Under the pieces are notes generated by a model. The model ran no database searches and was not told the DNA's origin. It saw only the letters and a list, made by a program, of their open reading frames with translations. A program made the translations under genes and the position numbers. A stretch of 64,000 bases of DNA from Pyrinomonadaceae bacterium (GTDB taxonomy: Bacteria > Acidobacteriota > Blastocatellia > Pyrinomonadales > Pyrinomonadaceae). Positions 1-64,000 of this stretch are shown in pieces. Each line of letters starts with the position of its first letter. Position 1 is the first letter of the stretch. The stretch spans positions 2,951-66,950 of the forward strand of contig DASVXV010000163.1 of assembly GCA_036392495.1 (NCBI GenBank), given 5' to 3'.

Positions 1-1321
1 CGACGCCGATAATCAAGGCGAAGAACATCAGGTGAAGCATGTTCGGGTTGTAATCGGGCGGAGTGCCGACGAGTGTCGCAATCGGATTCGATGGGACGGC
101 TGATTTGACGACCTGCATGAGCGCTGAGTCGGTCGGGGCGGCGGGGACAGTGGCCGTCATCAGAGTCGGGGATTCGACTTTGGCTGTCGCGCTCAGGCCA
201 TTGAACTTGAGGGTCGTGTCTTCGGTAAAATTCGTCCCGGTAATCGAGACCGTGCTGCCGATCTCAGCGGTGGCGGGAGAAATGCCGGTAATCGTCGGCG
301 CTATATCTTTCGGCGCATCCAGCGTCAGCGTAAAACTACCCGTCGTGCCAGGGTTGAAAGAAGAGACTTCGACGAGGTAAAGCCCGTTCTCGGGCAAACG
401 ATAGAAGCCCTCACCCGCAGGTATTCTTGATCCGTTATCGCCTGCGCCGTCCTCGTCGCGGGCGATTACCGATCCGCTGGGGCCGATTAAGTAGAGAGCT
501 GAATTGAAGTCCGTTGCCGCGAGCGCGATTGCCAACTGCTGGTCCGTGCCCGCCGTGAAAGAGTAGCGCCGCACGTAAAACCCGCTCTCCTTGAAGAGAG
601 AATGGCACTTGTTGGCCGCGAGCGCGCCAGTCACCGTTTGTCCCACCTGGATAGTTTCGGACGCACACTCATCTTTCGCCGCAGACTCGGTTTTCGCCGC
701 GGGCTTTGCGCCCGGCGCAACGGCTGTGAAGTTGGCGGGGCTTGTGGCAGTGCCTTTTTTATTCGTGACGGTGACAGGACCGCTGGCCGTAGCGCCTATT
801 GCGTCGCCGACGCGCTTTTTGGCATCAGAGGCGAAGCGCTGGTCGTCTCTGATCTTGTCGGCAGTATCCTTATCAATCCGCTTGCCGGGCCGAATGGTGT
901 TGGCGAGCGTGAGACCGATGACGACGGAGATGGCCGAGATGATGAGGCAGTAGGCGAAAGACTTGAAGCCGATGCGACCGAGCTTGCGGATGTCGCCGAT
1001 GCCGGCGACGCCGACGACCAGAGAAGAGAAGACCAGCGGCACGACGATCATCAGGAGCAACTGGAGGAAAAGCTTGCCGATTGGCTCCGTGACGTGGTAG
1101 ATGACGCTTTCGACCGTCTTGTTGCTATCGCCGAAGATGGCGTTGACCGTGAGCCCCGCAACGACGCCGACGGCCAGCCCGATCAGGATGCGCGTGTGGA
1201 GCGGCATTCCCTTAGGCTTGTCCGGCGTCTCCTCGTCGAGATCGGTCGTTACCTCTCGCTCGAAAGCGTCCCGTTCTATCTCGGGTTCCTTCCCGCGCTT
1301 CTTATCTTTTTCGTCAGCCAT
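1..1321 (-). CDS. dicarboxylate/amino acid:cation symporter (DAACS/GltP family), C-terminus cut by window edge, with large inserted extracytoplasmic region
   Basis: Not in the ORF track because it runs off the window. I checked the minus frame by hand: ATG at 1321, SD GAGGAAG upstream, open through position 2 (440 codons, no stop). N-terminus MPLHTRILIGLAVGV...EPIGKLFLQLLLMIVVPLVFSSLVVGVAGIG and ...NMLHLMFFALIIGV are typical GltP TM1-3 and TM4. About 270 aa between them look like PPC plus IPT/TIG domains. Confidence 0.8.
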   Translation of the reverse strand, partial: MADEKDKKRGKEPEIERDAFEREVTTDLDEETPDKPKGMPLHTRILIGLAVGVVAGLTVNAIFGDSNKTVESVIYHVTEPIGKLFLQLLLMIVVPLVFSSLVVGVAGIGDIRKLGRIGFKSFAYCLIISAISVVIGLTLANTIRPGKRIDKDTADKIRDDQRFASDAKKRVGDAIGATASGPVTVTNKKGTATSPANFTAVAPGAKPAAKTESAAKDECASETIQVGQTVTGALAANKCHSLFKESGFYVRRYSFTAGTDQQLAIALAATDFNSALYLIGPSGSVIARDEDGAGDNGSRIPAGEGFYRLPENGLYLVEVSSFNPGTTGSFTLTLDAPKDIAPTITGISPATAEIGSTVSITGTNFTEDTTLKFNGLSATAKVESPTLMTATVPAAPTDSALMQVVKSAVPSNPIATLVGTPPDYNPNMLHLMFFALIIGV

Positions 1322-1329
1322 CTCTTCCT

Positions 1330-1405
1330 CGTAAATCGTGAATCGTAAATCGTGAATCGTCGAACGGTTTTCCTCTATTTACGATTCACGATTTACGATT
1401 TACGA
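1330..1405. repeat. heptad-stem hairpin, family A (CGTAAAT/CGTGAAT units)
   Basis: Left arm cgtaaatcgtgaatcgtaaatcgtgaatcgt, loop cgaacggttttcctct, right arm atttacgattcacgatttacgatttacga. Several pairing registers are possible because of the 7-nt periodicity. Confidence 0.9.
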
Positions 1406-1407
1406 CT

Positions 1408-2292
1408 TCATTTCCCCCATCGCAGTTTTTCGCGCAGGACCTCGAAGTAGTTTCTGTTCTTGGGCTGCACGATCTTAAACGTCGTCAGACTTTTTCTGAT
1501 GTGGACATGATCTTCGATGCGGATCGGCACGCCGACCTGTCCGTCTAAGGTCAGGACCACTTCCTCTCTTGGCGTCCTGAGACGCAGTTCGATCAAGGCA
1601 TCGTCGGGAACCACGAGCGGGCGGTCCGAGAGCGTGAAGGGGCAGATCGGCGTGATCACCAGCGCGTTCATCGAAGGATAGATGACGGGACCGCCCGCCG
1701 AAAGATTGTAGGCGGTCGAGCCCGTCGGCGTGGAGATGATCAGGCCGTCGGCGCGAAAGCCGCTGATGAGCTGCCCGTTCATACTCGCTTCGATCTCGAT
1801 GATGCGGGCCAGGGCAGACTTGTTGATGACGACGTCGTTGAGCACACGACTGTGCATCAGGATCTCTTCTCCGCGGTAGAGGTCAACTGTGAGGCGGACG
1901 CGCGTGTCTATCCGATAGTCCCCATTGAGAATTGATTCGAGCGCCGCCTCCATCTCTTCGACGCGGAACTCCGCCAGATAGCCGAGCGTTCCGTAGTTGA
2001 TGCCGACCACGGGCACGTCGTAATCGCCCATCATGCGCGAAGTGCCGATCATCGTCCCGTCGCCGCCGAGCACGACGATTAAGTCAACCTTGGCGGCCAG
2101 TTTTTCGGGCTCCACGATCTCAAGCGCGCAGCCGGTTTCGCCCTCGATGCGCTCGCGGTCGAGATCAGGGGTGCCGACCAGTGTGATTCCGTGCGCGTTG
2201 AGCCACTCGACTAAGTGGCAGGTAGTCTTCAGCGCCTCCGGGTGATTCGGTTTGACGACCACACCGACGCGACCGATAGCTGAGTGTTCCAT
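1408..2292 (-). CDS. nadK: NAD(+) kinase
   Basis: GGDGTMIG and STPTGSTAYNLSAGGPV motifs over the full length. ATG at 2292 preferred over the TTG at 2295. Confidence 0.93.
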   Translation of the reverse strand: MEHSAIGRVGVVVKPNHPEALKTTCHLVEWLNAHGITLVGTPDLDRERIEGETGCALEIVEPEKLAAKVDLIVVLGGDGTMIGTSRMMGDYDVPVVGINYGTLGYLAEFRVEEMEAALESILNGDYRIDTRVRLTVDLYRGEEILMHSRVLNDVVINKSALARIIEIEASMNGQLISGFRADGLIISTPTGSTAYNLSAGGPVIYPSMNALVITPICPFTLSDRPLVVPDDALIELRLRTPREEVVLTLDGQVGVPIRIEDHVHIRKSLTTFKIVQPKNRNYFEVLREKLRWGK

Positions 2293-2426
2293 CAATCAAC
2301 CTGTGCTCGTGGAAAACGATTGGGCGCGCTTCACTTCGGATTAAAAGCCGCGTCCGGTTCGCTGCTCGCCAAAGTTAGGGCCAACATCTTTAATTACTTG
2401 TGATTACTTTAAAAGAGACGGCTCGG

Positions 2427-2456
2427 ATGATACTCGCCCGCGCTTTTCAGTGTCAA
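2427..2456 (-). promoter_or_regulatory. sigma70-like promoter upstream of nadK
   Basis: Minus strand reads TTGACA (2456-2451), 18-nt spacer, TATCAT (2432-2427), about 130 nt upstream of the nadK ATG. Confidence 0.4.
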
Positions 2457-2522
2457 CGGAGAGAAATTCTGAAAGTTTGAGAGGCGACGCAGGCTGTGAG
2501 TGCCCGCGCCAGTTTTCGGTCC

Positions 2523-2563
2523 AAAAAGATTGCGCCGCTTCCAACGAGTGAAAGCGGCGCAAC
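2523..2563 (-). terminator. intrinsic terminator (minus strand)
   Basis: Minus strand reads UUGCGCCGCUU-loop-AAGCGGCGCAA (11-bp GC-rich stem) followed by UCUUUUU. Confidence 0.7.
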
Positions 2564-3045
2564 CTTTAATCCCTAAAACTGCCGAAGCAATTCAGGGGAT
2601 AATTTGGCAACAACGCATGTACACGCAAGTTGTTGCCGATTTATATTCCGGACAAGAGGCTGGCGGTCAGCCGGACTTCCGGTCGGCACGCGATCCGTTT
2701 TCACGAACCTCGCTCGGCCCTTGCGGGCCAGCGGTGCCATTTGGTTTTTGTTGTGGTGGCTTTTCCTCCACCGCCGGTTACGTCCCCGGCAACGAGGCTC
2801 AAGTCCGAAGACTCAAGCGACTTGCTACTTCAAGGCTGATCATTTCCTCGAAAGCGCGACTGCGTTTTTATCCGCTGCCGCTCAAGATGAGAGCCTTGCG
2901 ACCCTCACTTGAAGCCAAGCCTTTCGGCTTCAGCGCGAGGTGTAAAAGCTGCAACAGCCGCCTGTTGCCACTCTCAAACGGCGCGTCACCGCACCGCTTG
3001 CCTCTCCTCTCGCTGGTCACGATGCCCGTGAGCACCGCGACGAGG
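2523..3045 (-). ncRNA. candidate ~520-nt structured non-coding RNA, family unknown
   Basis: Lies between its own promoter (3080-3052) and terminator (2563-2523) in a ~950-bp gap without a credible ORF. Multiple helices are capped by UUCG or GNRA tetraloops only when read on the minus strand. One 9-bp stem (2797-2818) has two G.U pairs on minus that would be A.C mismatches on plus. Confidence 0.45.
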
Positions 3046-3051
3046 GTGTGG

Positions 3052-3080
3052 GTTATACGCTGGCGCGCCGAACAAGTCAA
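3052..3080 (-). promoter_or_regulatory. near-consensus sigma70 promoter (minus strand)
   Basis: Minus strand reads TTGACT (3080-3075), exactly 17 nt, TATAAC (3057-3052). Confidence 0.55.
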
Positions 3081-3249
3081 GCAGAAAATACTTTAAGAGT
3101 TGAAGCGAGTGGTTGTGGAAAAATCTGTGGAAAACTTGGACCGTTTGAAACCCTCAGTAAAACCGCAGCGGACGTGAGAACAGGAAGAGATTTGTCCTGG
3201 AAAAGGCGGCCGAAAATCAGAAAAAATTTTCGCCTCTCTGCCGATATTT

Positions 3250-3723
3250 CTAAACCAGCGACAGCTCGAAGCCGTATTCGACCGTATTGTTGGAATCCTT
3301 CAGCTCGCGTATTCCTGTTTCCCTGAAGCCCATGTTGCGATACAGGCGGTGCGCGTCCGTAAAGCGCGTATCGCTCCAGAGGATCATCCTGGATTTACCC
3401 TGCGCGCGCGCCCGCTCCATCGCCAGGTCCGTCAGCCTGCGTCCCCAACCCTGACGCCGCAGACGCGGATGGACGTAAAGCGACTTCAATTCGCCCGTAT
3501 CCCCATGCAAAATCACTGCAACTGTCGCCAGAATGTCGCCCCCGTCTTCGACGACCCAGAACTCGCCCCCGCCCGGACGAAAATAAGCTCCGGGTTCGAG
3601 CAGATGACGCTCTTCATTCTCGGCGTCGAGCACACAATCATATTCGGCATAAATGCCGGAGATTAACTTCAGGATGCCGGGCACATCCTCTGCGATGGTC
3701 GGACGAAGCTGCATCGGATTCAT
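3250..3723 (-). CDS. GNAT family N-acetyltransferase
   Basis: 157 aa. Acetyl-CoA binding motif RRQGWGRRL, typical GNAT length. Confidence 0.85.
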   Translation of the reverse strand: MNPMQLRPTIAEDVPGILKLISGIYAEYDCVLDAENEERHLLEPGAYFRPGGGEFWVVEDGGDILATVAVILHGDTGELKSLYVHPRLRRQGWGRRLTDLAMERARAQGKSRMILWSDTRFTDAHRLYRNMGFRETGIRELKDSNNTVEYGFELSLV

Positions 3724-3747
3724 CTGTCCAGCGGTCTTATCGAATCG

Positions 3748-4431
3748 TTATCTAACGTAGATGACGGGCAGGCTCGCGCGCGCCTTGCGGGGCGTGCCGC
3801 CCTTTCCGGCTTGATTCGGCGAATTATTCCCTCTTCCTTTGCGCCGCTTGCTCCACTGACGCGCCAGGCGCTCCAACTCCGATTTACTGGATTCCGGATC
3901 AACGAGCGTGAGCCAGAGCGGGATGGGAAGCCACGCCCACGCTGCGCCGTAAACCTCCTCATTCAACTGCTCTGTGCGGTGCTCGGCGCGCGCCTGCAAG
4001 CTCGCGGGCGGCAAGTCCTCCCAACGCTCATAACAGGCATGCTGAATGCACGGGGCGGGCTTGGCGCGGGCATGCACCAGACAGCCGATTGAGGGTTCGT
4101 AGAGCGGGCAGGAATATGTCTGCCCAAAGGTATCTCCAGAGGCGCTCAGCTGGAAACGCGACACGGCTTCCCGCGCCCGTTGATAAACGGCACGCTTCGC
4201 AGCCTGGCTCAAACGGGGCGTGCGCGCTAAGGTTTCGCGGATGGCGACGGCCTCAAGCCTCGTGACGTTCACGTTGACGAAATGCGCGTCCGTACAGCAG
4301 ACGCCGCGCGTCGGACAGGTCTTGCAATCGGAGGCCGCGTGCTCGTAGTTGACTTTAATGAAGCGCTGGTAAGAGGTCTTCAAACGCTGCAACCGCGCCA
4401 GCGCTTTCGGTTCGGACAGTTTTCGGCTCAT
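3748..4431 (-). CDS. YkgJ-family cysteine-cluster (CxxCxxxGxCC) protein
   Basis: CKTCPTRGVCC motif plus downstream Cys residues. The start overlaps the tlyA stop as ATGA. Confidence 0.7.
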   Translation of the reverse strand: MSRKLSEPKALARLQRLKTSYQRFIKVNYEHAASDCKTCPTRGVCCTDAHFVNVNVTRLEAVAIRETLARTPRLSQAAKRAVYQRAREAVSRFQLSASGDTFGQTYSCPLYEPSIGCLVHARAKPAPCIQHACYERWEDLPPASLQARAEHRTEQLNEEVYGAAWAWLPIPLWLTLVDPESSKSELERLARQWSKRRKGRGNNSPNQAGKGGTPRKARASLPVIYVR

Positions 4432-5177
4432 TTCTCGGCGCGCTCGTAGAGCGCAAGGAATTCCACGTTACCGTCTCCCCCGCGAATCGGAGATTCAATC
4501 GTCCCGCACGCGCGAAGGCCCATTTTTTCCGCCGCCCGATTCACCTCCTCGATGACGCGCGCGTGCTTCGCAGGGTCCTGGACGATGCCGCCACGCCCGA
4601 CCTCACCGCGCCCTACTTCAAACTGAGGCTTGATGAGCGTAACGAGCCGCGCCCCTTCAGTCAACAGCGGAACAATAGCGGGCATGACTTTCGTCGCCGA
4701 GATGAAAGAGACATCCATCACAGCCAGGTCAAATCTCTCTTCGAAATCGTCCGGGGTTAAATACCGTGCGTTGACGCCCTCCCTCACTTCGACGCGCGGG
4801 TCATTTCGCAGACGCCAATCTATCTGATTGTGCCCGACGTCCACAGCGACGACGCGTCGCGCGCCGTGCTGCAACAGGCAATCCGTAAAGCCTCCCGTCG
4901 AAGCGCCGACGTCCAGGCAGAGCAGGCCCGTCACGTCCAGACCGAATTCTCGCAGAGCCGCCTCCAATTTCAGGCCGCCGCGCCCGACGTAGCGTGACGC
5001 CGGATCATCCGCGCCTTTCAAGCGAATCACGGCATCTGGGCCGAACATCTCCGAAGGTTTTAGCACGCGCTGCTCATCGGCCAGCACCACGCCCGCCATC
5101 ACGAGCGCCTGCGCCTTTGTCCGCGACGAGGCCAGCCCACGCTCCACCAGAAGCTTGTCAATGCGCTCACGCTTCAT
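4428..5177 (-). CDS. tlyA: TlyA family 16S/23S rRNA (cytidine-2'-O)-methyltransferase
   Basis: N-terminal S4 domain (RIDKLLVERGLASSRTKAQALV) plus FtsJ-type methyltransferase (LDVGASTGGFTD). Confidence 0.9.
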   Translation of the reverse strand: MKRERIDKLLVERGLASSRTKAQALVMAGVVLADEQRVLKPSEMFGPDAVIRLKGADDPASRYVGRGGLKLEAALREFGLDVTGLLCLDVGASTGGFTDCLLQHGARRVVAVDVGHNQIDWRLRNDPRVEVREGVNARYLTPDDFEERFDLAVMDVSFISATKVMPAIVPLLTEGARLVTLIKPQFEVGRGEVGRGGIVQDPAKHARVIEEVNRAAEKMGLRACGTIESPIRGGDGNVEFLALYERAEK

Positions 5178-5270
5178 AAAAAGAGCGTAAATCGTAAATC
5201 GTGAATCGTAAATAGAGAAAAGCCGCTCTCGTCTATTTACGATTCACGATTTACGATTTACGCTCTTTTT
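5178..5270. repeat. heptad-stem hairpin, family A, 38-bp perfect stem
   Basis: aaaaagagcgtaaatcgtaaatcgtgaatcgtaaatag / 17-nt loop / exact reverse complement. A5 and T5 flanks. Directly abuts the tlyA ATG (5177). Confidence 0.95.
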
Positions 5271-5272
5271 AC

Positions 5273-5986
5273 TTACGGCTGCCTGCCTTCAAAGATGTCC
5301 CGGATACGGTCAATCTCCCTCTGGGCGCGCTCGATCCCGCGTGGGACGTCTATGGCCTCATCATCATCCCTCTGGCGACGGCGGCGCTCTCTTCTCTCTT
5401 CTCGCCTGCGCTCTCTTTCAGCCTGCCTCTCTTCAAGGACTTCGTCCGCGTCATCGTCCTTCTCCGCTTTCTCCTGCTTTTTATCGCGGACCACCGGAGG
5501 AGGAGGCGGCGGCGTGACTTCATCCCTCTTCTTTTCGTTGCGCGCGGTGCGCTCAAGCTCCTCGTCCTTCTCCACGGCGGCAGTCTCCGCAGGTTTCTCC
5601 GGGACGGAAGCGCTGGGTTGCGGCACAGGCGTCGGCTCGACTGTTGGTCCGGAGCCCACACTTTCAACCGGAGCCGCCGGCGCGCTCGCGGCCGGAACGG
5701 TCGTCGCCGCCGCGCTGCGGTTCCTGTAAATGCCTATTACGAGCCCAGCCGCGGCGCCAACGCCGACGGCGGTCAGAACAATCAGGGCGAGCAGGGCGTG
5801 CCGTTTCCAGAAGGGTCTTGTAGCGTGCCCGGCATAATCGCCGTGGCGTATTTGGGAGGTCTGTTGTTCCGCGAGCGGAATGACAGGTCGGGCCGTCATC
5901 GTCGCCTCAGCATCGAAGTGCGGCGACCGCAGAGGCTCGTTCGGATCAACTCCGGTGGGGATGATAATTCTTCGTCTTTCGTTCAT
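5273..5986 (-). CDS. hypothetical single-pass membrane protein with Pro/Ala-rich and highly charged C-terminal region
   Basis: One hydrophobic segment (ALLALIVLTAVGVGAAAGLVIGI), then a PAxP-rich stretch and an E/R/K/D-rich tail. No family recognised. Confidence 0.6.
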   Translation of the reverse strand: MNERRRIIIPTGVDPNEPLRSPHFDAEATMTARPVIPLAEQQTSQIRHGDYAGHATRPFWKRHALLALIVLTAVGVGAAAGLVIGIYRNRSAAATTVPAASAPAAPVESVGSGPTVEPTPVPQPSASVPEKPAETAAVEKDEELERTARNEKKRDEVTPPPPPPVVRDKKQEKAEKDDDADEVLEERQAERERRREERRERRRRQRDDDEAIDVPRGIERAQREIDRIRDIFEGRQP

Positions 5987-6541
5987 CTCTTTTCCGCTGT
6001 CCGATTATTGCAAACAAATTATGGCCCGGGTTCCGCCGTCCTGATTGCAAGATCAAGGCCACACGCGCGCTTGAATTTTCCGCGGGAGAGTTAACTATTG
6101 AGAAGTCAACGCGCCTGCCCGACAGATTTTTGATGCGGACAGAACCCGAGACGTCCGCCCGTCGTCCCCAAATTGAACGATACGGTGCATAAAAGCGATG
6201 CGCCCGCCCATATCAAACGCTAGGACGGGCACACTCCTAAGCTTCGGCGGAAACCTAATTAACGGAAACCTCCGCCATCTTTGCGCCAATGCCTGGTAAT
6301 CGGATGTATTTTCCGGCCCCATCGCGGACTGTTACTTTGTATGCTCCGTGTGTATTTCCGGGTAGGCCAAAATCTTTTGGGTAACATGCGCTAAATTGCA
6401 CGCGCTCGCTGCCTTAGGTTTACTACTGAGGGGCTCGGTGCTCGACGCAGAGATTTTATGGTAAGCTCTGCGCCCAGGGCTAAAGCTTGCCGGTGAAAGG
6501 AAGCTCAACACGCCTGCCCCGCCTCGTTTCGGCTTTAGAGT

Positions 6542-7282
6542 ATGAATAGTCCTTCCATACAGCCCCCCGGAGCGACCCATTCCAGGGCCTCCACGCCTGT
6601 GAATCGCATCCTGGAGGCCCTGCCCCGGGAGGAGTACGCGCGCCTGCTACCACTGCTATCGCCTGTGCGACTTCAGAAGGGCAGGGTGCTGTGGGAGGCG
6701 GGAGGCGAAATCCGCCACGCCTACTTTCTGACCGGCGGCATGGTCGCAATGCTCTCCGTCACATATGATCAGGAGACCGTAGAGGTCGGTATGATCGGCA
6801 GCGAAGGGATTGCCGGGGTCGCCGCCCTTCTCAGGTGCGAGTCGGCGCCCTATCGGGTGGTGGTTCAGCTTTCGGCCGGCGCCCTTAGGATAAGCGTCCG
6901 GGCGCTGCGGGCGGAGTTCTCCAGGGGCGGGCGGTTACAGGACTTGACGCTACGCTACACGCACGCCCTGCTCACGCAGGTCGCGCAGTCGGCCTCCTGC
7001 CACCGCTTTCACACGGCTGAGCAGAGACTCTGCCGCTGGCTCCTCACGAGCGCAGACCGCGCCGGGAGCTATACCCTCCCGCTCACGCAGGAGTTCCTGG
7101 CCCAGATGATCGGCGTCCCGCGCACGAGCGTCACGTCGGCTGCCGTCAAGCTCCAAGACCGAAGGCTCATCGGCTACCGGCGCGGCAGAATAACCCTGCT
7201 CGACCGGCGCGGGCTGGAGTCTACCTCGTGCGAGTGCTATCGTGCTGTCACCGCCATTCTCGACTGCCACTTGGCCGCTTAA
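6542..7282 (+). CDS. Crp/Fnr family transcriptional regulator
   Basis: Cyclic-nucleotide-binding-like N-terminal domain plus C-terminal HTH (EFLAQMIGVPRTSVTSAAVKLQDRRLI). Confidence 0.85.
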   Translation: MNSPSIQPPGATHSRASTPVNRILEALPREEYARLLPLLSPVRLQKGRVLWEAGGEIRHAYFLTGGMVAMLSVTYDQETVEVGMIGSEGIAGVAALLRCESAPYRVVVQLSAGALRISVRALRAEFSRGGRLQDLTLRYTHALLTQVAQSASCHRFHTAEQRLCRWLLTSADRAGSYTLPLTQEFLAQMIGVPRTSVTSAAVKLQDRRLIGYRRGRITLLDRRGLESTSCECYRAVTAILDCHLAA

Positions 7283-7578
7283 CTCCCCTCCCGAAAAAAT
7301 CTTCAGTAATGTCGAATCTTGACAGACGGTGAGGTGAGCATCGTGTATTCTGATTAGATTTATTCTCCCCGCGCGGCACGGCTGTGCGGTTGGCAAGGCG
7401 GTAGGCGGCAAGTGCCTTACTCACGCCCCCGCCGCCGCAACCCCGGACCGCATGTAACGGGCTGGTAGTTTGATCCTGCGAAACCTCGCACGGCCCATCT
7501 ACCATTGCCTTCAAGTAAAACCCTCGCGCACGTGCCCTACAGGGCGCTGTGCTTTACCTACAAGGAGATTTATTCGCA

Positions 7579-8112
7579 ATGAAACGTTTTCTAGCAGCAG
7601 TTCTCTTCGCTGCCGCCGTCTCGCTCTTGTTCAGCATCCCGGCCGCGGCACAGGGCACGCGCACCTTCTCGCTCACTCGGGGTGACACGATGGCCCCGGC
7701 TTCCCCTGGCCTCGTCGACGCCAGCGGCGCGACTACGTACCACGGCGGCCTCGTCGCCGGCCAGGTGGACGGCGTCGCCGGCAACACGTTCACCCTCTCG
7801 CTCACCTTTCGGAGCACGGGCGTAATCGACCCGGTGGCAGGCATCTACGGCGGGGAGATCGTTTCCCCGTTTAGCAGTTTCGTAGTGTCCCAGGTGTCAG
7901 GGCGCAAGAGCGTCTCGACCTCGGGGATGATTGACGCTGGCACAGTCACCTATCGCCTCACGTCGTATGGTATGGCCGATATCATCAGCGTCACCTCAGG
8001 AAACCTGACCGTCTGGGAAGGCAAGAATAAGAGTCGCAGAGCGGTCGGCTACGGCACGCTCAACTACGGCACGGCCGCAGAGGGCTCGGGCACGATGGTG
8101 CTCTACTTCTGA
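7579..8112 (+). CDS. secreted hypothetical protein
   Basis: ATG at 7579 after AGGAGA. Signal peptide MKRFLAAVLFAAAVSLLFSIPAAAQ. No family recognised. Confidence 0.65.
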   Translation: MKRFLAAVLFAAAVSLLFSIPAAAQGTRTFSLTRGDTMAPASPGLVDASGATTYHGGLVAGQVDGVAGNTFTLSLTFRSTGVIDPVAGIYGGEIVSPFSSFVVSQVSGRKSVSTSGMIDAGTVTYRLTSYGMADIISVTSGNLTVWEGKNKSRRAVGYGTLNYGTAAEGSGTMVLYF

Positions 8113-8143
8113 CGCGGGCCGCACGCCGATTAAGAGGGTAACT

Positions 8144-8182
8144 GAGGGCGGGGGCTTTGTGAGCCACCCGCCCTCTTACTTT
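8144..8182 (+). terminator. intrinsic terminator-like hairpin
   Basis: gagggcggg-loop-cccgccctc followed by ttactttc, downstream of the 8112 stop. Confidence 0.5.
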
Positions 8183-8289
8183 CGGCAGCTGCGAGAATAG
8201 GTCGGCCTAAATGAGGCGGAGCCGAATCCAGAAATCGTCCGACTTCTGATTTACGTAGTTACTATAAAAGATGCGATTGCCCTGGTCGC

Positions 8290-10224
8290 TTATGCCTTCT
8301 CCGAAAAACGCCTTGAGGAGACTGGGGCGAATCCGAGGTTACTTTGTTCCACACAACTTTTGACACGCGTATAAATGCCGTCGGCATCGAGGCCGTATTT
8401 GGCGAGCAGGAGCTTCGCGTCCCCATGTGTGACGAGGCGGTCGGGAATACCCATCCGAATGACTCTGACCTGATCGAGCAGGCCGTTCTCTTCCAAAAGC
8501 TCCATCACGGCCGAGCCGAAGCCGCCCGCAAGATAAGCTTCTTCGATTGTGACGATCAGACGCTTCGTGCGCGCCAGCGCCAGCAGCAAGCTGGCATCCA
8601 ACGGTTTGACGAAACGCGCGTTAACGACCGTCGTTTCGATTCCATCTTTTGACAAATTCTCGGCCGCCTGTAGCGACGGATGCACCATCGCCCCGTAGGC
8701 TACAATTGCCACGTCGCCGCCGCTATCGCGCAGGATTTCGCCCTTGCCTATTTCCAGGAGCTGCGGCTCGCGGCTGATGTCCACGCCGATACCATTCCCG
8801 CGCGGATAGCGTAGAGCCGCAGGCCCGTTGTGCTCGATTGCCGTCCACAGCATGTCGCGCAACTCCCCCTCGTCCTTCGGGGCCATCAAGATCATGTTCG
8901 GCATCGGCCTGAGATAAGCTATGTCCAGGAGCCCGTGATGCGTCGGCCCGTCAGGCCCGGCTACGCCCCCGCGGTCCAGAGCGAAGGTGACGTCCAGGTT
9001 CTGGATGCAGATGTCGTGCATCACCTGGTCGAAGCCGCGTTGCAGGAAAGTCGAATAGATCGCCGCGACTGGCTTCAAGCCTTCGCAGGCCATGCCGCCC
9101 GAGAACGTGACGGCGTGCTGCTCCGCTATCCCGACGTCAAACGCCCGCTCCGGAAATTTCTCCAGAACCGTATCCACGCCCGTCCCGTCTGGCATCGCCG
9201 CCGTCAGCGCGACGATACGCTCATCTTTCTCCATCAACTCACACATGGTCCTGCCAAAAACGGCGGTGTAAGTCGGAACTTTCGTGGACGACTTGATGGG
9301 TTTACCGGTTTTAATGTCGAAGGGCCCCGTGGCGTGCCAGGCGTAATAATTTTTTTCTAAGGCCGGATAGCCTTTGCCTTTGGTCGTCAGCGCGTGGACG
9401 ATGACGGGTCCATCCTTGACCTGCTGCGCCTCGCGCAGAGCGGCCACCAGAGCGCGCGGGTTGTGACCGTCAACATAGCCTATGTACTTGAAGCCGAGCT
9501 CGCTGGTCAGCGCGCCCGGCAAGACCGCGGCGGCGAGCGCGTCCTTGACCGTCTTGGCGGCTAGATGAAGGCGTTCGCCTAAGGCCGGAATCGAAAGCAG
9601 TGTTTCCCCCACCTCGTCCTTGAAGCGGTGATAACCTTGTGCCTGCCGCAGGCGGTTGAGATAGCCCGTGAGCGCGCCGACGGCGGGCGCGATAGACATC
9701 TCGTTGTCGTTCAAGAGCACGATCAGGCGCGTCTTCAAGTGCCCGGCCTGATTGATCGCCTCCATTGCCATGCCGCCGGCCAAGCTGGCGTCGCCGATGA
9801 CGGCGCAGACGTGGTGCTTCTCTTTTTTGCGATCACGCGCCACGGCCATCCCCAGCGCAGCAGAAATTGAAGTCGAAGCGTGTCCCGCGCCGAAGGTGTC
9901 GTACTCAGACTCGTCGCGCTTGAGAAATCCGCTGATCCCGCCGTACTGCTTGATTGTCGGCAAAGCGTCGCGCCGCCCCGTCAGGATTTTATGCGTGTAG
10001 GCCTGATGACCCACATCCCAAACAATGCGATCAGTCGGCGTGTCGAAAGCGTAATGCAACGCCACGGCCAATTCGACCGCGCCGAGGCTGGCCCCCGTGT
10101 GACCGCCCACGCGCGACATCGTTTCCAGAATGTACTCGCGAATCTCGTCAGCGACTGTCTGCAACTGTTGCGGCGCAAGGCGGCGCAAATCTGTGGGCGA
10201 GTTAATATCTTGTAGGAGTTTCAT
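8290..10224 (-). CDS. dxs: 1-deoxy-D-xylulose-5-phosphate synthase
   Basis: 644 aa, full-length match to the DXS pattern (GGHTGASLG, HQAYTHKILTGR, GDASLAGGMAMEA). Confidence 0.95.
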   Translation of the reverse strand: MKLLQDINSPTDLRRLAPQQLQTVADEIREYILETMSRVGGHTGASLGAVELAVALHYAFDTPTDRIVWDVGHQAYTHKILTGRRDALPTIKQYGGISGFLKRDESEYDTFGAGHASTSISAALGMAVARDRKKEKHHVCAVIGDASLAGGMAMEAINQAGHLKTRLIVLLNDNEMSIAPAVGALTGYLNRLRQAQGYHRFKDEVGETLLSIPALGERLHLAAKTVKDALAAAVLPGALTSELGFKYIGYVDGHNPRALVAALREAQQVKDGPVIVHALTTKGKGYPALEKNYYAWHATGPFDIKTGKPIKSSTKVPTYTAVFGRTMCELMEKDERIVALTAAMPDGTGVDTVLEKFPERAFDVGIAEQHAVTFSGGMACEGLKPVAAIYSTFLQRGFDQVMHDICIQNLDVTFALDRGGVAGPDGPTHHGLLDIAYLRPMPNMILMAPKDEGELRDMLWTAIEHNGPAALRYPRGNGIGVDISREPQLLEIGKGEILRDSGGDVAIVAYGAMVHPSLQAAENLSKDGIETTVVNARFVKPLDASLLLALARTKRLIVTIEEAYLAGGFGSAVMELLEENGLLDQVRVIRMGIPDRLVTHGDAKLLLAKYGLDADGIYTRVKSCVEQSNLGFAPVSSRRFSEKA

Positions 10225-10314
10225 TTCGGTTTCGTATTGTAGCGCGGGAACAGCGGTTTTGCCATCTCACGAAATATTCACAATTCGAGAGCATTTGCTT
10301 CTCCTTCAGCACAT

Positions 10315-10716
10315 TCAACGGTGTGTGAAATTTTCCAGAATGCCGTAGACAGTGATGGTCGCCAAAAGCAGCGAACTCAACACCACGACAGACACGTTCC
10401 AGCCATGCACCCTTTTATCAGGGCTGCTTAAGGTGACGTCGGCGTCCCCTCTGGCCTTGAGCCTGAAGATGGCGTACAGGTTCAAGGCCAGGGCTGCGAG
10501 CAACCCGCCAAAAAAGAGAAGCGGCGTGATGACCAGGTTGAGTATTCGTAGACGCAGCGGGTCCGCAAAGAAGACCGCGAGCGGATCAAAGAGCAGCCCC
10601 CAGCCGAAACCGTACTTCAAGGCGGCGGCGCTCACGAAGTACAAAGGGGGCAGGCTGAGAATGAGGCCGAGAACCGCCAGCCTTTTCGACGAAGACCGCT
10701 TCACAGATGCCCTCAT
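10315..10716 (-). CDS. hypothetical integral membrane protein
   Basis: 133 aa with 3-4 hydrophobic segments. Confidence 0.55.
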   Translation of the reverse strand: MRASVKRSSSKRLAVLGLILSLPPLYFVSAAALKYGFGWGLLFDPLAVFFADPLRLRILNLVITPLLFFGGLLAALALNLYAIFRLKARGDADVTLSSPDKRVHGWNVSVVVLSSLLLATITVYGILENFTHR

Positions 10717-11018
10717 AGCAAAACCTCCCGCGAATCTCTTTCAGATAACCTTAGATTTCTCTTCTTGCTTTGTCATATAAAGCGCTTTATACAGCCAAAC
10801 CAGGGAAGAGTCAATCGAATTCTGGCCGTTGAAGTCGGGCGGGCCCGTTTTCGGATCGCGCGCGAGATTAATTCAGACCGCGGGCGCCGGGCGCGCGTCT
10901 AAAGGGCTGAGGTTACGGATAGCGATTTAACCGAAAGGCGCGGGGCGCTGGGAAAACTCTTTGGACGCACGCGCAACTCATAATTCAATCAGAATCCATT
11001 CAAGGAGTAGCGGAAATA

Positions 11019-11540
11019 ATGTCTTCGCAAAGAAAACTGAGGGGCACGAGCCTGTTGCTCGGCCTCATCTTCATCCTGAGCACGGCTGCCTTTGCGCAGC
11101 AATCGTCTCCTGCCCCACAGCAGGAAGGCGGGACACAGCAACAACCACTGGGGCGCAGAAAAGGGATGCGTCACGGTCCGGGCAAAAGAGGTCACGGCGG
11201 AGTCCTCAGACTGATGAGCCGGCTCAACCTGACGGACGCCCAGCAACAGCAGCTTCGCGCCATCGAAGAGCGCTTCGAGGCGAGCATTAAGCCTCAGCGC
11301 GAGGAGATGCGCAGGCTTTTTGAGAGCAGTCAGGGCACGCCATTGAGCGCCGACGCGGAAGCTCGCGCTCGCGCCCTGCGCGCAGAGATGGGCCAAGCCA
11401 TGCGTGGGATGCGCGAGGAGATGCAAAACGTCCTGACATCCGAGCAGCGCGCGCAGCTTGAGCAACTCGTCAAAGAGCGCAAAGCCTTACACCAGGAGAG
11501 GCGTGGCCGTCGGCTGAACCGGCAGAACGACGATCAGTAG
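11019..11540 (+). CDS. Spy/CpxP-family periplasmic protein (LTxxQ repeats)
   Basis: Signal peptide plus LNLTDAQQQQL and LTSEQRAQL motifs. Confidence 0.7.
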   Translation: MSSQRKLRGTSLLLGLIFILSTAAFAQQSSPAPQQEGGTQQQPLGRRKGMRHGPGKRGHGGVLRLMSRLNLTDAQQQQLRAIEERFEASIKPQREEMRRLFESSQGTPLSADAEARARALRAEMGQAMRGMREEMQNVLTSEQRAQLEQLVKERKALHQERRGRRLNRQNDDQ

Positions 11541-11627
11541 AAAACTGCCATCATCAGCTTAAATCAGAAGCGGCATGGAAGGAGTTCACTTCCATGCCGC
11601 TTCTCTTCACCAACACCCCTCCGGTTC

Positions 11628-12053
11628 TTACCTTTTCTCAAAGCCTTCGACGAACTCACGTAACCGGTCCTCTATCTCGTCCCGCACGCGGCGAAAGACC
11701 ATTAGACGTGCCTCTTCATTCCCTGCTGCCGTCGCAGGGTCTTCAAAGCTCCAGTGAATGCGCTCAGTCTTTCCAGGAAAGACCGGGCACCTGTCGCGCG
11801 CGTTGTCGCAGACAGTAATCACGTAATCGAACTCCTGCCCCGCAAACTCGTCCACGGATTTCGAGCGGTGGCCCGAAATATCTATACCTCGCTCGCGCAT
11901 CGCTTCGATGGCCTGGGAACGAACATGGCTCGGCTCAACGCCCGCGCTCAAGACTTCAAAGCGCTCACCAGCCATGTGGCGCAACAAGCCCTCAGCCATC
12001 TGGCTGCGCGCGGAGTTTCCAGTGCAGAGGATCAGCACGCGCTTTTTCTTCAT
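11628..12053 (-). CDS. arsC: arsenate reductase, LMW-PTP (thioredoxin-coupled) type
   Basis: MKKKRVLILCTGNSARSQMAEG (CX5R P-loop). True ATG at 12053; the track ORF to 12341 is over-extended. Confidence 0.9.
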   Translation of the reverse strand: MKKKRVLILCTGNSARSQMAEGLLRHMAGERFEVLSAGVEPSHVRSQAIEAMRERGIDISGHRSKSVDEFAGQEFDYVITVCDNARDRCPVFPGKTERIHWSFEDPATAAGNEEARLMVFRRVRDEIEDRLREFVEGFEKR

Positions 12054-12763
12054 TTGTTTTCTCTCTTTCCCTCGTGCGGCATGACGACCGCCGACGCTTC
12101 TTTCGGTAACCGTGGAACGAGCCAGCGAAAGAGCGCCGTCGCAGCCGCCGCACCCGCAAGTTGCGCTATGATGAAGGCGGGCGCGTCCGCTGGCCTGATT
12201 CCAGCGAAAGTATCGCTCATCGTGCGTGCCAGAGTCACAGCAGGATTGGCAAACGAAGTTGATGAAGTGAACCAGTAGGCCGCCACTATGTACGCGGCGA
12301 CGGCGAAAGGTACTATTGATGCTCGTTGGCGTCGCGCGCATCCCCAGATCACAGCCAACAACCCGAACGTGGCGACAAACTCGCTCAACAGTTGAGAGGG
12401 GCCTGCGCGCACACGCTTTGACGCGAAGAAGATCGGCAACTCGAACATCAGATTCGCGCAGGCCACGCCGACAAATGCGCCTATAACCTGCGCGCCTACG
12501 TATGCTGGCACATCGCTCCAGGGAAGGCCGCCCTGCGAAGCGTCCGCCAATGTCACGGCCGGATTGAAATGCGCGCCCGAAATCGGCCCGAAGGTGAGAA
12601 TCAGGGCGCAGAGCGCAGCGCCGGTGGCAATCGTGTTAGCCAGTAAAGCTATTGCGACATTGCCACCGGCGAGCCGCTCGCCCATGATCCCGGAGCCGAC
12701 GACCGCAGCCAGCAGCATCATTGTCCCTAAGGCTTCTGCGGTCGCGCGCCGCGCCAGATCCAT
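12050..12763 (-). CDS. MIP/aquaporin family channel (AqpS-like, arsenic-locus associated)
   Basis: Two NPA boxes (HFNPAVT, FANPAVT). Overlaps the arsC start by 4 nt. Confidence 0.88.
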   Translation of the reverse strand: MDLARRATAEALGTMMLLAAVVGSGIMGERLAGGNVAIALLANTIATGAALCALILTFGPISGAHFNPAVTLADASQGGLPWSDVPAYVGAQVIGAFVGVACANLMFELPIFFASKRVRAGPSQLLSEFVATFGLLAVIWGCARRQRASIVPFAVAAYIVAAYWFTSSTSFANPAVTLARTMSDTFAGIRPADAPAFIIAQLAGAAAATALFRWLVPRLPKEASAVVMPHEGKRENK

Positions 12764-12797
12764 CTCCCTTTTCTCTTTCGACGGGAAAGTTCAATAC

Positions 12798-13322
12798 TTA
12801 TGGCGTGACTGAGACGGGCGCGGTCGCCCCGCAACAGGACGCGGCCACTCCGGCTGTCTCCACGGCTTCCGCGATTTCAGTTTCCGCCACCTTCGTCCCG
12901 CACTCGCAGGGCGCGGTCTCTGGCAGGTTGTCTTCCAGGACCACGAAGACCTCCCACTCGTTGCCGTCCGGGTCACGCACCCAGGTCTTGTCCTGCACGG
13001 CATAGCAGCAGTTGGTCTGCATCTCGTCGCGCGTCTTGAGGCCAGACTCCATCCACTTCTGACGAGTCCTTAGCACATCCTCCGTGGAGGCGACCTGAAT
13101 CCCCAGGTGCGAGAGCGCGCCTCGCTCTCCGAACGGGACTTCGTTGAGCGTTAAGTTGAGCGGCGGGTTCTCGACATTAAACTTGGTGTACCCGTTGCGC
13201 ACCTTGCTCGGCTCAATCCCCAACATCTTCCTGTAAAACTCCGTGCTGCGCTCGACGTCACGGACATTCAAGGCCAGATGCGCCTTCAGCGCCTGCACCG
13301 TTTTTGCCTCTGTCTTCTCCAT
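12798..13322 (-). CDS. arsI: ArsI/CadI-family VOC metalloenzyme (putative C-As lyase)
   Basis: Glyoxalase/VOC fold with vicinal cysteines (QTNCCYAVQDK) and a Cys-rich tail. ATG at 13322 after GAGGAG. Confidence 0.8.
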   Translation of the reverse strand: MEKTEAKTVQALKAHLALNVRDVERSTEFYRKMLGIEPSKVRNGYTKFNVENPPLNLTLNEVPFGERGALSHLGIQVASTEDVLRTRQKWMESGLKTRDEMQTNCCYAVQDKTWVRDPDGNEWEVFVVLEDNLPETAPCECGTKVAETEIAEAVETAGVAASCCGATAPVSVTP

Positions 13323-13351
13323 TTCGAATCTCCTCAAACCGACCGATTTTT

Positions 13352-13373
13352 CATATTCGTTAAAGCGAATATG
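13352..13373. promoter_or_regulatory. candidate ArsR operator palindrome
   Basis: catattcg-ttaaag-cgaatatg (8-bp perfect arms) in the divergent arsI/arsR intergenic region. Confidence 0.4.
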
Positions 13374-13426
13374 AGCACACAATACACCTGCCAGACATAT
13401 CTGTCAAGGCATATTTGTTCCAGGTG

Positions 13427-13435
13427 TGCTAGAAT
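13427..13435 (+). promoter_or_regulatory. extended -10 element (TGcTAGAAT) implying a leaderless arsR mRNA
   Basis: TAGAAT ends 6 nt before the arsR ATG (13442). No SD and no good -35. Confidence 0.35.
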
Positions 13436-13441
13436 GCGCGC

Positions 13442-13843
13442 ATGAGTCGAGCTAAGGGCACTTTTGGCGATGAGCTGCTGTTTTTTCGTGCGCTGGCGGA
13501 TCACACGCGGCTGCGGCTTCTCAATCTGATGGGCGAGACGGAGGTCTGCGTCTGCTTCTTCGTAGCGGTCCTGGGGATTAATCAGCCGAAGATTTCTCGC
13601 CATCTGGCTTACCTGCGACGCGCAGGGATGGTCGCCGTCAGGCGCGAAGGCAAGTGGATGCACTACCGCATCACAGAGCCCGCTGCGCCGCACGCGGCGC
13701 GAATCTTCAGCGAGGTGCGCGCCTGGCTCAAAGAGGATGCGGACATGCGGCGCGACCGCGAGCGCCTGATCAAAGTCTGCTGCGCGCCGCAGCCGCCCGT
13801 CCAACTGCGCGGAGCGCCACGACCCGTGAGTCTCTCGGTCTAA
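13442..13843 (+). CDS. arsR: ArsR/SmtB family metalloregulator
   Basis: ALADHTRLRLLNLM...EVCVCFF...NQPKISRHLAYLRRAG winged HTH with a CVC metal site. Confidence 0.9.
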   Translation: MSRAKGTFGDELLFFRALADHTRLRLLNLMGETEVCVCFFVAVLGINQPKISRHLAYLRRAGMVAVRREGKWMHYRITEPAAPHAARIFSEVRAWLKEDADMRRDRERLIKVCCAPQPPVQLRGAPRPVSLSV

Positions 13844-13862
13844 ACCCCCGGGGTTTTGCGCC

Positions 13863-13890
13863 TTGACAATCTCGCCTCGCAGATTAGAAT
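13863..13890 (+). promoter_or_regulatory. sigma70-like promoter for tRNA-Ser
   Basis: TTGACA (13863-13868), 16 nt, TAGAAT (13885-13890). The tRNA starts at 13909. Confidence 0.5.
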
Positions 13891-13908
13891 AACTCTTCGC
13901 ACGCTCGC

Positions 13909-13999
13909 GGAGATGTGGCCGAGTGGCTGAAGGCGGCGGTTTGCTAAACCGTTATGGGTCAAAAGCCCATCACAGGTTCGAATCCTGTCATCTCCGCCA
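13909..13999 (+). tRNA. tRNA-Ser (anticodon GCU), encoded CCA
   Basis: Acceptor GGAGATG/CATCTCC, anticodon stem GCGGT/ACCGT with loop TTGCTAA, long variable arm, T-arm ACAGG-TTCGAAT-CCTGT, then GCCA. Confidence 0.92.
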
Positions 14000-14007
14000 G
14001 AATTTGA

Positions 14008-14080
14008 AACGATGAACGCGGAACGATGAACGATGAATGTGGGATTAGAATTCATCGCTCATCGTTCCGCGTTCATCATT
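14008..14080. repeat. heptad-stem hairpin (GAACGAT units), 31-bp stem with 2 mismatches
   Basis: aacgatgaacgcggaacgatgaacgatgaat / gtgggattaga / attcatcgctcatcgttccgcgttcatcatt, between tRNA-Ser and gltX. Confidence 0.9.
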
Positions 14081-14088
14081 AGAAGAAC

Positions 14089-15657
14089 ATGTCTATTCGC
14101 GTCCGCTTCGCACCGTCACCGACGGGTTACCTGCACATCGGCTCGGCCCGCTCAGCGCTCTTTAACTGGCTGTATGCGCGTAAAACCGGGGGTCTCTTTC
14201 TGCTCCGCATTGAAGACACGGACTTGCAGCGCTCGACCGAAGCCTCCACGCGCTCGATCATAGAGGGCCTGGAATGGCTCGGCCTGAACTACGACGAGGA
14301 GATAGTCTTTCAGTCCGACAACGCGCCCAAGCATCGCGCGGCTGCGCTCAAACTCATGGAGGAGGGCAAAGCCTATCGCGATTTCACGCCGAAAGAGGAG
14401 CGCGCCGACGCAACCATCAAAGAGGGCATAGCCGAGCGGGCGCGCGCTCAGGCAGCCGAAGGCGGACAGGACCATAGAAGCAATCCCTACCGTGATCTTC
14501 CGAAAGAAGAGTCAGACCGTCGCGCCGCGGCGGGTGAGCCTTTCGCCGTTCGCCTGAAAGTTGCTCGCGAAGGCAAGACACACTTCGAAGACGCTGTCTA
14601 CGGCACGCAGGAGCGCGACTACGCGGAGATCGAAGACCTCGTCCTGCTGCGCTCGGACGGCCATCCTCTCTACAACCTCTCGGTAGTTCTTGACGACATC
14701 GAGATGCAGATTACGGACGTGATTCGCGGCCAGGACCATCTGACGAATACGCACAAGCAGATTCTTCTCTACGAGGCTCTGGGCGCAACTCCCCCGCGCT
14801 TCGCGCACCTGCCTCTGATACTCGCGCCGAACAAAGGCAAGCTCTCCAAGCGCAAGCACGGCGAGGTCGTCAGCCTCACCACTTATCGTGACCGAGGGTT
14901 CGTGCCCGCGGCGTTCCGCAATTTCCTGGCGCTTTTAGGCTGGTCGCCGGACACTACGCAGTACCCTGCCCAGATAGTTAGCGACCATAATGCGGTTGAA
15001 CTGAATCCCGATCCTAAAACCGAGATTTTTTCTCTCGAAGAATTGAAGAGCTTATTCTCGCTTGAGCGGATTCACAAATCGAACGCCGTCTTCAATTTCA
15101 GCGAGACAGATCCGCGACAGTGGACGGACGCTAAAGCGCTCTGGATGAACGCCGAGTACATTCGGACGATGCCGCTCGACGAATTGACCCCGATGGTGAA
15201 AGCGGAGCTTCGCGCCAACAGGCTCTGGCGCGAGGAATACGAGGAAGAAGAGCGCGTGTGGTTCGAGAAGACCGTTGACCTGATTCGCCAGCGATTCTTT
15301 ACGCTCAAGGATTTTTCGGCGCAGGGGCGCGCCTATTTCTCGGACGACTTCGATTTCGACGACGCGGCCGTTAAAAAGAACCTGCTCAAGGAGCCACGCC
15401 TGAAAGAACTGCTGCCCGCGCTGGCCGACAGGCTTGAGGAGGTCGAGCCCTTTAATGCCGAGACGAGTGAGGTTGCGCTGCGTGCCTTCAGTGAGGAAGT
15501 CGGCGTTAAGGCTGGCCTTTTAATCAATGCCTCGCGCACAATGCTCACGGGCCAGTCGGTCGGCCCCTCCATGTTCGAGGTCTTCGACGTCATCGGGCGG
15601 GAGCGCTCCGTGCAGCGGCTCCGCAGCCAGGTGCCCTGGGCCGGAACTGAATCATGA
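14089..15657 (+). CDS. gltX: glutamate--tRNA ligase
   Basis: PSPTGYLHIGSAR (HIGH) and KLSKRK (KMSKS) motifs, 522 aa. Confidence 0.95.
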   Translation: MSIRVRFAPSPTGYLHIGSARSALFNWLYARKTGGLFLLRIEDTDLQRSTEASTRSIIEGLEWLGLNYDEEIVFQSDNAPKHRAAALKLMEEGKAYRDFTPKEERADATIKEGIAERARAQAAEGGQDHRSNPYRDLPKEESDRRAAAGEPFAVRLKVAREGKTHFEDAVYGTQERDYAEIEDLVLLRSDGHPLYNLSVVLDDIEMQITDVIRGQDHLTNTHKQILLYEALGATPPRFAHLPLILAPNKGKLSKRKHGEVVSLTTYRDRGFVPAAFRNFLALLGWSPDTTQYPAQIVSDHNAVELNPDPKTEIFSLEELKSLFSLERIHKSNAVFNFSETDPRQWTDAKALWMNAEYIRTMPLDELTPMVKAELRANRLWREEYEEEERVWFEKTVDLIRQRFFTLKDFSAQGRAYFSDDFDFDDAAVKKNLLKEPRLKELLPALADRLEEVEPFNAETSEVALRAFSEEVGVKAGLLINASRTMLTGQSVGPSMFEVFDVIGRERSVQRLRSQVPWAGTES

Positions 15658-15689
15658 GTTCGTACTAATTTTGTTTGAGGAGCACAGCA

Positions 15690-16340
15690 ATGCTGAAAAG
15701 ATCTTTCTTCATCATCACGCTCTCCTGCGTTTTCGCCGCAGCGGGTCTCGCGCAAAACTCCAATTCATCCGAGACTACGCGCCAGCGCACGTCAACCCCG
15801 AAGACTACCGCTCAGGGCACCGGCACGCCGCAAGCTGAGCCAACGCCGACGCCGCGCGCTGGGAACCGTGGCCGCGCGGGCAATCCGACGGCGAAAGACG
15901 TGCTCGCGGCCTTCAACACTTTGCTCGAAGGAATCCGCCATGCGGACATCGGCGCCGTCACGGGCGTTTACTGGAACTCGCCCCAACTGGTTCTCTTCAA
16001 CAACAACGGCACGGTCACGAAGGGCTGGGAGCAGATGCGTCTTAACCGCGAGAGCTCTTACCCGAACTTAAAGGACGTGAATCTTGAGGTGCGCGACATA
16101 CGCGTGCAGATGCTCGGGCGCGACGGCGCGGTCGTCACCTGTCTCTGGACGCAATCGCAAACTTACAAGGGCACGCCCGAGACGGCGACGGGTCGGATGA
16201 CGCTCGTTTTTCGTCGCGTCGGCACAGCCTGGAAAGCGGTCCACCTGCACACGTCTCCAGACGCCCCGGACCCCTCGCGCGTGCTTCCTTCGGAACAGAC
16301 GACGCCGACGCCCAAGCCGACACCGAAAGCTACCCCGTAA
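15690..16340 (+). CDS. secreted NTF2-like (DUF4440/SnoaL-like) protein
   Basis: ATG at 15690 after GAGGAG. Signal peptide, Thr/Pro-rich linker, then an NTF2-like core (VTCLWTQ...MTLVFRRVGTAWKAVHLHTS). Confidence 0.65.
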   Translation: MLKRSFFIITLSCVFAAAGLAQNSNSSETTRQRTSTPKTTAQGTGTPQAEPTPTPRAGNRGRAGNPTAKDVLAAFNTLLEGIRHADIGAVTGVYWNSPQLVLFNNNGTVTKGWEQMRLNRESSYPNLKDVNLEVRDIRVQMLGRDGAVVTCLWTQSQTYKGTPETATGRMTLVFRRVGTAWKAVHLHTSPDAPDPSRVLPSEQTTPTPKPTPKATP

Positions 16341-16461
16341 GGCAAGCGCACACAATTTGACGCCCCTTTGATTTTGAAGACGGCAAGCGCGACGGCAAGT
16401 CAGTGAAGGGACGAGCCGGCCGTCGTACTCTCAGACACAACTATTCGGAAAGGTAGCGAAC

Positions 16462-17031
16462 ATGGACCTAATGAAAGAGCTCGGCGGACTTTTGCAACAA
16501 TACGACGGGGCGCAGCCCGGCCAGGCGCCCGACACTGTTGACGACGACTTTGATCAGGTGGCGCAAGTGGCGCCGCAACCGGCCCTCGCCGACGGGCTGT
16601 CGGCCGCTTTTCGTTCCGACCAGACGCCGGAGTTCGGTCAGATGACCGCCAACCTCTTCGGCAATTCTGATCCGCAACAACGGGCGGGCCTGCTGAACAC
16701 GCTGCTCAAAAGCGTCGGTCCGGGGATTCTCTCGAAAATTCTGTCGGGCGGTGGCGCGGGCGGCGGCAGTAGCAGCGGGGGCGGAGGCGGTCTCTCGGAC
16801 CTCATCAACATCTTCAAAGGCGGCCAGCAACAGGTATCGCCCGAAGAGGCCGAACAGATTCCGCCGGAGACGGTCGGGCAGGTCGCCAACCAGGCAGAGA
16901 AGCATGACCCTTCGATCATTGACACGATCAGCAACTTCTACGCGGAGCATCCGACGCTCGTCAAAACGCTCGGCACGGCGGCTCTGACCATAGCCTTATC
17001 CAAGATCGCCCAGAAACAGTTCGGTAAGTAA
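16462..17031 (+). CDS. hypothetical protein with central Gly/Ser-rich linker
   Basis: 189-aa ORF with GC3-rich codon usage like its neighbours. No family recognised. Confidence 0.55.
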   Translation: MDLMKELGGLLQQYDGAQPGQAPDTVDDDFDQVAQVAPQPALADGLSAAFRSDQTPEFGQMTANLFGNSDPQQRAGLLNTLLKSVGPGILSKILSGGGAGGGSSSGGGGGLSDLINIFKGGQQQVSPEEAEQIPPETVGQVANQAEKHDPSIIDTISNFYAEHPTLVKTLGTAALTIALSKIAQKQFGK

Positions 17032-17035
17032 TAGC

Positions 17036-17114
17036 GCGTAAATCGTAAATCGTGAATCGTAAATGGATGAAGACCGCTTTTCTCTATTTACGATTCACGA
17101 TTTACGATTTACGC
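17036..17114. repeat. heptad-stem hairpin, family A, 29-bp perfect stem
   Basis: gcgtaaatcgtaaatcgtgaatcgtaaat / ggatgaagaccgcttttctct / exact reverse complement, between convergent genes. Confidence 0.95.
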
Positions 17115-17510
17115 ACTAAACGATTGCAGGTATTCAGTAAAGCGCGCGCGGTCTTCATCGCTGATTCTTGTGATGCGCGCGCCTATCAGGGTGCGCGCTC
17201 CCGCAGGCGAGCCGCCCTCGTTGATCTGCTCGTAGCGCGCGGGCGTGACCTCTAATTCGACCGGCCCGGCCGGAAGCGTCAACACGAGTTGCAGCGTATA
17301 TCCCTGCCCCAGGCTGGAGAGCATGCTCGCGTTTTTGGCCGCTACCACCAGGGCCACGCCCGTTTCGCTGATGTCGCGCGTGTAGCCCATCAGTGGCAGC
17401 GTATGCTCCGCGCCTCCGGAATCTATCTTCGTGACCATGAGCAGCACTCTGAACTCCACATTGACTCTGCGTCTCGGAGTTGCCCGCCGCTCTTCTGTAG
17501 GTTCCCACAT
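17109..17510 (-). CDS. PilZ domain protein
   Basis: RRRVN (RxxxR) and DISETGVAL (D/NxSxxG) c-di-GMP-binding motifs. Confidence 0.75.
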   Translation of the reverse strand: MWEPTEERRATPRRRVNVEFRVLLMVTKIDSGGAEHTLPLMGYTRDISETGVALVVAAKNASMLSSLGQGYTLQLVLTLPAGPVELEVTPARYEQINEGGSPAGARTLIGARITRISDEDRARFTEYLQSFSA

Positions 17511-17627
17511 TGGAGTTAAGCAGCGTTTGCCGCCGCTTGCGATGAATGGCTTAAGGAGCGAGGACGTGAAAGAAGCGAGGCATCAAAGGCGTTTTTGCGT
17601 TCAGGACCTTTGACGCCCGCCGGTTCT

Positions 17628-17669
17628 TAAAGAGAAAGGCCACTCACAGCATAATTATGAGCGGCCTTT
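17628..17669 (-). terminator. intrinsic terminator (minus strand)
   Basis: Minus strand reads AAAGGCCGCUCA-loop-UGAGUGGCCUUU followed by CUCUUUAAG. Confidence 0.55.
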
Positions 17670-17847
17670 CCGGTGTACTGCTGGGATTGCCCTGCGTGCC
17701 GTTCGTGCGCCATTTGACAGGCGCGACTCACGATACTACCGGACGAAAATCCTGATGCATCCTGACTCTCTATCCGGTCTTCAGGACTCAGCCACCTCAC
17801 TGTGATTAGAACTCATAATTTTTAGGATCACCTCCTTCCCAGTGTTG
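17628..17847 (-). ncRNA. candidate ~220-nt small RNA or leader-peptide transcript carrying a 13-nt perfect anti-16S-3'-end sequence
   Basis: Promoter TTGACG-17-TATTAT at 17882-17854. The RNA contains AAGGAGGUGAUCC (complement of 17825-17837) followed by an 11-codon mini-ORF (MSSNHSEVAES, 17816..17781) and ends at the terminator 17669-17628. Confidence 0.35.
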
Positions 17848-17853
17848 GGCCGC

Positions 17854-17882
17854 ATAATAGAGGACAATAAGTTGTGCGTCAA
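17854..17882 (-). promoter_or_regulatory. sigma70-like promoter (minus strand)
   Basis: TTGACG (17882-17877), 17-nt spacer, TATTAT (17859-17854), just downstream of the hutI stop. Confidence 0.5.
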
Positions 17883-17927
17883 GCATCTTTTTCGCCCATT
17901 ATCTTGCGGCTTTACTTTAAGCCTGCC

Positions 17928-19187
17928 TCAACGCCGAAACGCTACGCGCCCGCCGATGTAAACGGCATGCGCGTGCTCCACCCCGAAGAAGTAGGCGACC
18001 TCACGATAATCTGCACAATCATGGATGACGAAATCCGCGCGCTTGCCCGCTTCGAGCGACCCCACTTCATGCCCGCGCCCCAGACTGTAGGCGGCGTTGA
18101 CGGTCGCCGCCGTGAGCGCTTCGGCGGGCGTCATTCTCATGTGGGTCGAGGCGAGCGACAGGACCATAGGCATCGAGGGTGTGGGGCTGGAGCCGGGGTT
18201 GAAGTCCGTCGCGAGGACGACCGCGAGCCCAGCGTCAATCATCTCGCGTGCCGCGGGGTAGCGCGCGGAGCCGAGCGCATAGACGGAGCCGGGCAGAAGC
18301 ACAGGCTGCACGCCGGCCTTCTTCAAGGCGGCGATTCCCCCGGCGTCTGTGTGCTCCAGGTGGTCCGCAGTCGCGGCTTTCAGCTCCGCGGCCAAAAGGG
18401 CGCCGCCCGTCAGCGACAACTGATCGGCGTGAACGCGCAATCGCAATCCTGCTGATTGCGCGGCCGTCAGGATGCGCCGCGACTCCTCGACCGTAAAGAC
18501 GCGGTCTTCGCAGAAGACGTCCGCATACTCGGCCAGCCCCTCTTCGGCGATGCGAGGCAGCATCTCTTTGATGATGAGACTGATGTAATCTTCACTGCGC
18601 CCGCGATACTCTTCGGGGATGTCGTGCGCGCCCAGGAACGTCGGGACATAACGAAGCAGCGTTTCATCATTCAGCCTCTTAATCGCGCGCAGGATTTTCA
18701 GCTCGTCCTGGACCGTCAAGCCGTATCCGGATTTCGCCTCGATGGTCGTCGTGCCGCCTCTGAGAAACCAGCGGCTGTACCGCTTCCCAGCCTCGACCAG
18801 CTCTTCGAATGTTGCGGCGCGTGTGCGGCGGACAGTGGAGCGGATGCCGCCGCCGCGCGCGGCGATCTCCTGGTAGGTCGCGCCCAGAGCGCGCTGTTCG
18901 TACTCATCCGCGCGCGTGCCAGCGAAAACAGGGTGCGCGTGCGCGTCAACGAAGCCAGGCAGGACGGCGCGCCCGCCTGCCTCGACGATCTCGCTGCCCG
19001 TTTCGATGAGGGGCTCTATTTGACTTCGCGCGCCGACACGCTCGATACGCCCGTCGCGCACGAACATCGCCCCGTCTTCGATGATGGAAAGCTCGCTCAT
19101 CCACGCGCCCGTGCGCGGGCCTTCTCCCCCGTTTGCGAGCGTGACGAGTTGTGAGCAGCCGACGACGGCCAGAGTTTGGGACATCAT
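17928..19187 (-). CDS. hutI: imidazolonepropionase
   Basis: Amidohydrolase fold, [11 protein letters not shown], full-length HutI-like pattern (419 aa). Confidence 0.9.
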
Positions 19188-19275
19188 AAAAGTCTGGAGT
19201 CTGGAGTCTGGAGTCTGGAGTCAAAAGACAGAAACCATTCTTTGGCTTCGGACTCCAGACTCCAGACTCCAGACT
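19188..19275. repeat. heptad-stem hairpin, family B (GGAGTCT units)
   Basis: aaaagtctggagtctggagtctggagtctggagtc / loop / gactccagactccagactccagact. Abuts the hutI ATG. Confidence 0.93.
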
Positions 19276-19283
19276 CGCTAGAC

Positions 19284-21266
19284 TTATTTCATATATCGGT
19301 CAAGGAAGTCTGCCATGAGCGGGTAGACGATCAGGCGATTCGAGAGTTTGACGACGCCATGCCCTTCATCGTCGAAGAGCTTGTACTCGACCGGGGCGTT
19401 GCGCGCACGCAGGGCTTTGACTATCTGCTCGGCCTCAGTGTAAGGCACGCGCGGGTCGTTCTTGCCCTGAATGACCATCAGCGGCGTCTTGATGCGTTCG
19501 ACGCGCCCGAGCGGCGAAATGGAGCGCAGGAAATCAAGGTCGCGCTCAAGCGAGCCGTACTCCACCTCGCGCAGCTTCCGTCGGTAGCCCGAAGTGTTCT
19601 GTAGAAAACTCTCGAAGTTGGCGATGCCGACCGTGTCAACGGCCGCCGCCCACAGGTCCGGGTAGAGCGTGATGGCGGCGAGCGTCATGTAGCCGCCGTA
19701 AGAGCCGCCCATCACGGCGATGCGTCGCGGGTCCGCCCCGCCCGCGGTCTTTAACCACTCGACTGCCGCCGCCAGGTCTTTGACCGAATCCTCGCGCTTG
19801 CGTACGTCGTCCAGGTGCGTGTAGGTCTTGCCGTAGCCCGTGCTCCCGCGCACGTTCGGCGCGAGAATGGCGTAGCCGCGAGAGAGAAAGTATTGATAGA
19901 TGGCATTAAAATTGGGCTGTTCCTGTCCTTCGGGCCCGCCATGCACGCTGACGATCACCGGCAGGTTAAAGAACGTCCCTCCGATAGAGTTCGGCCCCGA
20001 AGTGAAAGTGATTTGTTGCCTGCCCCGGGCACTCGCCTCGGCATGTTGCGGCCTGTAATACCAAGCAGGAATCTCGCGTCCGTCAAAACTCTTGTAGTGA
20101 ATCAACTGCGGCTCAACAAAAGATTCGCGCGGAATCCCTGCCGTCGAGCTACGTGTCACCTGCGTGAGCTTGCGCGTCTTCAGGTCATAGAGCCAGACGT
20201 CCGCGTTGTAGCGCGAGCCGTTGAAGGTGAAGGCGAGCTTGCTATTATCTTTCGAGAACTGTAGCGCGCCGATGACGCCTTTGCCCGGAAGCTGGACGGG
20301 CGCGTCCTTTTTTCCCATGACGGTAATCAAAGGTTTGCCGTCCGTGTCCAATCGGCGTATGTAAAGCTCGTTGAACCCGTCGCGGTTGATCGTGTAAGCG
20401 AAAAGGCTTCCGTCGTCCGACATCCCTGTGTCGTCCAGGTCCCATTCGGTGTCGTCAATGATGCTGACCTTCTTGCTCGCCAGATTCATCTGCGCGAGCG
20501 AGTAGAACTCACGCTTGTCGTTCGTGCCGAAAAAGATCGAGTGGCCGTCGGGCGCGAAATAGACGTCGCCGAACTGCGCCGCGCCCTCGTGCGGCGTCAG
20601 GTGCGTCGCCTGCTGCGTTTGCGTGTCAACGAGATAGAGATCGTTATCCAGGCTTAAGCCTTCGTTGGCGTGAGAGACGATCAGGTAGCGGTTGTCGAAG
20701 GACCAGGCCACTGGGCTGTTCGAGCCGTCCTGCTGATAGACCAGCACCTCATGCCCGGTCGCCACGTCCATGAGATAGACGTCGAAGTAGTCTTTGTTGC
20801 GCTTGTTCGAAGCGTAGCTAATCTTTTTGCCGTCGTGCGACCAATCGCCGAAGTTGTGGCGGACCGCCGTCGCGTTGGTCAGAGCCCTGATCTCAGAGCC
20901 GTCCGGGGAGAGCCAGAAAAGCTGCGCGTTCTCGTCGCCGCCGCGCGACTTTGCGAAGACGAGTCCAGAGCCGTCTGGCGACCAGCGGACGAAATCAACT
21001 CGGTCCGTATAAAAGGTCAGCTGCTCGGGCCAGCCGCCCTGCGCGCCGACCATCCAGACTTGCGGCGTGCCTGTGATGTTGGTCAGAAACGCCACGCGGT
21101 CGCCCGCTGGCGAGAGCGCAGGGCTCGTCGCGCTGCGGATATTGAGGTAACGATCAACTCCGTAGCGCTCTTTAGTGACGCCCGCGCCGGAAGCTTGTGC
21201 GTGCGCGATGGCGAGCGGAAAAGAGAGCGCCAGAATAAGGAACGTGCCGAGCAAGGTTTTTCGCAT
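19284..21266 (-). CDS. S9 family serine peptidase with N-terminal beta-propeller
   Basis: ATG at 21266 gives signal peptide MRKTLLGTFLILALSFPLAIAHA. Propeller repeats, then C-terminal GGSYGGYM nucleophile elbow with downstream D and H. Confidence 0.88.
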   Translation of the reverse strand: MRKTLLGTFLILALSFPLAIAHAQASGAGVTKERYGVDRYLNIRSATSPALSPAGDRVAFLTNITGTPQVWMVGAQGGWPEQLTFYTDRVDFVRWSPDGSGLVFAKSRGGDENAQLFWLSPDGSEIRALTNATAVRHNFGDWSHDGKKISYASNKRNKDYFDVYLMDVATGHEVLVYQQDGSNSPVAWSFDNRYLIVSHANEGLSLDNDLYLVDTQTQQATHLTPHEGAAQFGDVYFAPDGHSIFFGTNDKREFYSLAQMNLASKKVSIIDDTEWDLDDTGMSDDGSLFAYTINRDGFNELYIRRLDTDGKPLITVMGKKDAPVQLPGKGVIGALQFSKDNSKLAFTFNGSRYNADVWLYDLKTRKLTQVTRSSTAGIPRESFVEPQLIHYKSFDGREIPAWYYRPQHAEASARGRQQITFTSGPNSIGGTFFNLPVIVSVHGGPEGQEQPNFNAIYQYFLSRGYAILAPNVRGSTGYGKTYTHLDDVRKREDSVKDLAAAVEWLKTAGGADPRRIAVMGGSYGGYMTLAAITLYPDLWAAAVDTVGIANFESFLQNTSGYRRKLREVEYGSLERDLDFLRSISPLGRVERIKTPLMVIQGKNDPRVPYTEAEQIVKALRARNAPVEYKLFDDEGHGVVKLSNRLIVYPLMADFLDRYMK

Positions 21267-21499
21267 GGGCTTAGTCTCCGAGTTTTCTACGCGGCGGATG
21301 AAATAATGCCTGCCTCTTGCGCGTGTTTGGCCGTGGCTTTCCGGCTGGCAATAACTAGAGACACGAGAGAAGAGGCGGCGTGCGCTTGTGGGGCGCACGC
21401 CGCCTCTTTTCATCAGAATCCGTCCTTTGATGGAATTAAATTGTAACGCAGGCGGAGGCATCCAGCCGCCCTGTAGGATATTAAGGTCACTGATTAGCC

Positions 21500-22066
21500 C
21501 TAAGGCGCTTCTATCACGGATTTTTGAGAATTAACGCCTTCCGTGAACAGTCTCGCAGTTTCGAGGTAATCGGCTTGCCGCTTCTGGTATTCGCTGTCGC
21601 TGGACGGGACTTGTTTGCCGCCCGCGCCGACCCACCTGATTAACTGCCCGTCATTGAAGTAGAAGCGTTCTTCTTCAACTCTAACTACCCGCCCCGATAG
21701 AGGCTTGCTGTACTTTGAATCTTTCCGATAAACGAAGATCAGCTTTCCGTCCCGATAATAGTACTCTTCAAACGCCTTGCCGCTTTCGCCGTAGTAGTTC
21801 GCAGCTATCTTCACGATGTTAGGGCCGTCCAGATAAGCGGTCATCTCCCCGCCTTCAGCCGAGAAGCCGGACAACTCCTTTTTTACTCTCCTGTATTTGC
21901 GGAGGTTTTTATTAATAGCCGCATAACTCTGCCGTATGGATTGGATTGCATCTTGAGCCGGAGGATTATAGGCGGAGGCCAGGGAGGGGACGCTGACCGA
22001 ACAATTGATTGCCGTGAGTAGCGCCAATGTGACTATGAAGCTTCCTTTGCCGGTTAACCTTTTCAA
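21500..22066 (-). CDS. secreted hypothetical protein
   Basis: Signal peptide, 188 aa, AT-richer codons than neighbours. No family recognised. Confidence 0.55.
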   Translation of the reverse strand: MKRLTGKGSFIVTLALLTAINCSVSVPSLASAYNPPAQDAIQSIRQSYAAINKNLRKYRRVKKELSGFSAEGGEMTAYLDGPNIVKIAANYYGESGKAFEEYYYRDGKLIFVYRKDSKYSKPLSGRVVRVEEERFYFNDGQLIRWVGAGGKQVPSSDSEYQKRQADYLETARLFTEGVNSQKSVIEAP

Positions 22067-22260
22067 GATGGAGTCCTTTTAGCTGGCAAGCTGGTGTAGA
22101 GCGCGAGGAAGATAAGCTTGTTATCGAATGATTGTCAATTATTGAAGAACGATTTTTAATAACTCTTCAAAAAGCATGCTCCGTTAAAAAATTGAATGGG
22201 CGCGAGCAGCTCATGGCCGCTCAGCGCCTACTCCTAAGAAATTTCCCTTCGGTAAATTTC

Positions 22261-22332
22261 AGGGGTCGGGTGTCAGGGGTTGGGGATCGGTAAAAGCATT
22301 TACTGACCCCCGGCCCCTGACCCCTGACCCCC
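22261..22332. repeat. heptad-stem hairpin, family F (GGGGTCR units), imperfect
   Basis: aggggtcgggtgtcaggggttggggatcgg ... ctgacccccggcccctgacccctgaccccc. Confidence 0.75.
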
Positions 22333-22352
22333 GCTTTTTGCGTGGTCCTTCG

Positions 22353-22844
22353 TCAAGAGGCGGATGAAGTGTGGTCATGCACGATGCGCCAGCCCTGCGA
22401 GGTTTTGCGGAAGATGAGCGTGAAGCGTCCGTGCTGCTGCGGATCATATGCGAACGTCAATTGCCAGCGACCGAACGCGACGGCTGTATCTTTGCCGATG
22501 AGTTTAATCTCTATTTCGGAGAACGCGAGCGTGCCCATCCTCTCGCGCGTGGCATAGCCCTTCTTGTAACCCTCAAGCACCACGTCCCAGCCACGTCTCA
22601 GCGTGTCGCCGGAAATAAAGATGGTCTCGTTTGAACGCCAGTAACCATTCATGAAGCCTTCTATGTCGCCGCGATTCCAGGCAGCCGTTTGCGCGTCGAG
22701 CACTGCGCGAATGGGCGCAATCGCTTTCGCAGAGGACTCATCAGGTTTCTGCAAATTAGTCTGCTGCCCGTATGTGGCGGACGAGTTGATTCCCATTGCC
22801 GTCAGGATAAGGGCGCTGAAAAGTAGGATGCGTTTCATATTCAA
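22353..22844 (-). CDS. secreted NTF2-like (DUF4440) protein
   Basis: Signal peptide plus AAWNRGDIEGFMNGYW ... FRKTSQGWRIVHDHTS. Confidence 0.7.
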   Translation of the reverse strand: MNMKRILLFSALILTAMGINSSATYGQQTNLQKPDESSAKAIAPIRAVLDAQTAAWNRGDIEGFMNGYWRSNETIFISGDTLRRGWDVVLEGYKKGYATRERMGTLAFSEIEIKLIGKDTAVAFGRWQLTFAYDPQQHGRFTLIFRKTSQGWRIVHDHTSSAS

Positions 22845-22939
22845 GTCTCACTTTCTGAACTGGCAGTATTAGGAGAACAATATACTCGCGCTCGGCTCAC
22901 AGCTTCAACCTTATCGCGCGCGATATAGCTCTTCCATCA

Positions 22940-23650
22940 TTATACGCGGGCGTGCGCCCTCAACCACTCAAAAACGTCTTCGCGCATCGGCTGCGTGATC
23001 TCATGTGCGGCATCATAGGCTTTGACTTCGACTTCCTGCGCCCGCGCGCGAAGCCGCCGAGCATACTCAGCGGTGCGCGACGGTGGATAGAACTCATCGC
23101 GCACGCCGTGAAGGTGAAGAACGGAAGCATCGGTCCGCTTGTAACTCTCGCTTGTTTCCCAATCGCCAGGCAATCCGCCGCAGATGCCTATGACGCCATG
23201 TAAGACTTTCGGGTGCGTGAAACTGAAGCGATAGTTGAGGGCGCAGGACTGTGAAAAGCCCAGCAGAAAGACGCGGTCACGGTCCGCTACATTTTCGTCA
23301 ACGAGCGCGTCAATCAAATCCAGCAGCGCGCGATGGTGGACCGCAACCGAATCTTCCGGGTGAAAGTTCGTCAGCCAGCCGAAACCATAACGCAGCGGCC
23401 CGCCCTCTTCCTTAGGCTCTTTCATGTGTTGGTGGAAACCCTGTAGCGATGCGATGGCGAAATCATCGGGCGCTATCTGCGCGGCCTCGCGCATCATCTG
23501 TCTTTTGTTCGCCCCGTATCCGTGCAGCGCGATGAGTAAAGGCGCAGAGGTGCTTTTCCCCGTCGGCGTGCGCAGCGCGTAATACATCCTGATCTGTGCG
23601 ACGAGCGTGCGCTCGGAGTGCGTGTCAGGGCCGCTTTCCATATCAGACAT
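22940..23650 (-). CDS. alpha/beta hydrolase (phospholipase/carboxylesterase family)
   Basis: LHGYGAN..., GFSQSC nucleophile motif, C-terminal D/H. Start placed at the internal ATG 23650; the upstream part of the track ORF looks non-coding. Confidence 0.75.
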   Translation of the reverse strand: MSDMESGPDTHSERTLVAQIRMYYALRTPTGKSTSAPLLIALHGYGANKRQMMREAAQIAPDDFAIASLQGFHQHMKEPKEEGGPLRYGFGWLTNFHPEDSVAVHHRALLDLIDALVDENVADRDRVFLLGFSQSCALNYRFSFTHPKVLHGVIGICGGLPGDWETSESYKRTDASVLHLHGVRDEFYPPSRTAEYARRLRARAQEVEVKAYDAAHEITQPMREDVFEWLRAHARV

Positions 23651-23953
23651 CACTGGGGTTATACCGCGCCGCGCCGGGAATTGCCAGCCCCGCCCTGACA
23701 ACCTTCCGCCGAAGGCACAGGACCGATGACAAGTTTGTTGACAAGGAATCATGGCGGGTATATTTTTAGCGCCGCTCGCGCCTTTAACCATGGCTGTCAG
23801 GCGTTCTCTTCAGCCTCATCGTTCCTAATTTCTTAGCGTCCGGCCCTCAAACGTCGCGCGCGCGGGTTTTACTAGCCTTAAACGTCCGCGCATTTCCGTT
23901 AAAGCCATCGCCGACGCCAGCAGCTTCCGACGCCCCTCTGCAAAGGAGTCAAG

Positions 23954-26293
23954 ATGCAAAAAAAATTCTTCCCGCCCAAACGAGACTTCAGCTCACTGTC
24001 CCTGAAAGATCTGCTGGAAGCGCGCGACGCTTACCACACACACTTAGCCCATCTGGACAACGTCATCGCCACGGCCATCGGACGCTACCGCATCCGTGTG
24101 AAAGACCCGGACTCCAAAGAAGCCAGAGGACCCAAGGCCTGGCGCGACCGCATGCAGTCGCCCGAACGCACGCTCGGCAACACGGTCATCAAGGCATGGT
24201 CATGGCCGAGCCTGCTGGTCTTCGTCAAGGAGTGGTTTACGCTGGAAGAGATGGTGCGACAGGACCCGGAGCAGGTCGTGCCGCGCTTTCTCTATCTTTC
24301 GGACGGAAGGGTCGTGCCGACCTGCGTCATCCTCGCCGAGCGGCAGGAGAAAGCGCCGCCCCCGCTCCAGAACATAACTTTTCCAGAGCACCTGGTCGGG
24401 GGCGGATACCCCGTCTTCACGGAGAATCAGGGCCAGCAGCACATCGGCTCCATCGGCTGTCTGGTGAGCGACGGCGATTCCGTCTACGCGCTCACCAACC
24501 GCCACGTGACGGGCGAGCTGGGCCGCGAGGTCTTTTCGTTCATCGGCGGCAAAAAGATGCGCGTTGGCATCTCGTCCAGAAGCCGGCTGGACGACCGTGT
24601 CGCGCTGGGCAAGCGGCTGTTCCAGGACGTATATCCAGGCTGGCCCGGCCAGCGGTCCTACGTCAACATCGACGCCGGCCTCATTCACGTGGAGGACCTC
24701 GAATACTGGACCTCACAGGTCTTCGGCATCGGCGAGCTCGGCGACCCCGTTGACCTCAACACGGACACGCTCTCGCTTGACCTCATCGGCTGCCCCGTGC
24801 GCGCCTTCGGCGCAGCCTCCGGCGAGATGGTCGGCGAGATCAGCGCCCTTTTCTACCGCTACAAGTCAGTCGGCGGCTTCGATTACATCAGCGACCTGCT
24901 GATAGGTCCGCGCACAGAATCGTGCAGCGGCTTCTGGGAGGCGGAGCACGACGAAGGTGAGCACGAGGTGGAGTACTGCGAGCCGAATTACGGGACGGTC
25001 GGAGAGAGCGGGGTGCTGAAGACGCGCCCGGGAGATTCCGGCACACTCTGGTTCTTCGACCAGAATATGACTGTCGAGACGGCGCGCTCTAAAGGATACG
25101 CCGGCGCGCGTGCTCGTCGCCTGCGGCCCATCGCGCTTCAATGGGGCGGCCACACGCTGCTCGACGAAAAGAGTGAATCCAAAGCGGAATTCGCTCTCGC
25201 CACCTGTCTGAGCACCATCTGCCGCGAGCTCGATCTGGACGTCATCCCGGACTTCGACATCGGCCACAGCGAATACTGGGGGAAGACCGGTCACTACAAA
25301 ATCGCCGCCAAAGCCTGTGAGCTGGTCGCGGACCCGAAGCTCAAAAAGCTGCTGCTCGCCAACGTCAGTAACATCGCCTTCGGAGATGAGGCGATAGAGC
25401 AGGGCGAGTTGCAGAAGGTCAAGCCGGTCAGCCCGAGCAAGCCGAATCAGCCGTTCGTCCCGCTGGCTGACGTGCCTGACATCGTCTGGCGCGCCTCGCG
25501 CAAGCTGGACGACGCCAACCACTTCGCGGACATGGATCAGGAGGGCGAGGGTGATTTCGCTGGCAAGACTCTTCTGCGCCTCTGCCAGAACCCGGACAAC
25601 GTGGACATCTCTGTCTGGAACGGCTTCTACGACAGCCTCGGCATTGGCCGTAAACGCGGCGCAGCCCCTTTCCGCGTCTGGCAGATCTATAAGCTGATGG
25701 TCGAGTTCGTCAGGAAGAAGAAGGTGGCCGAGTTCGTCTGCGCCGGCGGCATCGTCTCGCATTACGTCGGCGACTCCTGCCAGCCGCTGCACGTCTCATT
25801 CCTGCATCACGGCCGGGAAGGGCATCCTGAAGAGGAGAAGGTGCATTCGGTTTACGAGACTCAGATGATAGATAAAAAAGCGACGGAGATCATCGTGGGC
25901 ATCAACGAGGCGTTGAAGAACACGAAGGCGAAGGCGGACGTCACTGGCGGCCACGCTGCCGCGGTCTCGGTCGTCGAGTTGATGCGCCAGACCGTCAAGA
26001 CGCTCAAGCCCATTAAGGTCATAGAGGCTTTCAACGACGCGCAACAGAATAACCGCATCCCGGACATGTGGAATGCATTGGGTGCGAAGACGATCACCTG
26101 CATGGCCGGCGGCTGTCTGCGCATGGCGTCAATCTGGGCGAGCGCCTGGAAAGAGGGAGGCGGAGGCAATATCGCCAACAGCAAGCTCGTCGCCATCGAA
26201 CACGATGAGCTGATGTCCCTTTATAACGACAAGAACTTTCTCCCGGCCTTCCGCCTGCAAGACGAGGAGTTCGCAGAGGCGCTCCAGGAGTAG
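23954..26293 (+). CDS. fusion protein: trypsin-like serine protease domain plus S1/P1-nuclease/PLC-like zinc domain, no signal peptide
   Basis: Triad candidates TNRHV (His), NIDAGLIHV (Asp), RPGDSGTLWF (Ser). C-terminal YWGKTGHYKIAAKA, NHFADMD, HYVGDSCQPLHVSF and KVHSVYE match the S1-P1 nuclease metal-ligand pattern (WGxxGH, HFxD, GDxxQPLH, HSxWD). Confidence 0.7.
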   Translation: MQKKFFPPKRDFSSLSLKDLLEARDAYHTHLAHLDNVIATAIGRYRIRVKDPDSKEARGPKAWRDRMQSPERTLGNTVIKAWSWPSLLVFVKEWFTLEEMVRQDPEQVVPRFLYLSDGRVVPTCVILAERQEKAPPPLQNITFPEHLVGGGYPVFTENQGQQHIGSIGCLVSDGDSVYALTNRHVTGELGREVFSFIGGKKMRVGISSRSRLDDRVALGKRLFQDVYPGWPGQRSYVNIDAGLIHVEDLEYWTSQVFGIGELGDPVDLNTDTLSLDLIGCPVRAFGAASGEMVGEISALFYRYKSVGGFDYISDLLIGPRTESCSGFWEAEHDEGEHEVEYCEPNYGTVGESGVLKTRPGDSGTLWFFDQNMTVETARSKGYAGARARRLRPIALQWGGHTLLDEKSESKAEFALATCLSTICRELDLDVIPDFDIGHSEYWGKTGHYKIAAKACELVADPKLKKLLLANVSNIAFGDEAIEQGELQKVKPVSPSKPNQPFVPLADVPDIVWRASRKLDDANHFADMDQEGEGDFAGKTLLRLCQNPDNVDISVWNGFYDSLGIGRKRGAAPFRVWQIYKLMVEFVRKKKVAEFVCAGGIVSHYVGDSCQPLHVSFLHHGREGHPEEEKVHSVYETQMIDKKATEIIVGINEALKNTKAKADVTGGHAAAVSVVELMRQTVKTLKPIKVIEAFNDAQQNNRIPDMWNALGAKTITCMAGGCLRMASIWASAWKEGGGGNIANSKLVAIEHDELMSLYNDKNFLPAFRLQDEEFAEALQE

Positions 26294-26325
26294 AAGGACT
26301 CACGAACGGCCTTTATCGCCGCAGC

Positions 26326-28437
26326 TCAGTTGACGTAGCCGTCGTTACCGTCCTCGCCGTCGCCGCCGCCATCCTCTCCGCCCGCGTCTGTCGTCTCCTC
26401 TGTCAGGACCGCATACGCGGGCGGAGCGCTCTCCTCTTCGAGACTCCAAATCTCGTATAGCTCGGGCGGGACTTCAGTGACAAAGCGCGACGGTTTTTGA
26501 AGGACCGTCTGGCGATTGTAGTCCGTGACCATCAAAGGATAGGTGATGTAAAGCTGCTCTGCGGCGCGCGTCAGTGCGACGTACCAGAGGCGGCGCTCCT
26601 CCTCTTCGCCCTCCGCGTCACGAAGCGAGCGCGGGCTGGGGAATTTGCCGTCGGCCGCCCAGAGGATGAAGACCGCGCGCCACTCCAGGCCCTTCGCCTG
26701 GTGCACGGACGTTAAGGTCAGCATCTCGTCCTCGTCGCTTCCCAGAACGACGTCTTCGCCCGTCAGGGCCTGCGGCGCGCTGTAACGCTCGGTCGAGAGC
26801 AACGCGAGCTCGCCCAGGAACTCTTCCGTAGAGTTGTAGCGCGCGCTGTAGAGCGCCAGCTGCCGCAAATCTTCGAGGCGCGCCTCTGCATTTTCGTAGT
26901 TGCTCGCCAGATACGATTCGTAGCCGCGCGCGAGAATCATCTCGATCTGCCGCGAAGGCGCGTTGCGCGTCTCGTCCCCCACCAGTGCTTCAAGCAGCGC
27001 GAGGAACTCCGTCCACCCGCCCCCGCGTTTCGGAGCGGCCTGGAAATCTGCGCGCCTGACGAGCGCGAGCGGGTCCGGCGCGTAGGCCAATTGCTCCCAG
27101 ATTCTGCCGGCGGTCGCCGGACCGACGTTCGGAATCAGGCGCAGGACGCGCTTCCAGGCCAGCTCGTCGCGTGGGTTTGTGACGAGGCGCAGGTACGAGA
27201 CGACGTCCTTGATGTGCGCCTGCTCGAAGAAACGCACGCCGCTGCGGACGCGATACGGGATACCGCGCCGCGTCAGCTCCAGTTGCAGTTCGAGCGAATG
27301 ATAGTGAGAGCGGTAGAGCACTGCCGTCTCTTCGAGCGGGATGCCTTCGTCCCGTAGCTCAAGAATGCGCGCGGCTGTAAAGGCTGCCTGCTGGTCCGCG
27401 TCGCGGCAAGGGATGAGAGCCGGGGGCTGCCCCTTCGAGTCGCGCGCCGGACGCAGGGTTTTGGGAAACTGTTTGCGGTTCGAACTGATTGAGACGTTGG
27501 CGAGCGCCAGGATTTCGGGCGTGGAGCGATAGTTGGTCTCCAGGCGATAGACGCGCGCCTCCGGGTAGCGCGACGGAAACTCGTAGATGTTCGTAAACTC
27601 CGCGCCGCGCCAGGCGTAAATGCTCTGCGCGTCGTCGCCGACGACCATCACGTTGCGGTGTTTGATGCCCAGCAAATCAACAATCTCCGCCTGGAGCTTG
27701 TTCGTATCCTGGTATTCGTCAACCAGGATGTGCTGGAACTGGTCCGCATAAAGCGCCGCGATGTCCGCCTTCTCCATCAAGAGGCGTTTCCAGTTGAGCA
27801 GCAGGTCGTCATAGTCCATCACGTTGCGCTCACGCTTGCGCGCCATGTAGATCGCGTCAACGCGCTTGATAGCTTGCGTCAGCGGCTCGAAATGCGGGTA
27901 GCGGCGCGCGACCACGTCTTCCAGGGGACGGTCCGTATTGTTGGCGAAGCTGATCAGGTCCTGCAAGATTTCCGCCTTCGGAAAACGGCGCGCCTTTGTG
28001 TCAATGCCCGCTTCGTCCACGCAGGCCGAGAGGAAATCTTTCGAGTCTTCCGAATCGAGAATCGAGTAGTTGGACTCAAAACCGATTGACGCGGCGTGGC
28101 GACGCAGGATGAGATTGGCGATGCGGTGGAACGTCCCGCCCCAGACACGGCGCACGTCGCCGCCGCTCGTCAGAGTTTCGACGCGGCGGAGCATCTCGCG
28201 CGCCGCCCGGTTAGTGAAGGTCGCGAGCATGATGCGCGCGGGAGCGACCCCCTGCTCAATGAGGTAAGCGACGCGGTAGGTGACGGCGCGCGTCTTGCCG
28301 GAGCCAGCGCCCGCGACGACCAGGGCAGCCCCCGGCGACCCCGTGGCGACCGCGAACTGCTCCTCGTTGAGTTCCGCGCGATAGCGGGCCAAACGGTCCG
28401 GCTGCACTGCGCCGCGTTTGATGACGTAGCGTGTCAT
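26326..28437 (-). CDS. UvrD/PcrA/Rep-type SF1 DNA helicase
   Basis: AGAGSGKT Walker A, TFTNRAAREM, VDEYQDTN and VGDDAQSIYAWRGA motifs. Acidic Gly/Asp tail. Confidence 0.9.
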   Translation of the reverse strand: MTRYVIKRGAVQPDRLARYRAELNEEQFAVATGSPGAALVVAGAGSGKTRAVTYRVAYLIEQGVAPARIMLATFTNRAAREMLRRVETLTSGGDVRRVWGGTFHRIANLILRRHAASIGFESNYSILDSEDSKDFLSACVDEAGIDTKARRFPKAEILQDLISFANNTDRPLEDVVARRYPHFEPLTQAIKRVDAIYMARKRERNVMDYDDLLLNWKRLLMEKADIAALYADQFQHILVDEYQDTNKLQAEIVDLLGIKHRNVMVVGDDAQSIYAWRGAEFTNIYEFPSRYPEARVYRLETNYRSTPEILALANVSISSNRKQFPKTLRPARDSKGQPPALIPCRDADQQAAFTAARILELRDEGIPLEETAVLYRSHYHSLELQLELTRRGIPYRVRSGVRFFEQAHIKDVVSYLRLVTNPRDELAWKRVLRLIPNVGPATAGRIWEQLAYAPDPLALVRRADFQAAPKRGGGWTEFLALLEALVGDETRNAPSRQIEMILARGYESYLASNYENAEARLEDLRQLALYSARYNSTEEFLGELALLSTERYSAPQALTGEDVVLGSDEDEMLTLTSVHQAKGLEWRAVFILWAADGKFPSPRSLRDAEGEEEERRLWYVALTRAAEQLYITYPLMVTDYNRQTVLQKPSRFVTEVPPELYEIWSLEEESAPPAYAVLTEETTDAGGEDGGGDGEDGNDGYVN

Positions 28438-28444
28438 GACAACA

Positions 28445-28534
28445 CAGAATTCAGGAGCCAGAATCCAGAATCCAGAATTTTAAAGCGGAAGCCACTTTAG
28501 CAGATTTTCTTTTCTTCTGGCCTCCGGATTCTGA
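28445..28534. repeat. heptad-stem hairpin (CAGAATC units), imperfect
   Basis: cagaattcaggagccagaatccagaatccagaa ... ttctggcctccggattctg. The loop ends in a T-rich tract. Confidence 0.7.
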
Positions 28535-28541
28535 CTTTCAG

Positions 28542-28697
28542 CAGGGTCTATTCATTTTCGGAGATTGAGGAAAGTAGAGCAATAGGACTGTCCACGAAGC
28601 CACACGAAACGACACTAAATTGTCGTGGTTTGTTTCGTGTCGTTTCGTGTGGCGCGCGTGGATTGTTCCTTGTTCCGCCGAGTATGAATAGACCCTG
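28542..28697. repeat. 156-bp nested inverted-repeat element (MITE-like or structured RNA)
   Basis: 14-bp perfect terminal IR cagggtctattcat / atgaatagaccctg. Inner hairpin gccacacgaaacgacac...gtgtcgtttcgtgtggc. CTTTCAG direct repeats at 28535-28541 and 28700-28706 (2-nt offset on the right). Confidence 0.55.
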
Positions 28698-28785
28698 GGC
28701 TTTCAGAATTCCGCCTTTTCTTGTTAGGATGAATGGCGTACCAACTTTCAAACTTTCATCCAATCCGGAAGAGAGGTTAAGCGAG

Positions 28786-29091
28786 ATGAAATTCCCAGGC
28801 GGGCTGAACATTCAGCAGATGATGAAGCAGGCGCAACAGATGCAGGAGAAGATGGCGCGCGAGATGGAGGAGCTGGTCGTCGAGGCTTCCTCGGGCGGAG
28901 GCGTCGTCACGGTCCAGATGAAGGGCACGCACGAGGTCGTGGGACTCAAGATTGACCCGGAGGCCGTCAAGGAAGACGACATCGAGATGCTTCAGGACAT
29001 GATCGTCGCCGCCGTCAACGAAGCGAACCGCAAGATTGATGAAGCCATGAAAGGCAAACTGGGCGGCATGCTCCCGCCAGGACTTCTCTAA
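28786..29091 (+). CDS. ybaB: YbaB/EbfC family nucleoid-associated protein
   Basis: [23 protein letters not shown]..., 101 aa. The track ORF start at 28630 is over-extended. Confidence 0.9.
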
Positions 29092-29575
29092 AAAAGGGGT
29101 CGGGGGCCAGGGGTCGGGGGCCGGAAAGCGTGGAGGCGTGTATGGCTATCAATAGTTTCCGCGATCTCAGGGTCTGGCAGGCAGGGATGGAGTTAGTAGA
29201 ACAGGTATATCTTCTAACGCAGGCATTCCCTAAACAGGAGATTTATGGATTAACCAGTCAGATTCAGCGCGCTGCCGTTTCCGTCCCTTCAAATATTGCT
29301 GAAGGACACACGAGAGAACATAGCAAAGAATTCTTACACCACTTGTCAATGGCTCAAGCGTCCTTGGCTGAGCTAGAAACTCAATTGGAAATAGCGGCGC
29401 GCTTGAAGTATATCTTACCCGATAAGCTTGAGCGGACTCTTCAGCAAGTTGCTTCATTAGGCAAGCAACTTTATGCCCTGCGGAATGCTTTAATGAGAGG
29501 ATACAAAGAATAGTGGTCGGATGTTAATAGAAGCCTTTCACCGGCCCCTGGCCCCTGGCCCCCGACCCCTTTTTA
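29091..29575. repeat. 34-bp heptad inverted repeat (family F) enclosing the four-helix-bundle gene
   Basis: Left arm aaaaaggggtcgggggccaggggtcgggggccgg (29091-29124). Right arm ccggcccctggcccctggcccccgaccccttttt (29541-29574). 31 of 34 positions complementary, 416-nt 'loop'. Confidence 0.9.
29142..29513 (+). CDS. four-helix-bundle protein (23S rRNA intervening-sequence protein family, TIGR02436-like)
   Basis: FRDLRVWQ..., YGLTSQIQRAAVSVPSNIAEG, EFLHHLSMAQASLAELETQL are hallmark motifs. ATG at 29142 after GGAGG. Clearly AT-richer codon usage than the flanking genes. Confidence 0.85.
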   Translation: MAINSFRDLRVWQAGMELVEQVYLLTQAFPKQEIYGLTSQIQRAAVSVPSNIAEGHTREHSKEFLHHLSMAQASLAELETQLEIAARLKYILPDKLERTLQQVASLGKQLYALRNALMRGYKE

Positions 29576-29578
29576 ATC

Positions 29579-30192
<614 letters not shown>

Positions 30193-30193
<1 letters not shown>

Positions 30194-30288
30194 AAGGCAA
30201 AAGGGAAAAGGTAAAAGGCAAAAGGGAAGACCAGAGAGCGCATCTTTCGTCCTCACTTTTGCCTTTTTACTTTTTCCTTTTGCCTTTC
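30193..30288. repeat. heptad-stem hairpin, family C (AAAAGGN units)
   Basis: gaaggcaaaagggaaaaggtaaaaggcaaaaggg / loop / cttttgcctttttactttttccttttgcctttc, between convergent recR and the PRTase gene. Confidence 0.88.
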
Positions 30289-30898
30289 AGAATCTGACGT
30301 GCTCCTCTTTCACGCCCTCTTTGCAGTCCTTGCAATCTTCCGAGGTGTCGTACATGGGCGACTCGAAATCTATCAGCGACTTGATGGGGACGTCGCCGAT
30401 GCGGTCCGGCGCGGAGGTGAAGCGAACGATGGTGCCGCAGCCGATGATCTGCGCGCCGAGTTCCTGAACCAGTCCGACCGTCTCCTCGATCGCGTGGCCG
30501 CTGCGGATGATGTCGTCAACGATGATGCAGGGGTTGACTTCGCCCTGGTTGACGTACTGGCGAAACATGCGCTTGCCGTCCACCTCCCGCTCGGCCCAGT
30601 AAATCTGTTCGGCGTTCAAGGCCTCGCGCACCCCGAAGGCGACGGGGATGCCGCCGGAGCTGGGGGAGATGATGGCGACTTTGGGCAGCTGGCTGGAGAT
30701 GTCTCGGTCCACGCGAAACTTGCGCGAGAGCGCGACGGCCAGCACGCGCGCCGTGTCGTAGTAACGGAAGGCGAGCGGCATCTGAAAGTAGTGCGGCGTG
30801 TGTTTGCCGGACGGATAAACGAAGTGGCCCTCGCGGTAAGCGCCGGTGCGCTTCAGAATCTGCATCACGGCTTCGGGCGTCGGAATCAGGTTTACCAT
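30287..30898 (-). CDS. phosphoribosyltransferase family protein (PyrE-like)
   Basis: PRPP-binding motif CIIVDDIIRSGHA, 203 aa. Confidence 0.75.
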   Translation of the reverse strand: MVNLIPTPEAVMQILKRTGAYREGHFVYPSGKHTPHYFQMPLAFRYYDTARVLAVALSRKFRVDRDISSQLPKVAIISPSSGGIPVAFGVREALNAEQIYWAEREVDGKRMFRQYVNQGEVNPCIIVDDIIRSGHAIEETVGLVQELGAQIIGCGTIVRFTSAPDRIGDVPIKSLIDFESPMYDTSEDCKDCKEGVKEEHVRF

Positions 30899-30913
30899 TG
30901 TCGGTCTCCTGTA

Positions 30914-31007
30914 AGAAAAGTGATGAGTGATGAGTGATGAGTGATGAGTGATGAGTATTTTCGGTCGTCACTCATCACTCATCACTCATTACTCATCACT
31001 TCTTTTC
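30914..31007. repeat. heptad-stem hairpin (GATGAGT units)
   Basis: agaaaagtgatgagtgatgagtgatgagtgatgagtgatgagt / attttcggtcgt / cactcatcactcatcactcattactcatcacttctttt. Confidence 0.92.
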
Positions 31008-31022
31008 GTCCCACAGCATACA

Positions 31023-31496
31023 TCAATCGGCCCGTTTTGCTCCATCTTTGAGAGCGCGTTTGATGAGCTCGCGCTGGTCTTGGCTTAGTCCCTGCGGGAG
31101 GTGGTCGGGCGCAAACCATTCGATGCTTTCGATCTCTGCGTTGGGCCTCCCGGTCGGCCCTCGGGCGCGGCAGCGAAAGATGATCTCTATCTGCGTGGGC
31201 GTCTTCAGCGTCCGCACGAAGGCAATCTCGGCGCGCTCTATTTCCAGCTCAACCTCTTCGCGCAGCTCGCGCCTGAGGGCTTCTTCGGGCTGCTCGCCCT
31301 TTTCGATGAAGCCGCCGGGGATGCCCCAGCCCGAGCCCACGCGAAAACGATGTTCGAGCAGGAGCACGCGCCCCTCCTCGTCCGTGACGACCGCGCCCGC
31401 CGTCACAGTAAATCGCGGCTCGACCAGGCGCACGCTCCACCGCCGCAAACTCCTCGGCGCGCGACGCCACAGAGCACCGAGCATCTTCTTAAACAT
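31023..31496 (-). CDS. NUDIX hydrolase
   Basis: Nudix box GGFIEKGEQPEEALRRELREEVEL. Confidence 0.88.
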   Translation of the reverse strand: MFKKMLGALWRRAPRSLRRWSVRLVEPRFTVTAGAVVTDEEGRVLLLEHRFRVGSGWGIPGGFIEKGEQPEEALRRELREEVELEIERAEIAFVRTLKTPTQIEIIFRCRARGPTGRPNAEIESIEWFAPDHLPQGLSQDQRELIKRALKDGAKRAD

Positions 31497-31508
31497 GCGC
31501 CAGTCAAT

Positions 31509-31565
31509 ATAAAGGCAAAAGGAAAAAGGTAAAAGGCAAAACCGGGTGTTGGGCGCTTGCCTTTA
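31509..31565. repeat. family C heptad arm with truncated partner
   Basis: ataaaggcaaaaggaaaaaggtaaaaggcaaaa followed only by ttgccttt. Also about 85% complementary to the solo arm at 35371-35403. Confidence 0.7.
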
Positions 31566-31597
31566 ACGTTGGCAGAAAATCTCGTGAGGAATATAAT

Positions 31598-31840
31598 TTG
31601 AGCACCATGAAAGCCTATGAAGAGATTGTAGAGTTTATCGCACGTGGCACTACTCCTAACAACGTCGCTGCGTTCCGTCCTTCTGAGAGCGCCAAAGAGC
31701 GCGTGGCCGACTTGATACAGCGGGAGAAGAGCTCCAGCATTTCGCCCGAAGAAGAATCAGAGTTGAATCATTATCTTCAGCTAGAACATCTCATGAGATT
31801 GGCGAAAGCCCGCGCTCGTCAACATATCGCTAATGGCTGA
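31598..31840 (+). CDS. small hypothetical protein (antitoxin-like architecture)
   Basis: 80 aa, AT-rich. C-terminal LQLEHLMRLAKARARQ helix. TTG start 7 nt after GAGGA (alternative ATG at 31607). Confidence 0.5.
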   Translation: MSTMKAYEEIVEFIARGTTPNNVAAFRPSESAKERVADLIQREKSSSISPEEESELNHYLQLEHLMRLAKARARQHIANG

Positions 31841-31957
31841 TCGCGTAGGTTCAGAGCTGAGGCGACGCCTCGATAGCATTCTTTTTCATCCTTGCTTTAT
31901 TCTTCTCACCTTGAATGCTCGCGCGGGTCAATTCTGAGCGTTGGGCGGCATCGTTGA

Positions 31958-32401
31958 ATGATTGAGATGGAGAGCTTGCTTAAACATTGTCCGGTGGTCA
32001 TTGAAACACCTGTCGCCTGGGGAGAAATGGATGCTTTCCGTCATCTCAATAATACCGTTTACTTTCGCTTTTTCGAGAGCGCCAGAATCGCATACTTCGA
32101 GAGGTTGAATCTTTTGGACTATATGGAGGCGACAGGAGTTGGACCTATTCTGGCCTCGACCAGTTGCAGATTTAAGATACCGCTGACTTACCCGGATAAA
32201 GTTTCCATCGGGGCGCGCGTCTCAACAATCGAGGATGATCGCTTTACGATGGAGTATTACGTAGTCAGTCATAAGTACCGGAAAGTTGCCGCCGAAGGGA
32301 GTGGCTTAATAGTTACCTTCAACTACAAGGAGAACAAGAAGGCACCGCTTCCCGTGGAATTGAAACAGCGGATTGAAGAATTGGAAGCTTCAATCCGCTA
32401 A
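31958..32401 (+). CDS. acyl-CoA thioesterase (4HBT/YbgC-like hotdog fold)
   Basis: WGEMDAFRHLNNTVYFRFFESARIAYF motif, 147 aa. Confidence 0.8.
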   Translation: MIEMESLLKHCPVVIETPVAWGEMDAFRHLNNTVYFRFFESARIAYFERLNLLDYMEATGVGPILASTSCRFKIPLTYPDKVSIGARVSTIEDDRFTMEYYVVSHKYRKVAAEGSGLIVTFNYKENKKAPLPVELKQRIEELEASIR

Positions 32402-32484
32402 ACGCGCCGCCCAACAACTCATCGAACCGGAGGCTTCCCTCTGGTGGTTCCGAAGCTCTTCAGAGACGCGTAGGTGATCAGGTT

Positions 32485-33177
32485 ATGACGCAACACATAG
32501 GCATCGTGGCTGGCAGCGCGGAGGGCGCTGCTCTCTGTTATCGCACGATCTGTCTGGAGGCCCCGGCCGTCATGGGCGAGCATAACCACCCGGAGATCAC
32601 CATGAACTCTGTGCCACTGGCCGAACACATGCGCCATATCCGTGCGAACGACTGGAAGGCGTTAGCAGAGGTCTTAGCGGCTTCCGCCCATAAGGTCGCG
32701 CAGGCCGGGGCTGACTTCGCCATCTGCCCTGACAACACTTATCACCAGGCGTTCGAGTACTTGATTCCGCAGTCCCCTATTCCCTGGATACATATTGCCG
32801 GGGCAGTCGCCGAAGAAGCAGACCGCTTCGGCTACGCGCGGCTTGGCATCTTAGGGACCAAGTATCTGATGGAGGGGGGTGTCTATCCGGAGGTCTTAAA
32901 GGAGTTCAGGATAGAGAGCGAAATACCTGACGAGGCGGATAGAGAAAAGATTAATGAGATTATCTTCAAGCAGCTGGTCAACGGAATTTTTCCGGAAGCC
33001 TCCCGGTTATATTTCAATGAAGTGGCGGACAAGTTGAAGGTGCGCGGGTGTGATGCTGTGGTCCTCGGCTGCACCGAGATACCTCTAATCGTGCGCCCGG
33101 ACGATACTCCGCTGCCCACACTGGATTCGACACGCTTGCTCGCGAGAGCGGCCTTAAGGAGGGCTCTTGAGCAATAA
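32485..33177 (+). CDS. aspartate/glutamate racemase family protein
   Basis: Two-Cys racemase pattern including VVLGCTEIPLIV. Confidence 0.8.
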   Translation: MTQHIGIVAGSAEGAALCYRTICLEAPAVMGEHNHPEITMNSVPLAEHMRHIRANDWKALAEVLAASAHKVAQAGADFAICPDNTYHQAFEYLIPQSPIPWIHIAGAVAEEADRFGYARLGILGTKYLMEGGVYPEVLKEFRIESEIPDEADREKINEIIFKQLVNGIFPEASRLYFNEVADKLKVRGCDAVVLGCTEIPLIVRPDDTPLPTLDSTRLLARAALRRALEQ

Positions 33178-33270
33178 GCAGGCACGCATCTTTGACATCT
33201 CAAACGCGAAGAGATAACCTCTTCAGACACTCACAAATTTTAATCTTGAAGGAGAGTTCTTTAAGAACTT

Positions 33271-33771
33271 ATGGCGAAGAGTGGACATAAGGGCATCAGC
33301 CGGATTGATTGCCCGCAGAGAAAGACAGTCGGCTGGTACGTCAGGGTCAGGCTCAAGAACGTTACTAAATCGAAGTTCATCAGCGACAGCACTCACGGTG
33401 GCAAAGAAGCGGCCCTGGAAAAAGCCGTCGAATGCCGCAACCGTTTGGAGGAAGAGCTGGGGAAACCGCGAACAGACTGGGTGGTCGTCGGCGATAACCC
33501 GCGCAACAAGAGCGGCGTCGTCGGCGTGCGCCGAGCGGTCAAGAAGTACAAAGGGAAAGACGGAAAGATTTACCTCAACGAAGTCTATCAGGTGTCCTGG
33601 CACGCCGGGAGAGAGAAGAAGGGGCAAACCTGCGTCTCAATCAGGAAGTATGGTGAAATGGGAGCTTTCCGTCGAGCGTGCGCGATTCGCAGGCAGAAAG
33701 AGGAAGAGATGTACGGGAAGGTCGTCGTGAGCAAGTGGGCGGAGGTCCTGGGCAAGGTGTGCGCCGCATAA
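33271..33771 (+). CDS. tandem AP2-domain DNA-binding protein
   Basis: Two AP2-like units: GISRIDCPQRKTVGWYVRV...GGKEAALEKAVECRN and SGVVGVRR...YQVSW...YGEMGAFRRACAIR. Confidence 0.6.
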   Translation: MAKSGHKGISRIDCPQRKTVGWYVRVRLKNVTKSKFISDSTHGGKEAALEKAVECRNRLEEELGKPRTDWVVVGDNPRNKSGVVGVRRAVKKYKGKDGKIYLNEVYQVSWHAGREKKGQTCVSIRKYGEMGAFRRACAIRRQKEEEMYGKVVVSKWAEVLGKVCAA

Positions 33772-33905
33772 CAACTCATTGAATCCGACCCGGCGCAGAT
33801 AGTATCCCGTTCATGCTGCTTCCTTGAGCTCAGGCGGTTATGATGTTGCCCGGCTGACTATAGGGAGTGAAACGGCAGCCCTCCGAAAAGAGGTGTTTCT
33901 CTATA

Positions 33906-34349
33906 ATGAGCAGCGCACATGAGAGCATGATGGGCATTCTCAAGCTGTATGAGTTGCGATCCGAAGCAAACATGCGGCGGGCCAGGGACTGGTTTGCCAC
34001 AGGCTTTTATCCCGAAAGCGCGCAGGACATTCTCAGCGTGCTCACGAGCGAACACAGCGCGGATTTTCGGATGGTCGCTTCATATTGGGACATGGCCGCG
34101 GCGTTCGTCGTCTTCGGGGCCATCAATGCGGAGATGTTCAATGCCATCAACACGGAGCACGTGGCCGTTTATGCCAAGCTTCAGCCTTTTCTTGAAGAGC
34201 TTCGCGCGATGCCGGGTATCCCGCCCTATCTCTATCTGAAGCATCTTGAGCCGGTGGTGCTGCGCATGAGTGACGCGGAAGAACGTGTGGCAGCGATGCG
34301 GCGGTATATGAAAAGCAGAAGAGCGTCCACGACAGAAGTGAAAGCATAA
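33906..34349 (+). CDS. hypothetical protein
   Basis: ORF 33867..34349. Start uncertain (ATG 33906 preferred). No family recognised. Confidence 0.5.
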
Positions 34350-34396
34350 AAGCCTGTGCCGCATCGGATGTCGCGTCGAATGACCTGTGTGAATCT

Positions 34397-35365
34397 ATGA
34401 AAGCAATCAGAGTTGAGGCTTACGGCGGGCCTGATGCGCTCGTCCTCCAGGAGGTTGACAAACCTGTGCCTGAACCCGGCGAAGCTCTGGTCCGGATAGA
34501 GGCCATCGGCGTCAACTACATTGACGTTTATCACCGCACGGGGCTTTATCCTCTGCCGCTCCCCTTCACGCCGGGGACGGAAGCAGCGGGCACAGTGGAA
34601 GCGGTCGGCGATGGTGTGACCGAGTTCAAAGCGGGAGACAGAGTCGCTTATGCGATGGCCGTCGGTTCCTACGCGGAGTACGCGAGCGTGCCAGCCGCGC
34701 GGCTCGTCAAGCTGCCTGACGGGGTGGATGCGAAGACTGCTGCGGCGGCGATGTTGCAGGGCATGACGGCGCACTATCTTGTCACCTCGACTTACATGCT
34801 CAAAGCTAAGGACACGGCCCTCGTCCATGCCGCAGCAGGGGGTGTCGGCCTCCTGCTCATTCAGATGGCGAAGCGCATAGGTGCGCGCGTCATTGGCACG
34901 GTTTCGACCGAAGAGAAGGCGCAACTGGCGCGTGAGGCTGGCGCGGACGAAGTAATCATTTACACCGAACAGGATTTTCAGGAAGAGACCAGGCGGTTGA
35001 CCTCGGGTCGTGGCGTCGAGGTCGTTTATGACTCCGTCGGCAAGACGACTTTTATGAAGAGCCTCGATTCGCTCGCGCCGCGCGGGATGCTAGCGCTCTT
35101 CGGTCAATCGAGCGGTCCGGTTCCGCCCTTTGACGCAGCGCTGCTGGCGCAGAAGGGTTCGCTCTTTTTAACCAGGCCGAGCCTGGCGCAGTACACTGCG
35201 ACGCGGGAAGAGTTGCTGTGGCGAGCCGGAGACGTTCTCGCGTGGGTCGGCGCGGGCGAGTTGAAACTGCGCGTTGGCAAGACCTTCCCTCTCTCCGAAG
35301 TTGCGGAGGCGCACAGGCAGCTTGAAGGCAGAGAGACCACAGGGAAAGTCCTGCTAATTCCCTGA
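34397..35365 (+). CDS. NADPH:quinone oxidoreductase (MDR/zeta-crystallin family)
   Basis: [26 protein letters not shown] Rossmann motif, 322 aa. Confidence 0.88.
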
Positions 35366-35370
35366 CCAAA

Positions 35371-35403
35371 CTTTTCCTTTTACGTTTTTCCGTTTACCTT
35401 TAT
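35371..35403. repeat. solo family C heptad arm
   Basis: cttttccttttacgtttttccgtttacctttat has no adjacent partner. 28 of 33 positions complementary to 31509-31541. Confidence 0.65.
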
Positions 35404-35473
35404 TATGAGCGGCAGTTCCCGAAAAGCTCTCTTTCTAGCCACGTGCGAACTCCTGTAAAAGGATAACGAGCCG

Positions 35474-36535
35474 ATGTCAGCCAACACCACAGATACAGTC
35501 ACAGAGAACGCCCAGGCGCCGGCGGCCGAACAACCCGGCGTGCCGAAGAAGATCACGAACGCGCAGACGGTCTGCAACGTGAAGAACGAGAAGGGCAAGC
35601 TCTGCAACGGTCACCTGAAGCAGTTGGGGACCGGAGGCGAGCCCGCGGAGATTCACCTGCGCGGCGACGACGTGCTCTTCAAGTGCCAGTCGTGCGGCAC
35701 GCTCTACATGGGGCCGCCCCTGGGGCACGTGCGCGATCCCTACAAGCAGCAACGATTCGTCGAGAACGAACTCGCGGCGCTTCTACAGGCCGCGGGCGGG
35801 ACGCTTCCGGCGATTGTGAAGAACGAGCGCGGCGTCTTCGTGCTGGCCGAAGAGACGGCGCACCACGCGCCCGCCCCGAAGTCCGCGGCGGCGAAACCGG
35901 CAGCGGCTCCAGCAGCCGAGAAGAAAGAGGAAAGTACTGCTGCGGCCAAGCCCGCACCCGCAGAGGCGAAGCCCGCCGCAGCGCCCGCCGCACAGCTGGC
36001 TCCGTCGCAGACTTCGCTCGGACCGATTCCGGGGGCGGATGGTCCTGTGCCCGGTGAGACCTTCGAGCAGAAGCTCGTGCGTTTGAGGGCAGTCGTCGCT
36101 GAGGCCAAGCGGCGTAAAGAACTGTTCGGCGGAGGCGAAGCTGCGGCGGGCGCGGAGGCGAAGCCCGCTGGGCAAACACGCCCGACGGCCGCCTCAACTT
36201 CGGGCACGGATTCATCCGCGCAGGCGGACGCGCATCGTCCGGCGGCGGAAGCGCAGGCCGCTACGGGCCAGGCTTCGGCAGCGCCTTTGAGCCCCGCTGC
36301 GGCGACAGCCTCGCCCGCTGCCGGAGCGGAGACGCCCGCAGATTTAGCGCCCGATGCCGCCCCTGCCGCGAAGCAACCAGCGCGCAAGGCAACGCCCGGC
36401 GGTACACTCTACCGCGCCCCCTTCGACACGGGCCCAGTGCCTGGCGAGACTCACGAGCAGAAGATCGAAAGGCTGCGTGGCGTCGTCGCCGCCGCCAAAG
36501 AGCGCGCGGAAAGAGAAGGAAGATCGAAGGAATAG
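35474..36535 (+). CDS. hypothetical protein: N-terminal zinc-ribbon-like Cys pairs, Ala/Pro-rich low-complexity region, duplicated C-terminal helix motif
   Basis: CNVKNEKGKLCNGH...CQSCG. Internal repeat GPVPGETFEQKLVRLRAVVAEAKRR / GPVPGETHEQKIERLRGVVAAAKER. Confidence 0.6.
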   Translation: MSANTTDTVTENAQAPAAEQPGVPKKITNAQTVCNVKNEKGKLCNGHLKQLGTGGEPAEIHLRGDDVLFKCQSCGTLYMGPPLGHVRDPYKQQRFVENELAALLQAAGGTLPAIVKNERGVFVLAEETAHHAPAPKSAAAKPAAAPAAEKKEESTAAAKPAPAEAKPAAAPAAQLAPSQTSLGPIPGADGPVPGETFEQKLVRLRAVVAEAKRRKELFGGGEAAAGAEAKPAGQTRPTAASTSGTDSSAQADAHRPAAEAQAATGQASAAPLSPAAATASPAAGAETPADLAPDAAPAAKQPARKATPGGTLYRAPFDTGPVPGETHEQKIERLRGVVAAAKERAEREGRSKE

Positions 36536-36572
36536 TTCGATTGCGGAATGCGGATTTCGGATTGCGGATTTA
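36534..36572. repeat. solo heptad arm (GCGGATT/TCGGATT units); 23-bp perfect inverted partner at 38785-38807
   Basis: agttcgattgcggaatgcggatt (36534-36556) is the exact reverse complement of 38785-38807. Confidence 0.9.
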
Positions 36573-36584
36573 AGAAAGCGGGAG

Positions 36585-36886
36585 CATAAGGTTTCAGCCG
36601 TCGAAGACGGCGGCGGCATAAAGCCCCGTGCGCGAGCACGGGGGTTGAGCACCCCAACAAAAAGAGAAAGCCCGCGCCAGCGGGCGGCAGCATAAAGCCC
36701 AGGGCGTCAGCCCTGGGTAACAAGTCCCGGTTTGAGACGCCAGCCCGCGTGAGCGGGCGACGGCCCTTGAAACGCGAGCGGGTGTGCGCGGGCTGCCGCC
36801 CATTTCATGGGCTGAATATTCCTCACTGCCTGTAACCCAGGGCTGACGCCCTGGGCTTTATGCCGTCGCCCGCTGGCGCGGGCTGG
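36585..36886. repeat. cluster of REP-like two-hairpin units
   Basis: Units of the form GCCCGC-N4-GCGGGC ... ATAAAGCC ... CCCAGGG-N5-CCCTGGG (or CCCCGTGC..GCACGGGG). 36669-36722 and 36831-36884 are inverted copies (about 50 of 54 positions). Confidence 0.85.
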
Positions 36887-36889
36887 TGG

Positions 36890-38569
36890 CTACATTGCGC
36901 GTAGCCTCTTCAACATCTGCACGGCGTTTCCGTTTGATGGGTCCAGTTCGAGCGACTTCTCGTAGTTCTTGATCGCCAGCTCCTTCATCCCCTTGTTCAT
37001 GTAGGCTTCGCCCAGGCTGTCCCAGACGTTTGAGGATTGCGGGTAGGCTTCCGTGTTCAGCTTGAAGATTTCGATGGCCTGATCCAGGCGCTTCATCCCC
37101 ATCAGACGATAGCCGAAGCTGTTCATAGTGTTCTCGACGTTGACGTATGCGTTGGCCGGGTCGGCCTTGAACTCCCGAAAGCGTTTGGCCGCCTGCGCGA
37201 CATCATTCGCGTCGAGCGCTTCCATCAACTGTTCGGTCAGCTCTTTTTTCGGGCTGTAGGCGAAGATGGCTTTCAGCGCCGGGTCGTTGTTTGAAAAGTA
37301 GTCTGTGGAAGTCAACTCGGCCGCAACCTGCGGCCCTGTCCAGATGCGGCGGTCACGCGGGTCAAGGTTCTGCCACCAGAGGGTCGAGGCGCGCACGACC
37401 AGTCCGCTGTTCGGCAACTCGATGCGCGCCGGGTCGCCGTAGAAGTTGACGTTCTCGCCCGTCGGCTCACCGACAAAAATCGTGTTCGTATATTTCTCAA
37501 GCTCGTTGACCAGGTTCTGCGCGGCGGAGTAGGTGTAGCGGCTGATGATGGTGAAGAGTTTCCCGCGCACGTCCACCTTCGACTTGATCAGGCCGACGAC
37601 GAGCGGCTTGTTGAGATAGTTGTTCCCGCCCCCGTTCCAGCGCAGGTCCAGGATGAAGCGCTCGACCGGGTTCTTCTCCACGAAGTCGAAGAGGCGGTGG
37701 CTGAACTGCGCGACCGTCTCATTCTCTTTGTCGGCCACGCCGTTGAATTGAACATAGACTGTCTTTGAATCCGCCAGGTATTCGAACCAGAAGAGGTTGT
37801 CTGTGTCTTTGAGCCACAGCGGCGTCGGGGCACGGGCTGCGTCGCGCGCATCAACCCAGCCGTCCGGCTTGATGTAGCGGCGAGTGTGCCCGGCCGTCGG
37901 CGCTGGCCGCACGAACGGCTTCAGCTCGACCGTCACCTGCTTGCCATCTTTTTCGACGACATACGTTGCGCTCTCCATGTTCTCGACAATACCGACGGTG
38001 TTGAGTACTTCCGGCGAGACCAGGTACATCATGGCCGCGCCCTTGAGGCCGAACTCGTTCTGCTGGTCGTGGAAGACCAGACCCTTAATCTTATCGAAAG
38101 CCTCGGCCGCGCTCGCGTTCCCGATTTTCAGGACGCGCCCGCCGACCACATCAGCGTGTTCGCGTGCGGCGGCGGTGACGAACAATCCGTCCTTGAAGAA
38201 ATAGAGGGTCAGTGGATAGGAGCGAAATCCTATCTTCGGGTCGAAGAGCAGGCCGTTGATGCCCGTGTGCCCGTCCTGCACTAAAGCCACGATGCGCGCC
38301 AGCTCGACGATGATCTGGTGGCGCGCCAGCGTCGGAATCCGCTCCTCCAGGTTTTTGACCGCCGCGTCAAACTGCTCGCGCTTCGCCGTGTGAAATAGAT
38401 TCTTGTGGCGCTGAGGCATCTCCGCGGCCAGGTGGCGCAAATCCGCGCGCCACTTCTCTGCCTCCGCGCTACTCACGGCCGAGATGACGGACCGGTTGCT
38501 CTGCGCCAGAAGCGATTGGGCGGAAAGAAGCAGACAGAAGATTAGAAATAATCTGTTAATTTTTGACAT
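36890..38569 (-). CDS. S41-like peptidase domain protein with C-terminal TPR repeats, secreted
   Basis: ATG at 38569 after GAGGAG gives signal peptide MSKINRLFLIFCLLLSAQSLLAQ. S41/tricorn-C1-like core (LDLRWNGGGN, YTYSAAQ). TPR tail (WDSLGEAYMNKGMKELAIKNYEKSLELDP). Confidence 0.75.
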   Translation of the reverse strand: MSKINRLFLIFCLLLSAQSLLAQSNRSVISAVSSAEAEKWRADLRHLAAEMPQRHKNLFHTAKREQFDAAVKNLEERIPTLARHQIIVELARIVALVQDGHTGINGLLFDPKIGFRSYPLTLYFFKDGLFVTAAAREHADVVGGRVLKIGNASAAEAFDKIKGLVFHDQQNEFGLKGAAMMYLVSPEVLNTVGIVENMESATYVVEKDGKQVTVELKPFVRPAPTAGHTRRYIKPDGWVDARDAARAPTPLWLKDTDNLFWFEYLADSKTVYVQFNGVADKENETVAQFSHRLFDFVEKNPVERFILDLRWNGGGNNYLNKPLVVGLIKSKVDVRGKLFTIISRYTYSAAQNLVNELEKYTNTIFVGEPTGENVNFYGDPARIELPNSGLVVRASTLWWQNLDPRDRRIWTGPQVAAELTSTDYFSNNDPALKAIFAYSPKKELTEQLMEALDANDVAQAAKRFREFKADPANAYVNVENTMNSFGYRLMGMKRLDQAIEIFKLNTEAYPQSSNVWDSLGEAYMNKGMKELAIKNYEKSLELDPSNGNAVQMLKRLRAM

Positions 38570-38657
38570 CGTAACTTCTCCTCGAATGAGTATGATTATT
38601 GCGCTTTGCAATTGAATGCGCCTGCTGCGCGAGAATTGTAGGGGCAGAGACTGTCCC

Positions 38658-38807
38658 ATTTCGGATTTCGGATTTCGGAATGAAAGAACAGAAGGCAGAA
38701 GGCACAAGGCAGAAGGCAGTCAAGGCAAAACGCTCCTGGTTTTTACTGCCTACTGCTTTCTGCCTTCTGCCTTCTGCTTTTCTCAATCCGCATTCCGCAA
38801 TCGAACT
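38658..38807. repeat. nested hairpins: CAGAAGG-unit hairpin inside the loop of a GGATTTC/GCGGAAT-unit hairpin
   Basis: Outer arms 38658-38682 / 38785-38807 (imperfect). Inner arms 38683-38720 / 38745-38782 (about 31 of 37), with loop ...ctcctggttttt. Confidence 0.8.
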
Positions 38808-38879
38808 GCGATCCCTTTATCTAGAGAACACCGCGAAGATATTTTTTGTGACACTTATTTGCGGCAACGACTGCGGCGC

Positions 38880-39368
38880 TTAACTTTGCCCGGCCACCCA
38901 GTAATCCGGCCGCTCCTGCGTCTGTGGATCGTGTCTCTCCATCCAGCGCTCCGGGCGTTTCAATTCGACGAATCCGAACCGGCGGTAAAGCTCGTGCGCG
39001 TCTTTCGTCGCCAGAACCCAGCGTCGAAACCCTTGCAGTTGAGGATGCCTGATGATTGTTTCGACGAGCCACGTCCCCAACCCTCGGCCGCGAAATTCTT
39101 CGAGGACGAATACGTCAGCCAGCCAGGCAAAAGTTGCATAATCCGTGATGACGCGCGCGAACCCTATCTGGCGCTCGCCTTCGTAGAGACCGAAAGCCAG
39201 AGAATTCTCTACCGAGCGCCTGATTGTTTCCAGGCTCCTGCCCGTAGCCCAGTACGAGGAGTTGCTCAGGTAATCGCGAACTACGTCCAGGTCCAGCAGC
39301 GCCCTGTCCGTGCTGATCAGATAATCCCCGCGCCTGTATTCTTCCATCTTCACCCTCCAGCCATTCAT
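38880..39368 (-). CDS. GNAT family N-acetyltransferase
   Basis: FRGRGLGTWLVE motif. ATG at 39368 overlaps the upstream gene's stop as ATGA. Confidence 0.8.
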   Translation of the reverse strand: MNGWRVKMEEYRRGDYLISTDRALLDLDVVRDYLSNSSYWATGRSLETIRRSVENSLAFGLYEGERQIGFARVITDYATFAWLADVFVLEEFRGRGLGTWLVETIIRHPQLQGFRRWVLATKDAHELYRRFGFVELKRPERWMERHDPQTQERPDYWVAGQS

Positions 39369-40366
39369 CCGCGCCTTAGTCTTCTGAGCGCAATCACGCC
39401 GATGCCGGACATGATGCACACTCCGCCTACGAAAATTCGCCAGGTCAACTCTTCGCCGCGCACGATCATACCCAAACTGACGGCCAGCAGCGGAGTCACC
39501 AGCGCGATCAGCATCGTTTTCGTCACTTCCATGTGCCCCACGAGCCAGTAGTACAAAAGAAACGCCACCGAAGACCCGACGAGCGCGAGGTAGAAAAGCG
39601 AGAAGACGGCCAGAGGGGTCCAGTGCAATTCCAGCGGGTTGCCCTCGAAGACGATTCCGATGATGAGGAGCGGAACAAGGCCGAAGAGCATCTGCCCGGC
39701 GGCGAGCGTCGCGTAGTCCAGACGACTCCCGCGCGCCTTAATCAAGACGTTCGAATAGGCCGCTCCGAACGCGCCGATGACGATTGCCGCGCTCCCCTGA
39801 AACGCAGACGTTCCCCCGGTCTCTATCTGATTCGAGAAGATCAATGCAACTCCGGCAATGCCCAGGACGACCCCGACGAGCTTCGGCATCGTGATGCGCT
39901 CGGCCGGGAGATGTAAATGAGCGAGGATGAGGCCGAAGACCGGAATCATCGTCTGCAAGATCGCGGCGAGCCCGGAAGAGGTGTGCCTTTCGCCCCAGAA
40001 GAGCAGGCCGTAGTTGAGCGTAAAAGCCAGCAATCCAGTCCCGGCGATCAAGACCCAGTCGCGCGCGTCGCGCGGCAGTGGCCTGCGCCGTATGAAGACA
40101 ACGAGCGAGAGGATGGCGACGGCGATGACGAAGCGTATGCCCGCGAACGTGAACGGCGGCAAATCCTCCAGGCCGAGCTTGATGAAGAGCCAGGTGGAGC
40201 TCCAGATGAGCGCCAGAATCAACCAGACCAGCACGGGCAGTTTCGACCGATGCGTCGCGGCTAGGCGTCGCGGCAAGCTCTTCGCTGCCCGTGCGTTCGG
40301 CTGCGGCGCTCCCGAAGCATTCGCCCCCGTCGCCTCAAGCTGTTGTTCAGCGGTCTCTCTGGACAT
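39365..40366 (-). CDS. EamA/DMT family transporter
   Basis: About 10 TM segments arranged as two EamA repeats, 333 aa. Confidence 0.85.
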   Translation of the reverse strand: MSRETAEQQLEATGANASGAPQPNARAAKSLPRRLAATHRSKLPVLVWLILALIWSSTWLFIKLGLEDLPPFTFAGIRFVIAVAILSLVVFIRRRPLPRDARDWVLIAGTGLLAFTLNYGLLFWGERHTSSGLAAILQTMIPVFGLILAHLHLPAERITMPKLVGVVLGIAGVALIFSNQIETGGTSAFQGSAAIVIGAFGAAYSNVLIKARGSRLDYATLAAGQMLFGLVPLLIIGIVFEGNPLELHWTPLAVFSLFYLALVGSSVAFLLYYWLVGHMEVTKTMLIALVTPLLAVSLGMIVRGEELTWRIFVGGVCIMSGIGVIALRRLRRG

Positions 40367-40469
40367 CGAGCCATCATAAACCGCACGCGCGCTCTTTGCT
40401 AAACAGGGCCGGGGGCTTGATGACTGAAAGAGTTTCTCAGGCTTTTTCGGACCGCCCGCGTCGCCATTG

Positions 40470-40513
40470 TTAACACAGATTTCGCATCGAGTTCAGACCG
40501 ATTTAACACCCAT
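40470..40513 (+). promoter_or_regulatory. Pho-box-like array (four 11-bp phased units)
   Basis: ttaacacagat | ttcgcatcgag | ttcagaccgat | ttaacacccat. Each unit is a 7-nt TT-initiated repeat plus a 4-nt spacer. The array ends 55 bp before the pstS ATG. Confidence 0.55.
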
Positions 40514-40568
40514 CCCTTACGCTTTTGTGCTCTGAATCCTGATAAAAACCTCGAAGGAGGGTCTTCCA

Positions 40569-41651
40569 ATGTCCCCTTTGAAAACGCTCGCCCGCAACGC
40601 TCTTGCGCCCCTGATTGTGACGCTCACCGCTTTATCGTTCGGTTGCAGCGGCGGCTCAGGCGCGGGCGGCGCGGGCACGGTCCGTCTGAACGGCATGGGT
40701 GCGACCTTCCCAAATCCTCTCTATCAGAAGTGGATGAGCGAGTACGGCAAGCTCAACCCGAACGCGCAGATTGACTACAGCTCGCAAGGCTCCGGCGCGG
40801 GCATTCAGGGCATTTTGAAGCAGACGGTGGATTTCGGCGCGTCGGACGGACCGATGACCGACGCCGAATTAAAATCTGCCCCCGGAGAGATTCTACATAT
40901 CCCGACCGTCCTCGGCGCTGTCGTGCTGACCTACAAGCTGCCCGGCGTGACGCAAACCCTGCGCTTCTCGCCGGACGTGATCGCGGACATCTTTCTAGGC
41001 AAGATTAAGAAATGGAACGACGAGCGGATCAGGAAAGATAACGAGGGCATCAATCTTCCGGACGCGGACATCACTGTCGTCCACCGGTCCGACGGCAGCG
41101 GCACGTCCGACGTCTTCACGGACTACCTGTCGAAAGTCAGCTCCGAGTGGAAAGAGAAGGTCGGAAGGAACAAGTCGCCGCAGTGGCCGACAGGCATCGG
41201 CGGCAAGGGAAACGAAGGGGTCACGGGCCAGATTAAAAATACGCCGAACACCATCGGCTACGTCGAGCTGGCCTACGCCGTGCAGAACAAGCTGCCCGTC
41301 GCGCTCATCAAGAATAAAGCAGGCAACTTCGTCGAGCCGTCGCTGGACGCCGTCACGGCCGCCGCAGCCGAAACCGTCGGAAGCATCCAGGAAGACCTGC
41401 GCGCTTCGATAACGGACGCGGACGGGGCGAACGTCTATCCGGTTTCGAGCTACACCTACATCCTCGTCTACAAAGAGCAGAAGGACGAGGCCAAAGGCAA
41501 AGTGCTGGTTGATTATCTCTGGTGGGGCATTCACGACGGCGAGAAGTTCGCCAAGGACTTGCTGTACGCGCCGCTCCCGCCCGAGATAGTGAAACGCGCC
41601 GAAGCGAAGATCAACTCGATCACCTACGGCGGCAAGCCGCTAAGGAAATAA
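40569..41651 (+). CDS. pstS: phosphate ABC transporter substrate-binding protein
   Basis: Lipoprotein-like signal (LSFGCSG), GATFPNPLYQKW, SGTSDVFT motifs. Confidence 0.93.
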   Translation: MSPLKTLARNALAPLIVTLTALSFGCSGGSGAGGAGTVRLNGMGATFPNPLYQKWMSEYGKLNPNAQIDYSSQGSGAGIQGILKQTVDFGASDGPMTDAELKSAPGEILHIPTVLGAVVLTYKLPGVTQTLRFSPDVIADIFLGKIKKWNDERIRKDNEGINLPDADITVVHRSDGSGTSDVFTDYLSKVSSEWKEKVGRNKSPQWPTGIGGKGNEGVTGQIKNTPNTIGYVELAYAVQNKLPVALIKNKAGNFVEPSLDAVTAAAAETVGSIQEDLRASITDADGANVYPVSSYTYILVYKEQKDEAKGKVLVDYLWWGIHDGEKFAKDLLYAPLPPEIVKRAEAKINSITYGGKPLRK

Positions 41652-41751
41652 AAGTCTGGAGTCTGGAGTCTCGGAGTCTGGAGTCAAAGGCTGTAAAAAC
41701 AATCTGCTTTTGACCTCGGACTCCAGACTCCAGACTCCAGACTCCAGACTT
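41650..41751. repeat. heptad-stem hairpin, family B
   Basis: aaaagtctggagtctggagtctcggagtctggagtc / loop / cggactccagactccagactccagactccagactt, between pstS and pstC. Confidence 0.93.
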
Positions 41752-41755
41752 AAAA

Positions 41756-42769
41756 ATGGTGAGTCCTCAGCCTAAAGCTCCATCTCCCGCGGATGAATTT
41801 GGCGCGCGGGCGCGCGTCTGGAACTGGCGGGCTCTGCTCTCCCCGACGGGAAGCCGCGGCGATGCCATCTTTCGCATCCTGCTCTTTCTGGCCGCGCTCG
41901 TCCTGCTCCTTCTGGTCTCCTCAATGATCCTCGCGATGTGGGCTAACTCGCGCCCCTCGATTGATCGTTTCGGCTGGGAGTTCGTGTCCGGGCAAGCCTG
42001 GAACCCCGTCACGGAGGAGTTCGGCGCGCTGCCCTTCATCTACGGCACTCTGGTTTCGTCGCTCATCGCGCTCGTCATCGCCGTCCCGCTCTCGCTCGGC
42101 ATCGCTATCTTTCTGGTCGAGCAAGCCCCGCGCGCGTTGGCGCGCCCCGTTGCATTTCTGGTCGAGCTGCTGGCTTCGATTCCTTCGGTCGTCTACGGCC
42201 TCTGGGGCATCTTCGTGCTTGCGCCTCTGCTGCGTGAGCACGTCGAGCCGTTCCTGGCGCGCTATTTCGGCTGGCTTCCGCTCTTTCGCGGCACGCCGAC
42301 AGGCATAGGGCTCTTCACGGGCGGAATCATCCTCGCCATCATGATCACGCCGATCATCTCCGCGGTCGTGCGCGACGTGCTGGCCGCAGTGCCCGTCTCG
42401 CAGCGCGAGGCCGCGCTCGCTTTAGGCGCGACCCGCTGGGAGACGACGCGCGTCGTTCTGGCGAACGCTTCGTCCGGAATCGCCGGCGCGATCATTCTCG
42501 GCCTCGGGCGCGCTATCGGAGAGACGATGGCCGTGACGATGGTCATCGGCAATCGCCCCGAAATCAGCGCCTCGCTTTTCGACCCGTCCTACACCATCGC
42601 CTCCGTCATCGCCAACGAGTTTACGGAAGCGACCGACAAGCTTTACCTGAGCGCGCTCGTCGAGATCGGGTTGATTCTCTTTCTGGTGACTTTCATCGTC
42701 AACGGCGCGGCCAAGCTGCTCGTCTGGAGCGTGACGCGCGGGACGAGCGGGACAGCGAGGGCTGCGTGA
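41756..42769 (+). CDS. pstC: phosphate ABC transporter permease PstC
   Basis: EAALALGATRWET permease EAA motif, 6+ TM segments. Confidence 0.92.
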   Translation: MVSPQPKAPSPADEFGARARVWNWRALLSPTGSRGDAIFRILLFLAALVLLLLVSSMILAMWANSRPSIDRFGWEFVSGQAWNPVTEEFGALPFIYGTLVSSLIALVIAVPLSLGIAIFLVEQAPRALARPVAFLVELLASIPSVVYGLWGIFVLAPLLREHVEPFLARYFGWLPLFRGTPTGIGLFTGGIILAIMITPIISAVVRDVLAAVPVSQREAALALGATRWETTRVVLANASSGIAGAIILGLGRAIGETMAVTMVIGNRPEISASLFDPSYTIASVIANEFTEATDKLYLSALVEIGLILFLVTFIVNGAAKLLVWSVTRGTSGTARAA

Positions 42770-43611
42770 TGGAGATAGCGGCTCATCTCAACAATCGTCG
42801 GCGGCTGACGAATACCATCATGACGAGCCTGACGGCGCTGTGCGCCCTCATCGCCGTCACGGTCCTCTTAATCATTCTCGGCTACATAGCCTATCAAGGC
42901 ATCACTTCGATCAACTGGCAGTTCCTGACAGACACGCCGAAGCCCGTCGGCGAAGGCGGCGGCATCGGCCACGCGATTACGGGCACGCTGCTGCTGCTAC
43001 TGGTGGCCTCTCTGATCGGGATGCCCATCGGCATCGCCGCCGGAATCTATCTGGCGGAGTTCGGCACTGGCTGGTTCGCGGGTGCTGTCCGCTTCGTCGC
43101 GGACACCCTGACGGGCGTCCCTTCGATCATCGTCGGCGTCTTCGTCTATACGTTGATCGTGCTCCCGATGAAGCATTACTCCGGTCTCGCAGGGGCGATT
43201 GCGCTGGCCGTCGTGATGATCCCGATTGTGACGCGCACGACCGAAGAGATGATCCGGCTCGTCCCACATTCCCTGCGCGAAGGTGCGCTCGCGCTCGGCG
43301 CCCCGCAATGGAGAGTGACGCTCGGCGTGGTGCTCCCGGCGGCCAGCTCCGGAATCGCTACGGGGGCGATGCTGGCCGTCGCGCGCGTCTCCGGCGAGAC
43401 CGCGCCGCTTTTGTTCACGGCCTTCGGCAGCCGTTTTTTCAACATCTACATGGATCAGCCGATGGCCTCGTTGACCGTGCAGATTTACACCTACGCCATC
43501 TCGCCTTACGACGAATGGCACGCGCAGGCATGGGCCGCCACGCTCGTCCTGATGGCCCTGATCCTCGCGATAAATATCATCGTGCGTTTCTTTACGAGGA
43601 AGAAATTTTAG
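42766..43611 (+). CDS. pstA: phosphate ABC transporter permease PstA
   Basis: EGALALGAPQWRV EAA motif. 4-nt overlap with pstC. Confidence 0.92.
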   Translation: MMEIAAHLNNRRRLTNTIMTSLTALCALIAVTVLLIILGYIAYQGITSINWQFLTDTPKPVGEGGGIGHAITGTLLLLLVASLIGMPIGIAAGIYLAEFGTGWFAGAVRFVADTLTGVPSIIVGVFVYTLIVLPMKHYSGLAGAIALAVVMIPIVTRTTEEMIRLVPHSLREGALALGAPQWRVTLGVVLPAASSGIATGAMLAVARVSGETAPLLFTAFGSRFFNIYMDQPMASLTVQIYTYAISPYDEWHAQAWAATLVLMALILAINIIVRFFTRKKF

Positions 43612-43688
43612 TCGTGAATCGTAAATCGTGAATCGTAAATCGAACAAAGCTGGTTTTCTCTATTCACGATTTACGATTCACGATTCAC
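43612..43688. repeat. heptad-stem hairpin, family A
   Basis: tcgtgaatcgtaaatcgtgaatcgtaaatcg / aacaaagctggttttctct / attcacgatttacgattcacgattcac, between pstA and pstB. Confidence 0.9.
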
Positions 43689-43696
43689 TAGCTTTT

Positions 43697-44551
43697 ATGT
43701 CCGTGCTAACTCCAATGACTGTACCGAAGCCGCTTGTGCCCGAAGCGCCTGCTGAACAACTGAGCCCGCCGGAGCGAAAGCAACCGGCCGCCCCCGAGGT
43801 CAAGGTCAGCGTGCGCAACCTGAATTTTTTCTACGGTCATGTGCCCGCACTGCACAACATCTCGCTGAGCATCCCCGAACGCCTGGTGATGGCTTTCATC
43901 GGCCCATCCGGCTGCGGCAAATCAACGTTCCTGCGCACGCTCAACCGTATGAACGACACGATTCCGGGCGCGCGTGCCAAAGGAGAGGTTTTGATTGACG
44001 GGCACGACATCTATGCGCCGGGAACAGATGTGGTCGAGCTGCGCCGCAAGGTCGGGATGGTCTTCCAGAAGTCGAACCCGTTTCCGAAATCCATCTTCGA
44101 CAATGTCGCCTACGGGCTCCGCATCAACCGCATGGCGGCGAGCAAGGCGGACCTGAGCGAGCGCGTCGAGAAGGCCCTTTCCGACGCAGCCCTCTGGCCT
44201 GAAGTGAAGGACCGGCTGAAAACTTCCGCGCTCGGACTCTCCGGCGGTCAGCAGCAGCGCCTCTGCATCGCGCGGGCGCTCGCGGTCCGCCCGGAAGTCA
44301 TCCTGATGGACGAGCCGGCGTCGGCGCTCGACCCGATTGCGACGCAGAAGATCGAAGAGCTGATCGTCAAGCTGAAGAAGGATTACACCATCATCATCGT
44401 CACGCACAACATGCAGCAGGCCGCGCGCGTCTCGGACCAGACGGCTTTCTTCTGGCTCGGCAAGCTCGTCGAAGTCAACAGCACCGAGAAGATTTTCACG
44501 GCCCCGCACGAGAAGCTGACGGAGGATTACATCACGGGGAGGTTTGGATAA
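43697..44551 (+). CDS. pstB: phosphate ABC transporter ATP-binding protein
   Basis: GPSGCGKST Walker [10 protein letters not shown] signature, ILMDEP Walker B. Start placed at ATG 43697, downstream of the hairpin. Confidence 0.93.
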
Positions 44552-44554
44552 GAA

Positions 44555-44634
44555 CAGTGGTCGGTGGTCGGTGGTCAGTAGTCAGTTAAAAACTGATTTC
44601 TCACTGACCACTGACCACCGACCACTGACCACTG
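44555..44634. repeat. heptad-stem hairpin (GTGGTCR units), 32-bp stem with 2 mismatches
   Basis: cagtggtcggtggtcggtggtcagtagtcagt / taaaaactgatttctc / actgaccactgaccaccgaccactgaccactg. Confidence 0.93.
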
Positions 44635-44638
44635 CTTT

Positions 44639-45298
44639 ATGGAACTACACAGATTGCTTGACCGCGAACTGGACGCTTTGCGCGACCGATTGCTGCTGCT
44701 GGGCGGCGAGACGGAGACGGCGCTCCGGCGCGCCATCTACGCCCTCGCCGAGCGCGACAGCGCGACGGCGCGCGCGGTGCTCGACGAGGACGACGCGATA
44801 GACACCCTGGAGGTCGAGATAGATCGGCTCTGCGTTGACATCATCGCGCTCCGGCAGCCGGCGGCCCGCGACCTGCGCTTTGTCATTTCGGTCGCGAAGA
44901 TCACGCCCATCCTGGAACGGATCGCCGACCACGCCTGCAACATCGCGCGCGCCGCCATTGACCTCAACGACGAGCCGCAGTTGAAGACTTACGTTGATCT
45001 GCCCGGCATGGCCGACCACGCCGCGGCCATGCTGCGCGCCGCGCTCGACGCCTTCACCTCGAACAACCCTGAGGCGGCGCGCGGCGTGATCGCACGCGAC
45101 GACGAGATAGATGAGATTTACAACCGCATCTTTCACGACCTGATTGACCTGATGACCGGAGACCCGACCACAACGACCCGTGCGGCGCGGCTGCTCTTTG
45201 TCGCCAAACACATCGAGCGCATCGCCGATTACGCCACGGACATCTGCGAACTGACGGTCTATATGACGGAAGCAAAGTTTATTAAGCACAGTAATTGA
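44639..45298 (+). CDS. phoU: phosphate signalling complex protein PhoU
   Basis: Two PhoU repeats (ERIADHACNIAR, ERIADYATDICE). Confidence 0.93.
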   Translation: MELHRLLDRELDALRDRLLLLGGETETALRRAIYALAERDSATARAVLDEDDAIDTLEVEIDRLCVDIIALRQPAARDLRFVISVAKITPILERIADHACNIARAAIDLNDEPQLKTYVDLPGMADHAAAMLRAALDAFTSNNPEAARGVIARDDEIDEIYNRIFHDLIDLMTGDPTTTTRAARLLFVAKHIERIADYATDICELTVYMTEAKFIKHSN

Positions 45299-45299
45299 T

Positions 45300-45395
45300 A
45301 GTCCGGAGTCTGGAGTCTTGGAGTCTGGAGTCAAAGGCCAAAACAATTTGCTTTTGACATCGGACTCCAGACTCTGAGACTCCGGACTCCAGACT
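45300..45395. repeat. heptad-stem hairpin, family B
   Basis: agtccggagtctggagtcttggagtctggagtc / loop / cggactccagactctgagactccggactccagact. Confidence 0.92.
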
Positions 45396-45401
45396 CATCT
45401 T

Positions 45402-46112
45402 ATGCCGAAGACTATCTTGATTATCGAGGATGACCCGGACATTGCGGAGAGCCTGCGCTACAACCTTGAGCGCGAGGGCCTGGCGGCGCAGGTTGCCGGG
45501 ACTGGCGAAAAGGGTTTGAGCGCTGCGCTCGATGCGAAGGGTCCACCCGCGCTCGTGATTCTGGACCTGATGTTGCCGGGCATGAGCGGCACGGAGCTTT
45601 GCCGCCGCTTGCGGCGCGAACCCGCCACTCGCCGCACGCCGATCATTATGCTGACGGCGCGCGTCTCGGAAGCAGACCGCATCGGAGGCTTCGATCTGGG
45701 CGCGGATGATTACATCACCAAGCCGTTCTCCGTCGGCGAGGTGCTGGCGCGCGTGCGCGCTGTCCTCAGGCGGGTTGACGAGAGCTCGCCGGCTCGCTAC
45801 GAGGACGGGCGACTCACGATTGATTTCGCGGACATGCACGTCGCCTGCGACGGAATGAACGTCAAGCTGACGCGCAAGGAGTTTGCGCTGCTCTCCGCGC
45901 TGGCACGCAGCGCGGGCCGCGTCGCCACGCGCCAACGCCTGCTCGACGACGTCTGGGGCCATCAATACTACGGTGACATGCGCACGCTGGACGTGCACAT
46001 CCGCCGCCTCCGCCAAAAGCTAGGCCCCTGCGGCGACTGCATCGAAACCTTCGTCGGCGTCGGCTACCGCTTCGTCGGCTGCACGGGGGAAACAGTAACA
46101 GGTGACGAGTGA
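45402..46112 (+). CDS. phoB: OmpR/PhoB-family response regulator
   Basis: Receiver domain (LVILDLMLPGMSG) plus winged-helix domain (LTRKEFALLSAL...VGVGYRF). No cognate kinase gene adjacent. Confidence 0.85.
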   Translation: MPKTILIIEDDPDIAESLRYNLEREGLAAQVAGTGEKGLSAALDAKGPPALVILDLMLPGMSGTELCRRLRREPATRRTPIIMLTARVSEADRIGGFDLGADDYITKPFSVGEVLARVRAVLRRVDESSPARYEDGRLTIDFADMHVACDGMNVKLTRKEFALLSALARSAGRVATRQRLLDDVWGHQYYGDMRTLDVHIRRLRQKLGPCGDCIETFVGVGYRFVGCTGETVTGDE

Positions 46113-46165
46113 CAAGTGACGAGCAGAGACGGTTTTTCTTGTCACCTGTCACTCGTCACCTGTTA
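46094..46165. repeat. heptad-stem hairpin (GTGACRA units) whose left arm overlaps the last codons of phoB
   Basis: gtaacaggtgacgagtgacaagtgacgag / cagagacggtttttcttg-type loop / cttgtcacctgtcactcgtcacctgttac. Confidence 0.85.
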
Positions 46166-46172
46166 CGGTTCT

Positions 46173-47858
46173 TCACCCTCTGGTCAAATGGCGGTACTTG
46201 ATGCGGTGCGGCTGGTCCGCGGCGGCGCCGAGACGCGCCTTGCGGTCCGCTTCGTACTCCGAGTAGTTGCCCTCGAACCAACGGACGCGGCTCTCGCCCT
46301 CGAAGGCCAGGATGTGCGTGGCGATGCGGTCCAGAAACCAGCGGTCGTGGCTGATGATCACGGCGCAGCCGGCGAACGCTTCGAGCGCCTCTTCGAGCGC
46401 GCGCATCGTGTTGACGTCCAGATCGTTGGTCGGCTCGTCCAGGAGGAGAACGTTGCCTCCCTCCTTCAGCGTCTTCGCCAGGTGGACGCGATTGCGCTCG
46501 CCGCCCGAGAGCCCCCCGATCCGTTTCTGCTGGTCCGAGCCCGAGAAGTTGAAGCGCGCCACATACGCGCGCGAGTTGATCTCGCGGCTCCCGAGTGCGA
46601 CCACGTCGAGGCCGCCGGAAATCTCTTCCCAGATGGTCTTCTCAGGATGAAGCGCATCGCGGCTCTGGTCAACGTAGGCGAGCTTCACGGTCTCGCCGAT
46701 CTTGATCGTGCCGGAGTCCGGCTGCTCCTGGTCCGTGATCATCCTGAAGAGGGTGGTTTTGCCCGCGCCGTTCGGTCCGATGACGCCGACGATGCCGCCC
46801 GGAGGAAGCGAGAAGGTCATCTCCTCTACGAGCAGGTTGTCGCCGTAAGCCTTGCTCACCTTGTCCGCTTCGATCACCTTCTGGCCGAGCCGGGGTCCGG
46901 GCGGAATGTAAATCTCCAAATCCTGCCGACGCCGCTCGCTCTCCTGATTGAGTAAGGATTCATAGGAGTTGATACGCGCCTTGCTTTTGGCGTGGCGGCC
47001 TTTCGGCGACATCCGAATCCACTCCAGCTCCCGCTCCAGTGTTCGCTGCCTTTCGCTCTCGGCCTTCTCCTCGCGGCGCAGGCGCTCCTGTTTCTGTTCG
47101 AGCCAGGACGAATAGTTACCTTTCCAGGGGATACCCTCACCGCGGTCCAGTTCCAGAATCCAGCCCGCCACATTGTCCAGGAAATAGCGGTCGTGTGTGA
47201 CGGCGATGACCGTGCCAGGATATTTCTGCAAGTGCTGTTCGAGCCAGGCGACGCTCTCCGCGTCCAGGTGATTCGTGGGCTCGTCCAGCAGCAGAATGTC
47301 AGGCTTCTTCAGCAGGAGACGGCAGAGCGCGACGCGGCGGCGCTCGCCGCCCGAAAGAACATGGACGGGAGTTTCGCCCGGCGGGCAGCGCAGGGCGTCC
47401 ATGGCCATTTCGAGGCGCGAATCCAGGTCCCAGGCGTCCGCAGCGTCCAGCTTCTCCTGCACAGCGCCCTGGCGTTCGAGGAGCGCAGACATTTCGTCGT
47501 CCGTCATCGGCTCGGCGAACCGCGCGTTGATCTCGTCAAACTCTTTGAGAAGATTGACGGTCTCAAGCGCTCCCTCCTCGACGATCTCGCGCACGGTCTT
47601 CGTCTCGTCGAGTCGCGGCTCCTGCTCAAGAAAGCCGACCGTGTGGCCCGGCGAAAGAATCGTCTCGCCGACGAACTCACGGTCTACGCCCGCGAGGATT
47701 CTTAAAAGAGAGCTTTTGCCGGAACCATTGAGGCCGATGACGCCGATCTTCGCGCCGTAGAAGTAAGAGAGATAGATGTCTTTGAGGACAGGCTTTTTGT
47801 CGTAATATTTGCTGACCCCGACCATAGAGTAGATAATTTTATTGGGAACAGTGCTCAT
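46173..47858 (-). CDS. ettA: energy-dependent translational throttle protein EttA (ABC-F)
   Basis: 561 aa from MSTVPNKIIYSM. Two ABC cassettes (GLNGSGKSS, GPNGAGKTT). ATG at 47858 after AGGAGAAC. The rest of track ORF 46173..49190 is artefactual. Confidence 0.95.
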   Translation of the reverse strand: MSTVPNKIIYSMVGVSKYYDKKPVLKDIYLSYFYGAKIGVIGLNGSGKSSLLRILAGVDREFVGETILSPGHTVGFLEQEPRLDETKTVREIVEEGALETVNLLKEFDEINARFAEPMTDDEMSALLERQGAVQEKLDAADAWDLDSRLEMAMDALRCPPGETPVHVLSGGERRRVALCRLLLKKPDILLLDEPTNHLDAESVAWLEQHLQKYPGTVIAVTHDRYFLDNVAGWILELDRGEGIPWKGNYSSWLEQKQERLRREEKAESERQRTLERELEWIRMSPKGRHAKSKARINSYESLLNQESERRRQDLEIYIPPGPRLGQKVIEADKVSKAYGDNLLVEEMTFSLPPGGIVGVIGPNGAGKTTLFRMITDQEQPDSGTIKIGETVKLAYVDQSRDALHPEKTIWEEISGGLDVVALGSREINSRAYVARFNFSGSDQQKRIGGLSGGERNRVHLAKTLKEGGNVLLLDEPTNDLDVNTMRALEEALEAFAGCAVIISHDRWFLDRIATHILAFEGESRVRWFEGNYSEYEADRKARLGAAADQPHRIKYRHLTRG

Positions 47859-47917
47859 CTTTTGTTCTCCTGAAATTTCCCGAATCCTAGCATAGAAATA
47901 GCGCACACGCTTCCTTC

Positions 47918-47968
47918 GCGGCTTTGCGTCTTTGCGAGATACAATTTCACGCCAAGACGCAAAGCCGC
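47918..47968. repeat. 15-bp perfect hairpin in the ettA / ATPase divergent intergenic region
   Basis: gcggctttgcgtctt / 21-nt loop / aagacgcaaagccgc. Confidence 0.85.
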
Positions 47969-48134
47969 TAAGAAAACCCGGCCCCTTTTGTTTCATGCGT
48001 GAAAAATTGTTCCATTCTCGTGTTAAGTGTGCTACACTGCCCGCGTTTTCGGGAAAGGGCCGAAGAGTTGGGCGGGTAACGGCTATGGTTTTACCCGTAA
48101 AAAATCGCAACCTAGCTGATGAGGAGTTTAAGTG

Positions 48135-49217
48135 ATGAGTACGACGAGACCGAAAGTGAATCCTTTGAGCCGCCGCCCGCGGCAGCAGCGGCTGGTGATG
48201 GCCGTGCGCGGCGGGGCCGGAACGGGCAAGAGCCACTTCATTCGCAGCATGGCCGACGCAGGCTTGGGACGCCTCTGCATCTTCGACGTCGAGCGCAAGG
48301 CGCGCCTCCTGAAGGGCGTCGGCACGAAGTTCGACGCGCTTGAGATCGAGCACGCGGACGAATTGCCGGAGTTCATAGACTGGGCGCTTTCGGGCGAGGG
48401 GCGGGAGCAAAACTACAGCTGCTTCGCACTGGATTCGTGGGCAGCCTATTTCTCCGCGAAGCACAGCGAGATGGTCGCCGCGGTCCGCGATAGGACTGGC
48501 GACCCGCTGGCGCAGCCTTCGGCCGAAGAGTTGGCCGCGGACCAGATGATCCTCCAGGGGGTCCTGCGCCGTCTCTGCATGGAGAGCGGGAAATCCGTCG
48601 TCATCAGTGACCAGATTCCGGCGAAGGGGAAAGAGGCGAAAGAGGACAACGAAGTGGGCCGCGTGCTGCCGATGACTGCGAGCGGCCTGGAATATTTCGT
48701 TGACATCATGGTCGAGGTCTCGGTCCAGGAGCGCGACGGCGAAGTGACGCGCGTCTTCCAGGTGGTCAAATCGAACAGCCCCGCTTTCGAGGTCGGCTTC
48801 GAGCTGACGGGCAGCGTGACTTTCAAGGACTTCCTGGATCACATGAAGCGCGAGCACGGCGAGGATTTGCCCTTGGAAGCCCCGAAGCCGCAGACCGTGC
48901 CGGAAGTCCTGGAGGAGAAGCCTTCGCCCGTGAGCATCGTCCCGCCGCAGATGACCATTCAGGAGCTGATCGCCAAGGCCGAGAGCCTGGGCTTCAAGCA
49001 GGCGGACATCGTGACGGGCGCGAAGGTCTATCACAATCAGCCGAACATCTACCGCCTCACGCCCGAAGAGATCGCGGACCTGGACCGTCGCATCACCGCG
49101 CGCGTCGAGAAACTGAAGGCGGAGCAGGCGGAAGCGACCACGCCCCTGAAGAAGGAGGCCGCCGCCGGCGAGACCGGAACGAGGACGCAACCCGCCCGCA
49201 ATCTCAAGCGCGCGTGA
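48135..49217 (+). CDS. RecA-fold P-loop ATPase (AAA_24 / Sak4-like) with C-terminal extension
   Basis: Walker A GGAGTGKS, Walker B-like CFALDSW. Overall pattern resembles phage Sak4-type single-strand-annealing ATPases. SD GAGGAG at 48121. Confidence 0.6.
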   Translation: MSTTRPKVNPLSRRPRQQRLVMAVRGGAGTGKSHFIRSMADAGLGRLCIFDVERKARLLKGVGTKFDALEIEHADELPEFIDWALSGEGREQNYSCFALDSWAAYFSAKHSEMVAAVRDRTGDPLAQPSAEELAADQMILQGVLRRLCMESGKSVVISDQIPAKGKEAKEDNEVGRVLPMTASGLEYFVDIMVEVSVQERDGEVTRVFQVVKSNSPAFEVGFELTGSVTFKDFLDHMKREHGEDLPLEAPKPQTVPEVLEEKPSPVSIVPPQMTIQELIAKAESLGFKQADIVTGAKVYHNQPNIYRLTPEEIADLDRRITARVEKLKAEQAEATTPLKKEAAAGETGTRTQPARNLKRA

Positions 49218-49227
49218 GCGAATACAA

Positions 49228-49290
49228 AATTAAAAAGCAAAATGGAAGACTGAGAGCAACGCTCGCTATCTTCCATTTTGCTTTTTAATT
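49228..49290. terminator. 22-bp perfect AT-rich hairpin (bidirectional terminator-like)
   Basis: aattaaaaagcaaaatggaaga / 19-nt loop / tcttccattttgctttttaatt. Confidence 0.7.
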
Positions 49291-49299
49291 TATCCCCTC

Positions 49300-49470
49300 T
49301 TAATTTTCTTTGATAAAAGCCTCTCTAAGTTTATCCGCGCGTTCAGGCAAAGAACGCATACGCTTAATCGTTTCTTCCGGAGAATTCTCCAATGTAATTG
49401 GATGCCGCTTAGAGCTACCGGAGCCTTCGGCCTGGTCTCCCGACCTGTCGGTAGGATTTTGAGTCTTCAT
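49300..49470 (-). CDS. small hypothetical protein (56 aa)
   Basis: AT-rich ORF. Internal ATG at 49470 preferred. No family recognised. Confidence 0.35.
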   Translation of the reverse strand: MKTQNPTDRSGDQAEGSGSSKRHPITLENSPEETIKRMRSLPERADKLREAFIKEN

Positions 49471-49545
49471 AATTAGCCCATCCTGCGGAGAGGAATTATA
49501 GCATAGTGACAGTAGTGCCGAATCATTGTAAGCTGCGGCATACTT

Positions 49546-50508
49546 ATGCAACAGACACTTCGAGATGATCGGGGTATCTTCCAGGCCCTAATCGGCGACG
49601 GACGCCCGTTCCTTATTTTTACGGGTCTCTGTCTCGTTCTTTCGGGCGCGTTCGCACTCTTTCTTTCGGCGACGGGCCACTTCCTCCCGCACGACGTTCA
49701 ATTCTTAGGCATCACCGCCGAACAGCTTTGCGCCCTCAACGGCTGCCGGATCGTGCACTTCATGTTCCACGACCGCGTCGCGTTCGGCGGCGCGCTCATC
49801 AGTACGGGCGCGCTCTACATGTGGCTGGCCGAATTCCCTTTGCGCAGAGGCAAGGCCTGGGCCTGGTGGCTCTTTGTGGTGACGGGCATCTTCGGCTTCG
49901 GGAGTTTTCTGGCTTACCTGAGTTACGGCTACCTGGATTCCTGGCACGGGGCGGCTACTCTCGGGCTCATTCCCTTCTTTCTCGTCGGATTGATTCGCTC
50001 GTATATCGAATTGCCAAAGCCCGCGCCTATACGCGCACTCCTGCGGCCGGCGGTCGCGTTCTCGTTAAAATCCTCTTTCGGTGTGGGGCGCGCCTGCCTG
50101 CTCGCGACCGCACTCGGCATGATCACGGGCGGGCTGACGATTATGTTGGTCGGGATGACGGGCGTTTTCGTGTCGCAGGATTTGGCGTTCATGGGGCTCG
50201 TGGTCTCGGACCTGCACGCCATCAACGCGCGCCTCGTGCCCCTGATAGCTCATGACCGTGCGGGCTTCGGCGGCGGCATAGCGTCATGCGGCATCGCAGT
50301 CTTTTTCTGCGTCTGGTGCGGGCGGCCCTCCAAGAGTCTCTGGCAGGTCCTCTGCGTGGCCGGAGTGGTCGGCTTTGCGACGGCAATCGGGATTCATCCG
50401 CTGGTGGGCTATCTGAGTTTCAGCCATCTGGCCCCGGCCATCCTGGGCGCGCTTGTCTTTCTCGTGGGGCTGCTCTTATGCTTCAAGCCGATGCACGCGG
50501 AGAAATAA
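49546..50508 (+). CDS. hypothetical integral membrane protein (about 8 TM)
   Basis: Multiple hydrophobic segments, 320 aa. No family recognised. Confidence 0.65.
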   Translation: MQQTLRDDRGIFQALIGDGRPFLIFTGLCLVLSGAFALFLSATGHFLPHDVQFLGITAEQLCALNGCRIVHFMFHDRVAFGGALISTGALYMWLAEFPLRRGKAWAWWLFVVTGIFGFGSFLAYLSYGYLDSWHGAATLGLIPFFLVGLIRSYIELPKPAPIRALLRPAVAFSLKSSFGVGRACLLATALGMITGGLTIMLVGMTGVFVSQDLAFMGLVVSDLHAINARLVPLIAHDRAGFGGGIASCGIAVFFCVWCGRPSKSLWQVLCVAGVVGFATAIGIHPLVGYLSFSHLAPAILGALVFLVGLLLCFKPMHAEK

Positions 50509-50533
50509 TCAAAACTCTATCGAGAGGGGAACG

Positions 50534-52819
50534 ATGATCTCAAGCAAATCGTTGATGAAGTTTGGCGCTCTCACGCTGCTCTTCAGCCTCACGATGATGG
50601 GGCGGGCCGGGGCAGTTGACGACAAACCGCTGCTCGGCTTCACGCGCGACGGGTCCGTGCGGCAACGCGAGTTGGAGGCGCGTTTCGACGCCCTCCTGAA
50701 AAAAGAGAACCTGCGCGAATGGATGAAGCGTTTGACGGCGCGTCCGCATCACCTGGGCTCAGCCTACGGCAAGGAGAACGCGGAGTTTATCGCCTCGCTC
50801 TTTCGGTCCTGGGGCTACGAGACTGAAATCGAGAGATTCGACGTTCTCTTCCCGACTCCGAAGACGCGTCTGCTTGAAATGGTCGCCCCGGAAAAATTCA
50901 CGCCCACGCTCACGGAGCCAGTGATTGACGAAGACGCGACGACGAATCAAACAGCCGAACAGCTTCCCGTATATAACGCCTATTCGGTTGACGGCGATGT
51001 GACGGGCCAGCTCGTCTATGTCAACTACGGCGTCCCCAGAGATTACGACGCTCTGGCGGAGCGCGGCATTGATGTCAAAGGCAAGATCGTGATTGCGCGT
51101 TACGGCGGCTCCTGGCGCGGCATCAAGCCTAAGGTCGCCGCTGAGCACGGTGCCATCGGCTGCCTCATCTATTCGGACCCGCGCGACGACGGCTACTTTC
51201 AGGGCGACGTCTATCCGAAAGGGGCCTGGCGCAATGAGCGCGGCGCGCAGCGCGGCTCCGTCGCGGACATGCCGCTCTATCCGGGCGACCCCTTAACGCC
51301 CGGCGCGGGCGCGACGAAGGATGCGAAGCGGCTGCCTGTCAAGAACGCGCCGACGTTGACGAAGATTCCGGTCATGCCCATCTCTTACGCAGACGCGCTC
51401 CCGCTCCTGCGCGCTCTGGGCGGTCCGATGGCGCCAGAAGATTGGCGCGGCGCTCTGCCCATCCCGTATCACCTGGGGCCGGGGCCCGCCACCGTTCACC
51501 TAAAACTCGAATTCGACTGGCAGATCGTCCCGACCTACGACGTCATCGCTAAACTTCGCGGAGGCGAGCGCCCGGACGAGTGGGTGATTCGTGGCAACCA
51601 TCATGACGCGTGGGTCAACGGCGCGGAAGATCCCATCAGCGGGCTCGTGGCCGAGATGGAAGAGGCGCGCGCCATAGGTGAGCTGGCAAAAACCGGATGG
51701 AAGCCGAAGCGGACGATTGTCTATGCGGCCTGGGACGGCGAGGAGCCAGGACTCCTGGGCTCGACCGAGTGGGCCGAGGCGCACGCCGACCTTTTGAAAA
51801 GAAATGCGGTCGCTTACATCAACACCGACAGCAACGGGCGCGGTTTTCTAGGCGTCGGCGGCTCGCACACTCTGGAAAAATTTATCAACGAGGTCGCGCG
51901 CGACGTCCGGGATCCGCAGACGAAGGTTTCCGTGCTGGACCGCACGCGCGCCGTCCGCATCGTCAGAGGCAACGCGGACGACAGGCGCGAGGCGCGTGAG
52001 CGCGCGGACCTGCGCATCAGCGCGCTCGGCTCCGGCTCAGACTACACGCCGTTCATACAGCACCTCGGCATCGCCTCGCTCAACATCGGCTACGGCGGCG
52101 AAGACGGCGGTGGCTCTTACCACTCGATCTACGATTCGTTCTACCACTACACGCGTTTCGGCGACCCGAACTTTGATTACGGGATCGCCCTGTCGCAAAC
52201 GGTCGGGCGCGCCGTCCTGCGTCTGGCGAACGCGGACGTGCTGCCGCTCTCCTTCGGCAATTTCACGGACGCTGTCGAAAGATACATCAGGGAAGTCGCG
52301 AAGCTGACGGACGACATGCGCGAGGAGACACAGCAGAAGAACCGCCAGATCAGCGACCGAGCGCTGGAGCTCATCGCCGACCCGACTCAGGTTTACATTG
52401 TGCCGAAGGCGGAAGCGCCCGTGCCCTTCCTCAACTTCGCGCCGCTGCAAAATGCTCTGGCGCGCCTGAAAGAGAGCGCGCGCCTCTACGATGCGGCGAT
52501 GGCGGAAGCTATGGCCGCCGGGCGCACGCTTCCGACCGGGGCGCAGAAGTCTCTGGACGAGGCGCTGGTGCGGACCGAGCGCGCCATGACGCGGGACCAG
52601 GGTCTGCCGCGCCGCCCGTGGTTCAAGCACCAGATTTATGCGCCGGGATTTTATACGGGCTACGGCGTCAAGACGCTGCCGGGCGCGCGCGAGGCCATTG
52701 AGCAGCGGAACTGGAAAGAGGCAGACGAGCAGGTGGGCGTCATCGCAGAGACCCTGGACCGCGTGGCCGCGCAGATTGACCGCGCGACGGATATCATCAA
52801 AGGGAGCGCACGCCAGTAA
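50534..52819 (+). CDS. M28 family metallopeptidase, glutamate carboxypeptidase II / transferrin-receptor-like (PA + M28 + dimerisation domains)
   Basis: ATG at 50534 gives a signal peptide. VIRGNHHDAW, WDGEEPGLLGSTEW, GSGSDYTPF zinc-ligand motifs. Confidence 0.88.
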   Translation: MISSKSLMKFGALTLLFSLTMMGRAGAVDDKPLLGFTRDGSVRQRELEARFDALLKKENLREWMKRLTARPHHLGSAYGKENAEFIASLFRSWGYETEIERFDVLFPTPKTRLLEMVAPEKFTPTLTEPVIDEDATTNQTAEQLPVYNAYSVDGDVTGQLVYVNYGVPRDYDALAERGIDVKGKIVIARYGGSWRGIKPKVAAEHGAIGCLIYSDPRDDGYFQGDVYPKGAWRNERGAQRGSVADMPLYPGDPLTPGAGATKDAKRLPVKNAPTLTKIPVMPISYADALPLLRALGGPMAPEDWRGALPIPYHLGPGPATVHLKLEFDWQIVPTYDVIAKLRGGERPDEWVIRGNHHDAWVNGAEDPISGLVAEMEEARAIGELAKTGWKPKRTIVYAAWDGEEPGLLGSTEWAEAHADLLKRNAVAYINTDSNGRGFLGVGGSHTLEKFINEVARDVRDPQTKVSVLDRTRAVRIVRGNADDRREARERADLRISALGSGSDYTPFIQHLGIASLNIGYGGEDGGGSYHSIYDSFYHYTRFGDPNFDYGIALSQTVGRAVLRLANADVLPLSFGNFTDAVERYIREVAKLTDDMREETQQKNRQISDRALELIADPTQVYIVPKAEAPVPFLNFAPLQNALARLKESARLYDAAMAEAMAAGRTLPTGAQKSLDEALVRTERAMTRDQGLPRRPWFKHQIYAPGFYTGYGVKTLPGAREAIEQRNWKEADEQVGVIAETLDRVAAQIDRATDIIKGSARQ

Positions 52820-52842
52820 TTTAGGGCGGCGCGTGCCTGCGG

Positions 52843-52912
52843 GTCAGTACCGCCTGCGGTAGCGGGCGGGTATTGCGCACCGGACCCGCCCGCTACCGCA
52901 GGCGGTACTGAC
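52843..52912. repeat. 29-bp perfect GC-rich palindrome
   Basis: gtcagtaccgcctgcggtagcgggcgggt / attgcgcaccgg / exact reverse complement. Each arm also contains an internal mini-palindrome (taccgc-ct-gcggta). Confidence 0.92.
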
Positions 52913-53023
52913 AAAGTTATTACCGGGTTAATCAGATGGCCGCTAGCGCGGCCGATTAATGTGCGGTCTTCGACAAACTTTTTGCTTTCAAATGTGAATA
53001 AATTTGCGGGAGCAACGACTACA

Positions 53024-54727
53024 ATGAAGTTATTAACTAAATTCTGTTCACTAACATTGATTCTCAGTTTCGCGTTAACCATGAGCGCTAACCCTACGAA
53101 GAAGAAGACGGCAATTCCCGAGACCACGCTCGGGGCCAAGATTCGCCGCTTCGCGCCGACCGTGATCACGGCGGACGTGTCGCGCCTCGCGCCCTCAGAG
53201 CGGCGCGCGCTAACGTACATCATAGAGGCCGCGCGCCTTCTCGACCCGCTTTTCCTGCGCCAGGTCTGGAGCGGCAACGAAGCCCTGCGAAAGAAACTGG
53301 AGCGGGACAAGACCGCCGCAGGGCGCGAGCGGCTCCATTATTTCAAGATCAATAACGGCCCCTGGTCGCGGCTTGACGAGAATGAGCCCTTCATCGAGGG
53401 CATGCCCGCACGGAAGCCGCCGGGGGCGAATTTCTACCCGGAAGACATGACGAAGGAGGAGTTCGAGTCCTGGGTGAAGGGCCTCGCGCCGGAGGAAAGA
53501 GAGAAAGCGACGGGCTTCTTCTACACGATCCGCCGCGACGCCAGCGGCAAGCTCAAAGCAGTCCCCTACAGTGAAGAGTACAGGGAATATCTGAAGCCAG
53601 CCGCCCAGCAGTTGCAGATGGCTGCGGGAATGACCGACAACCACTCGCTGAGGGGTTTCCTGCTCAGTCGCGCCCAGGCCTTCGAGACCAACGATTACTA
53701 CGAGAGCGACGTCTACTGGATGGACCTCAATTCGCCGATTGAGGTGACCATCGGACCTTATGAAACTTACGAGGACGAACTGTTCAGCTACAAGGCTTCG
53801 TTCGAGGCTTACGTCACCTTGCGCGATGAGGCGGAGACGGCGAAGCTCGAAAAGTTCAGCCAGTACTTGCAGGAGCTGGAAGACCATCTCCCGATTGACG
53901 CGCGCTACCGCAACCCGAAACTCGGCGCGGCATCGCCCATACGGGTCGTCAATGAAGTCTTCGCTTCCGGCGAGGGCAACAGCGGCGTGCAGACGGCTGC
54001 CTACAATCTGCCGAACGACGAGCGCGTCGTCCAGGAGAAGGGCTCGAAGCGCGTCATGCTCAAAAACGTGCAGGAGGCGAAGTTCAAGCAGACTTTGATT
54101 CCCATCTCGAAAGTCGTTCTGGCCGCCGCGGACCAGCGAGACGTCTCCTTTGACGCCTTCTTCACGCACATCCTCGCGCACGAGTTGATGCACGGGCTCG
54201 GGCCGCATAACATCAACGTCAACGGCGAGGCGACCACCGTGCGCAAGCAATTGAAAGAGCTCTCCTCTGCGTTCGAGGAGGCCAAGGCGGACATCACCGG
54301 GCTGTGGGCTTTGCAGTACTTGATGGACAAAGGTGTGGTTGATAAGCGCATGGAGCGCCGGCTCTACACGACGTTTCTGGCGAGCGCGTTTCGCAGCGTC
54401 CGCTTCGGCATCACGGAAGCGCACGGGCGCGGCATCGCCCTCCAGTTCAACTACCTTGTGGACGAAGGGGCGATTAAAGTTGACGAGCGCACGGGCACGT
54501 TCCAGATAAACCAGGCCAGGATCAAGGAGGCCGTGCGAAAATTGACGCACGACATCATGACCATCCAGGCCGAAGGCTCTTACGAGAAGGCCAAAGCGAT
54601 GCTGGACAAGTACGGGGTCATCCGCGCGCCGATGCGGAGCGCCCTGGACCGTCTCGGCAACGTCCCGGTTGACATCGAGCCGATCTTTCCTCTGGCGCAG
54701 GCGGCCCCGCCTCGTGGCAGGCGATGA
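53024..54727 (+). CDS. M49-like (dipeptidyl-peptidase III-like) zinc metallopeptidase, secreted/lipoprotein
   Basis: HELMHGLGPH plus EEAKAD second motif. ATG at 53024 gives a signal peptide. Confidence 0.7.
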   Translation: MKLLTKFCSLTLILSFALTMSANPTKKKTAIPETTLGAKIRRFAPTVITADVSRLAPSERRALTYIIEAARLLDPLFLRQVWSGNEALRKKLERDKTAAGRERLHYFKINNGPWSRLDENEPFIEGMPARKPPGANFYPEDMTKEEFESWVKGLAPEEREKATGFFYTIRRDASGKLKAVPYSEEYREYLKPAAQQLQMAAGMTDNHSLRGFLLSRAQAFETNDYYESDVYWMDLNSPIEVTIGPYETYEDELFSYKASFEAYVTLRDEAETAKLEKFSQYLQELEDHLPIDARYRNPKLGAASPIRVVNEVFASGEGNSGVQTAAYNLPNDERVVQEKGSKRVMLKNVQEAKFKQTLIPISKVVLAAADQRDVSFDAFFTHILAHELMHGLGPHNINVNGEATTVRKQLKELSSAFEEAKADITGLWALQYLMDKGVVDKRMERRLYTTFLASAFRSVRFGITEAHGRGIALQFNYLVDEGAIKVDERTGTFQINQARIKEAVRKLTHDIMTIQAEGSYEKAKAMLDKYGVIRAPMRSALDRLGNVPVDIEPIFPLAQAAPPRGRR

Positions 54728-54754
54728 GGAGAACAAGCAGAAAGGGTCAGAGGA

Positions 54755-55462
54755 ATGGACGAGGAAGAAATCAAACGTGCGGCCCTGGAGGCCGTAGGCG
54801 ACCTGCAACTCGATTGCGAGATCAAGAATCTCTGCCGCTCGCCGGGCGGCGATGAGTGGTGTCTTCAGTTTTCCGGCAAGTACGGCCAGTTTTGCGACAA
54901 GTTCGAGAATCAGTTCGGGCAGGAGAGCAGCCCCGAAGTGATTCGGGAGAAGGTCAAGAGTTATCTTCTCAAACAGGTGACTAAAATCAGTAGAACAACA
55001 GGCAGAAGAAGGACAGGAGGGAACAACATGGCAGATAAACGCAGATCCGGGGGCACGACGTTAACCGCTCCCCTCAAGATGGTCGAAGAAGTGGTGGATC
55101 AGGCGACGCAAATCGCCAGCCCGGTTATTGATCAGGCTTCCGCAGTCACCAAGACAGCGCTCGATACCATGTCCAGCGCGGCGCAAAGCGTCATGCCTGC
55201 GGCGGGCGGTGCGCGCCGCAGCCGGTCCGGCGGCTCTCGAAGGACACCTTCGACGGCGTCAGTGAAGAAGTCTGTGAAGAAGACAGTGAAGAGAGCCAAA
55301 GCGGCGACGACCCGGACCGCCAAAGCCGCAAAACGCGTCACGCGTCAGGCAAGTAAACAGACGAAGAAGGCCAGTAAGACGGCACGCAAAACTACGAATC
55401 GGGCCGTGAAGGCGGTCCGAAGCGCGACCAGAAGAGGGACGAAGGGAAAGAAAAGCAGATAG
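54755..55462 (+). CDS. hypothetical protein with histone-H1-like Lys/Arg/Ala/Thr-rich C-terminal tail
   Basis: C-terminus KKSVKKTVKRAKAATTRTAKAAKRVTRQASKQTKKASKTARK.... Confidence 0.6.
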   Translation: MDEEEIKRAALEAVGDLQLDCEIKNLCRSPGGDEWCLQFSGKYGQFCDKFENQFGQESSPEVIREKVKSYLLKQVTKISRTTGRRRTGGNNMADKRRSGGTTLTAPLKMVEEVVDQATQIASPVIDQASAVTKTALDTMSSAAQSVMPAAGGARRSRSGGSRRTPSTASVKKSVKKTVKRAKAATTRTAKAAKRVTRQASKQTKKASKTARKTTNRAVKAVRSATRRGTKGKKSR

Positions 55463-55484
55463 GAAAGCGAAAGCTGTATTATTC

Positions 55485-55556
55485 AGCCCGCGTGAGCGGG
55501 CGACAGACGATCATTTGTCAGCATCTGTCGCCCGCTCACGCGGGCTTTATTGTTTT
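55485..55556 (+). terminator. REP-like 23-bp perfect hairpin plus T-tract
   Basis: agcccgcgtgagcgggcgacaga / 16-nt loop / tctgtcgcccgctcacgcgggct followed by ttattgttttt. Confidence 0.65.
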
Positions 55557-55572
55557 TAACTGTTGGTGTGAC

Positions 55573-55629
55573 CCCGTGCTCGCCTGCGGCTTCGCACGGG
55601 GCTTTAGACGGTCGCCCGCATTCGCGGGC
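55573..55629. repeat. REP-like two-hairpin unit (minus orientation)
   Basis: ccccgtgc...gcacgggg and gcccgc-attc-gcgggc. Same architecture as the units at 36594-36760. Confidence 0.8.
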
Positions 55630-55643
55630 TGAAAATTTGCTCT

Positions 55644-55802
55644 TTAGAAGTTTCCGCTGCACGCCTCATGGCCGCAGTCGCAGTCCAGCTCTATGTAATT
55701 GCCGGTCCCCTCGCACGAGGGGCCGCAATACTTGCTGTCTTTAGTCGCCGGGCAGCCGCAGGGCGGGTTCTTACAGGTTTTCTCATCCTTCTTGTCAGCC
55801 AT
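55644..55802 (-). CDS. small Cys-rich metallothionein-like protein (52 aa)
   Basis: MADKKDEKTCKNPPCGCPATKDSKYCGPSCEGTGNYIELDCDCGHEACSGNF has 10 Cys and 1 His. ATG at 55802 after GGAGGAAG. Confidence 0.65.
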   Translation of the reverse strand: MADKKDEKTCKNPPCGCPATKDSKYCGPSCEGTGNYIELDCDCGHEACSGNF

Positions 55803-55932
55803 TGAATCTTCCTCCACTCGATTTTGAATTGCCTTAGATTTGCGCAGCACCTTAGCACACACCGCGACGAGATTAGAAGTCTGAAGAAAGCTGTTGCATT
55901 AATCCCAATCATCGTCCAAGCTAAAGAGCGTC

Positions 55933-57099
55933 ATGGCTGAGACCACTACAGCGGACGTCGTCATCATCGGCGGCGGCATCATCGGATCAAGCATCGCCTA
56001 CCACTTGTCTGAAGCAGGCTGTTCGAACGTCATCGTCATCGAAGGCGAAGCGCATCAGGGCAAAGGCTCTACGGGCAAGAGCATGGGCGGCGTGCGCGCG
56101 CAGTTCGCGACCGATGTCAACATTCAGATGTCGCTCTACTCGATCAACTTCTTCGCAAGCTTCGATGAAAGGGTCGGCCACCCGGCGGAATACCGCCCGC
56201 ACGGTTATCTCTTCGTCGCCACGAGCCCGAAACATCTGGAGTACCTGAAAGCGAACCGCGAGCGTCAAAGGGCTCTGGGATTGAAGAACGTCGAGCTGGT
56301 CTCAAGAGAAGAGATTCTTGAGATGGTGCCGCAGCTATATGCCGAAGACATCCTGGGCGGCACCTTCTGCCAGACCGACGGCTTCGTGGACCCTCATAGC
56401 GTGATGATGGGGTTTATGCTGCGCGCACGCGCGTGTGGTGTGCGCCTCCTGCTCGACACGCGCGTCACGGGCATAGAGGTCGAGAGGGGTCGCGTGACGG
56501 GCGTCGTCACCTCGCGCGGGCGCATCCACACAAATGTGGTCGTGAATGCCGCGGGGGCCTGGGCCGCCGAAGTGGCGCGCATGGCCGGGGAGACCTTGCC
56601 GGTCGAACCTTTGCGGCGTCAACTGGTGCCCACGGAACCTTTCAGCGAGTTGCCGGCGCGCTTTCCCATGGTGATAGACATGTCAACGGGCTTTCACTTC
56701 CGGCGTGAGGGCTTAAGAATATTGCTGGCCTGGAACGACCCTGAAGAAACAGTCGGATTCAAGACAGATTTCGATCCTTCATTCATCGAAAAGATTCTGA
56801 CGCGCGCGGCGGCGCGCGTGCCCTGTCTCGCAGAAGCGCAGGTGAATGCGGGCCGCGCCTGGGCAGGGCTCTACGAGATGACGCCGGACCATCACGCGAT
56901 CATCGGAGAATCGCCCACTTTGCGCGGCCTCTACTTCGCCAACGGCTTCAGCGGCCACGGCGTCATGCACTCGCCAGCAACCGGACGCCTCATCTCTGAA
57001 TTAATCATGCACGGAGAAACGCGCCTTTTAGACGTCACCACTCTCGGCCTCGAAAGATTCAAGGAAGGCCGCCTGCTGGAAGAGACCGCCGTTCTATAA
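55933..57099 (+). CDS. FAD-dependent oxidoreductase (DAO family; sarcosine/glycine oxidase-like)
   Basis: [17 protein letters not shown] dinucleotide-binding motif, 388 aa. Confidence 0.85.
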
Positions 57100-57233
57100 G
57101 AACTCCGCCGCACCGAATTCTACAGGGTTAAAATTCAACGTCTCGATAGCAATTCATCATGAATTATGCCTTCTGCTAGAATGCTGCTCGTCGAACACGA
57201 GCGTTGCGGCTTACCCCGCGCGAGGATCTAGAC

Positions 57234-58184
57234 GTGAAACCGCGCATCTTTCTCTTATTCGCCATCTACGCTTTTGTCATGCCGCTCTTCGCAAGCGCGC
57301 AGGACAGGCATGTCCATAGCCGGTATCGGAAAGATTCTAAGACGACCGTCATCGAAACCGACTGGATGTATGTCATCAACACCGCGCAGCAGTTCATGCA
57401 GTTCGGGTTAGTGGCCCGCCATCCAGGCGAACGCCTGGAGAAGACGCCCGAGAAGGTCAATCTGGTGCTGTGGTCGTTCTCCAGAGAGGTCATGTACCGC
57501 CAGGACAAAGGTCCGGAGCTGAATTTCGACCTCGACGGAGAGAGCCTGACCGTCAGGGCGCAAACTTATCTGGTCTTCAAGGGACAGACCAAAGACGGCC
57601 AGGACATCTTCTGGAGCGAGAAGAGGCCTGACCTGGGCCAGCCGAGTCTCCTGCCTGTAACCGCGCAGGTGAGAGACAAAGCGGGCATCAACGGTCTCTT
57701 CATGGAGCAGATCATTGTCGAACTCAACCCCGAGCAACTCCTCAAGCTCGCCGCGGCGAAAAAAGTAGAGTTGCAGTTGGGGGCGACCAAAATTCCGCTC
57801 ACGAAGGACTATCTGAATACGGTCCGCGAATTCAACAGCAGTCTGGTCCCCGGCGCGCAACCCGTAACAGCTGTTAAGGCAGAGCAACCAAGCCCAAAGG
57901 CCGGGGAACCCATTGATGTGGGCGTGGTCAACGGCAGGGCAATCAGTCTGCCCAGGCCCAATTATCCCAGTCTGGCAAAGGGAGCGGGCGCGTCCGGCAG
58001 CGTGAATGTTTTAGTGACGATAGACGAGACCGGGAAGGTGACTGCCGCCCGCGCCATCAGCGGCCATCCCCTGTTGCGTGAGGTCTCGGAAGCGGCGGCC
58101 AGAGAGGCGCGTTTCAAGCCGCCGATGATTTCGGGCAAGCCAGTGAAAGTCACAGGCATTATTGTTTACAACTTCGCGCCGTAA
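57234..58184 (+). CDS. secreted protein with C-terminal TonB-C domain
   Basis: GTG at 57234 after GAGGAT gives a signal peptide. C-terminus PNYPSLAKGAGASGSVNVLVTIDETGKV...KPVKVTGIIVYNF. Confidence 0.7.
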   Translation: MKPRIFLLFAIYAFVMPLFASAQDRHVHSRYRKDSKTTVIETDWMYVINTAQQFMQFGLVARHPGERLEKTPEKVNLVLWSFSREVMYRQDKGPELNFDLDGESLTVRAQTYLVFKGQTKDGQDIFWSEKRPDLGQPSLLPVTAQVRDKAGINGLFMEQIIVELNPEQLLKLAAAKKVELQLGATKIPLTKDYLNTVREFNSSLVPGAQPVTAVKAEQPSPKAGEPIDVGVVNGRAISLPRPNYPSLAKGAGASGSVNVLVTIDETGKVTAARAISGHPLLREVSEAAAREARFKPPMISGKPVKVTGIIVYNFAP

Positions 58185-58229
58185 ACTATCATTGCCGAGG
58201 TACGGATAAACAAATCAGGCCGCACATCA

Positions 58230-58835
58230 TTATCTGGCGCCGGAACTGACGACCAGATAGTAGCTGCACACGCCCTTGCCTGTATTGTCGAAGCGATGCG
58301 GCGCGTCCGCTTCAAAGTAGAGCGTGTCGCCTGCGTTCAGGATGTACTCCTGCCCTTCGATCACAACGCTCAGCCTGCCCTGTTCGACGACCAGATATTT
58401 TTCCGTGCCTCTCTTATACGCGGGCAATTCTCCTGAAGTCGCGCCTTTCGGGATGACGTGACGGACGAATTCCAGGTTTCTGCTCTCAAAAGCGGGCGAG
58501 AGCAGTTGACGCTCGAATCCTGTTTCCGGGTCCCGGAAAACCATGCGCCGACTCTTCCGAATTAAGATGACTGCCCGCCTTGCCTCCGCGACGCCCATCA
58601 GATCGGTCAGGCCGACGCGCAGCGCCTGGGCCACCTTCGCGGCCACAACCAGGGTCGGGTTCTTTTCCCCACGCTCAAGTTTCGAGAGCATGGCGCGGCT
58701 GACACCCGAAAGCTCCGCCAGGGCTTCGAGGGTCAGCCCACGCGCGGCGCGCAGTTCCTTGACTCTGCCCCCGACGTTGCGAGCGTGCGCCGCTTCTACC
58801 ATCGTAGAATTAATTCTTGCCTCATTCTCTCTCAT
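58230..58835 (-). CDS. XRE-family HTH regulator with C-terminal cupin domain
   Basis: LRAARGLTLEALAELSGVSRAMLSKLERGEKNP plus cupin (GDTLYFEADAPHRF). Confidence 0.85.
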   Translation of the reverse strand: MRENEARINSTMVEAAHARNVGGRVKELRAARGLTLEALAELSGVSRAMLSKLERGEKNPTLVVAAKVAQALRVGLTDLMGVAEARRAVILIRKSRRMVFRDPETGFERQLLSPAFESRNLEFVRHVIPKGATSGELPAYKRGTEKYLVVEQGRLSVVIEGQEYILNAGDTLYFEADAPHRFDNTGKGVCSYYLVVSSGAR

Positions 58836-58917
58836 ATGTTAGAACAGAGTCTACCATAATAGATTTCCGTTCGATAGCGAAAGTTAATCAACAAGATATT
58901 GAAAGGGGTCGTCCGTG

Positions 58918-60270
58918 ATGAAGAAAAACTATTTACACTCCGCTCTGCTGATCTTTTTGCTCGCTCTCTGTGCGCGGGGCGCGGAGGATTCCATAGAGGG
59001 CCACTGGCAGGGAGCGCTGGTGCGCGACGGGGCGGTGCAGGTAATCATGGTTGATTTCTTCAAAGATGCAGGGGCGCTCAAGGCCAGGATCAAGACGCCC
59101 GACCTGGTCACGGCCGAGCCGCCGCCCGTTCCCGCAGGCTTCGAGAGCGGGAAGGTCCAATTCGAGACTGCTTACGGCAAAGCCACCTTGACGCTTGACC
59201 CGGCGATGGGCGAAATGCGTGGAACCGTTGGCGAGATGACGCCTCCGGTCCTGATCCATCTGAAGCGCGCTTTCAAACCGTTCGAGATTCCGATTCTGTC
59301 TGAGGAGGTGCAGTTTCGTAACCGAGACGTAACGCTTTCCGGGACCATTGTCATGCCCGCCACGCCCGGTCCACACCCGGCGGTGGTCTGGATACACGGT
59401 CGCGGCAAGGCCGCAAGGGGCGGCTTTCGCGGCTTCGCGCGCCTGCTGGCTGAGCGCGGCATTGCGAGTCTCATCTATGACAAAAGAGGTGTGGGCAAAT
59501 CCACAGGCGATCATGATAAGTCCGGTATGTACGATTTCGCAGGTGACGCTCTGGCGGCTTTAGAGTTTCTGGCGATGCGCCCGGAGATTGACCGCAAGCA
59601 GATCGGAATACACGGCACGAGCGCTGGCGGCTGGGTGGCGGCAATCGTCGCCGGGCGCACGAAAATTCCGTTAGCTTTTATCATCACCAACGTCGGCCCG
59701 GCGGACAGCGTCAGGGACCAGCAGGTTCACGTGGCGGAATATTCGATGCGGCAATCCGGCATTAACTTCACGCCGGAGGAGTACGCCGCGGCAGCCGCGC
59801 ACATGAACCTCGTTGAGGATTTCGCCTACACGGGCAAAGGCTGGGAGGCCCTCAGCGCTTCCACTGTCAGGGCGAAACAGACGAGGTGGGGGCGCTTCGT
59901 GGACCTGCCGGAATCTGAAAATTATGAAGATATAGTCTGGGTGCGCCTCAACCAGTATGACCCTGGCCCGGACCTGAAGAAGATCACCGTTCCCTTCCTG
60001 GCTCTCTACGGCGGGAGTGATTATGTCGTCCCGCCCGAGGAGAATGTCAAGAAGCTCGAACGCTATCTGACCGAAGCGGGCAACCGTGATTTTAAGATAG
60101 TGGTCTTTGAGGGCGCAGATCATGGCCTCACAATCCAGAGTCAATTGAGACGTATGGGAGGCGAGCGGGCTGACCAGTATTACTGGCTGTGGAGGAAGCG
60201 CGCCCCGGGCGCAGTCGAGACAACGATTGATTGGCTGCTTCGACATGTTAACGTGAAACGCGCCTCATGA
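58918..60270 (+). CDS. secreted alpha/beta hydrolase (S9/dienelactone-hydrolase-like)
   Basis: Signal peptide, GIHGTSAGGW nucleophile elbow, C-terminal GADHGL. Confidence 0.78.
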   Translation: MKKNYLHSALLIFLLALCARGAEDSIEGHWQGALVRDGAVQVIMVDFFKDAGALKARIKTPDLVTAEPPPVPAGFESGKVQFETAYGKATLTLDPAMGEMRGTVGEMTPPVLIHLKRAFKPFEIPILSEEVQFRNRDVTLSGTIVMPATPGPHPAVVWIHGRGKAARGGFRGFARLLAERGIASLIYDKRGVGKSTGDHDKSGMYDFAGDALAALEFLAMRPEIDRKQIGIHGTSAGGWVAAIVAGRTKIPLAFIITNVGPADSVRDQQVHVAEYSMRQSGINFTPEEYAAAAAHMNLVEDFAYTGKGWEALSASTVRAKQTRWGRFVDLPESENYEDIVWVRLNQYDPGPDLKKITVPFLALYGGSDYVVPPEENVKKLERYLTEAGNRDFKIVVFEGADHGLTIQSQLRRMGGERADQYYWLWRKRAPGAVETTIDWLLRHVNVKRAS

Positions 60271-60420
60271 TGAGCCGGCTTCGCCCGGGCACGTGCGAGC
60301 AGATTGCTCATCGCATGACTATATCCTGCCGCCCGATTAAGGGCTAAGAGATTCTGGAACTCAGCGTCGCCTGAGGCGTCTTTCTAACGCCAGTATCTTT
60401 TTTCGAAAAGGGGTAAATAA

Positions 60421-60637
60421 CCCAAGTTGCCAGTTATCAATTGCCACTAGCTTCAGCTAGTGGTTCAGGGTGCTCTAGTTCTTTCGGCTTGAGCCGAACT
60501 GTGAGGCTCAAGCCGAAAGGAACTGGATGTTATGTGTCATTCGGCTCAAGCCGATCCTTTTCAACCATCTGTGTCCACTAGCTGAAGCTAGTGGCAATTG
60601 AAATGATTTCCAAACAGCTATAACTGGCAACTTGGGT
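60421..60637. mobile_element. MITE-like nested palindromic element with 45-bp terminal inverted repeats and 7-bp direct-repeat flanks
   Basis: TIRs are perfect 19 + 26 bp (aacccaagttgccagttat + caattgccactagcttcagctagtgg) against 60575-60638. TAAATAA occurs at 60414-60420 and 60638-60644. The interior carries three copies of tcggc-ttga/tcaa-gccga. Confidence 0.5.
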
Positions 60638-60645
60638 TAAATAAG

Positions 60646-60909
60646 ATGAAGAGATCTCTCTTGATTCTCTGTCTCATCGCTCTCGTGTCTCTGATCGGGT
60701 GGACAAGCTACGGGCAGAAACAGAAATCTTCCAGAACCTCCTGGGAATATTTAGTCGGACTGGAAGGGGGTGGGGCTAATAATCAGATAAACTTACGCGC
60801 GCTAGGAGCGGAGGGCTGGGAACTGACCGCTATAACGACAGAGGACGAGATCATCAATGGCGATCAACATATTCCTCTCAAGACCTACTACTTCAAGAGA
60901 CCGAAGTAG
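60646..60909 (+). CDS. small secreted DUF4177-like protein
   Basis: Signal peptide, then SWEYL...LRALGAEGWELTAI. Confidence 0.6.
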   Translation: MKRSLLILCLIALVSLIGWTSYGQKQKSSRTSWEYLVGLEGGGANNQINLRALGAEGWELTAITTEDEIINGDQHIPLKTYYFKRPK

Positions 60910-61079
60910 AAAGGGCGTAAACTCTCGCATGGGACCCTGGCGGTGGGAGCGACAAAAAGGGTCCTGCCGCCACGTATCAGCGTGTCCTAAACAAAGTTGC
61001 CGGGTCAATTCAAATCGCGCATAATGCGAGGTGCGCCGTAGGTTTTAAGCACCCTCTCTAAAATCAGAGGAGGATTTGA

Positions 61080-61253
61080 ATGCCAACAGAGACCCCACCG
61101 CCCTATTTCCCGCAGAACCAGCTCTCGCCCCCGGATGAGAGCCGGGCCAGAAAAACCAAGCTCGCGCTCCTCGGATGCCTCGTCCTGCTGCTGCTCTTCC
61201 TGGGCGGCACGGTTCTGGGGGTGTATTACCTGATTCGCTGGCTCTTCTTTTAA
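61080..61253 (+). CDS. small Pro-rich single-TM protein (57 aa), below the ORF-track size cut-off
   Basis: ATG 6 nt after GAGGAGG. MPTETPPPYFPQNQLSPPDESRARKTKLALLGCLVLLLLFLGGTVLGVYYLIRWLFF. Confidence 0.5.
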   Translation: MPTETPPPYFPQNQLSPPDESRARKTKLALLGCLVLLLLFLGGTVLGVYYLIRWLFF

Positions 61254-61304
61254 CGAAGCGGTCCTCCGCCCTGGCCTGGACCGGAGGCAGCTCAAGCACA
61301 ACCT

Positions 61305-61790
61305 TCACTCTGCGTCCTTCGTCGTCTCCAGCAGTCGCTTCATCGTGACGAGCACGCCCAGATGATAGGCGTTGTGGTCCGCGACGAGCAGCGCCTCGCG
61401 CAACACGGTCTGCCCGTCGCCGTGCGGGATTCGCGCGTAGAGGTCGGTCGCCGGGTCCATTACCAAAGCAATCATCTCTTTGAGGTCCCGGCGAAAAGCT
61501 TCGACGGTCTCATTCCAACCGGCAGCGTCCGGCGCAACGTCCTGAGCGGGCCAATAGCCCTCAGGCCACTTCGGCGAGACGTGACTGGCGTTGCGGCTGA
61601 ATTCGAGTATGTCCCACTGCGCGATCCTCATGTGTTCGACGACGGCCCACGCCGTATAAGGAAGGTTTTCAACCTTTTGATTGACAGCCTCAATGGGAAA
61701 GTCCTTGACGACCGACTCGAAATCTATATGCGCGCCGCCCCCGTCGAGCAAATAGAGTAGCTGCTCACGAAGCGCCTTGTCCTGATCCAT
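61305..61790 (-). CDS. DinB family protein
   Basis: Four-helix DinB_2-like protein with His triad candidates (EHMRIAQWD, DHNAYHLG). Confidence 0.78.
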   Translation of the reverse strand: MDQDKALREQLLYLLDGGGAHIDFESVVKDFPIEAVNQKVENLPYTAWAVVEHMRIAQWDILEFSRNASHVSPKWPEGYWPAQDVAPDAAGWNETVEAFRRDLKEMIALVMDPATDLYARIPHGDGQTVLREALLVADHNAYHLGVLVTMKRLLETTKDAE

Positions 61791-61822
61791 CTTTTCTCCT
61801 TCCCGGTTAGTAAATCAAGAGA

Positions 61823-61899
61823 TGCTAGCCACAGATAAGCGCAGATAAACGCAAATCCAATCATTTCTAATCTGCTTCCATCCGCGTTCATCTGTGGCT
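61823..61899. repeat. imperfect heptad-type hairpin
   Basis: ctagccacagataagcgcagataaacgc ... gcttccatccgcgttcatctgtggctaag (about 22 of 29 paired). Confidence 0.6.
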
Positions 61900-61976
61900 A
61901 AGATTTCCATTCTAACACTCAAGAGTTGTACTCTCTCAATTTCAAATTCCGGAACTAACGTGGGGAGATGACTGTG

Positions 61977-62696
61977 ATGTCAGGAAAAAGATTGCTGCTG
62001 TTGAGCAGCTCGATGGTTCAGGGCGCGGGCTATCTGGAATACTACAAGGGCGCGATTGAAGATTTTCTCGGCGTGGGGGTGAAGCGAGTTCTTTTCGTTC
62101 CCTTCGCGGTCGTTACTACAACGTTTGACGAATACGCAAGCAAGGTCCGAGAGGCGTTTGGGACGATGGGCTACGAGCTTGATTCCGTTCACGAGGCCGT
62201 GGATGCGAACGCCGCCGTCCGCCTCGCGGAGGCTGTGGTCGTCGGGGGCGGCAACACCTTTCACCTGCTGCGCGGCCTTTACGAGACGGGATTGATTGAG
62301 AGCATCCGGGAGAGTGTGATGAGAGGCGTGCCCTATGTCGGCTGGAGCGCCGGATCGAACGTCGCTTGCCCGACCATCAGGACGACGAACGACATGCCCA
62401 TCGTCGAGCCGCAGAGCTTTAACGCCCTGAACCTGGTCCCGTTTCAGATCAACCCGCACTACATGGACGAGCTGCCCGCGGGACATCAGGGCGAGACCAG
62501 AGCGCAGCGCATCGCGGAATTTACGAAAGCCAATCCGAATGTTTATGTCGTCGGGCTGAGGGAAGGCAGCACGCTGAGGATTGAAGATTCACGGATTCGT
62601 CTCATCGGGGAAAAGGAGGCGCGCGTCTTCCGGAGCGGCGAAGAGCCCGTGGAGTACAAGCCGGAGGATTCTCTCGAATTTCTTTTTCGGACCTGA
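61977..62696 (+). CDS. pepE: dipeptidase E (peptidase S51)
   Basis: VGGGNTFHLL, GWSAGSNV (Ser nucleophile), INPHY motifs. Confidence 0.85.
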   Translation: MSGKRLLLLSSSMVQGAGYLEYYKGAIEDFLGVGVKRVLFVPFAVVTTTFDEYASKVREAFGTMGYELDSVHEAVDANAAVRLAEAVVVGGGNTFHLLRGLYETGLIESIRESVMRGVPYVGWSAGSNVACPTIRTTNDMPIVEPQSFNALNLVPFQINPHYMDELPAGHQGETRAQRIAEFTKANPNVYVVGLREGSTLRIEDSRIRLIGEKEARVFRSGEEPVEYKPEDSLEFLFRT

Positions 62697-62729
62697 AATC
62701 AATCTTGAAGCATCCTCCACACGTCCGCG

Positions 62730-62903
62730 TCACCGCGCGCGACGCCCGCGCTTCCAGGTCTCTTTGAGATTAACGTGCTTCTCTTCGCGCGCCAGGCAAG
62801 ACCAGCAGATGTATTGCGGTGTATTGTCCGGCCCGACAAACTTGATTAAGCGCTCCGTCTCCTCGTCGCACCTCTCGCAGCGATTGACTGTCTCTTCCGT
62901 CAT
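62730..62903 (-). CDS. small zinc-ribbon-like protein (57 aa), below the ORF-track size cut-off
   Basis: ATG at 62903 after AGGGGGAAG. MTEETVNRCERCDEE...YICWSCLAREEK has CxxC...CxxC. Confidence 0.5.
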   Translation of the reverse strand: MTEETVNRCERCDEETERLIKFVGPDNTPQYICWSCLAREEKHVNLKETWKRGRRAR

Positions 62904-63183
62904 CAGTACTTCCCCCTAAATCCTTTAATCAGCTCGGGGCCGTAATTATAGAGCCATTCTCGCATAAGCGAAGGCGATTGGCGGACAAATCGTGCTGGCA
63001 TGGCAGAGACTGTTGCCCATTTTTGGCCTTCCATAGACTCTCCCCCTGCGAGTATAATGGGGCGCTTGATAGCCGGATGCATCCGCGATTAGCTGGTTGG
63101 CATCTCAATGTTTGCTCACTCGCCCAGGGTAGAAAGGCCAGGCGGGTTTCGAGTTTCAGGAACTAACAAAGGACTATCCCCTT

Positions 63184-63921
63184 ATGAACGAATTTCAATC
63201 TCAAAATCAACGCTATTCACAGCCTCCAACATGGTCGGAGCAGGGCGGGTGGGGCGGCATGCTGGCGCGCACAGCGGCAGAGGCGAGCCTCCCGGAGCGT
63301 CTGGCCTTTATCAGAAAGGTCTATGCGCTCTTTTTCGCGGCGACGCTCTTTGCTATCGGCGGCGTCCTGCTCGGCTTCGCTAACGAGGGCCTGATGCGCT
63401 TCGCTCTTGAGCATCCCATCATCATGCTGCTGCTGATGATCGGAGGCGTGATGGGTGCGACTGCCGTGCGCCACAAGCCCGGCATTAATCTGGTCGCGCT
63501 CTTCGGTTTCACGACGCTGACGGGCGTCATCATCTCGCCGCTGCTCTGGATCATCTCACTGTATAATCCCGCTTCGATTATTCAGGCGGGCGTGCTGACG
63601 GTGGGCATCTTCGGCGCGTTGACCGCTTACGTGTTCATCTCGAAAAAAGATTTCAGCTTCCTGCGCGGGCTGCTGGTGACGGGATTGGTCATCGTCATCC
63701 TGGCGGGCCTCCTGAACATGCTGATTATCGGTTCGAGCGCGCTCTACTTCGCGGGAGCGGTGGCGACGCTGCTGCTCTTCTCGGGTTTCGTGCTCTATGA
63801 CACCTCGAACATCATCCGGCGCTACCCGACCAACGAATACGTTTCGGGCGCGCTGTCGCTCTACCTGGATGCCTTCAACATCTTCCTAGCGCTGCTGCGA
63901 ATCTTGAACAGCCGCGATTAA
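63184..63921 (+). CDS. Bax inhibitor-1/YccA family membrane protein
   Basis: 7 TM segments, FIRKVYALF..., C-terminal LYLDAFNIFLALLRIL. Confidence 0.88.
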   Translation: MNEFQSQNQRYSQPPTWSEQGGWGGMLARTAAEASLPERLAFIRKVYALFFAATLFAIGGVLLGFANEGLMRFALEHPIIMLLLMIGGVMGATAVRHKPGINLVALFGFTTLTGVIISPLLWIISLYNPASIIQAGVLTVGIFGALTAYVFISKKDFSFLRGLLVTGLVIVILAGLLNMLIIGSSALYFAGAVATLLLFSGFVLYDTSNIIRRYPTNEYVSGALSLYLDAFNIFLALLRILNSRD

Positions 63922-63941
63922 GTAGCGCAATATGACAGTAG

Positions 63942-63961
63942 CCCAGGGCGTAAGCCCTGGG
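63942..63961. repeat. REP-like hairpin CCCAGGG-N6-CCCTGGG
   Basis: Same hairpin module as at 36700-36718 and 36836-36854. Confidence 0.7.
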
Positions 63962-64000
63962 TCATGAGCGCCAACAAAGCATTCAAGCCCCGGATGGGCG

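Follow-up and report, generated by a model that had tools for sequence, protein, structure and literature searches.

Intergenic hairpins with arms of tandem heptamers in a Pyrinomonadaceae bacterium: possible gene-less relatives of intervening-sequence elements

The closest described counterparts of the hairpins reported here are the intervening sequences (IVS) of 23S rRNA. In Leptospira and Coxiella, the terminal inverted repeats of IVS with an S23p/IVP open reading frame pair into a long stem, the loop holds a PF05635 gene, and some IVS have no reading frame (PMC4990558). The Coxiella IVS also contains tandem heptamers (GACAGAT, 2-3 copies depending on the strain) at its RNase III site (PMC4990558). 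In Xanthomonas, a single G-rich unit family, GGGAATC, forms convergent pairs of arrays with about four heptamers each and 70-75 inverted pairs per genome, which lie on average 28 nt from the 3' end of the upstream ORF and which keep their position between species while their length varies (Rehm et al. 2015, PMC4692102). GGGAATC repeats form G-quadruplexes in vitro (Rehm et al. 2015, PMC4692102) and the arrays were read as such structures. Tandem heptamers of many unit types, mostly intergenic and usually described as direct arrays, are also known as STRR. In RNase P RNA, STRR lengthen a helix. REP, BIME and REPIN elements are extragenic palindromes that occur in very large numbers at the ends of genes and in intercistronic gaps; they form families within a genome and can stabilise upstream mRNA.

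The elements of the present locus share features with each of these systems. [quoted passage not shown] Unlike the IVS, they lie between protein-coding cistrons or behind a tRNA gene and not in rRNA helices (the window contains no rRNA, and its sole Rfam match is a tRNA), a heptamer array makes up each of their two arms, copies without a gene abound (about 20 per 64 kb), and RNase III cleavage is proposed for them by analogy only. They are tandem 7-nt arrays of many unit types, mostly intergenic, as STRR are, whereas 90% of the arrays in this lineage form inverted pairs at stop codons. They have the abundance, gene-end placement and family structure of REP elements, which in contrast have no tandem-repeat substructure; the conserved 5' tetranucleotide of REPs was not seen here, and neither was their RAYT (Y1 transposase) among the genes called in 4-26 kb and 36-58 kb of the window.

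By the window we mean the whole stretch of DNA that was analysed (64,000 nt). In our own scan it contained 23 period-7 tandem arrays versus 0 at the other periods from 4 to 13, and dinucleotide shuffles of the window gave 0 period-7 arrays. TRF returned about 45 rows with period 7, and the best arm period was 7 in 16 of the 23 strong hairpin clusters. The heptamer-hairpin signal is real and far beyond chance. The sequence-only reading of this DNA had reported hairpins with heptamer arms, and these were confirmed at the coordinates it gave. Its figure of more than 20 hairpins was slightly high, with approximately 17-20 heptamer elements counted, several of them partial, solo or split (28445, 29091/29540, 31511, 35371 and 36537), and its statement that the period is always 7 did not hold, as there are 8-nt units at 47911-47975 and 10-nt units at 61819-61907 and 28593-28650. 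Lineage-wide, 72 arrays had period 7, 5 had period 8 and 3 had period 9. An inverted partner was found for 65 of the 72 period-7 arrays in 360 kb of Pyrinomonadaceae/Blastocatellia DNA (90%), compared to 1 of 9 in 662 kb from other taxa. Of the 13 Pyrinomonadaceae loci, 10 had heptamer hairpins, and 34 loci from other taxa had essentially none; the hairpins are a lineage trait.

The window holds at least ten unit families. Family A (CGTAAAT/CGTGAAT) comprises hairpins at 1329-1405 (between tandem minus-strand genes, 2 nt beyond the stop codon of the minus-strand NAD kinase gene at 1408-2295), 5177-5271 (with an A-tract/T-tract base, spanning the gap between tandem minus-strand genes), 17032-17118 (between convergent genes) and 43612-43688 (pstA/pstB gap). 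Its members have in common the arms and the 3' half of the loop, G(G/C)TTTTC(C)TCT, and the homology ends exactly at the arm ends. Family B (GGAGTCT) comprises 19191-19276 (between a peptidase stop and an amidohydrolase ATG), 41652-41751 (pstS/pstC gap, 0 nt after the stop and 4 nt before the ATG) and 45300-45395 (phoU/phoB gap), with a common apical core GTCAAAG...CTTTTGAC. The earlier proposal of a superfamily with a constant period and paralogous loops within families is borne out.

The remaining hairpins have other units. A GTGGTCR hairpin occupies the pstB/phoU gap (44555-44634), and a GTGACRA hairpin lies between the convergent phoB and ettA and overlaps the phoB 3' end (46091-46170). 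The GAACGAT hairpin at 14008-14080 begins 9 nt after tRNA-Ser (13909-13999) and ends 8 nt before the gltX ATG. recR and a PRTase gene converge on an AAGGNAA hairpin (30194-30286), which takes up exactly the space between their stops, and a GATGAGT hairpin between tandem minus-strand genes (30913-31006) is followed by a GGAGA ribosome-binding site. A weakly heptameric AAAATGN hairpin with an A/T-tract base (49227-49291) starts 9 nt after the stop of 48156-49217. There are also a long-range CAGAATC hairpin in a divergent intergenic region (28445-28533), a partial AAAAGGN array, whose inverted partner is short, in another divergent region (31511-31564), and a solo C/T-rich heptamer array immediately after a stop codon (35372-35401).

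The distance from hairpin start to stop codon had a median of 4 nt, with 30 of 44 distances within +/-10 nt. The hairpins often fill the entire gap up to the next ATG, which lies 0-20 nt past the 3' arm, a distance kept in 7-13 species. In bacteria generally, inverted repeats after stop codons are a terminator signature (PMC13155455), and the sequence-only reading had likened the hairpins to bidirectional intrinsic terminators, many of them with A-tract and T-tract flanks. If they were ordinary terminators, bidirectional or not, the repetitive stems would be coincidental; the hairpins directly after stop codons, including those of convergent pairs and the one behind the tRNA gene, would suit this explanation, as would the A-tract/T-tract flanks of 5177, 30913 and 49227. 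However, these three are a minority, and the stems are followed by no U-tract (mean of 2.5 T in the following 8 nt versus 1.7 expected). We also searched 28000-47900 for the canonical pattern, i.e. a GC-rich stem of about 5-14 bp, a 3-8-nt loop and then a U-tract. None of the 26 matches was a heptamer hairpin, and such sites were not enriched (26 versus 20.3 +/- 4.7). The stems here are 25-40 bp with loops of 11-30 nt. The convergent sites 17032, 30194 and 46091 would fit the end of a transcription unit, but many hairpins lie between cistrons of one operon, four of them within pstSCAB-phoU-phoB and one element between ybaB and recR, so close to the next ATG that a promoter would not fit in front of it. 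We therefore regard the terminator explanation as unlikely, and the earlier likeness to terminators was not upheld.

An element is built from a pair of inverted arrays, each with about four heptamers (median 3.9 units per arm; arms 17-40 nt). The 5' arm was purine-rich with G>C in 42 of 45 hairpins, and the 3' arm is C/pyrimidine-rich. The median folding energy was -51 kcal/mol (range about -24 to -77, taking for each of the 45 hairpins the strand that folds more stably). Stems were 95% Watson-Crick without strand bias. There was no excess of sense-strand G.U pairs in them (18 versus 17), and the sense RNA was not more stable than the antisense RNA (12 versus 18), so that nothing in these measures specifically indicates selection at the RNA level. 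Strand-symmetric, perfectly Watson-Crick pairing, a polarity that belongs to the duplex and the regular dispersal at gene ends would all be expected if the elements acted as DNA, for example as cruciform or hairpin sites that bind gyrase or nucleoid proteins (cf. BIME/REP) or as barriers to replication or supercoil diffusion. We find this improbable nonetheless, since the elements keep within a few nt of stop and start codons, which suggests transcription or translation constraints, and the intervening sequences of rRNA, which are the closest relatives whose behaviour is known, act as RNA.

About four units, proximity to the upstream ORF end and conserved position are common to these hairpins and the Xanthomonas pairs. 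The sequence-only reading, which knew of no heptamers described as hairpin-forming inverted pairs, was only partly right about novelty, as inverted pairs had already been reported in Xanthomonas (PMC4692102) and heptamers at the Coxiella RNase III site (PMC4990558). The link of the Xanthomonas pairs to IVP genes is not made in PMC4692102. A role as G-quadruplex-forming regulatory repeats, as proposed for Xanthomonas and Nostoc heptamers, would agree with the in vitro behaviour of GGGAATC (Rehm et al.) and with the GGGGTCR family (22262, 29095), which has at least four G-runs. That family is the only one with G-runs in the window; most of the unit families are unable to form G-quadruplexes, and the CGTAAAT, GGAGTCT, GATGAGT, GTGACRA, AAGGNAA and GAACGAT families, without G-runs, match the G-rich family in every other property. 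This makes the quadruplex explanation very improbable.

The two arrays at 29091 and 29540 are the arms of a single split hairpin (29091-29572). Its 5' arm of GGGGTCG/GGGGCCA units (29095-29125) begins 3 nt after the ybaB stop, and its 3' arm of GGCCCCT units (29540-29572) ends 6 nt before the recR ATG. The loop encloses a plus-strand gene (29142-29513, GC3 0.47) of the PF05635 23S_rRNA_IVP family (IVP/S23p, Avd-like; Pfam E 7e-38), whose product also matches PDB 2GSC (E 4e-28) and the bAvd-like Pfam family (E 3e-10). All 23 orthologues were intact (dN/dS 0.12). Compensatory changes in the arms, one of the checks suggested earlier, were found as double changes in 8 of 27 stem columns, and 311 of 351 cells were paired, compared to a maximum of 308 in 1000 permutations. 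The PF05635 gene in this element ties the superfamily to intervening-sequence-type elements; the remaining window copies are gene-less. The gene had been missed in the sequence-only reading.

PF05635 genes and inverted heptamer arrays are strongly associated, and this holds across phyla. Such arrays bracket 50 of 68 close homologues from metagenome loci (74%), versus 10 of 1642 control placements (0.6%). The bracketed homologues occupy at least 17-25 distinct genomic contexts, always in the order stop-arm-ORF-arm-ATG. Among diverse IMG/VR homologues, 30 of 46 have period-7 arrays on both sides, in a wide variety of units. IVP genes on several plasmids of Nostoc, Anabaena, Calothrix and Riemerella are bracketed by heptamer arrays as well, STRR-like in the cyanobacterial cases, and in Xanthomonas one GGGAATC array adjoins the start of the IVP gene XCC0516 (PDB 2GSC).

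Gene-less and gene-bearing elements have site and unit family in common in at least two families. At the site of the gene-less 30194-30286, with AAGGCAA units, loci L124, L072 and L070 hold an IVP gene between AAGGCAG arrays, and the gene-less 22262-22331 belongs to the same GGGGTCR unit family as the IVP-bearing 29091-29572. Units of family B, GTGGTCR and CAGAAGG also recur around IVP genes in L184, L158, L167 and L171. Families A and GATGAGT had no IVP-bearing counterpart in the loci sampled. Most hairpins have no gene-bearing partner nearby, with one IVP gene only versus about 65 paired arrays in approximately 360 kb of Pyrinomonadaceae DNA.

Orthologous intergenic regions, whose comparison had also been suggested earlier, remain occupied across species while the unit sequence differs. 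The 19191-19276 site had a long hairpin in 12 of 13 related loci (the exception, L008, has a gap of 1025 nt that was not folded), most with heptamer arms of differing units. L050 and L052 have a pstB/phoU hairpin of the same family, with the same loop, as 44555-44634, which makes three species in all; the phoU/phoB hairpin 45300-45395 is present in L050 and absent in L052, where the gap is 8 nt. Copy number differs between species, which would also be expected of a mutational by-product without function, mobility or real tie to IVP genes, in which slippage favouring 7-nt units would produce the arrays and template switching would perfect the palindromes. According to Mrazek 2007 (as cited in PMC4692102), polymerase slippage favours 7-nt units; several phyla have more heptamer repeats than expected, and stems that are 95% Watson-Crick without strand bias are what a DNA-level process would leave. 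Yet slippage alone does not explain the inverted pairing of 90% of the arrays, and fixed polarity, stop-codon placement, whole-element paralogy with sharp borders and the PF05635 association of 74% versus 0.6% would be left unexplained. We consider such an origin doubtful.

On balance, we consider it somewhat probable that the hairpins are gene-less members of a family of intervening-sequence-like palindromic elements, the full form of which would carry a PF05635 gene in the loop, as in 29091-29572. Either a full element may have lost its gene, or a hairpin that already existed may have acquired one. By analogy to 23S rRNA IVS, the hairpins probably function as RNase III-type stems in mRNA. 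The elements would be transcribed within host operons, and the long perfect stem would be an RNase III substrate; a cut would cleave or punctuate the mRNA between cistrons, and the stem stubs left would protect 3' ends. That would account for the elements being tolerated, or of use, at junctions between cistrons. Period and polarity, both constant, would be inherited from a common ancestral element and maintained by slippage within arms together with arm-to-arm templated correction.

A MITE is recognised by its terminal inverted repeats, the target-site duplication and an autonomous partner that encodes a transposase. Inverted arrays are common to our gene-less elements and their gene-bearing partner. 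In the cases read, the sequence beyond the arms showed no direct repeat. No terminal motif shared among arms was seen, and the gene calls, which cover 4-26 kb and 36-58 kb of the window, contained no transposase domain. PF05635 is, to our knowledge, not a known transposase.

The IVP protein belongs to the same four-helix-bundle family as Avd of diversity-generating retroelements, a family that forms pentamers (2GSC; PMC10053308). The locus lacks the parts of a diversity-generating retroelement: no reverse transcriptase, template or variable repeat lies next to the IVP gene, whose neighbours are the host genes ybaB and recR, and elsewhere housekeeping or cas genes. As for composite arrangements, a CAGAAGG hairpin (38684-38781) is nested within GGATTTC-type outer arms (38655-38683 and 38783-38808) in the element 38655-38808. 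A GGATTKC-type array also follows a stop codon at 36537-36581; over its first 21 nt it is exactly reverse-complementary to 38786-38806, at a distance of 2.2 kb.

The hairpins proposed by the sequence-only reading were recovered at the given positions by an inverted-repeat scan, and TRF returned about 45 period-7 rows. With one scoring rule applied to every period, the window holds 23 arrays at period 7 versus 0 at other periods from 4 to 13, which bears out the suspected enrichment; dinucleotide shuffles of the window yielded 0 arrays. The elements are real, but their count is about 17-20, not more than 20, and the supposed separate hairpin at 29091 is one arm of an element whose other arm is the array at 29540. 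The claim that the period is always 7 holds only as a statement of dominance: 7 is the best arm period in 16 of 23 strong hairpin clusters, but three tandem-repeat-armed hairpins have 8- or 10-nt units. Since the arms at 28593-28653 (CACGAAACSA) and 61819-61907 (CAGATAARCG) contain tandem 10-nt units, repeat arms are not strictly heptameric. Units of 8 nt (CTTTGCGN) characterize a hairpin family at 47911-47975 and in the comparison loci L005 (2893-2956, 4277-4321) and L007 (9921-9985). The polarity of these 8-nt-unit hairpins is opposite to that of the heptamer hairpins, the 5' arm being pyrimidine-rich, and in the window and L007 they lie upstream of genes, not 3' of stop codons. The suggestion of paralogous loops within families was also correct, in that family A copies (CGTAAAT/CGTGAAT units; 1329, 5177, 17032, 43612) align only over the hairpin and have the 3' half of the loop in common, and family B copies (GGAGTCT units; 19191, 41652, 45300) have a common apical core.

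The window has a GC content of 56-62% and the gene content of an ordinary chromosome (dxs, gltX, uvrD-like helicase, ybaB-recR, pstSCAB-phoU-phoB, ettA). It matches bases 2933-66932 of a 76.5-kb contig from a soil metagenome, JGI 3300014487 Ga0182000_10000016, which was the sole contig recovered by exact-protein look-ups, and its EttA is identical to a protein that NCBI assigns to a Pyrinomonadaceae MAG. Its nearest genomes are Pyrinomonadaceae/Blastocatellia of the Acidobacteriota, the top relative having 80% amino-acid identity in one genome contig scan. An Rfam search of the window at gathering threshold gave tRNA-Ser as the sole match. We compared 360 kb from Pyrinomonadaceae/Blastocatellia (the window and 16 loci) with 34 loci from other taxa that add up to 662 kb. 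The former contains 72 period-7 arrays, 65 of them with an inverted partner at most 160 nt away, against 5 arrays of period 8, 3 of period 9 and 0 of periods 4-6 and 10-13; one Blastocatellia locus (L051) had no period-7 array. The latter yields 9 arrays of period 7: 1 has an inverted partner, and 6 come from a single Chloroflexia MAG. In this MAG (L045, 11.3-Mb chromosome, 4454-19945) the six arrays, with units such as GAATTGA, TTCACGT and AATCTCC, lie within 21 kb and are mostly solo, not paired in inverted orientation; no gene of PF05635 (23S_rRNA_IVP, S23p, Avd-like; hereafter IVP gene) was found in the stretch.

The 45 gene-less hairpins have a median arm of 27 nt (3.9 units), a median element length of 76 nt and a median folding energy of -51 kcal/mol, and 95% of the stem pairs are Watson-Crick. 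In 42 of the 45, purines predominate in the 5' arm, with more G than C. As a palindrome is identical when read from either strand, this polarity is a property of the element. Hairpins follow the upstream stop codon at a median distance of 4 nt (30 of 44 within +/-10 nt). Thirty are in tandem context, where the hairpin fills the gap, 7 are convergent and one follows tRNA-Ser; the 8 hairpins scored as having no context consist of the tRNA-Ser one and failures of the rough gene caller. The pst operon has four hairpins between its cistrons. The recR start lies 0-7 nt past the 3' arm in all 7 species compared, and the amidohydrolase gene start 3-15 nt past it in most of 14 species; neither gene has a Shine-Dalgarno sequence, whereas GGAGA/AGGAG precedes other genes of these genomes by 6-9 nt. 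In the window the starts of recR (29579), amidohydrolase (19187), phoU (44639), phoB (45402) and pstC (41756) are all 0-6 nt past a very stable stem and without Shine-Dalgarno, an arrangement conserved in 7-13 species. More speculatively, stems that abut a stop codon on one side and a start codon on the other might allow translational coupling across the closed hairpin.

The sequence-only reading had likened the hairpins to bidirectional intrinsic terminators with A- and T-tract flanks in many copies. Such flanks exist in a minority of copies and are missing from the rest, and the reading as canonical terminators was not supported on either count: within 28000-47900, 0 heptamer hairpins fit the pattern of stem, short loop and T-run, and the 8 nt 3' of the stem contain on average 2.5 T versus 1.7 expected, which is no U-tract. 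Sites fitting the terminator pattern were not enriched either (26 observed versus 20.3 +/- 4.7). Moreover, there is no space for promoters, so transcription must read through many hairpins. An RNA-strand signature was sought in two ways and found in neither. The sense strand folds more stably than the antisense in only 12 of 30 cases (12 versus 18), and mismatches gave no signal, with 18 G.U on sense versus 17 on antisense (G.U versus A.C). A near-consensus sigma-70-type promoter match (TTGGCA-17-TATAAT, 11/12) was observed at 31569-31597, directly after a partial heptamer hairpin and upstream of a gene starting at 31598.

The element at the ybaB|recR junction (29091-29572) bears a gene. Its inverted arms, at 29095-29125 (units GGGGTCG/GGGGCCA) and 29540-29572 (units GGCCCCT), are about 415 nt apart, and the loop encloses an ORF on the forward strand at 29142-29513 with matches to Pfam 23S_rRNA_IVP (E 7e-38), bAvd-like (E 3e-10) and PDB 2GSC (Xanthomonas XCC0516; E 4e-28). 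The GC3 of this ORF is 0.47 versus about 0.75 in neighbouring genes. All 23 orthologues retain it intact, and the median dN/dS is 0.12. Compensatory arm changes, looked for in the orthologous regions, were found: among 13 distinct orthologous elements 8 of 27 stem columns have compensatory double changes, and 311 of 351 cells are paired, versus a maximum of 308 in 1000 permutations. In six related species the same junction has a plain gene-less heptamer hairpin. An S23p/IVP ORF inside a long stem is also the arrangement of 23S rRNA intervening sequences, which are excised by RNase III cutting the long stem around the ORF; that of Coxiella has 2-3 GACAGAT heptamers at the RNase III site (PMC4990558).

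Gene-less and gene-bearing forms share a site or units at other places too. At the recR 3' junction of the related loci L124, L072 and L070, CAGAAGG/AAGGCAG arrays enclose a second IVP gene, which is divergent (Pfam E 1e-32), and a fourth locus, L117, has this gene with arms not resolved; at the same junction the window has a gene-less hairpin of AAGGCAA units (30194-30286). Units of CAGAAGG and GGGGTCR form gene-less hairpins in the window at 38684-38781 and 22262-22331, respectively, and units close to family B, GTGGTCR and CAGAAGG bracket IVP genes in four loci (L184, L158, L167, L171). In the earlier comparison loci no further IVP gene was found by tblastn and HMM search. The large recR 3' gap of L003 and L004 was considered as a further site and rejected, as it contains an unrelated ORF of 160-166 aa without PF05635 match in the HMM search; this ORF, on the opposite strand (L003 4214-4714, L004 610-1092), takes the hairpin's place.

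In order to examine the association more widely, we scanned metagenomes and obtained 80 loci with close relatives of the window IVP protein (66-89% identity), 68 of which were testable, having at least 150 nt on both flanks. The ORF is bracketed by an inverted repeat in 51 of the 68, 50 of them heptamer-periodic, versus 10 of 1642 same-length control placements within the same loci. The bracketed elements occupy at least 17-25 different genomic contexts in a constant order: host stop codon, 5' G-rich array, spacer with ribosome-binding site, IVP ORF, 3' C-rich array, host ATG. An independent, diverse IMG/VR sample (35-58% identity to the window protein, GC 0.28-0.71) has period-7 brackets of very varied unit sequence in 30 of 46 loci, and units of about 8 nt in 3 more. 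Plasmid IVP genes of Nostoc, Anabaena, Calothrix and Riemerella have period-7 arrays on both sides, and those of Gemmatirosa, Picosynechococcus and Leptolyngbya units of about 8 nt. With their inverted arrays they lie inside operons (the CRISPR-Cas junctions cas6|cas4 and cmr2|cmr3, and between the two ribonucleotide reductase subunit genes), as seen in L134 (Anabaena sp. 90 pANA02), L135 (Picosynechococcus PCC 7003 plasmid) and L133 (Nostoc edaphicum pNe_5). The Xanthomonas arrays tabulated by Rehm et al. (supplementary table, PMC4692102) include one of GGGAATC units at 6 nt from bccP that extends over the XCC0516 start region.

At five orthologous junctions a long heptamer-armed hairpin is present in nearly all related species, with differing units; 3' of the peptidase gene these include GGAGTCT, AGGGATG, GTTCAAG, AAGTTTC, AGTCCAA and AAGTCCC. 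Junctions that are hairpin-free in the window mostly have no heptamer hairpin in other species either. This high occupancy of the same junctions suggests usefulness or great persistence. Several orthologous unit sets are 1-2 homogenised substitutions apart with a constant AGTC core, a pattern that fits concerted evolution within the orthologous hairpin. Three species conserve the pstB|phoU hairpin (GTGGTCR; 44555) together with its loop, whereas the hairpins at pstA|pstB are of three different families. At phoU|phoB, two species have a hairpin of 102 nt, and the third has a gap of 8 nt. Families also recur at non-orthologous loci between species, as family A does in L050 with unit order and loop unchanged. 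No target-site duplications were seen by eye in the cases inspected. Relatedness of units between families was set aside as too weak, because any two heptamers match within 2-3 changes after rotation.

The reading we favour is that the hairpins belong, as members without a gene, to a family of intervening-sequence-like elements; common descent is the simplest account of their constant period and polarity. As RNase III excises rRNA intervening sequences and the stems here would be long perfect duplexes in operon transcripts, we infer that the junctions between cistrons are places of RNase III-type processing or of 3'-end protection. More tentatively, and less probably than not, inverted heptamer arrays and the proteins of PF05635 (IVP/S23p, Avd-like) might constitute one widespread class of genetic element. 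The role of the protein would then be to bind the arrays, to build them or to spread them; five chains are present in each of the structures 2GSC and 2RLD, which would fit a pentamer facing about 4-5 heptamers. Alternatively, the protein might act together with a reverse transcriptase in trans, the two adding G-rich heptamers to either side of a break and so producing the fixed polarity. If the one-class reading were true, cyanobacterial STRR, Xanthomonas heptamer pairs and rRNA intervening sequences would be footprints of the same element, as would about 1000 hairpins per Pyrinomonadaceae genome if the window density holds.

The first descriptions of heptanucleotide repeats (STRR) date from 1990, those of 23S intervening sequences from about the same years, and structures have been solved for members of PF05635, a large protein family. 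To our knowledge neither function nor origin has been established for any of the three, and linking them yields a model concrete enough to test. In Xanthomonas, inverted pairs of heptamer arrays close to ORF ends were read as putative G-quadruplexes (PMC4692102), and cyanobacteria and Beggiatoaceae are known to have heptamer arrays in direct orientation. Our literature search, in an incomplete library, returned no paper on heptamer hairpins, or heptamers generally, in Acidobacteria, and no general association of PF05635 with inverted heptamer arrays, only the Coxiella case. In Pyrinomonadaceae a large share of gene junctions is taken up by these elements, which therefore bear on operon expression, assembly quality and start-codon annotation, several starts abutting a stem without a ribosome-binding site.

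The window has other palindromes as well. A composite palindrome at 60410-60640, upstream of a small ORF (60646-60909), contains a perfect 27-bp inverted repeat (60437-60463 / 60575-60601) within longer outer inverted arms and three TTCGGCTTGAGCCGAA-type inner hairpins; Rfam gave no match to it. A second repeat class consists of GC-rich mini-palindromes, GCCCGC-N4-GCGGGC, with six exact copies versus 0.04 expected (36670-36883, 55486-55629, 52843-52912; L008 12713-12939, 17416-17607). The copies are embedded in larger inverted structures, with a perfect 29-bp inverted repeat alongside at 52843-52912, and look REP-like and unrelated to the heptamer hairpins. Among the latter, nested hairpins occur at 38655-38808 and also in L007. 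Finally, an exact 21-nt inverted match links heptamer arrays at 36537-36557 and 38786-38806, 2.2 kb apart; a TPR-protein gene and the cluster of GC-rich palindromes lie between the two arrays, which may be one hairpin split by insertion or rearrangement.

Follow-up and report, generated by a model that had tools for sequence, protein, structure and literature searches.

Conservation and covariation define a stand-alone non-coding RNA gene of ~524 nt in Pyrinomonadaceae

What is encoded in the gap that lies at positions 2296-3249 of a 64,000-nucleotide stretch of Pyrinomonadaceae DNA (the whole of which is here called the window)? The gap separates nadK (1408-2295) from a gene assigned by Pfam to the GNAT acetyltransferases (3250-3723), both on the minus strand, and the initial annotation had proposed that it contains no credible ORF and instead holds a discrete, structured and probably novel minus-strand RNA of ~520 nt with its own promoter and terminator. 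Our results support this proposal in silico. A non-coding RNA of ~524 nt is encoded as a free-standing gene on the minus strand, from its predicted 5' end at 3046 to the last position of the terminator U-run at 2523, a conclusion reached without direct expression data. The gene is single-copy in the window, where its neighbours are the GNAT gene, a Cys-rich protein without a Pfam match and nadK; dxs lies 5 kb from it, in the order dxs...tlyA...RNA...nadK. The claim that the gap lacks a credible ORF also held. Neither a plus-strand ORF of 198 aa (2500-3096) nor the minus-strand ORFs inside the region are conserved, and the gap that contains the RNA, 675-950 nt in length, has no gene called in the four NCBI/ENA assemblies checked (GCA_035463335.1, L204; GCA_016307145.1, L207; ERZ25039586, L206; and ERZ794930, L209). 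As no ORF is conserved, the RNA gene is non-coding, and a small conserved ORF, which would have refuted the proposal, is rejected.

Both ends of the gene are marked by conserved transcription signals. Reading of the sequence places a -35 hexamer (TTGACT, 3080-3075) and a -10 hexamer (TATAAC, 3057-3052) on the minus strand with a 17-nt spacer, exactly as initially annotated, and the 5' end of the RNA is predicted ~6 nt past the latter. GTATAA[C/A] is kept at the -10 position in all subfamilies, and a block at 3075-3096 on the minus strand (TTAAAGTATTTTCTGCTTGACT), in which the -35 TTGACT comes after an A/T-rich UP-like element, is near-invariant in the box-carrying promoters of two subfamilies. 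A simple promoter scanner missed this promoter for the sole reason that it demanded T at position 6 of the -10 hexamer. At the other end, an intrinsic terminator occupies 2523-2567 on the minus strand. The core of its stem (2560-2550 paired with 2542-2532, then AUCUUUUU) corresponds to the 11-bp stem and U-run first described, and it can be extended to a 19-bp hairpin (2567-2549 / 2544-2525) with a 3' arm that continues into the U-run CUUUUU (2528-2523). Across the family this helix is 94% paired with 18 of its 19 pairs covarying, and its sequence conservation is unusually high for a terminator. Downstream of the terminator, and marking the end of the RNA unit, the scanner identified a separate minus-strand nadK promoter (TTGACA-18-TATCAT, 2456-2427, 11/12 match), the region of which is conserved with nadK even at loci that lack the RNA. 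The RNA thus constitutes a separate unit, flanked by conserved signals of its own and followed, past the terminator, by the promoter that serves nadK. Sequence conservation shows that a sigma-70-type promoter belonging to the RNA drives its transcription and that an intrinsic terminator, likewise its own, ends it; direct expression data are again lacking.

The structure of the RNA is far beyond chance. The minus-strand fold has a free energy of -259 kcal/mol and a z-score of -10.7 against dinucleotide shuffles, while that of the plus strand scores -4.8 against the same kind of shuffles. The architecture comprises about 20 helices in three domains, several of them capped by GNRA or UUCG tetraloops; all five tetraloop hairpins listed in the initial annotation are present on the minus strand where it had placed them. 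Near-invariant unpaired nucleotides cluster in the central junction and a few loops. The consensus contains about 140 pairs, and among only 13 sequences 48-49 of these already display compensatory changes. We then relied on structure-aware alignments of the single domains, about 100 sequences each, with slid registers as the control. Pairing across the three alignments reaches 91-93% against about 40% in shifted registers, and 114 of 138 pairs taken together show compensatory changes. None of 500 shuffles attains the observed covariation in any of the three domains, and the values exceed the slid controls by 2-4 fold. The suggested covariation check in relatives accordingly returned very strong support. 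G.U pairs make up 11.6% of paired cells, and reading the opposite strand lowers pairing from 92.0% to 81.7%; this G.U content and drop in pairing confirm a minus-strand RNA, as had been called from two wobble pairs.

The domains are described here in 5' to 3' order, with all coordinates on the minus strand. The 5' domain (2856-3046; model R3, alignment A7, 99 distinct sequences) is 90.6% paired, with changes on both sides in 57 of 62 pairs against 19-29 in slid registers. It begins with hairpin P1 (3041-3016) and continues with the multi-branch helix P2 (3015-3006 / 2940-2931), which encloses a GUGA-capped hairpin (3000-2975) and a hairpin with a GGCGG loop (2974-2945). These are followed by the invariant GAAA hairpin AAGCC-GAAA-GGCUU (2930-2917), a GCAA-capped hairpin (about 2912-2882) and a hairpin with a GGAUAAAAAC loop (2881-2856). 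The central domain (2684-2855; model R1, alignment A4, 97 distinct sequences) is 93.1% paired and shows both-sides changes in 23 of 36 pairs against 5-13 when slid. Its first hairpin (2855-2827) precedes the UUCG hairpin GCUUGAGUC-UUCG-GACUUGAGC with its two G.U pairs (2818-2797) and two invariant 5-bp hairpins (2790-2773 and 2772-2755), the second of which bears a AGGAAAAG loop. An A-rich single strand leads from this hairpin to an enclosing helix (2739-2734 / 2689-2684), within which lie a GCAA hairpin (2733-2711, including GGCCC-GCAA-GGGCC at 2729-2716) and a GAAA-capped hairpin (2709-2692). The most conserved core of the RNA, GCCUCGUUGCCGGGGACGUAACCGGCGGUGGAGGAAAAGCCACCACAACAAAAACC (2743-2798), hardly varies among the 13 sequences from genomes, a set retrieved by way of NadK without use of the core motif. 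The metagenome search pattern was taken from part of GCCUCGUUGCCGGGGACGUAACCGGCGGUGGAGGAAAAGCCACCACAACAAAAACC, and the metagenome copies are therefore bound to be invariant there.

The 3' domain (2568-2683; model R2, alignment A8) is 92.9% paired, with both-sides changes in 34 of 40 pairs against 14-24 when slid. Its CCGG/CCGG helix (2682-2678 / 2652-2648) encloses a hairpin with a conserved GACCGCC loop (2672-2658). The domain further contains the conserved single strand AAUAUAAAU, a long hairpin GGCAACAAC...GUUGUUGCC with an invariant GUGUACAU tip (2637-2606), and the UUCG hairpin (2593-2576, including AAUUGC-UUCG-GCAGUU at 2592-2577), which is closed by AUCCC/GGGAU (2600-2596 / 2573-2569). 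In 96 of 100 copies a GGCRRC/GYYGCC helix is paired without a mismatch, and compensatory variants of it are numerous; the RNAalifold seed for this domain had assigned a wrong local hairpin to GGCAAC...GUUGCC, which per-sequence analysis corrected. With regard to tertiary contacts, the loop GGCGGC of the 5'-domain hairpin (2957-2962) is a candidate long-range partner of CCGCC in the 3'-domain hairpin loop (2662-2666), although the match is suggestive only. The GCGG loop core is near-invariant among 73 sequences. One sequence (L162) has ACGG together with CCGU in the partner loop, a compensatory change, two others (L185 and L101) place a G.U in the pair, and L086 is an exception. With one compensatory change, two wobbles and one exception, this loop-loop pairing is thinly supported and remains no more than a possibility. 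A classical 11-nt GAAA tetraloop receptor was considered and rejected: its UAUGG half is absent even though some homologues have CCUAAG.

More than 110 homologues were found, in 12 Pyrinomonadaceae MAGs and about 100 soil metagenome contigs, at 60-86% identity, and they are full-length in 82 loci. The metagenome homologues were gathered by an exact 19-nt motif, and neither breadth nor motif variability is measured in this way. The homologues occur in three gene contexts: HIT -> RNA -> glyoxalase-like -> EamA, rpmA -> RNA -> obg, and the window type, p227/GNAT -> RNA -> nadK. All three are Pyrinomonadaceae by NCBI protein names, and the RNA is always co-oriented with its neighbouring genes. The tlyA...nadK interval, initially put forward as the setting, therefore held only in part, since most relatives have no RNA there and homologues lie in two other contexts. 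The RNA is missing from 68 of 80 nadK loci, and neither an nhmmer profile nor a covariance model revealed hidden divergent copies in these 68. Unrelated genes spanning 0.9-4.5 kb lie between the RNA and nadK in 5 of 12 genomes. No shared neighbour gene that would hint at a partner protein was found across the three contexts. Occurrence in at least three unrelated gene contexts identifies the RNA as a free-standing gene rather than a leader. Among the sequences found so far, the RNA is specific to the family Pyrinomonadaceae (Acidobacteriota) and has moved among at least three chromosomal positions, with peripheral hairpins gained and lost between subfamilies. Accession-prefix matching indicated that the RNA contigs DATHTI, JADMIO, JBFXKX and CAYRCQ do not come from the assemblies with RNA-less nadK loci; as they belong to other assemblies, one copy per genome is unproven.

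The only hint of transcription is indirect. A levivirus (RNA phage) contig (IMGVR_UViG_3300048099_000016) carries a fused, sense-oriented fragment of the RNA of about 210 nt, and because such a contig must derive from RNA, the fused fragment hints that the RNA is transcribed. The fusion may be a chimera of assembly or reverse transcription, and it is silent on the ends of the RNA. Even a chimera implies that the RNA existed, yet this is no direct evidence of a transcript. The locus shows the general marks of an intrinsically terminated, sigma-70-promoted stand-alone ncRNA gene, namely conserved -35 and -10 hexamers, a conserved terminator hairpin with a U-run, a covarying structure and no conserved ORF.

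To place the RNA among described families, the 4227 covariance models of Rfam 15 were run with cmscan at the gathering threshold and at E<=10 with relaxed filters, as had been suggested. At gathering the window yielded nothing but a tRNA (13909-13996). At E<=10 the RNA region produced only chance matches on the terminator, and 14 diverse homologues gave scattered miRNA-type noise with no match in common. ARAGORN found no tmRNA. The motifs of RNase P (P4), tmRNA and SRP RNA had not been seen by eye in the initial annotation, and these searches agree. Among individual families, the OLE RNA model (RF01071) and the Acido-1 and Acido-Lenti-1 models (RF01686, RF01687), the latter two being the only previously described Acidobacteria-specific ncRNA motifs (PMC2864571), had no match in the window region or the 14 homologues (at E<=10 for OLE). 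RNase P models likewise gave no match at E<=10, and the window's GAAGUCCGG is not conserved in homologues. The tRNA-like domain formed by the ends of tmRNA is absent, the 3' end being a terminator hairpin. An RNA of 524 nt with about 20 helices in three domains and no Rfam match does not fit the ~180-nt extended helix of 6S RNA, nor does one with three different downstream genes, inserts before nadK and a separate nadK promoter fit a riboswitch or leader. A literature search uncovered no described RNA that matches. The window RNA thus corresponds to no described family and likely represents a new RNA class.

A feature that the initial annotation had not included is an array of DnaA-box-like sites upstream of the promoter. 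Two copies of the 9-mer TTTTCCACA lie on the minus strand in the same orientation, a distal one at 3126-3134 (about -88 to -80 from the predicted 5' end) and a proximal one at 3114-3122, spaced 12 bp centre-to-centre. They are the only two TTWTCCACA sites in the 64-kb window, where 0.3 would be expected. Such 9-mers lie a short way before the promoter in two subfamilies out of three: window-type homologues keep them, and the rpmA-obg subfamily has 2-5 tandem boxes in the same orientation. The third subfamily has none and carries an A-rich UP-like element in their place. The density of TTWTNCACA is 5.1 per kb in the 150 nt upstream of the RNA versus 0.048 elsewhere in the same loci, an enrichment of about 100-fold; 52 of 55 sites share the orientation of the RNA, and the sites travel with the RNA between gene contexts. 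The near-universal DnaA-box consensus is TTATNCACA. Our reading relies on this consensus, with no dnaA or oriC region of the lineage for comparison. Clustered TTATNCACA matches near a promoter are what a DnaA regulon member should show in its sequence, and the boxes suggest DnaA control of RNA transcription, an inference from sequence alone with no binding or expression data behind it. As one subfamily is entirely without boxes, DnaA control is not essential to the function of the RNA.

The explanation we favour, with moderate confidence and with function inferred throughout, is that of a free-standing, trans-acting structural or scaffold RNA whose transcription is set by DnaA in two subfamilies. 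In this view, DnaA would bind the 2-5 tandem, helically phased boxes situated 35-100 bp upstream of the -35 hexamer and would set transcription in two of three subfamilies, the window's included, thereby coupling the RNA level to replication-initiation status; the third subfamily would have swapped its boxes for the A-rich UP-like element. The product would be a stable structural RNA of compact fold that acts in trans, either as a ribonucleoprotein scaffold or in an RNA-only higher-order assembly. The invariant single strands CCGGCGG-UGGAGGAAAAGCCA-CCACAACAAAAACCUAA and GACCGG...GAUAYAAAU, with the GUGUACAU loop, would do the work of the RNA, and the GGCGG/CCGCC contact may lock the 5' and 3' domains together. 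The partner protein is unidentified and the scaffold role is an inference. A bolder reading, which we raise only as a possibility, is that of a new ornate RNA class, wired to DnaA through phased boxes, whose ribonucleoprotein or RNA-only assembly relays replication-initiation or growth status in Pyrinomonadaceae.

Several other explanations must be weighed against this one. Were the RNA a ribozyme, the invariant core of its ornate fold would be an active site for RNA processing or another reaction. Its size, helix count, multiple GNRA loops and strictly conserved junction are typical of ribozymes and scaffolds alike, and no evidence excludes catalysis; against it, the RNA has no likeness to Rfam ribozyme families, no substrate-like gene context and no conserved internal processing-site signature. 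Catalysis has also proved the exception among large bacterial ncRNAs of unknown function, and we consider a ribozyme unlikely. A trans-acting base-pairing regulator, or a CsrB- or 6S-like sponge titrating a global regulator or RNA polymerase, is similarly improbable. Its own strong promoter and terminator, the conserved single-stranded loops, A-rich and GGA-containing (for example AGGAAAAG and GGAUAAAAAC) and the precedent of CcnA, a cell-cycle-tied ncRNA of Caulobacter (PMC8959179), speak for such a role. However, only 2-3 GGA loops are present where CsrB-type sponges have about 20, nothing resembles the open-promoter-like bubble of 6S RNA, and the RNA is far larger and more rigid than base-pairing sRNAs, with an architecture conserved rather than one seed. 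A very divergent housekeeping RNA (RNase P RNA, tmRNA, SRP RNA or 6S RNA) would likewise be single-copy, strongly promoted, lineage-wide and co-oriented with its neighbours, but the lack of an Rfam match in 15 family members at E<=10 with relaxed filters, the negative ARAGORN result, ends that form no acceptor or T-arm, and the absence of P4-type conserved strands and of a long bulged 6S helix make this very unlikely.

The remaining alternatives concern the locus. The position of the RNA in the window, directly upstream of nadK on the same strand, would suit a cis-acting leader or riboswitch that serves nadK or, in each context, whichever gene follows. This reading is all but excluded by a strong terminator followed by a separate nadK promoter, by the unrelated inserts in 5 of 12 genomes, by a downstream gene that varies (glyoxalase-like, obg or nadK) and by a terminator stem that is constitutive and conserved without an alternative anti-terminator. 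The site might instead be a replication element, that is, a DnaA-box origin or a DnaA-titration or reactivation site with the transcript as a by-product or ColE1 RNA II-type primer. Tandem phased DnaA-box-like sites beside an A/T-rich stretch and a structured transcript of ~0.5 kb would suit it. Yet selection at the RNA level is unambiguous (compensatory changes, G.U pairs, tetraloops), a terminator stands at the RNA end, there is no GC-skew switch or dnaA nearby, flanking genes run unidirectionally across the site, and one subfamily keeps the RNA without boxes; we regard this reading as very improbable. An oriC at the locus was rejected separately, as the 1.65 Mb of sequence examined contained no dnaA signature and no skew switch. 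Finally, the RNA could belong to a mobile or phage-derived element, which is often true of ROOL and GOLLD. In favour of this, it is not found at one fixed position from genome to genome, variable cargo lies beside its 3' end, a tandem duplicate occurs on one contig (L157) and a fragment on the levivirus contig. Against this stand the lack of flanking integrase, transposase, repeats or phage genes in any context, negative BLAST searches over 50,697 phage and 72,556 plasmid records, a second motif scan of viral contigs that gave 56 chance matches and no true copy, and the single copy in the window, so that a mobile origin is also very unlikely. An integration hotspot at the RNA 3' end was dismissed because the inserts between RNA and nadK are heterogeneous and without integrase.

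Large, intricately folded bacterial RNAs are rare, and those solved to date (ribosomal RNA, RNase P, tmRNA, group I and II introns and, recently, OLE, ROOL and GOLLD) have almost without exception shown new biochemistry or architecture. The window RNA bears the hallmarks of that group, with ~0.5 kb, about 140 covariation-supported pairs, an invariant core and >100 natural variants, and it joins the short list of large bacterial RNAs without known function. To our knowledge, no specific ncRNA biology has been described in Pyrinomonadaceae, a dominant but poorly studied soil lineage. The alignment and three covariance models enable an Rfam-style family, structure determination and a partner search, and the DnaA-box promoter provides a concrete, testable regulatory hypothesis. 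Should the DnaA-wired reading prove true, this RNA, from a lineage among the most abundant in soil, would be structural and coupled to replication, a combination without counterpart in the known RNA classes.

The RNA can be compared with several known systems. Like housekeeping RNAs, it is single-copy, strongly promoted, structured and conserved within its lineage, and its peripheral hairpins vary between subfamilies as do those of RNase P RNA; unlike them, it fails the family models and defining motifs and is so far confined to one bacterial family. CcnA of Caulobacter is a small, base-pairing, cell-cycle regulated ncRNA at the origin that is activated by CtrA (PMC8959179). The shared trait is transcription tied to a master replication or cell-cycle regulator, a tie inferred here from the boxes, whereas the window RNA is 524 nt long and ornate, has DnaA-type boxes and gives no evidence of mRNA pairing. 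The raiA-motif RNA (ModT) and orphan ncRNAs are likewise conserved, strongly structured, independently transcribed, restricted to certain phyla and without a known biochemical function, but the window RNA is about 2.5 times larger than raiA-motif RNA, shares neither sequence nor structure with it and comes from another phylum. In ROOL and GOLLD, which are large, ornate RNAs whose function is likewise unknown, covarying loop-loop contacts were found to build RNA-only multimers (PMC12286853). The window RNA is smaller than GOLLD, does not occur in phages, prophages or near tRNA islands and has no Rfam match to either, but its near-invariant complementary loops and palindromic GUGUACAU hairpin tip would, by analogy only, permit oligomerisation. 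Comparison with OLE RNA (RF01071, Firmicutes) reveals differences in that the window RNA belongs to another phylum, has no adjacent oapA-like membrane-protein gene, argR or recN, has DnaA-box-like sites at its own promoter and mostly lies outside the dxs/nadK cluster in its homologues. The ole gene is often next to dxs and near argR (PMC10898510), and the window copy likewise sits in a cluster with dxs; kinship by synteny was nevertheless rejected on the model mismatch, the absence of oapA and argR and the location of most homologues elsewhere. OLE RNA, which acts as a ribonucleoprotein scaffold and dimerises, is, like the window RNA, large (~600 nt), ornate, highly conserved and free-standing, with many short helices and invariant junction nucleotides.

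Reading of the minus strand of 2200-3350 recovered every element on which the initial annotation had based its proposal of a discrete, structured, minus-strand non-coding RNA of about 520 nt with its own promoter and terminator. The RNA gene (3046-2523, about 524 nt) lies in the gap 2296-3249 between nadK (1408-2295) and a GNAT acetyltransferase gene (3250-3723; Pfam Acetyltransf_1), both on the minus strand, and is present as a single copy in the window. Its near-consensus promoter comprises TTGACT (3080-3075), a 17-nt spacer and TATAAC (3057-3052), and its intrinsic terminator, again on the minus strand, is a hairpin (2567-2525) that can reach 19 bp, with a U-run after it. The five tetraloop hairpins named in that annotation also held at their positions, including the UUCG hairpin at 2818-2797 with its two G.U pairs. 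A consensus scanner detected a second minus-strand promoter, TTGACA-18-TATCAT (2456-2427), beyond the terminator and before nadK. Because this separate nadK promoter follows the terminator of the RNA, the RNA is bracketed as its own transcription unit. The terminator hairpin sequence (UUGCGCYGCUUUC...GRAGCRGCGCAA, in the window and in homologues) is conserved to an extent unusual for an intrinsic terminator, suggesting that it might also serve in the mature RNA, possibly as a 3' protective or binding element.

The RNA does not encode a protein. A 55-aa minus-strand ORF retains its ATG in 8 of 73 homologues and is interrupted by in-frame stops in 65 of the 73, and the lengths of the homologous segments are spread evenly modulo 3 (26/21/26). 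G.U pairs make up 11.6% of paired cells; when the same structure is read from the opposite strand pairing declines from 92.0% to 81.7%, and the identity of the GNRA/UUCG loops holds on the minus strand only. The entire gene is also covered by a 198-aa Arg/Leu/Pro-rich GTG ORF on the plus strand (2500-3096). Antisense ORFs among the homologues vary from 48 to 172 aa, and we rejected this ORF as an artefact of GC-rich structured sequence, one that gene finders could mis-call as a hypothetical protein.

Folding energy is -259.3 kcal/mol for the minus strand of 2523-3050, with z = -10.7 relative to 100 dinucleotide shuffles, compared with -213.1 kcal/mol (z = -4.8) for the plus strand. For an alignment of 13 sequences (A1), RNAalifold predicted 143 pairs, with 96.0% of cells paired versus 36-43% after a register shift of 1-3 columns and with 49 pairs changed on both sides versus 8-18 when slid; none of 500 shuffles attained any of these measures. 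Three covariance models, one per domain, were then each used to align about 100 copies. The 5' domain (3046-2856; model R3, alignment A7) had 90.6% of cells paired and both-side changes in 57 of 62 pairs (19-29 when slid), the central domain (2855-2684; R1, A4) 93.1% and 23 of 36 (5-13), and the 3' domain with the terminator (2683-2523; R2, A8) 92.9% and 34 of 40 (14-24). Covariation thus supports the structure in every domain. When each sequence is evaluated separately, 96 of 100 copies form the long hairpin GGCRRC...GYYGCC with perfect pairing, and GGUAGC/GCUACC, GGUGAU/AUCACC and GGCAGA/UCUGCC are among its variants. Subfamilies differ by insertion of whole hairpins at peripheral positions, a pattern shared with RNase P or the expansion segments of rRNA.

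A possible tertiary contact was noted between two almost invariant loops, GGCGGC of a 5'-domain hairpin (2962-2957) and the complementary GACCGCC of a 3'-domain hairpin (around 2666-2662). The register of the fifth pair varies by subfamily (GGCGG/CCGCC versus GCGGU/ACCGC), one homologous locus (L162) carries a true compensatory change (ACGG/CCGU), two (L185 and L101) have a G.U, and one (L086) is an exception. This evidence is suggestive and does not prove the contact; similar covarying loop pairs in ROOL and GOLLD turned out to be intermolecular bridges (PMC12286853).

To survey homologues, NadK was used as an anchor to collect 80 loci from species-representative genomes, all Pyrinomonadaceae or Blastocatellia MAGs. 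The RNA region has a homologue in 12 of these, those of highest NadK identity, in the order dxs - p237 - tlyA - p227 - (GNAT) - RNA - nadK; in the other 68, tlyA or p227 abuts nadK, and searches by nhmmer profile and by covariance model detected no copy. For the 227-aa Cys-rich protein (3748-4431, minus strand; CxxC...CC motifs), found at 27 of the 80 loci, Pfam gave no match at E<=0.01; in this window-type context it always directly precedes either the RNA or the GNAT gene. Downstream of nadK, a transporter-like membrane protein (1-1380, minus strand) with an apparent inserted Ig-like or bacterial pre-peptidase-type segment runs off the left end of the window; it is neither recN nor argR, the genes that come after nadK in many other bacteria. 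Between terminator and nadK lies a variable spot, where 0.9-4.5 kb of unrelated genes intervene in 5 of the 12 loci (L001 1512-6001, L012 1427-6001, L004 4351-6001, L006 4891-5774 and L009 5134-6001) and different genomes hold unrelated cargo, including a 1399-aa TPR protein, a DUF-type toxin-antitoxin-like pair and membrane proteins.

A scan of metagenome contigs for CGGCGGTGGAGG-N3-4-GCCACCA, the motif that varies least, yielded at least 120 loci. The RNA profile was applied to 120 of these and to 3 loci from a viral scan; of these 123, 109 contain the RNA, 82 of them as full-length copies with 60-86% identity to the window. As the metagenome homologues were gathered through an exact motif, the breadth of the family is a lower bound and the invariance of the motif is partly forced. 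Clustering of flanking ORFs identified two further contexts, HIT-family protein, RNA, glyoxalase-like, EamA transporter (36-43 loci) and rpmA (L27), RNA, obg (11-13 loci), and the RNA shares the strand of its neighbours in all cases. A protein search with the HIT and Obg neighbours retrieved close relatives, 89% and 83-89% identical, to which NCBI gives the name Pyrinomonadaceae, and in four NCBI/ENA contigs (L204, L206, L207 and L209) the RNA occupies gaps of 675-950 nt without a called gene. The contexts, the conservation and the RNA's own transcription signals therefore establish a relocating, independently transcribed gene conserved across the Pyrinomonadaceae, without direct expression data. 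A single locus, L157, has more than one copy: it holds a tandem pair on the minus strand (75-607 and 721-1208; 87% identity), the downstream one with its own A-rich/-35/-10 promoter in the spacer and the upstream one truncated by the contig end. Beside one HIT-context locus, genes for an nSTAND/TPR NTPase and a TIR-domain protein (L206, 1-1718) resemble a defence system.

Promoters were compared among 73 non-redundant homologues. The window contains only two TTWTCCACA sites (0.3 expected by chance), at 3134-3126 and 3122-3114 on the minus strand, 12 bp apart in one orientation and 34-54 bp upstream of the -35. Window-type and rpmA-obg copies each carry 2-5 such DnaA-box-like sites (TTTTCCACA, TTATCCACA, TTGTCCACA, ATTTCCACA), mostly spaced by 11-12 bp and followed by a near-invariant TTAAAGTAYTTTCTNCTTGAC block and the -10 hexamer. 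TTWTNCACA is found 5.1 times per kb within the 150 nt preceding the RNA, compared with 0.048 times per kb elsewhere in these loci, and 52 of 55 sites share the RNA's orientation. HIT-context copies among the 73 lack these sites; in their place a conserved AAAATAAAACAC element lies directly upstream of the -35 of TTGAYN-17-TATAAA (roughly -60 to -45 relative to the RNA 5' end, e.g. L196, L169 and L126), and could be either an UP element or a site bound by some other factor. The 9-mer agrees with the established DnaA-box consensus, and binding by DnaA in this lineage is inferred from sequence alone.

An indirect sign of transcription came from a 4124-nt IMG/VR contig, IMGVR_UViG_3300048099_000016 (L082), a levivirus-type ssRNA phage genome encoding a maturation protein (PF03863), an RNA replicase (PF03431, 248 bits) and a coat-sized ORF. 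Joined to the 5' end of this genome is a sense-strand piece of the Pyrinomonadaceae RNA about 210 nt long (~190-395; central domain and start of the 3' domain; 109 bits, E = 1e-28), and before that piece come about 190 nt of GC-rich, unrelated sequence. Since leviviruses do not pass through a DNA stage, the contig must be of RNA origin, and the host RNA was therefore present in that sample whether the fusion arose by replicase-mediated capture or as an assembly/RT chimera, either being possible. A second viral scan found no further viral contig with a copy.

Taken together, the RNA is real, non-coding, intricately structured and equipped with its own promoter and terminator, its expression being inferred from sequence signals and this indirect sign. 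We propose that it may be a stable structural RNA acting in trans, as the scaffold of an RNP or as an assembly of RNA alone, that its invariant unpaired segments would form the functional surface, and that DnaA may set its level in two subfamilies. No partner can be proposed from synteny, since the three contexts share no neighbouring gene.

Several other explanations were weighed against this structural-RNA reading. That the RNA is the leader of a downstream gene is all but excluded; its terminator precedes a separate nadK promoter. A divergent housekeeping RNA is also all but excluded; ARAGORN found no tmRNA. A replication element is not favoured: the array travels with the RNA in two unrelated chromosomal contexts, with no dnaA gene or GC-skew switch near the RNA, so we read it as part of the RNA promoter and rejected it as an origin. 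Nor do the data favour a mobile element; neither integrase nor repeats were found in the variable spot of the five loci with cargo, and a BLASTN search set to distant sensitivity matched none of 50,697 phage and 72,556 plasmid records. The proposals that the RNA is a ribozyme, or that it works as a sponge or base-pairing regulator, are likewise not favoured by the data.

Comparison with known families was negative. An Rfam 15 cmscan of the whole window at gathering thresholds matched a tRNA-Ser at 13909-13996 and nothing at the RNA; this tRNA-Ser (GCT; 13909-13999, plus strand) is the only Rfam or ARAGORN match in the 64 kb. At E<=10 the RNA region gave just two chance matches, both to the terminator hairpin, and 14 diverse homologues gave scattered noise with no common family. 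Acido-1 and Acido-Lenti-1, both in Rfam (PMC2864571), are the sole Acidobacteria-specific motifs found in the literature searched, and the RNA matches neither; no description of such an RNA was found in the full-text literature searched, Breaker-lab genome surveys included. A dxs gene also lies near OLE (PMC10898510), an arrangement echoed in only one of the three contexts, and oapA, the defining gene of the OLE system, is missing beside the RNA; relatedness to OLE from dxs synteny was accordingly discounted. The RNA belongs to none of OLE, ROOL, GOLLD and raiA, because membership tests fail, and it very likely represents a new class outside any described family, which resembles these four in kind as a large or ornate orphan RNA.

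Follow-up and report, generated by a model that had tools for sequence, protein, structure and literature searches.

The minus strand of the 64,000-nt stretch of Pyrinomonadaceae DNA analyzed here (hereafter, the window) carries, between a gene for a hutI-type amidohydrolase and a gene for a PilZ protein, a promoter, a long complement of the 16S rRNA tail, an 11-codon open reading frame and an intrinsic terminator. This arrangement raises the question of whether the locus is a gene of its own and, if so, what a ribosome would do on so short a frame. The original prediction had offered several roles, among them a ribosome-related small RNA and a regulatory 5′ element for the PilZ gene.

Promoter, terminator and the 16S-complementary block

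Reading of the sequence located all four parts of this promoter-to-terminator RNA unit as described, on the minus strand. Its outline is as follows:

17877–17882, minus: −35 hexamer TTGACG (promoter scan; identical in 20 related loci)
17854–17859, minus: −10 hexamer TATTAT, with a spacer of 17 nt (promoter scan and related loci)
17629–17846, minus: predicted whole RNA, ~218 nt, its ends placed from the promoter and the terminator
17825–17840, minus: extended Shine-Dalgarno (SD) block, with 13 Watson-Crick pairs (17825–17837), or 16 nt with G-U, to the 16S 3′ tail
17629–17670, minus: terminator hairpin (17634–17670, 16 bp) and short U-tract UCUUU (sequence; stem covariation in relatives)

The TTGACG/TATTAT pair at 17882–17854 was the sole promoter-like site that the scan returned in 16500–19000, and no antisense promoter was found at the unit in the same scan. 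Both hexamers are invariant in related loci, and the promoter is kept where the upstream genes differ, which supports the proposal of an independent unit. The RNA likely starts at A17846, 7 nt past the −10 hexamer. The predicted terminator is also present; its stem covaries freely in relatives, with compensatory changes, and it is missing from the list of the scan tool because its tail has just four U in eight. A 224-nt stretch gives a fold z-score of −4.3 against shuffles, and both covariance models introduced below (R1 and R2) match the predicted RNA over 17668–17846.

The promoter spacer (17860–17876, minus; GCACAAC TTA TTGTC) is nearly as conserved as the hexamers across the family, including loci L002–L020. 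It contains a short inverted repeat, ACAA...TTGT, which could be an operator.

The 13-mer AAGGAGGUGAUCC occupies 17837–17825 on the minus strand. The assembly of the window's own genome lacks the 3′ end of 16S rRNA, while the 16S genes in a complete genome of the same genus end in ...GGAUCACCUCCUUUCU. Against this tail the window RNA forms 13 Watson-Crick pairs, or 16 pairs including two G-U, which confirms the perfect 13-nt complement originally claimed. With the tail read in this one related genome taken as identical for all other members, and with G-U allowed, 144 of 154 family members have a pairing potential of 15–16 nt. Taken alone, the 13-mer is not beyond chance: the 12-mer complement occurs once in the 5.85-Mb genome, against ~0.7 occurrences expected by simple arithmetic, and 63 of 100 shuffled windows contain a match at two or fewer mismatches. 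Since the 13-mer is unremarkable in one genome, the case for the unit rests on conservation. The extended SD block is invariant across the family, whose wide set of loci was collected with the pattern described below. Complete genomes of relatives carry the 12-mer complement two to three times; in three of these genomes, the copies that were checked are located at the ends of 16S genes.

Spread of the unit and its relation to Ms_IGR-5

By DNA search, 37 of 61 related genomes contain the unit (a count that takes in the unpublished genome G029), nearly always at one locus per genome; it is present in all 16 genomes of the same genus and in 30/36 of the family. In alignments of 20 and then 34 copies, the promoter is invariant, as is the 5′ block, which consists of ACAC, two to four bases and the extended SD. 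The mini-ORF has 11–12 codons and the same aligned end, reached via TGA, TAA or TAG. The middle domain is variable in sequence and length, and it is followed by a conserved 3′ box.

One genome per species was searched with a pattern that combines the 5′ block with the ORF box, which gave at least 120 loci. As the pattern fixes ~24 bases, the invariance of those bases in the wide set is built in, and so is a part of the R1 and R2 scores. Independent evidence comes from three items outside the requirements of the pattern: the Rfam match, the 3′ box and the geometry of the ORF. The listed loci include Actinomycetota (Streptomyces, Kitasatospora, Micromonospora, Nocardioides, Mycobacterium, Rhodococcus, Nocardia, and others) and Acidobacteriota (Pyrinomonadaceae, Blastocatellia, Terriglobia). 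In an even sample searched with strict filters, a match was found in 72 of 151 Actinomycetota (including the unpublished genomes G210, G227, G257, G291, G297, and G329), 71 of these 72 having a single copy, and, by a model that favors actinobacteria, in 15 of 151 Acidobacteriota.

One listed locus (L060, genome G208) comes from an 8.4-Mb bin labelled Heliobacteriaceae, and its copy looks like those of class-level acidobacterial relatives; either the contig or the bin may be misassigned.

At gathering thresholds, Rfam gives no match at the locus. Below them, the Ms_IGR-5 family (RF02471) matches over the full model (1–184) with 22.9 bits, under the 45-bit gathering cut-off (E = 0.0018 when 301 nt are searched and 0.008 for the whole genome), and the alignment comprises precisely the blocks that the acidobacterial copies conserve. 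Model R2, trained on 54 actinobacterial copies and no others, has its sole match in the window at 17668–17846 (37.5 bits, E = 5.5e-9, with part of the score built in) and also matches all 27 acidobacterial loci tested; the mixed model R1 gives 44.3 bits against the window. Judged by these matches and by the shared layout, the window element is the acidobacterial branch of a two-phylum family, with Rfam Ms_IGR-5 as its actinobacterial branch. The acidobacterial copies score below the Rfam cut-off and are currently unannotated.

The two branches share the 5′ block (ACAC, spacer, extended SD), the GUGAGGUGGCUG box, an in-frame mini-ORF that ends five codons after GAG-GUG-GCU (E-V-A-x-x-stop), the 3′ box (AAU-CC loop, CAG-Y-CACC) and a terminal hairpin, and in both the unit is single-copy with no fixed neighbour. 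Apart from phylum, they differ in the ORF (11 codons from ATG in the window; 12 codons, often from TTG or GTG, in Ms_IGR-5) and in the length of the variable domain (~85 vs. 10–40 nt), and the window element has one extra bulged base in helix P1 and a U-tract terminator. The Rfam consensus structure of Ms_IGR-5 contains neither helix P0 nor the long-range helix P1 described below.

Published ribosome profiling in M. abscessus and M. smegmatis places footprints on Ms_IGR-5 (PMC4974804). In Streptomyces the RNA is expressed as an sRNA unit (PMC8079986, PMC8780764), and in M. smegmatis it corresponds to ncMSMEG15794c (PMC10454040). The literature covered, to which the original Ms_IGR-5 paper does not belong, describes no function for Ms_IGR-5 or for the CC2171 RNA considered below, and it yielded nothing on the peptide strings or ncRv names. 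The Ms_IGR-5 model also gave sub-threshold matches in the control genomes of Caulobacter vibrioides and Thermus thermophilus, which are probably due to a 5′ super-SD block like that of CC2171.

The reading frame and the RNA fold

The elements of the reading frame and of the fold are arranged in the window as follows, from 5′ to 3′ of the RNA:

17841–17844, minus: P0 5′ strand CACU, at the extreme 5′ end; partner 17798–17801
17827–17831, minus: H1 5′ strand GUGAU, the 3′ part of the extended SD; partner 17802–17806
17781–17816, minus: mini-ORF of 11 codons (MSSNHSEVAES) and TGA; start codon within the H1 loop
17782–17806, minus: central strand, comprising the 3′ strands of H1 and P0 and the 5′ strands of P1 (GGUGGCUG) and P1ext, including UG of the stop
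17695–17780, minus: variable structured domain closed off by P1ext; length ~10–200 nt in the family
17672–17694, minus: 3′ box (P1ext 3′ strand, loop and P1 3′ strand), conserved in both phyla
17689–17694, minus: P1ext 3′ strand
17681–17688, minus: conserved unpaired loop AAUCCCAG
17672–17680, minus: P1 3′ strand CAGUACACC

The ATG at 17816 lies 8 nt 3′ of the 16S-complementary block, and the stop TGA is at 17783–17781. Among the family matches listed, the stop falls exactly five codons after the GAG of the invariant GAG-GUG-GCU in 119 of 120, a position on which the collecting pattern made no demand. Each of the 142 unique 5′ domains offers an in-frame start downstream of the SD with no stop in between, 140 of them have the stop at +5 codons, and no conserved stop was found in their other two frames. 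The 120 listed loci start with ATG (67), TTG (42) or GTG (11) and end with TAG (99), TGA (14) or TAA (7); the length of the listed ORFs ranges from 11 to 20 codons, with the frame always kept. In Actinomycetota, the distance between the SD and the start shifts by single bases (10–12 nt) while nearly all ORFs have 12 codons, and such single-base shifts with the ORF length held are the signature of a translated frame. E-V-A are the sole invariant residues, the rest of the peptide being free in sequence and length. In relatives found by similarity, GAG-GUG-GCU shows no variation at wobble positions; the absence of synonymous change means that the constraint on these codons acts at the RNA level. 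By this comparative evidence, the reading frame is real and the peptide is not conserved. The 11-codon ORF of the original prediction is thus genuine, with frame, start and stop position conserved across the two phyla.

A 57-codon GTG frame from 17800 (17627–17800, minus), running through the RNA and the terminator, was rejected: its stops scatter in relatives, and it is best left unannotated.

The usual stop codon in high-GC actinobacteria is UGA, against which the UAG in 99/120 of the listed family ORFs stands out; in many copies, this UAG is part of a GCUAGC palindrome paired with the 3′ box. Copies from Terriglobia (L048, L050, L058, L061, L066, L067, L073, L074, L089, L096, L118, L126, L132) have Ser/Cys-rich ORFs of 17–20 codons and, where measurable, a variable domain of ~110–200 nt. 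In most of these listed copies, the AAU-CC loop is directly preceded on its 5′ side by a conserved CACCUCUUGGUC segment similar to the anti-SD core.

Support for the helices was assessed by anchor-based, alignment-free counts over 154 copies and by alignment-based counts. The former were used for P0, because its variable base falls in three different columns of the two-phylum MAFFT alignment. P0 pairs the 5′-terminal CAC-N with N′-GUG directly before the box. Its variable pair N:N′ is Watson-Crick in 135 of the 154 copies and occurs as all four types (U-A 53, G-C 52, C-G 21, A-U 9). In H1, the SD contributes its 3′ part and the codons that immediately precede N′ form the other strand, the start codon lying in the loop; the strands are clade-specific yet complementary (GUGAU/AUCAC, UGGUC/GACCA, GGUCC/GGAC, AUCCUGA/UCAGGAU). 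In P1, the ORF GGUGGCUG pairs with CAG-Y-(N)-CACC of the 3′ box; its 5′ strand never varies, and hence the support is limited to one-sided changes. In P1ext, the final two codons together with the initial bases of the stop pair with the bases immediately 5′ of the AAU-CC loop, with covariation at columns 68–245 of alignment A1 (U-G 15, G-C 13, A-U 6); covariation for the pairing of the 3′ box was likewise observed at columns 67–246. In a partner-shuffle test, true partners scored 4.95 vs. 3.79 ± 0.11 for shuffled ones, and in the actinobacterial alignment 93% of cells are paired vs. at most 47% after sliding of the partners. The loop on the 3′ strand (8–9 nt, AAU(U)CC and two to four bases) is conserved and unpaired in the consensus fold. 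The variable domain is subject to indels that are not multiples of three, and the 3′ box abuts the terminator.

From the positions of these helices it follows that a single uninterrupted strand, which begins at the codon preceding the box and reaches the stop codon, pairs with both the 5′ end and the 3′ box. Comparative analysis thus identifies the 3′ half of the ORF as the central strand of the RNA fold. All 23 consensus pairs form in the window RNA, the consensus fold having −80.0 kcal/mol vs. −87.4 for the minimum free energy (MFE) structure. When the ORF end was blocked in folding, the number of 3′-box bases paired to the SD region rose from 28 to 273, in many members; this move of the 3′ box onto the SD suggests self-limiting loading.

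Two other pairings were considered and rejected. In the MFE structure of the window RNA, the 5′ leader is paired with the 3′-box loop, an arrangement specific to the lineage and 7 kcal/mol better than the consensus, and a reading of the alignments of relatives gave no sign of consistent covariation for it. RNAalifold proposed a hairpin between the 5′ CACU and the GGUG of the SD; the fourth base covaries with the base before the box GUG and not with the invariant SD.

Proposed ribosome docking and alternative readings

The reading that we favor, with moderate confidence, is that of a free-standing, single-copy gene for a small, structured and translated RNA on which a 30S subunit docks and whose fold is unzipped by the translating ribosome. 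In the consensus fold, the 5′ end is locked in the short helix P0, the 5′ half of the SD stretch is open and its 3′ half held in the weak hairpin H1, and the last six codons with the stop form the continuous strand that pairs with the 5′ end (P0) and the 3′ box (P1, P1ext). A 30S subunit could then seed on the unpaired 5′ half of the SD stretch, zip through H1 and position the start codon; such seeding on the SD and opening of a hairpin by 30S has been proposed for the rreB RNA (PMC5711450). Translation of the 11 codons would unzip P0, P1 and P1ext in turn, and termination would occur exactly where the helices end. With the helices unzipped by the ribosome, the RNA would toggle between a closed state, in which its 5′ end and 3′ box are buried, and an open state occupied by the ribosome. 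Selection would then maintain the loading and passage of the ribosome rather than the peptide, and ribosome engagement, already suggested by the original prediction, would be the core of the design. Among the possible consequences, the stability of the RNA itself may come under ribosome-dependent control, either decay or protection; the 3′ box may be transiently exposed and, as in the constrained folds, tend to re-pair with the SD stretch; and sequestration of ribosomes may be another output.

The closest published design is that of the alphaproteobacterial rre small mRNAs, rreB and rreR. rreB is a stand-alone 165-nt RNA that has a promoter and a terminator to itself and whose genomic context is not fixed (Hahn et al., 2016; PMC5711450). 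The rre RNAs contain a 16–17-nt complement of the 16S tail, of which only the 5′ part is unpaired, and an ORF of 14–18 codons whose peptide is not conserved between clades (PMC5711450). rreB co-sediments with 30S, is weakly translated and is stabilized by removal of the start codon, and its overproduction has no effect on growth (PMC5711450). The window unit likewise is a stand-alone RNA with its own promoter and terminator, a 16S-tail complement and a short ORF with an unconserved peptide, the likeness being one of design, with no sequence similarity shown. The rre complement runs into a GTG start codon, whereas the ATG of the window lies downstream of its complement. Against the rre criterion of a complement of at least 16 nt, the window has 13 nt of Watson-Crick pairing and reaches 16 only with two G-U. 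Binding to 30S, weak translation and start-codon-dependent decay were measured for rreB, whereas the window unit is known from sequence.

Two further systems are more distantly similar. CC2171 (RF01867), an sRNA of Caulobacter and Methylobacteriaceae whose expression has been confirmed (10.1101/2022.01.24.477521), shares a 5′-proximal GAAAGGAGGUGAUCC block and a terminal hairpin. Only these two parts align, its consensus having neither the GUGAGGUGGCUG box nor the 3′ box, and RF01867 scores 15.6 bits here, below its 75-bit gathering cut-off. The 5′ stabilizer STAB-SD of the Bacillus thuringiensis cry3A leader is a perfect SD of the GAAAGGAGG type near the 5′ end, with a proposed role in holding a 30S subunit and protecting the RNA from 5′ decay; it lies in a long mRNA leader and is not known to initiate translation. 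The perfect SD near the 5′ end is common to both, and the window unit adds a conserved ORF and a dedicated fold.

Among the alternatives, a trans-acting base-pairing sRNA would take its seed from the AAU-CC loop or from the CACC at the end of the 3′ box, with translation of the mini-ORF gating the exposure of this seed. Many sRNAs have C-rich seeds that bind SD regions, both phyla conserve the loop, which the consensus fold leaves unpaired, and the 3′ box is freed in constrained folding when the ORF is occupied. Still, we consider this reading unlikely: only about five loop bases are conserved across clades, and no leader-loop covariation was seen on reading the alignments.

An improbable possibility is that the RNA is a decoy or store for ribosomes, holding 30S or 70S by full-length anti-SD pairing and releasing them on synthesis of the short peptide, as a translational counterpart of 6S RNA. 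Only one gene copy is present, and ribosomes far outnumber even overproduced rreB, whose overproduction does not slow growth (PMC5711450). These facts weigh against a store, even though the 15–16-nt pairing potential in 144/154 members, the strong consensus promoter, the presence of rreB in the 30S fraction (PMC5711450) and a peptide unconstrained save where the RNA fold needs its bases would all suit one. In a more specific version, to which we assign a low probability, an abundant start-site mimic would capture idle 30S or 70S via the whole anti-SD tail, and synthesis of a short "product peptide" would unzip the central strand and release the ribosome, much as product-RNA synthesis brings about release from 6S RNA.

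That the 11-residue peptide is the functional product, with the RNA structure merely tuning its synthesis, is suggested by the conserved frame, start and stop and by the invariant E-V-A. Yet the E-V-A bases lack synonymous change and are paired to the 3′ box, the remaining peptide varies freely over lengths of 11–20 residues, and the RreB and RreR peptides are unstructured (PMC5711450); a micropeptide gene therefore seems quite unlikely. A type I toxin mRNA with a 5′–3′ fold-back was rejected, as the peptides are hydrophilic and of 11–20 residues rather than hydrophobic membrane peptides of ~20–50 and the promoter scan returned no antisense promoter, and so was a tRNA or tmRNA, since ARAGORN finds no gene in 17400–18100.

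The gene neighbourhood bears on the remaining reading, in which the unit is a leader-peptide attenuator of the PilZ gene or a mere 3′ UTR of hutI. Both neighbours are on the strand of the unit, and the terminator lies 118 nt before the PilZ start. Among 34 related loci, hutI is upstream in 22 and PilZ is downstream in just 12, being directly adjacent in 10, all within the genus; elsewhere the downstream gene is different or convergent. In Actinomycetota the neighbours are unrelated to these and depend on the clade (ABC transporters, nitrobindin-like, GCV_T, NUDIX, and GNAT genes), and no conserved gene neighbour spanning clades was found. The 13-mer and the mini-ORF, whose conservation upstream of PilZ orthologs had been put forward as a check, are indeed conserved, but whatever the gene downstream. 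With no consistent downstream gene, no antiterminator alternative found, and the promoter conserved even at loci without hutI upstream, the attenuator and 3′ UTR readings are largely refuted by synteny and highly improbable. The changing neighbours indicate instead that the unit is a gene of its own.

The family thus represents a single-copy RNA gene common to two distant soil-dwelling phyla and found in roughly half of the Actinomycetota sampled, mycobacteria and streptomycetes among them, where Ms_IGR-5 has spent a decade in Rfam without a function. Its tiny frame is conserved for the sites at which the ribosome starts and stops and not for the encoded peptide, the frame being the strand that holds the RNA together. 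Whether bacteria possess, in this RNA, a ribosome-operated switch or a dedicated ribosome-docking RNA is now a testable question.
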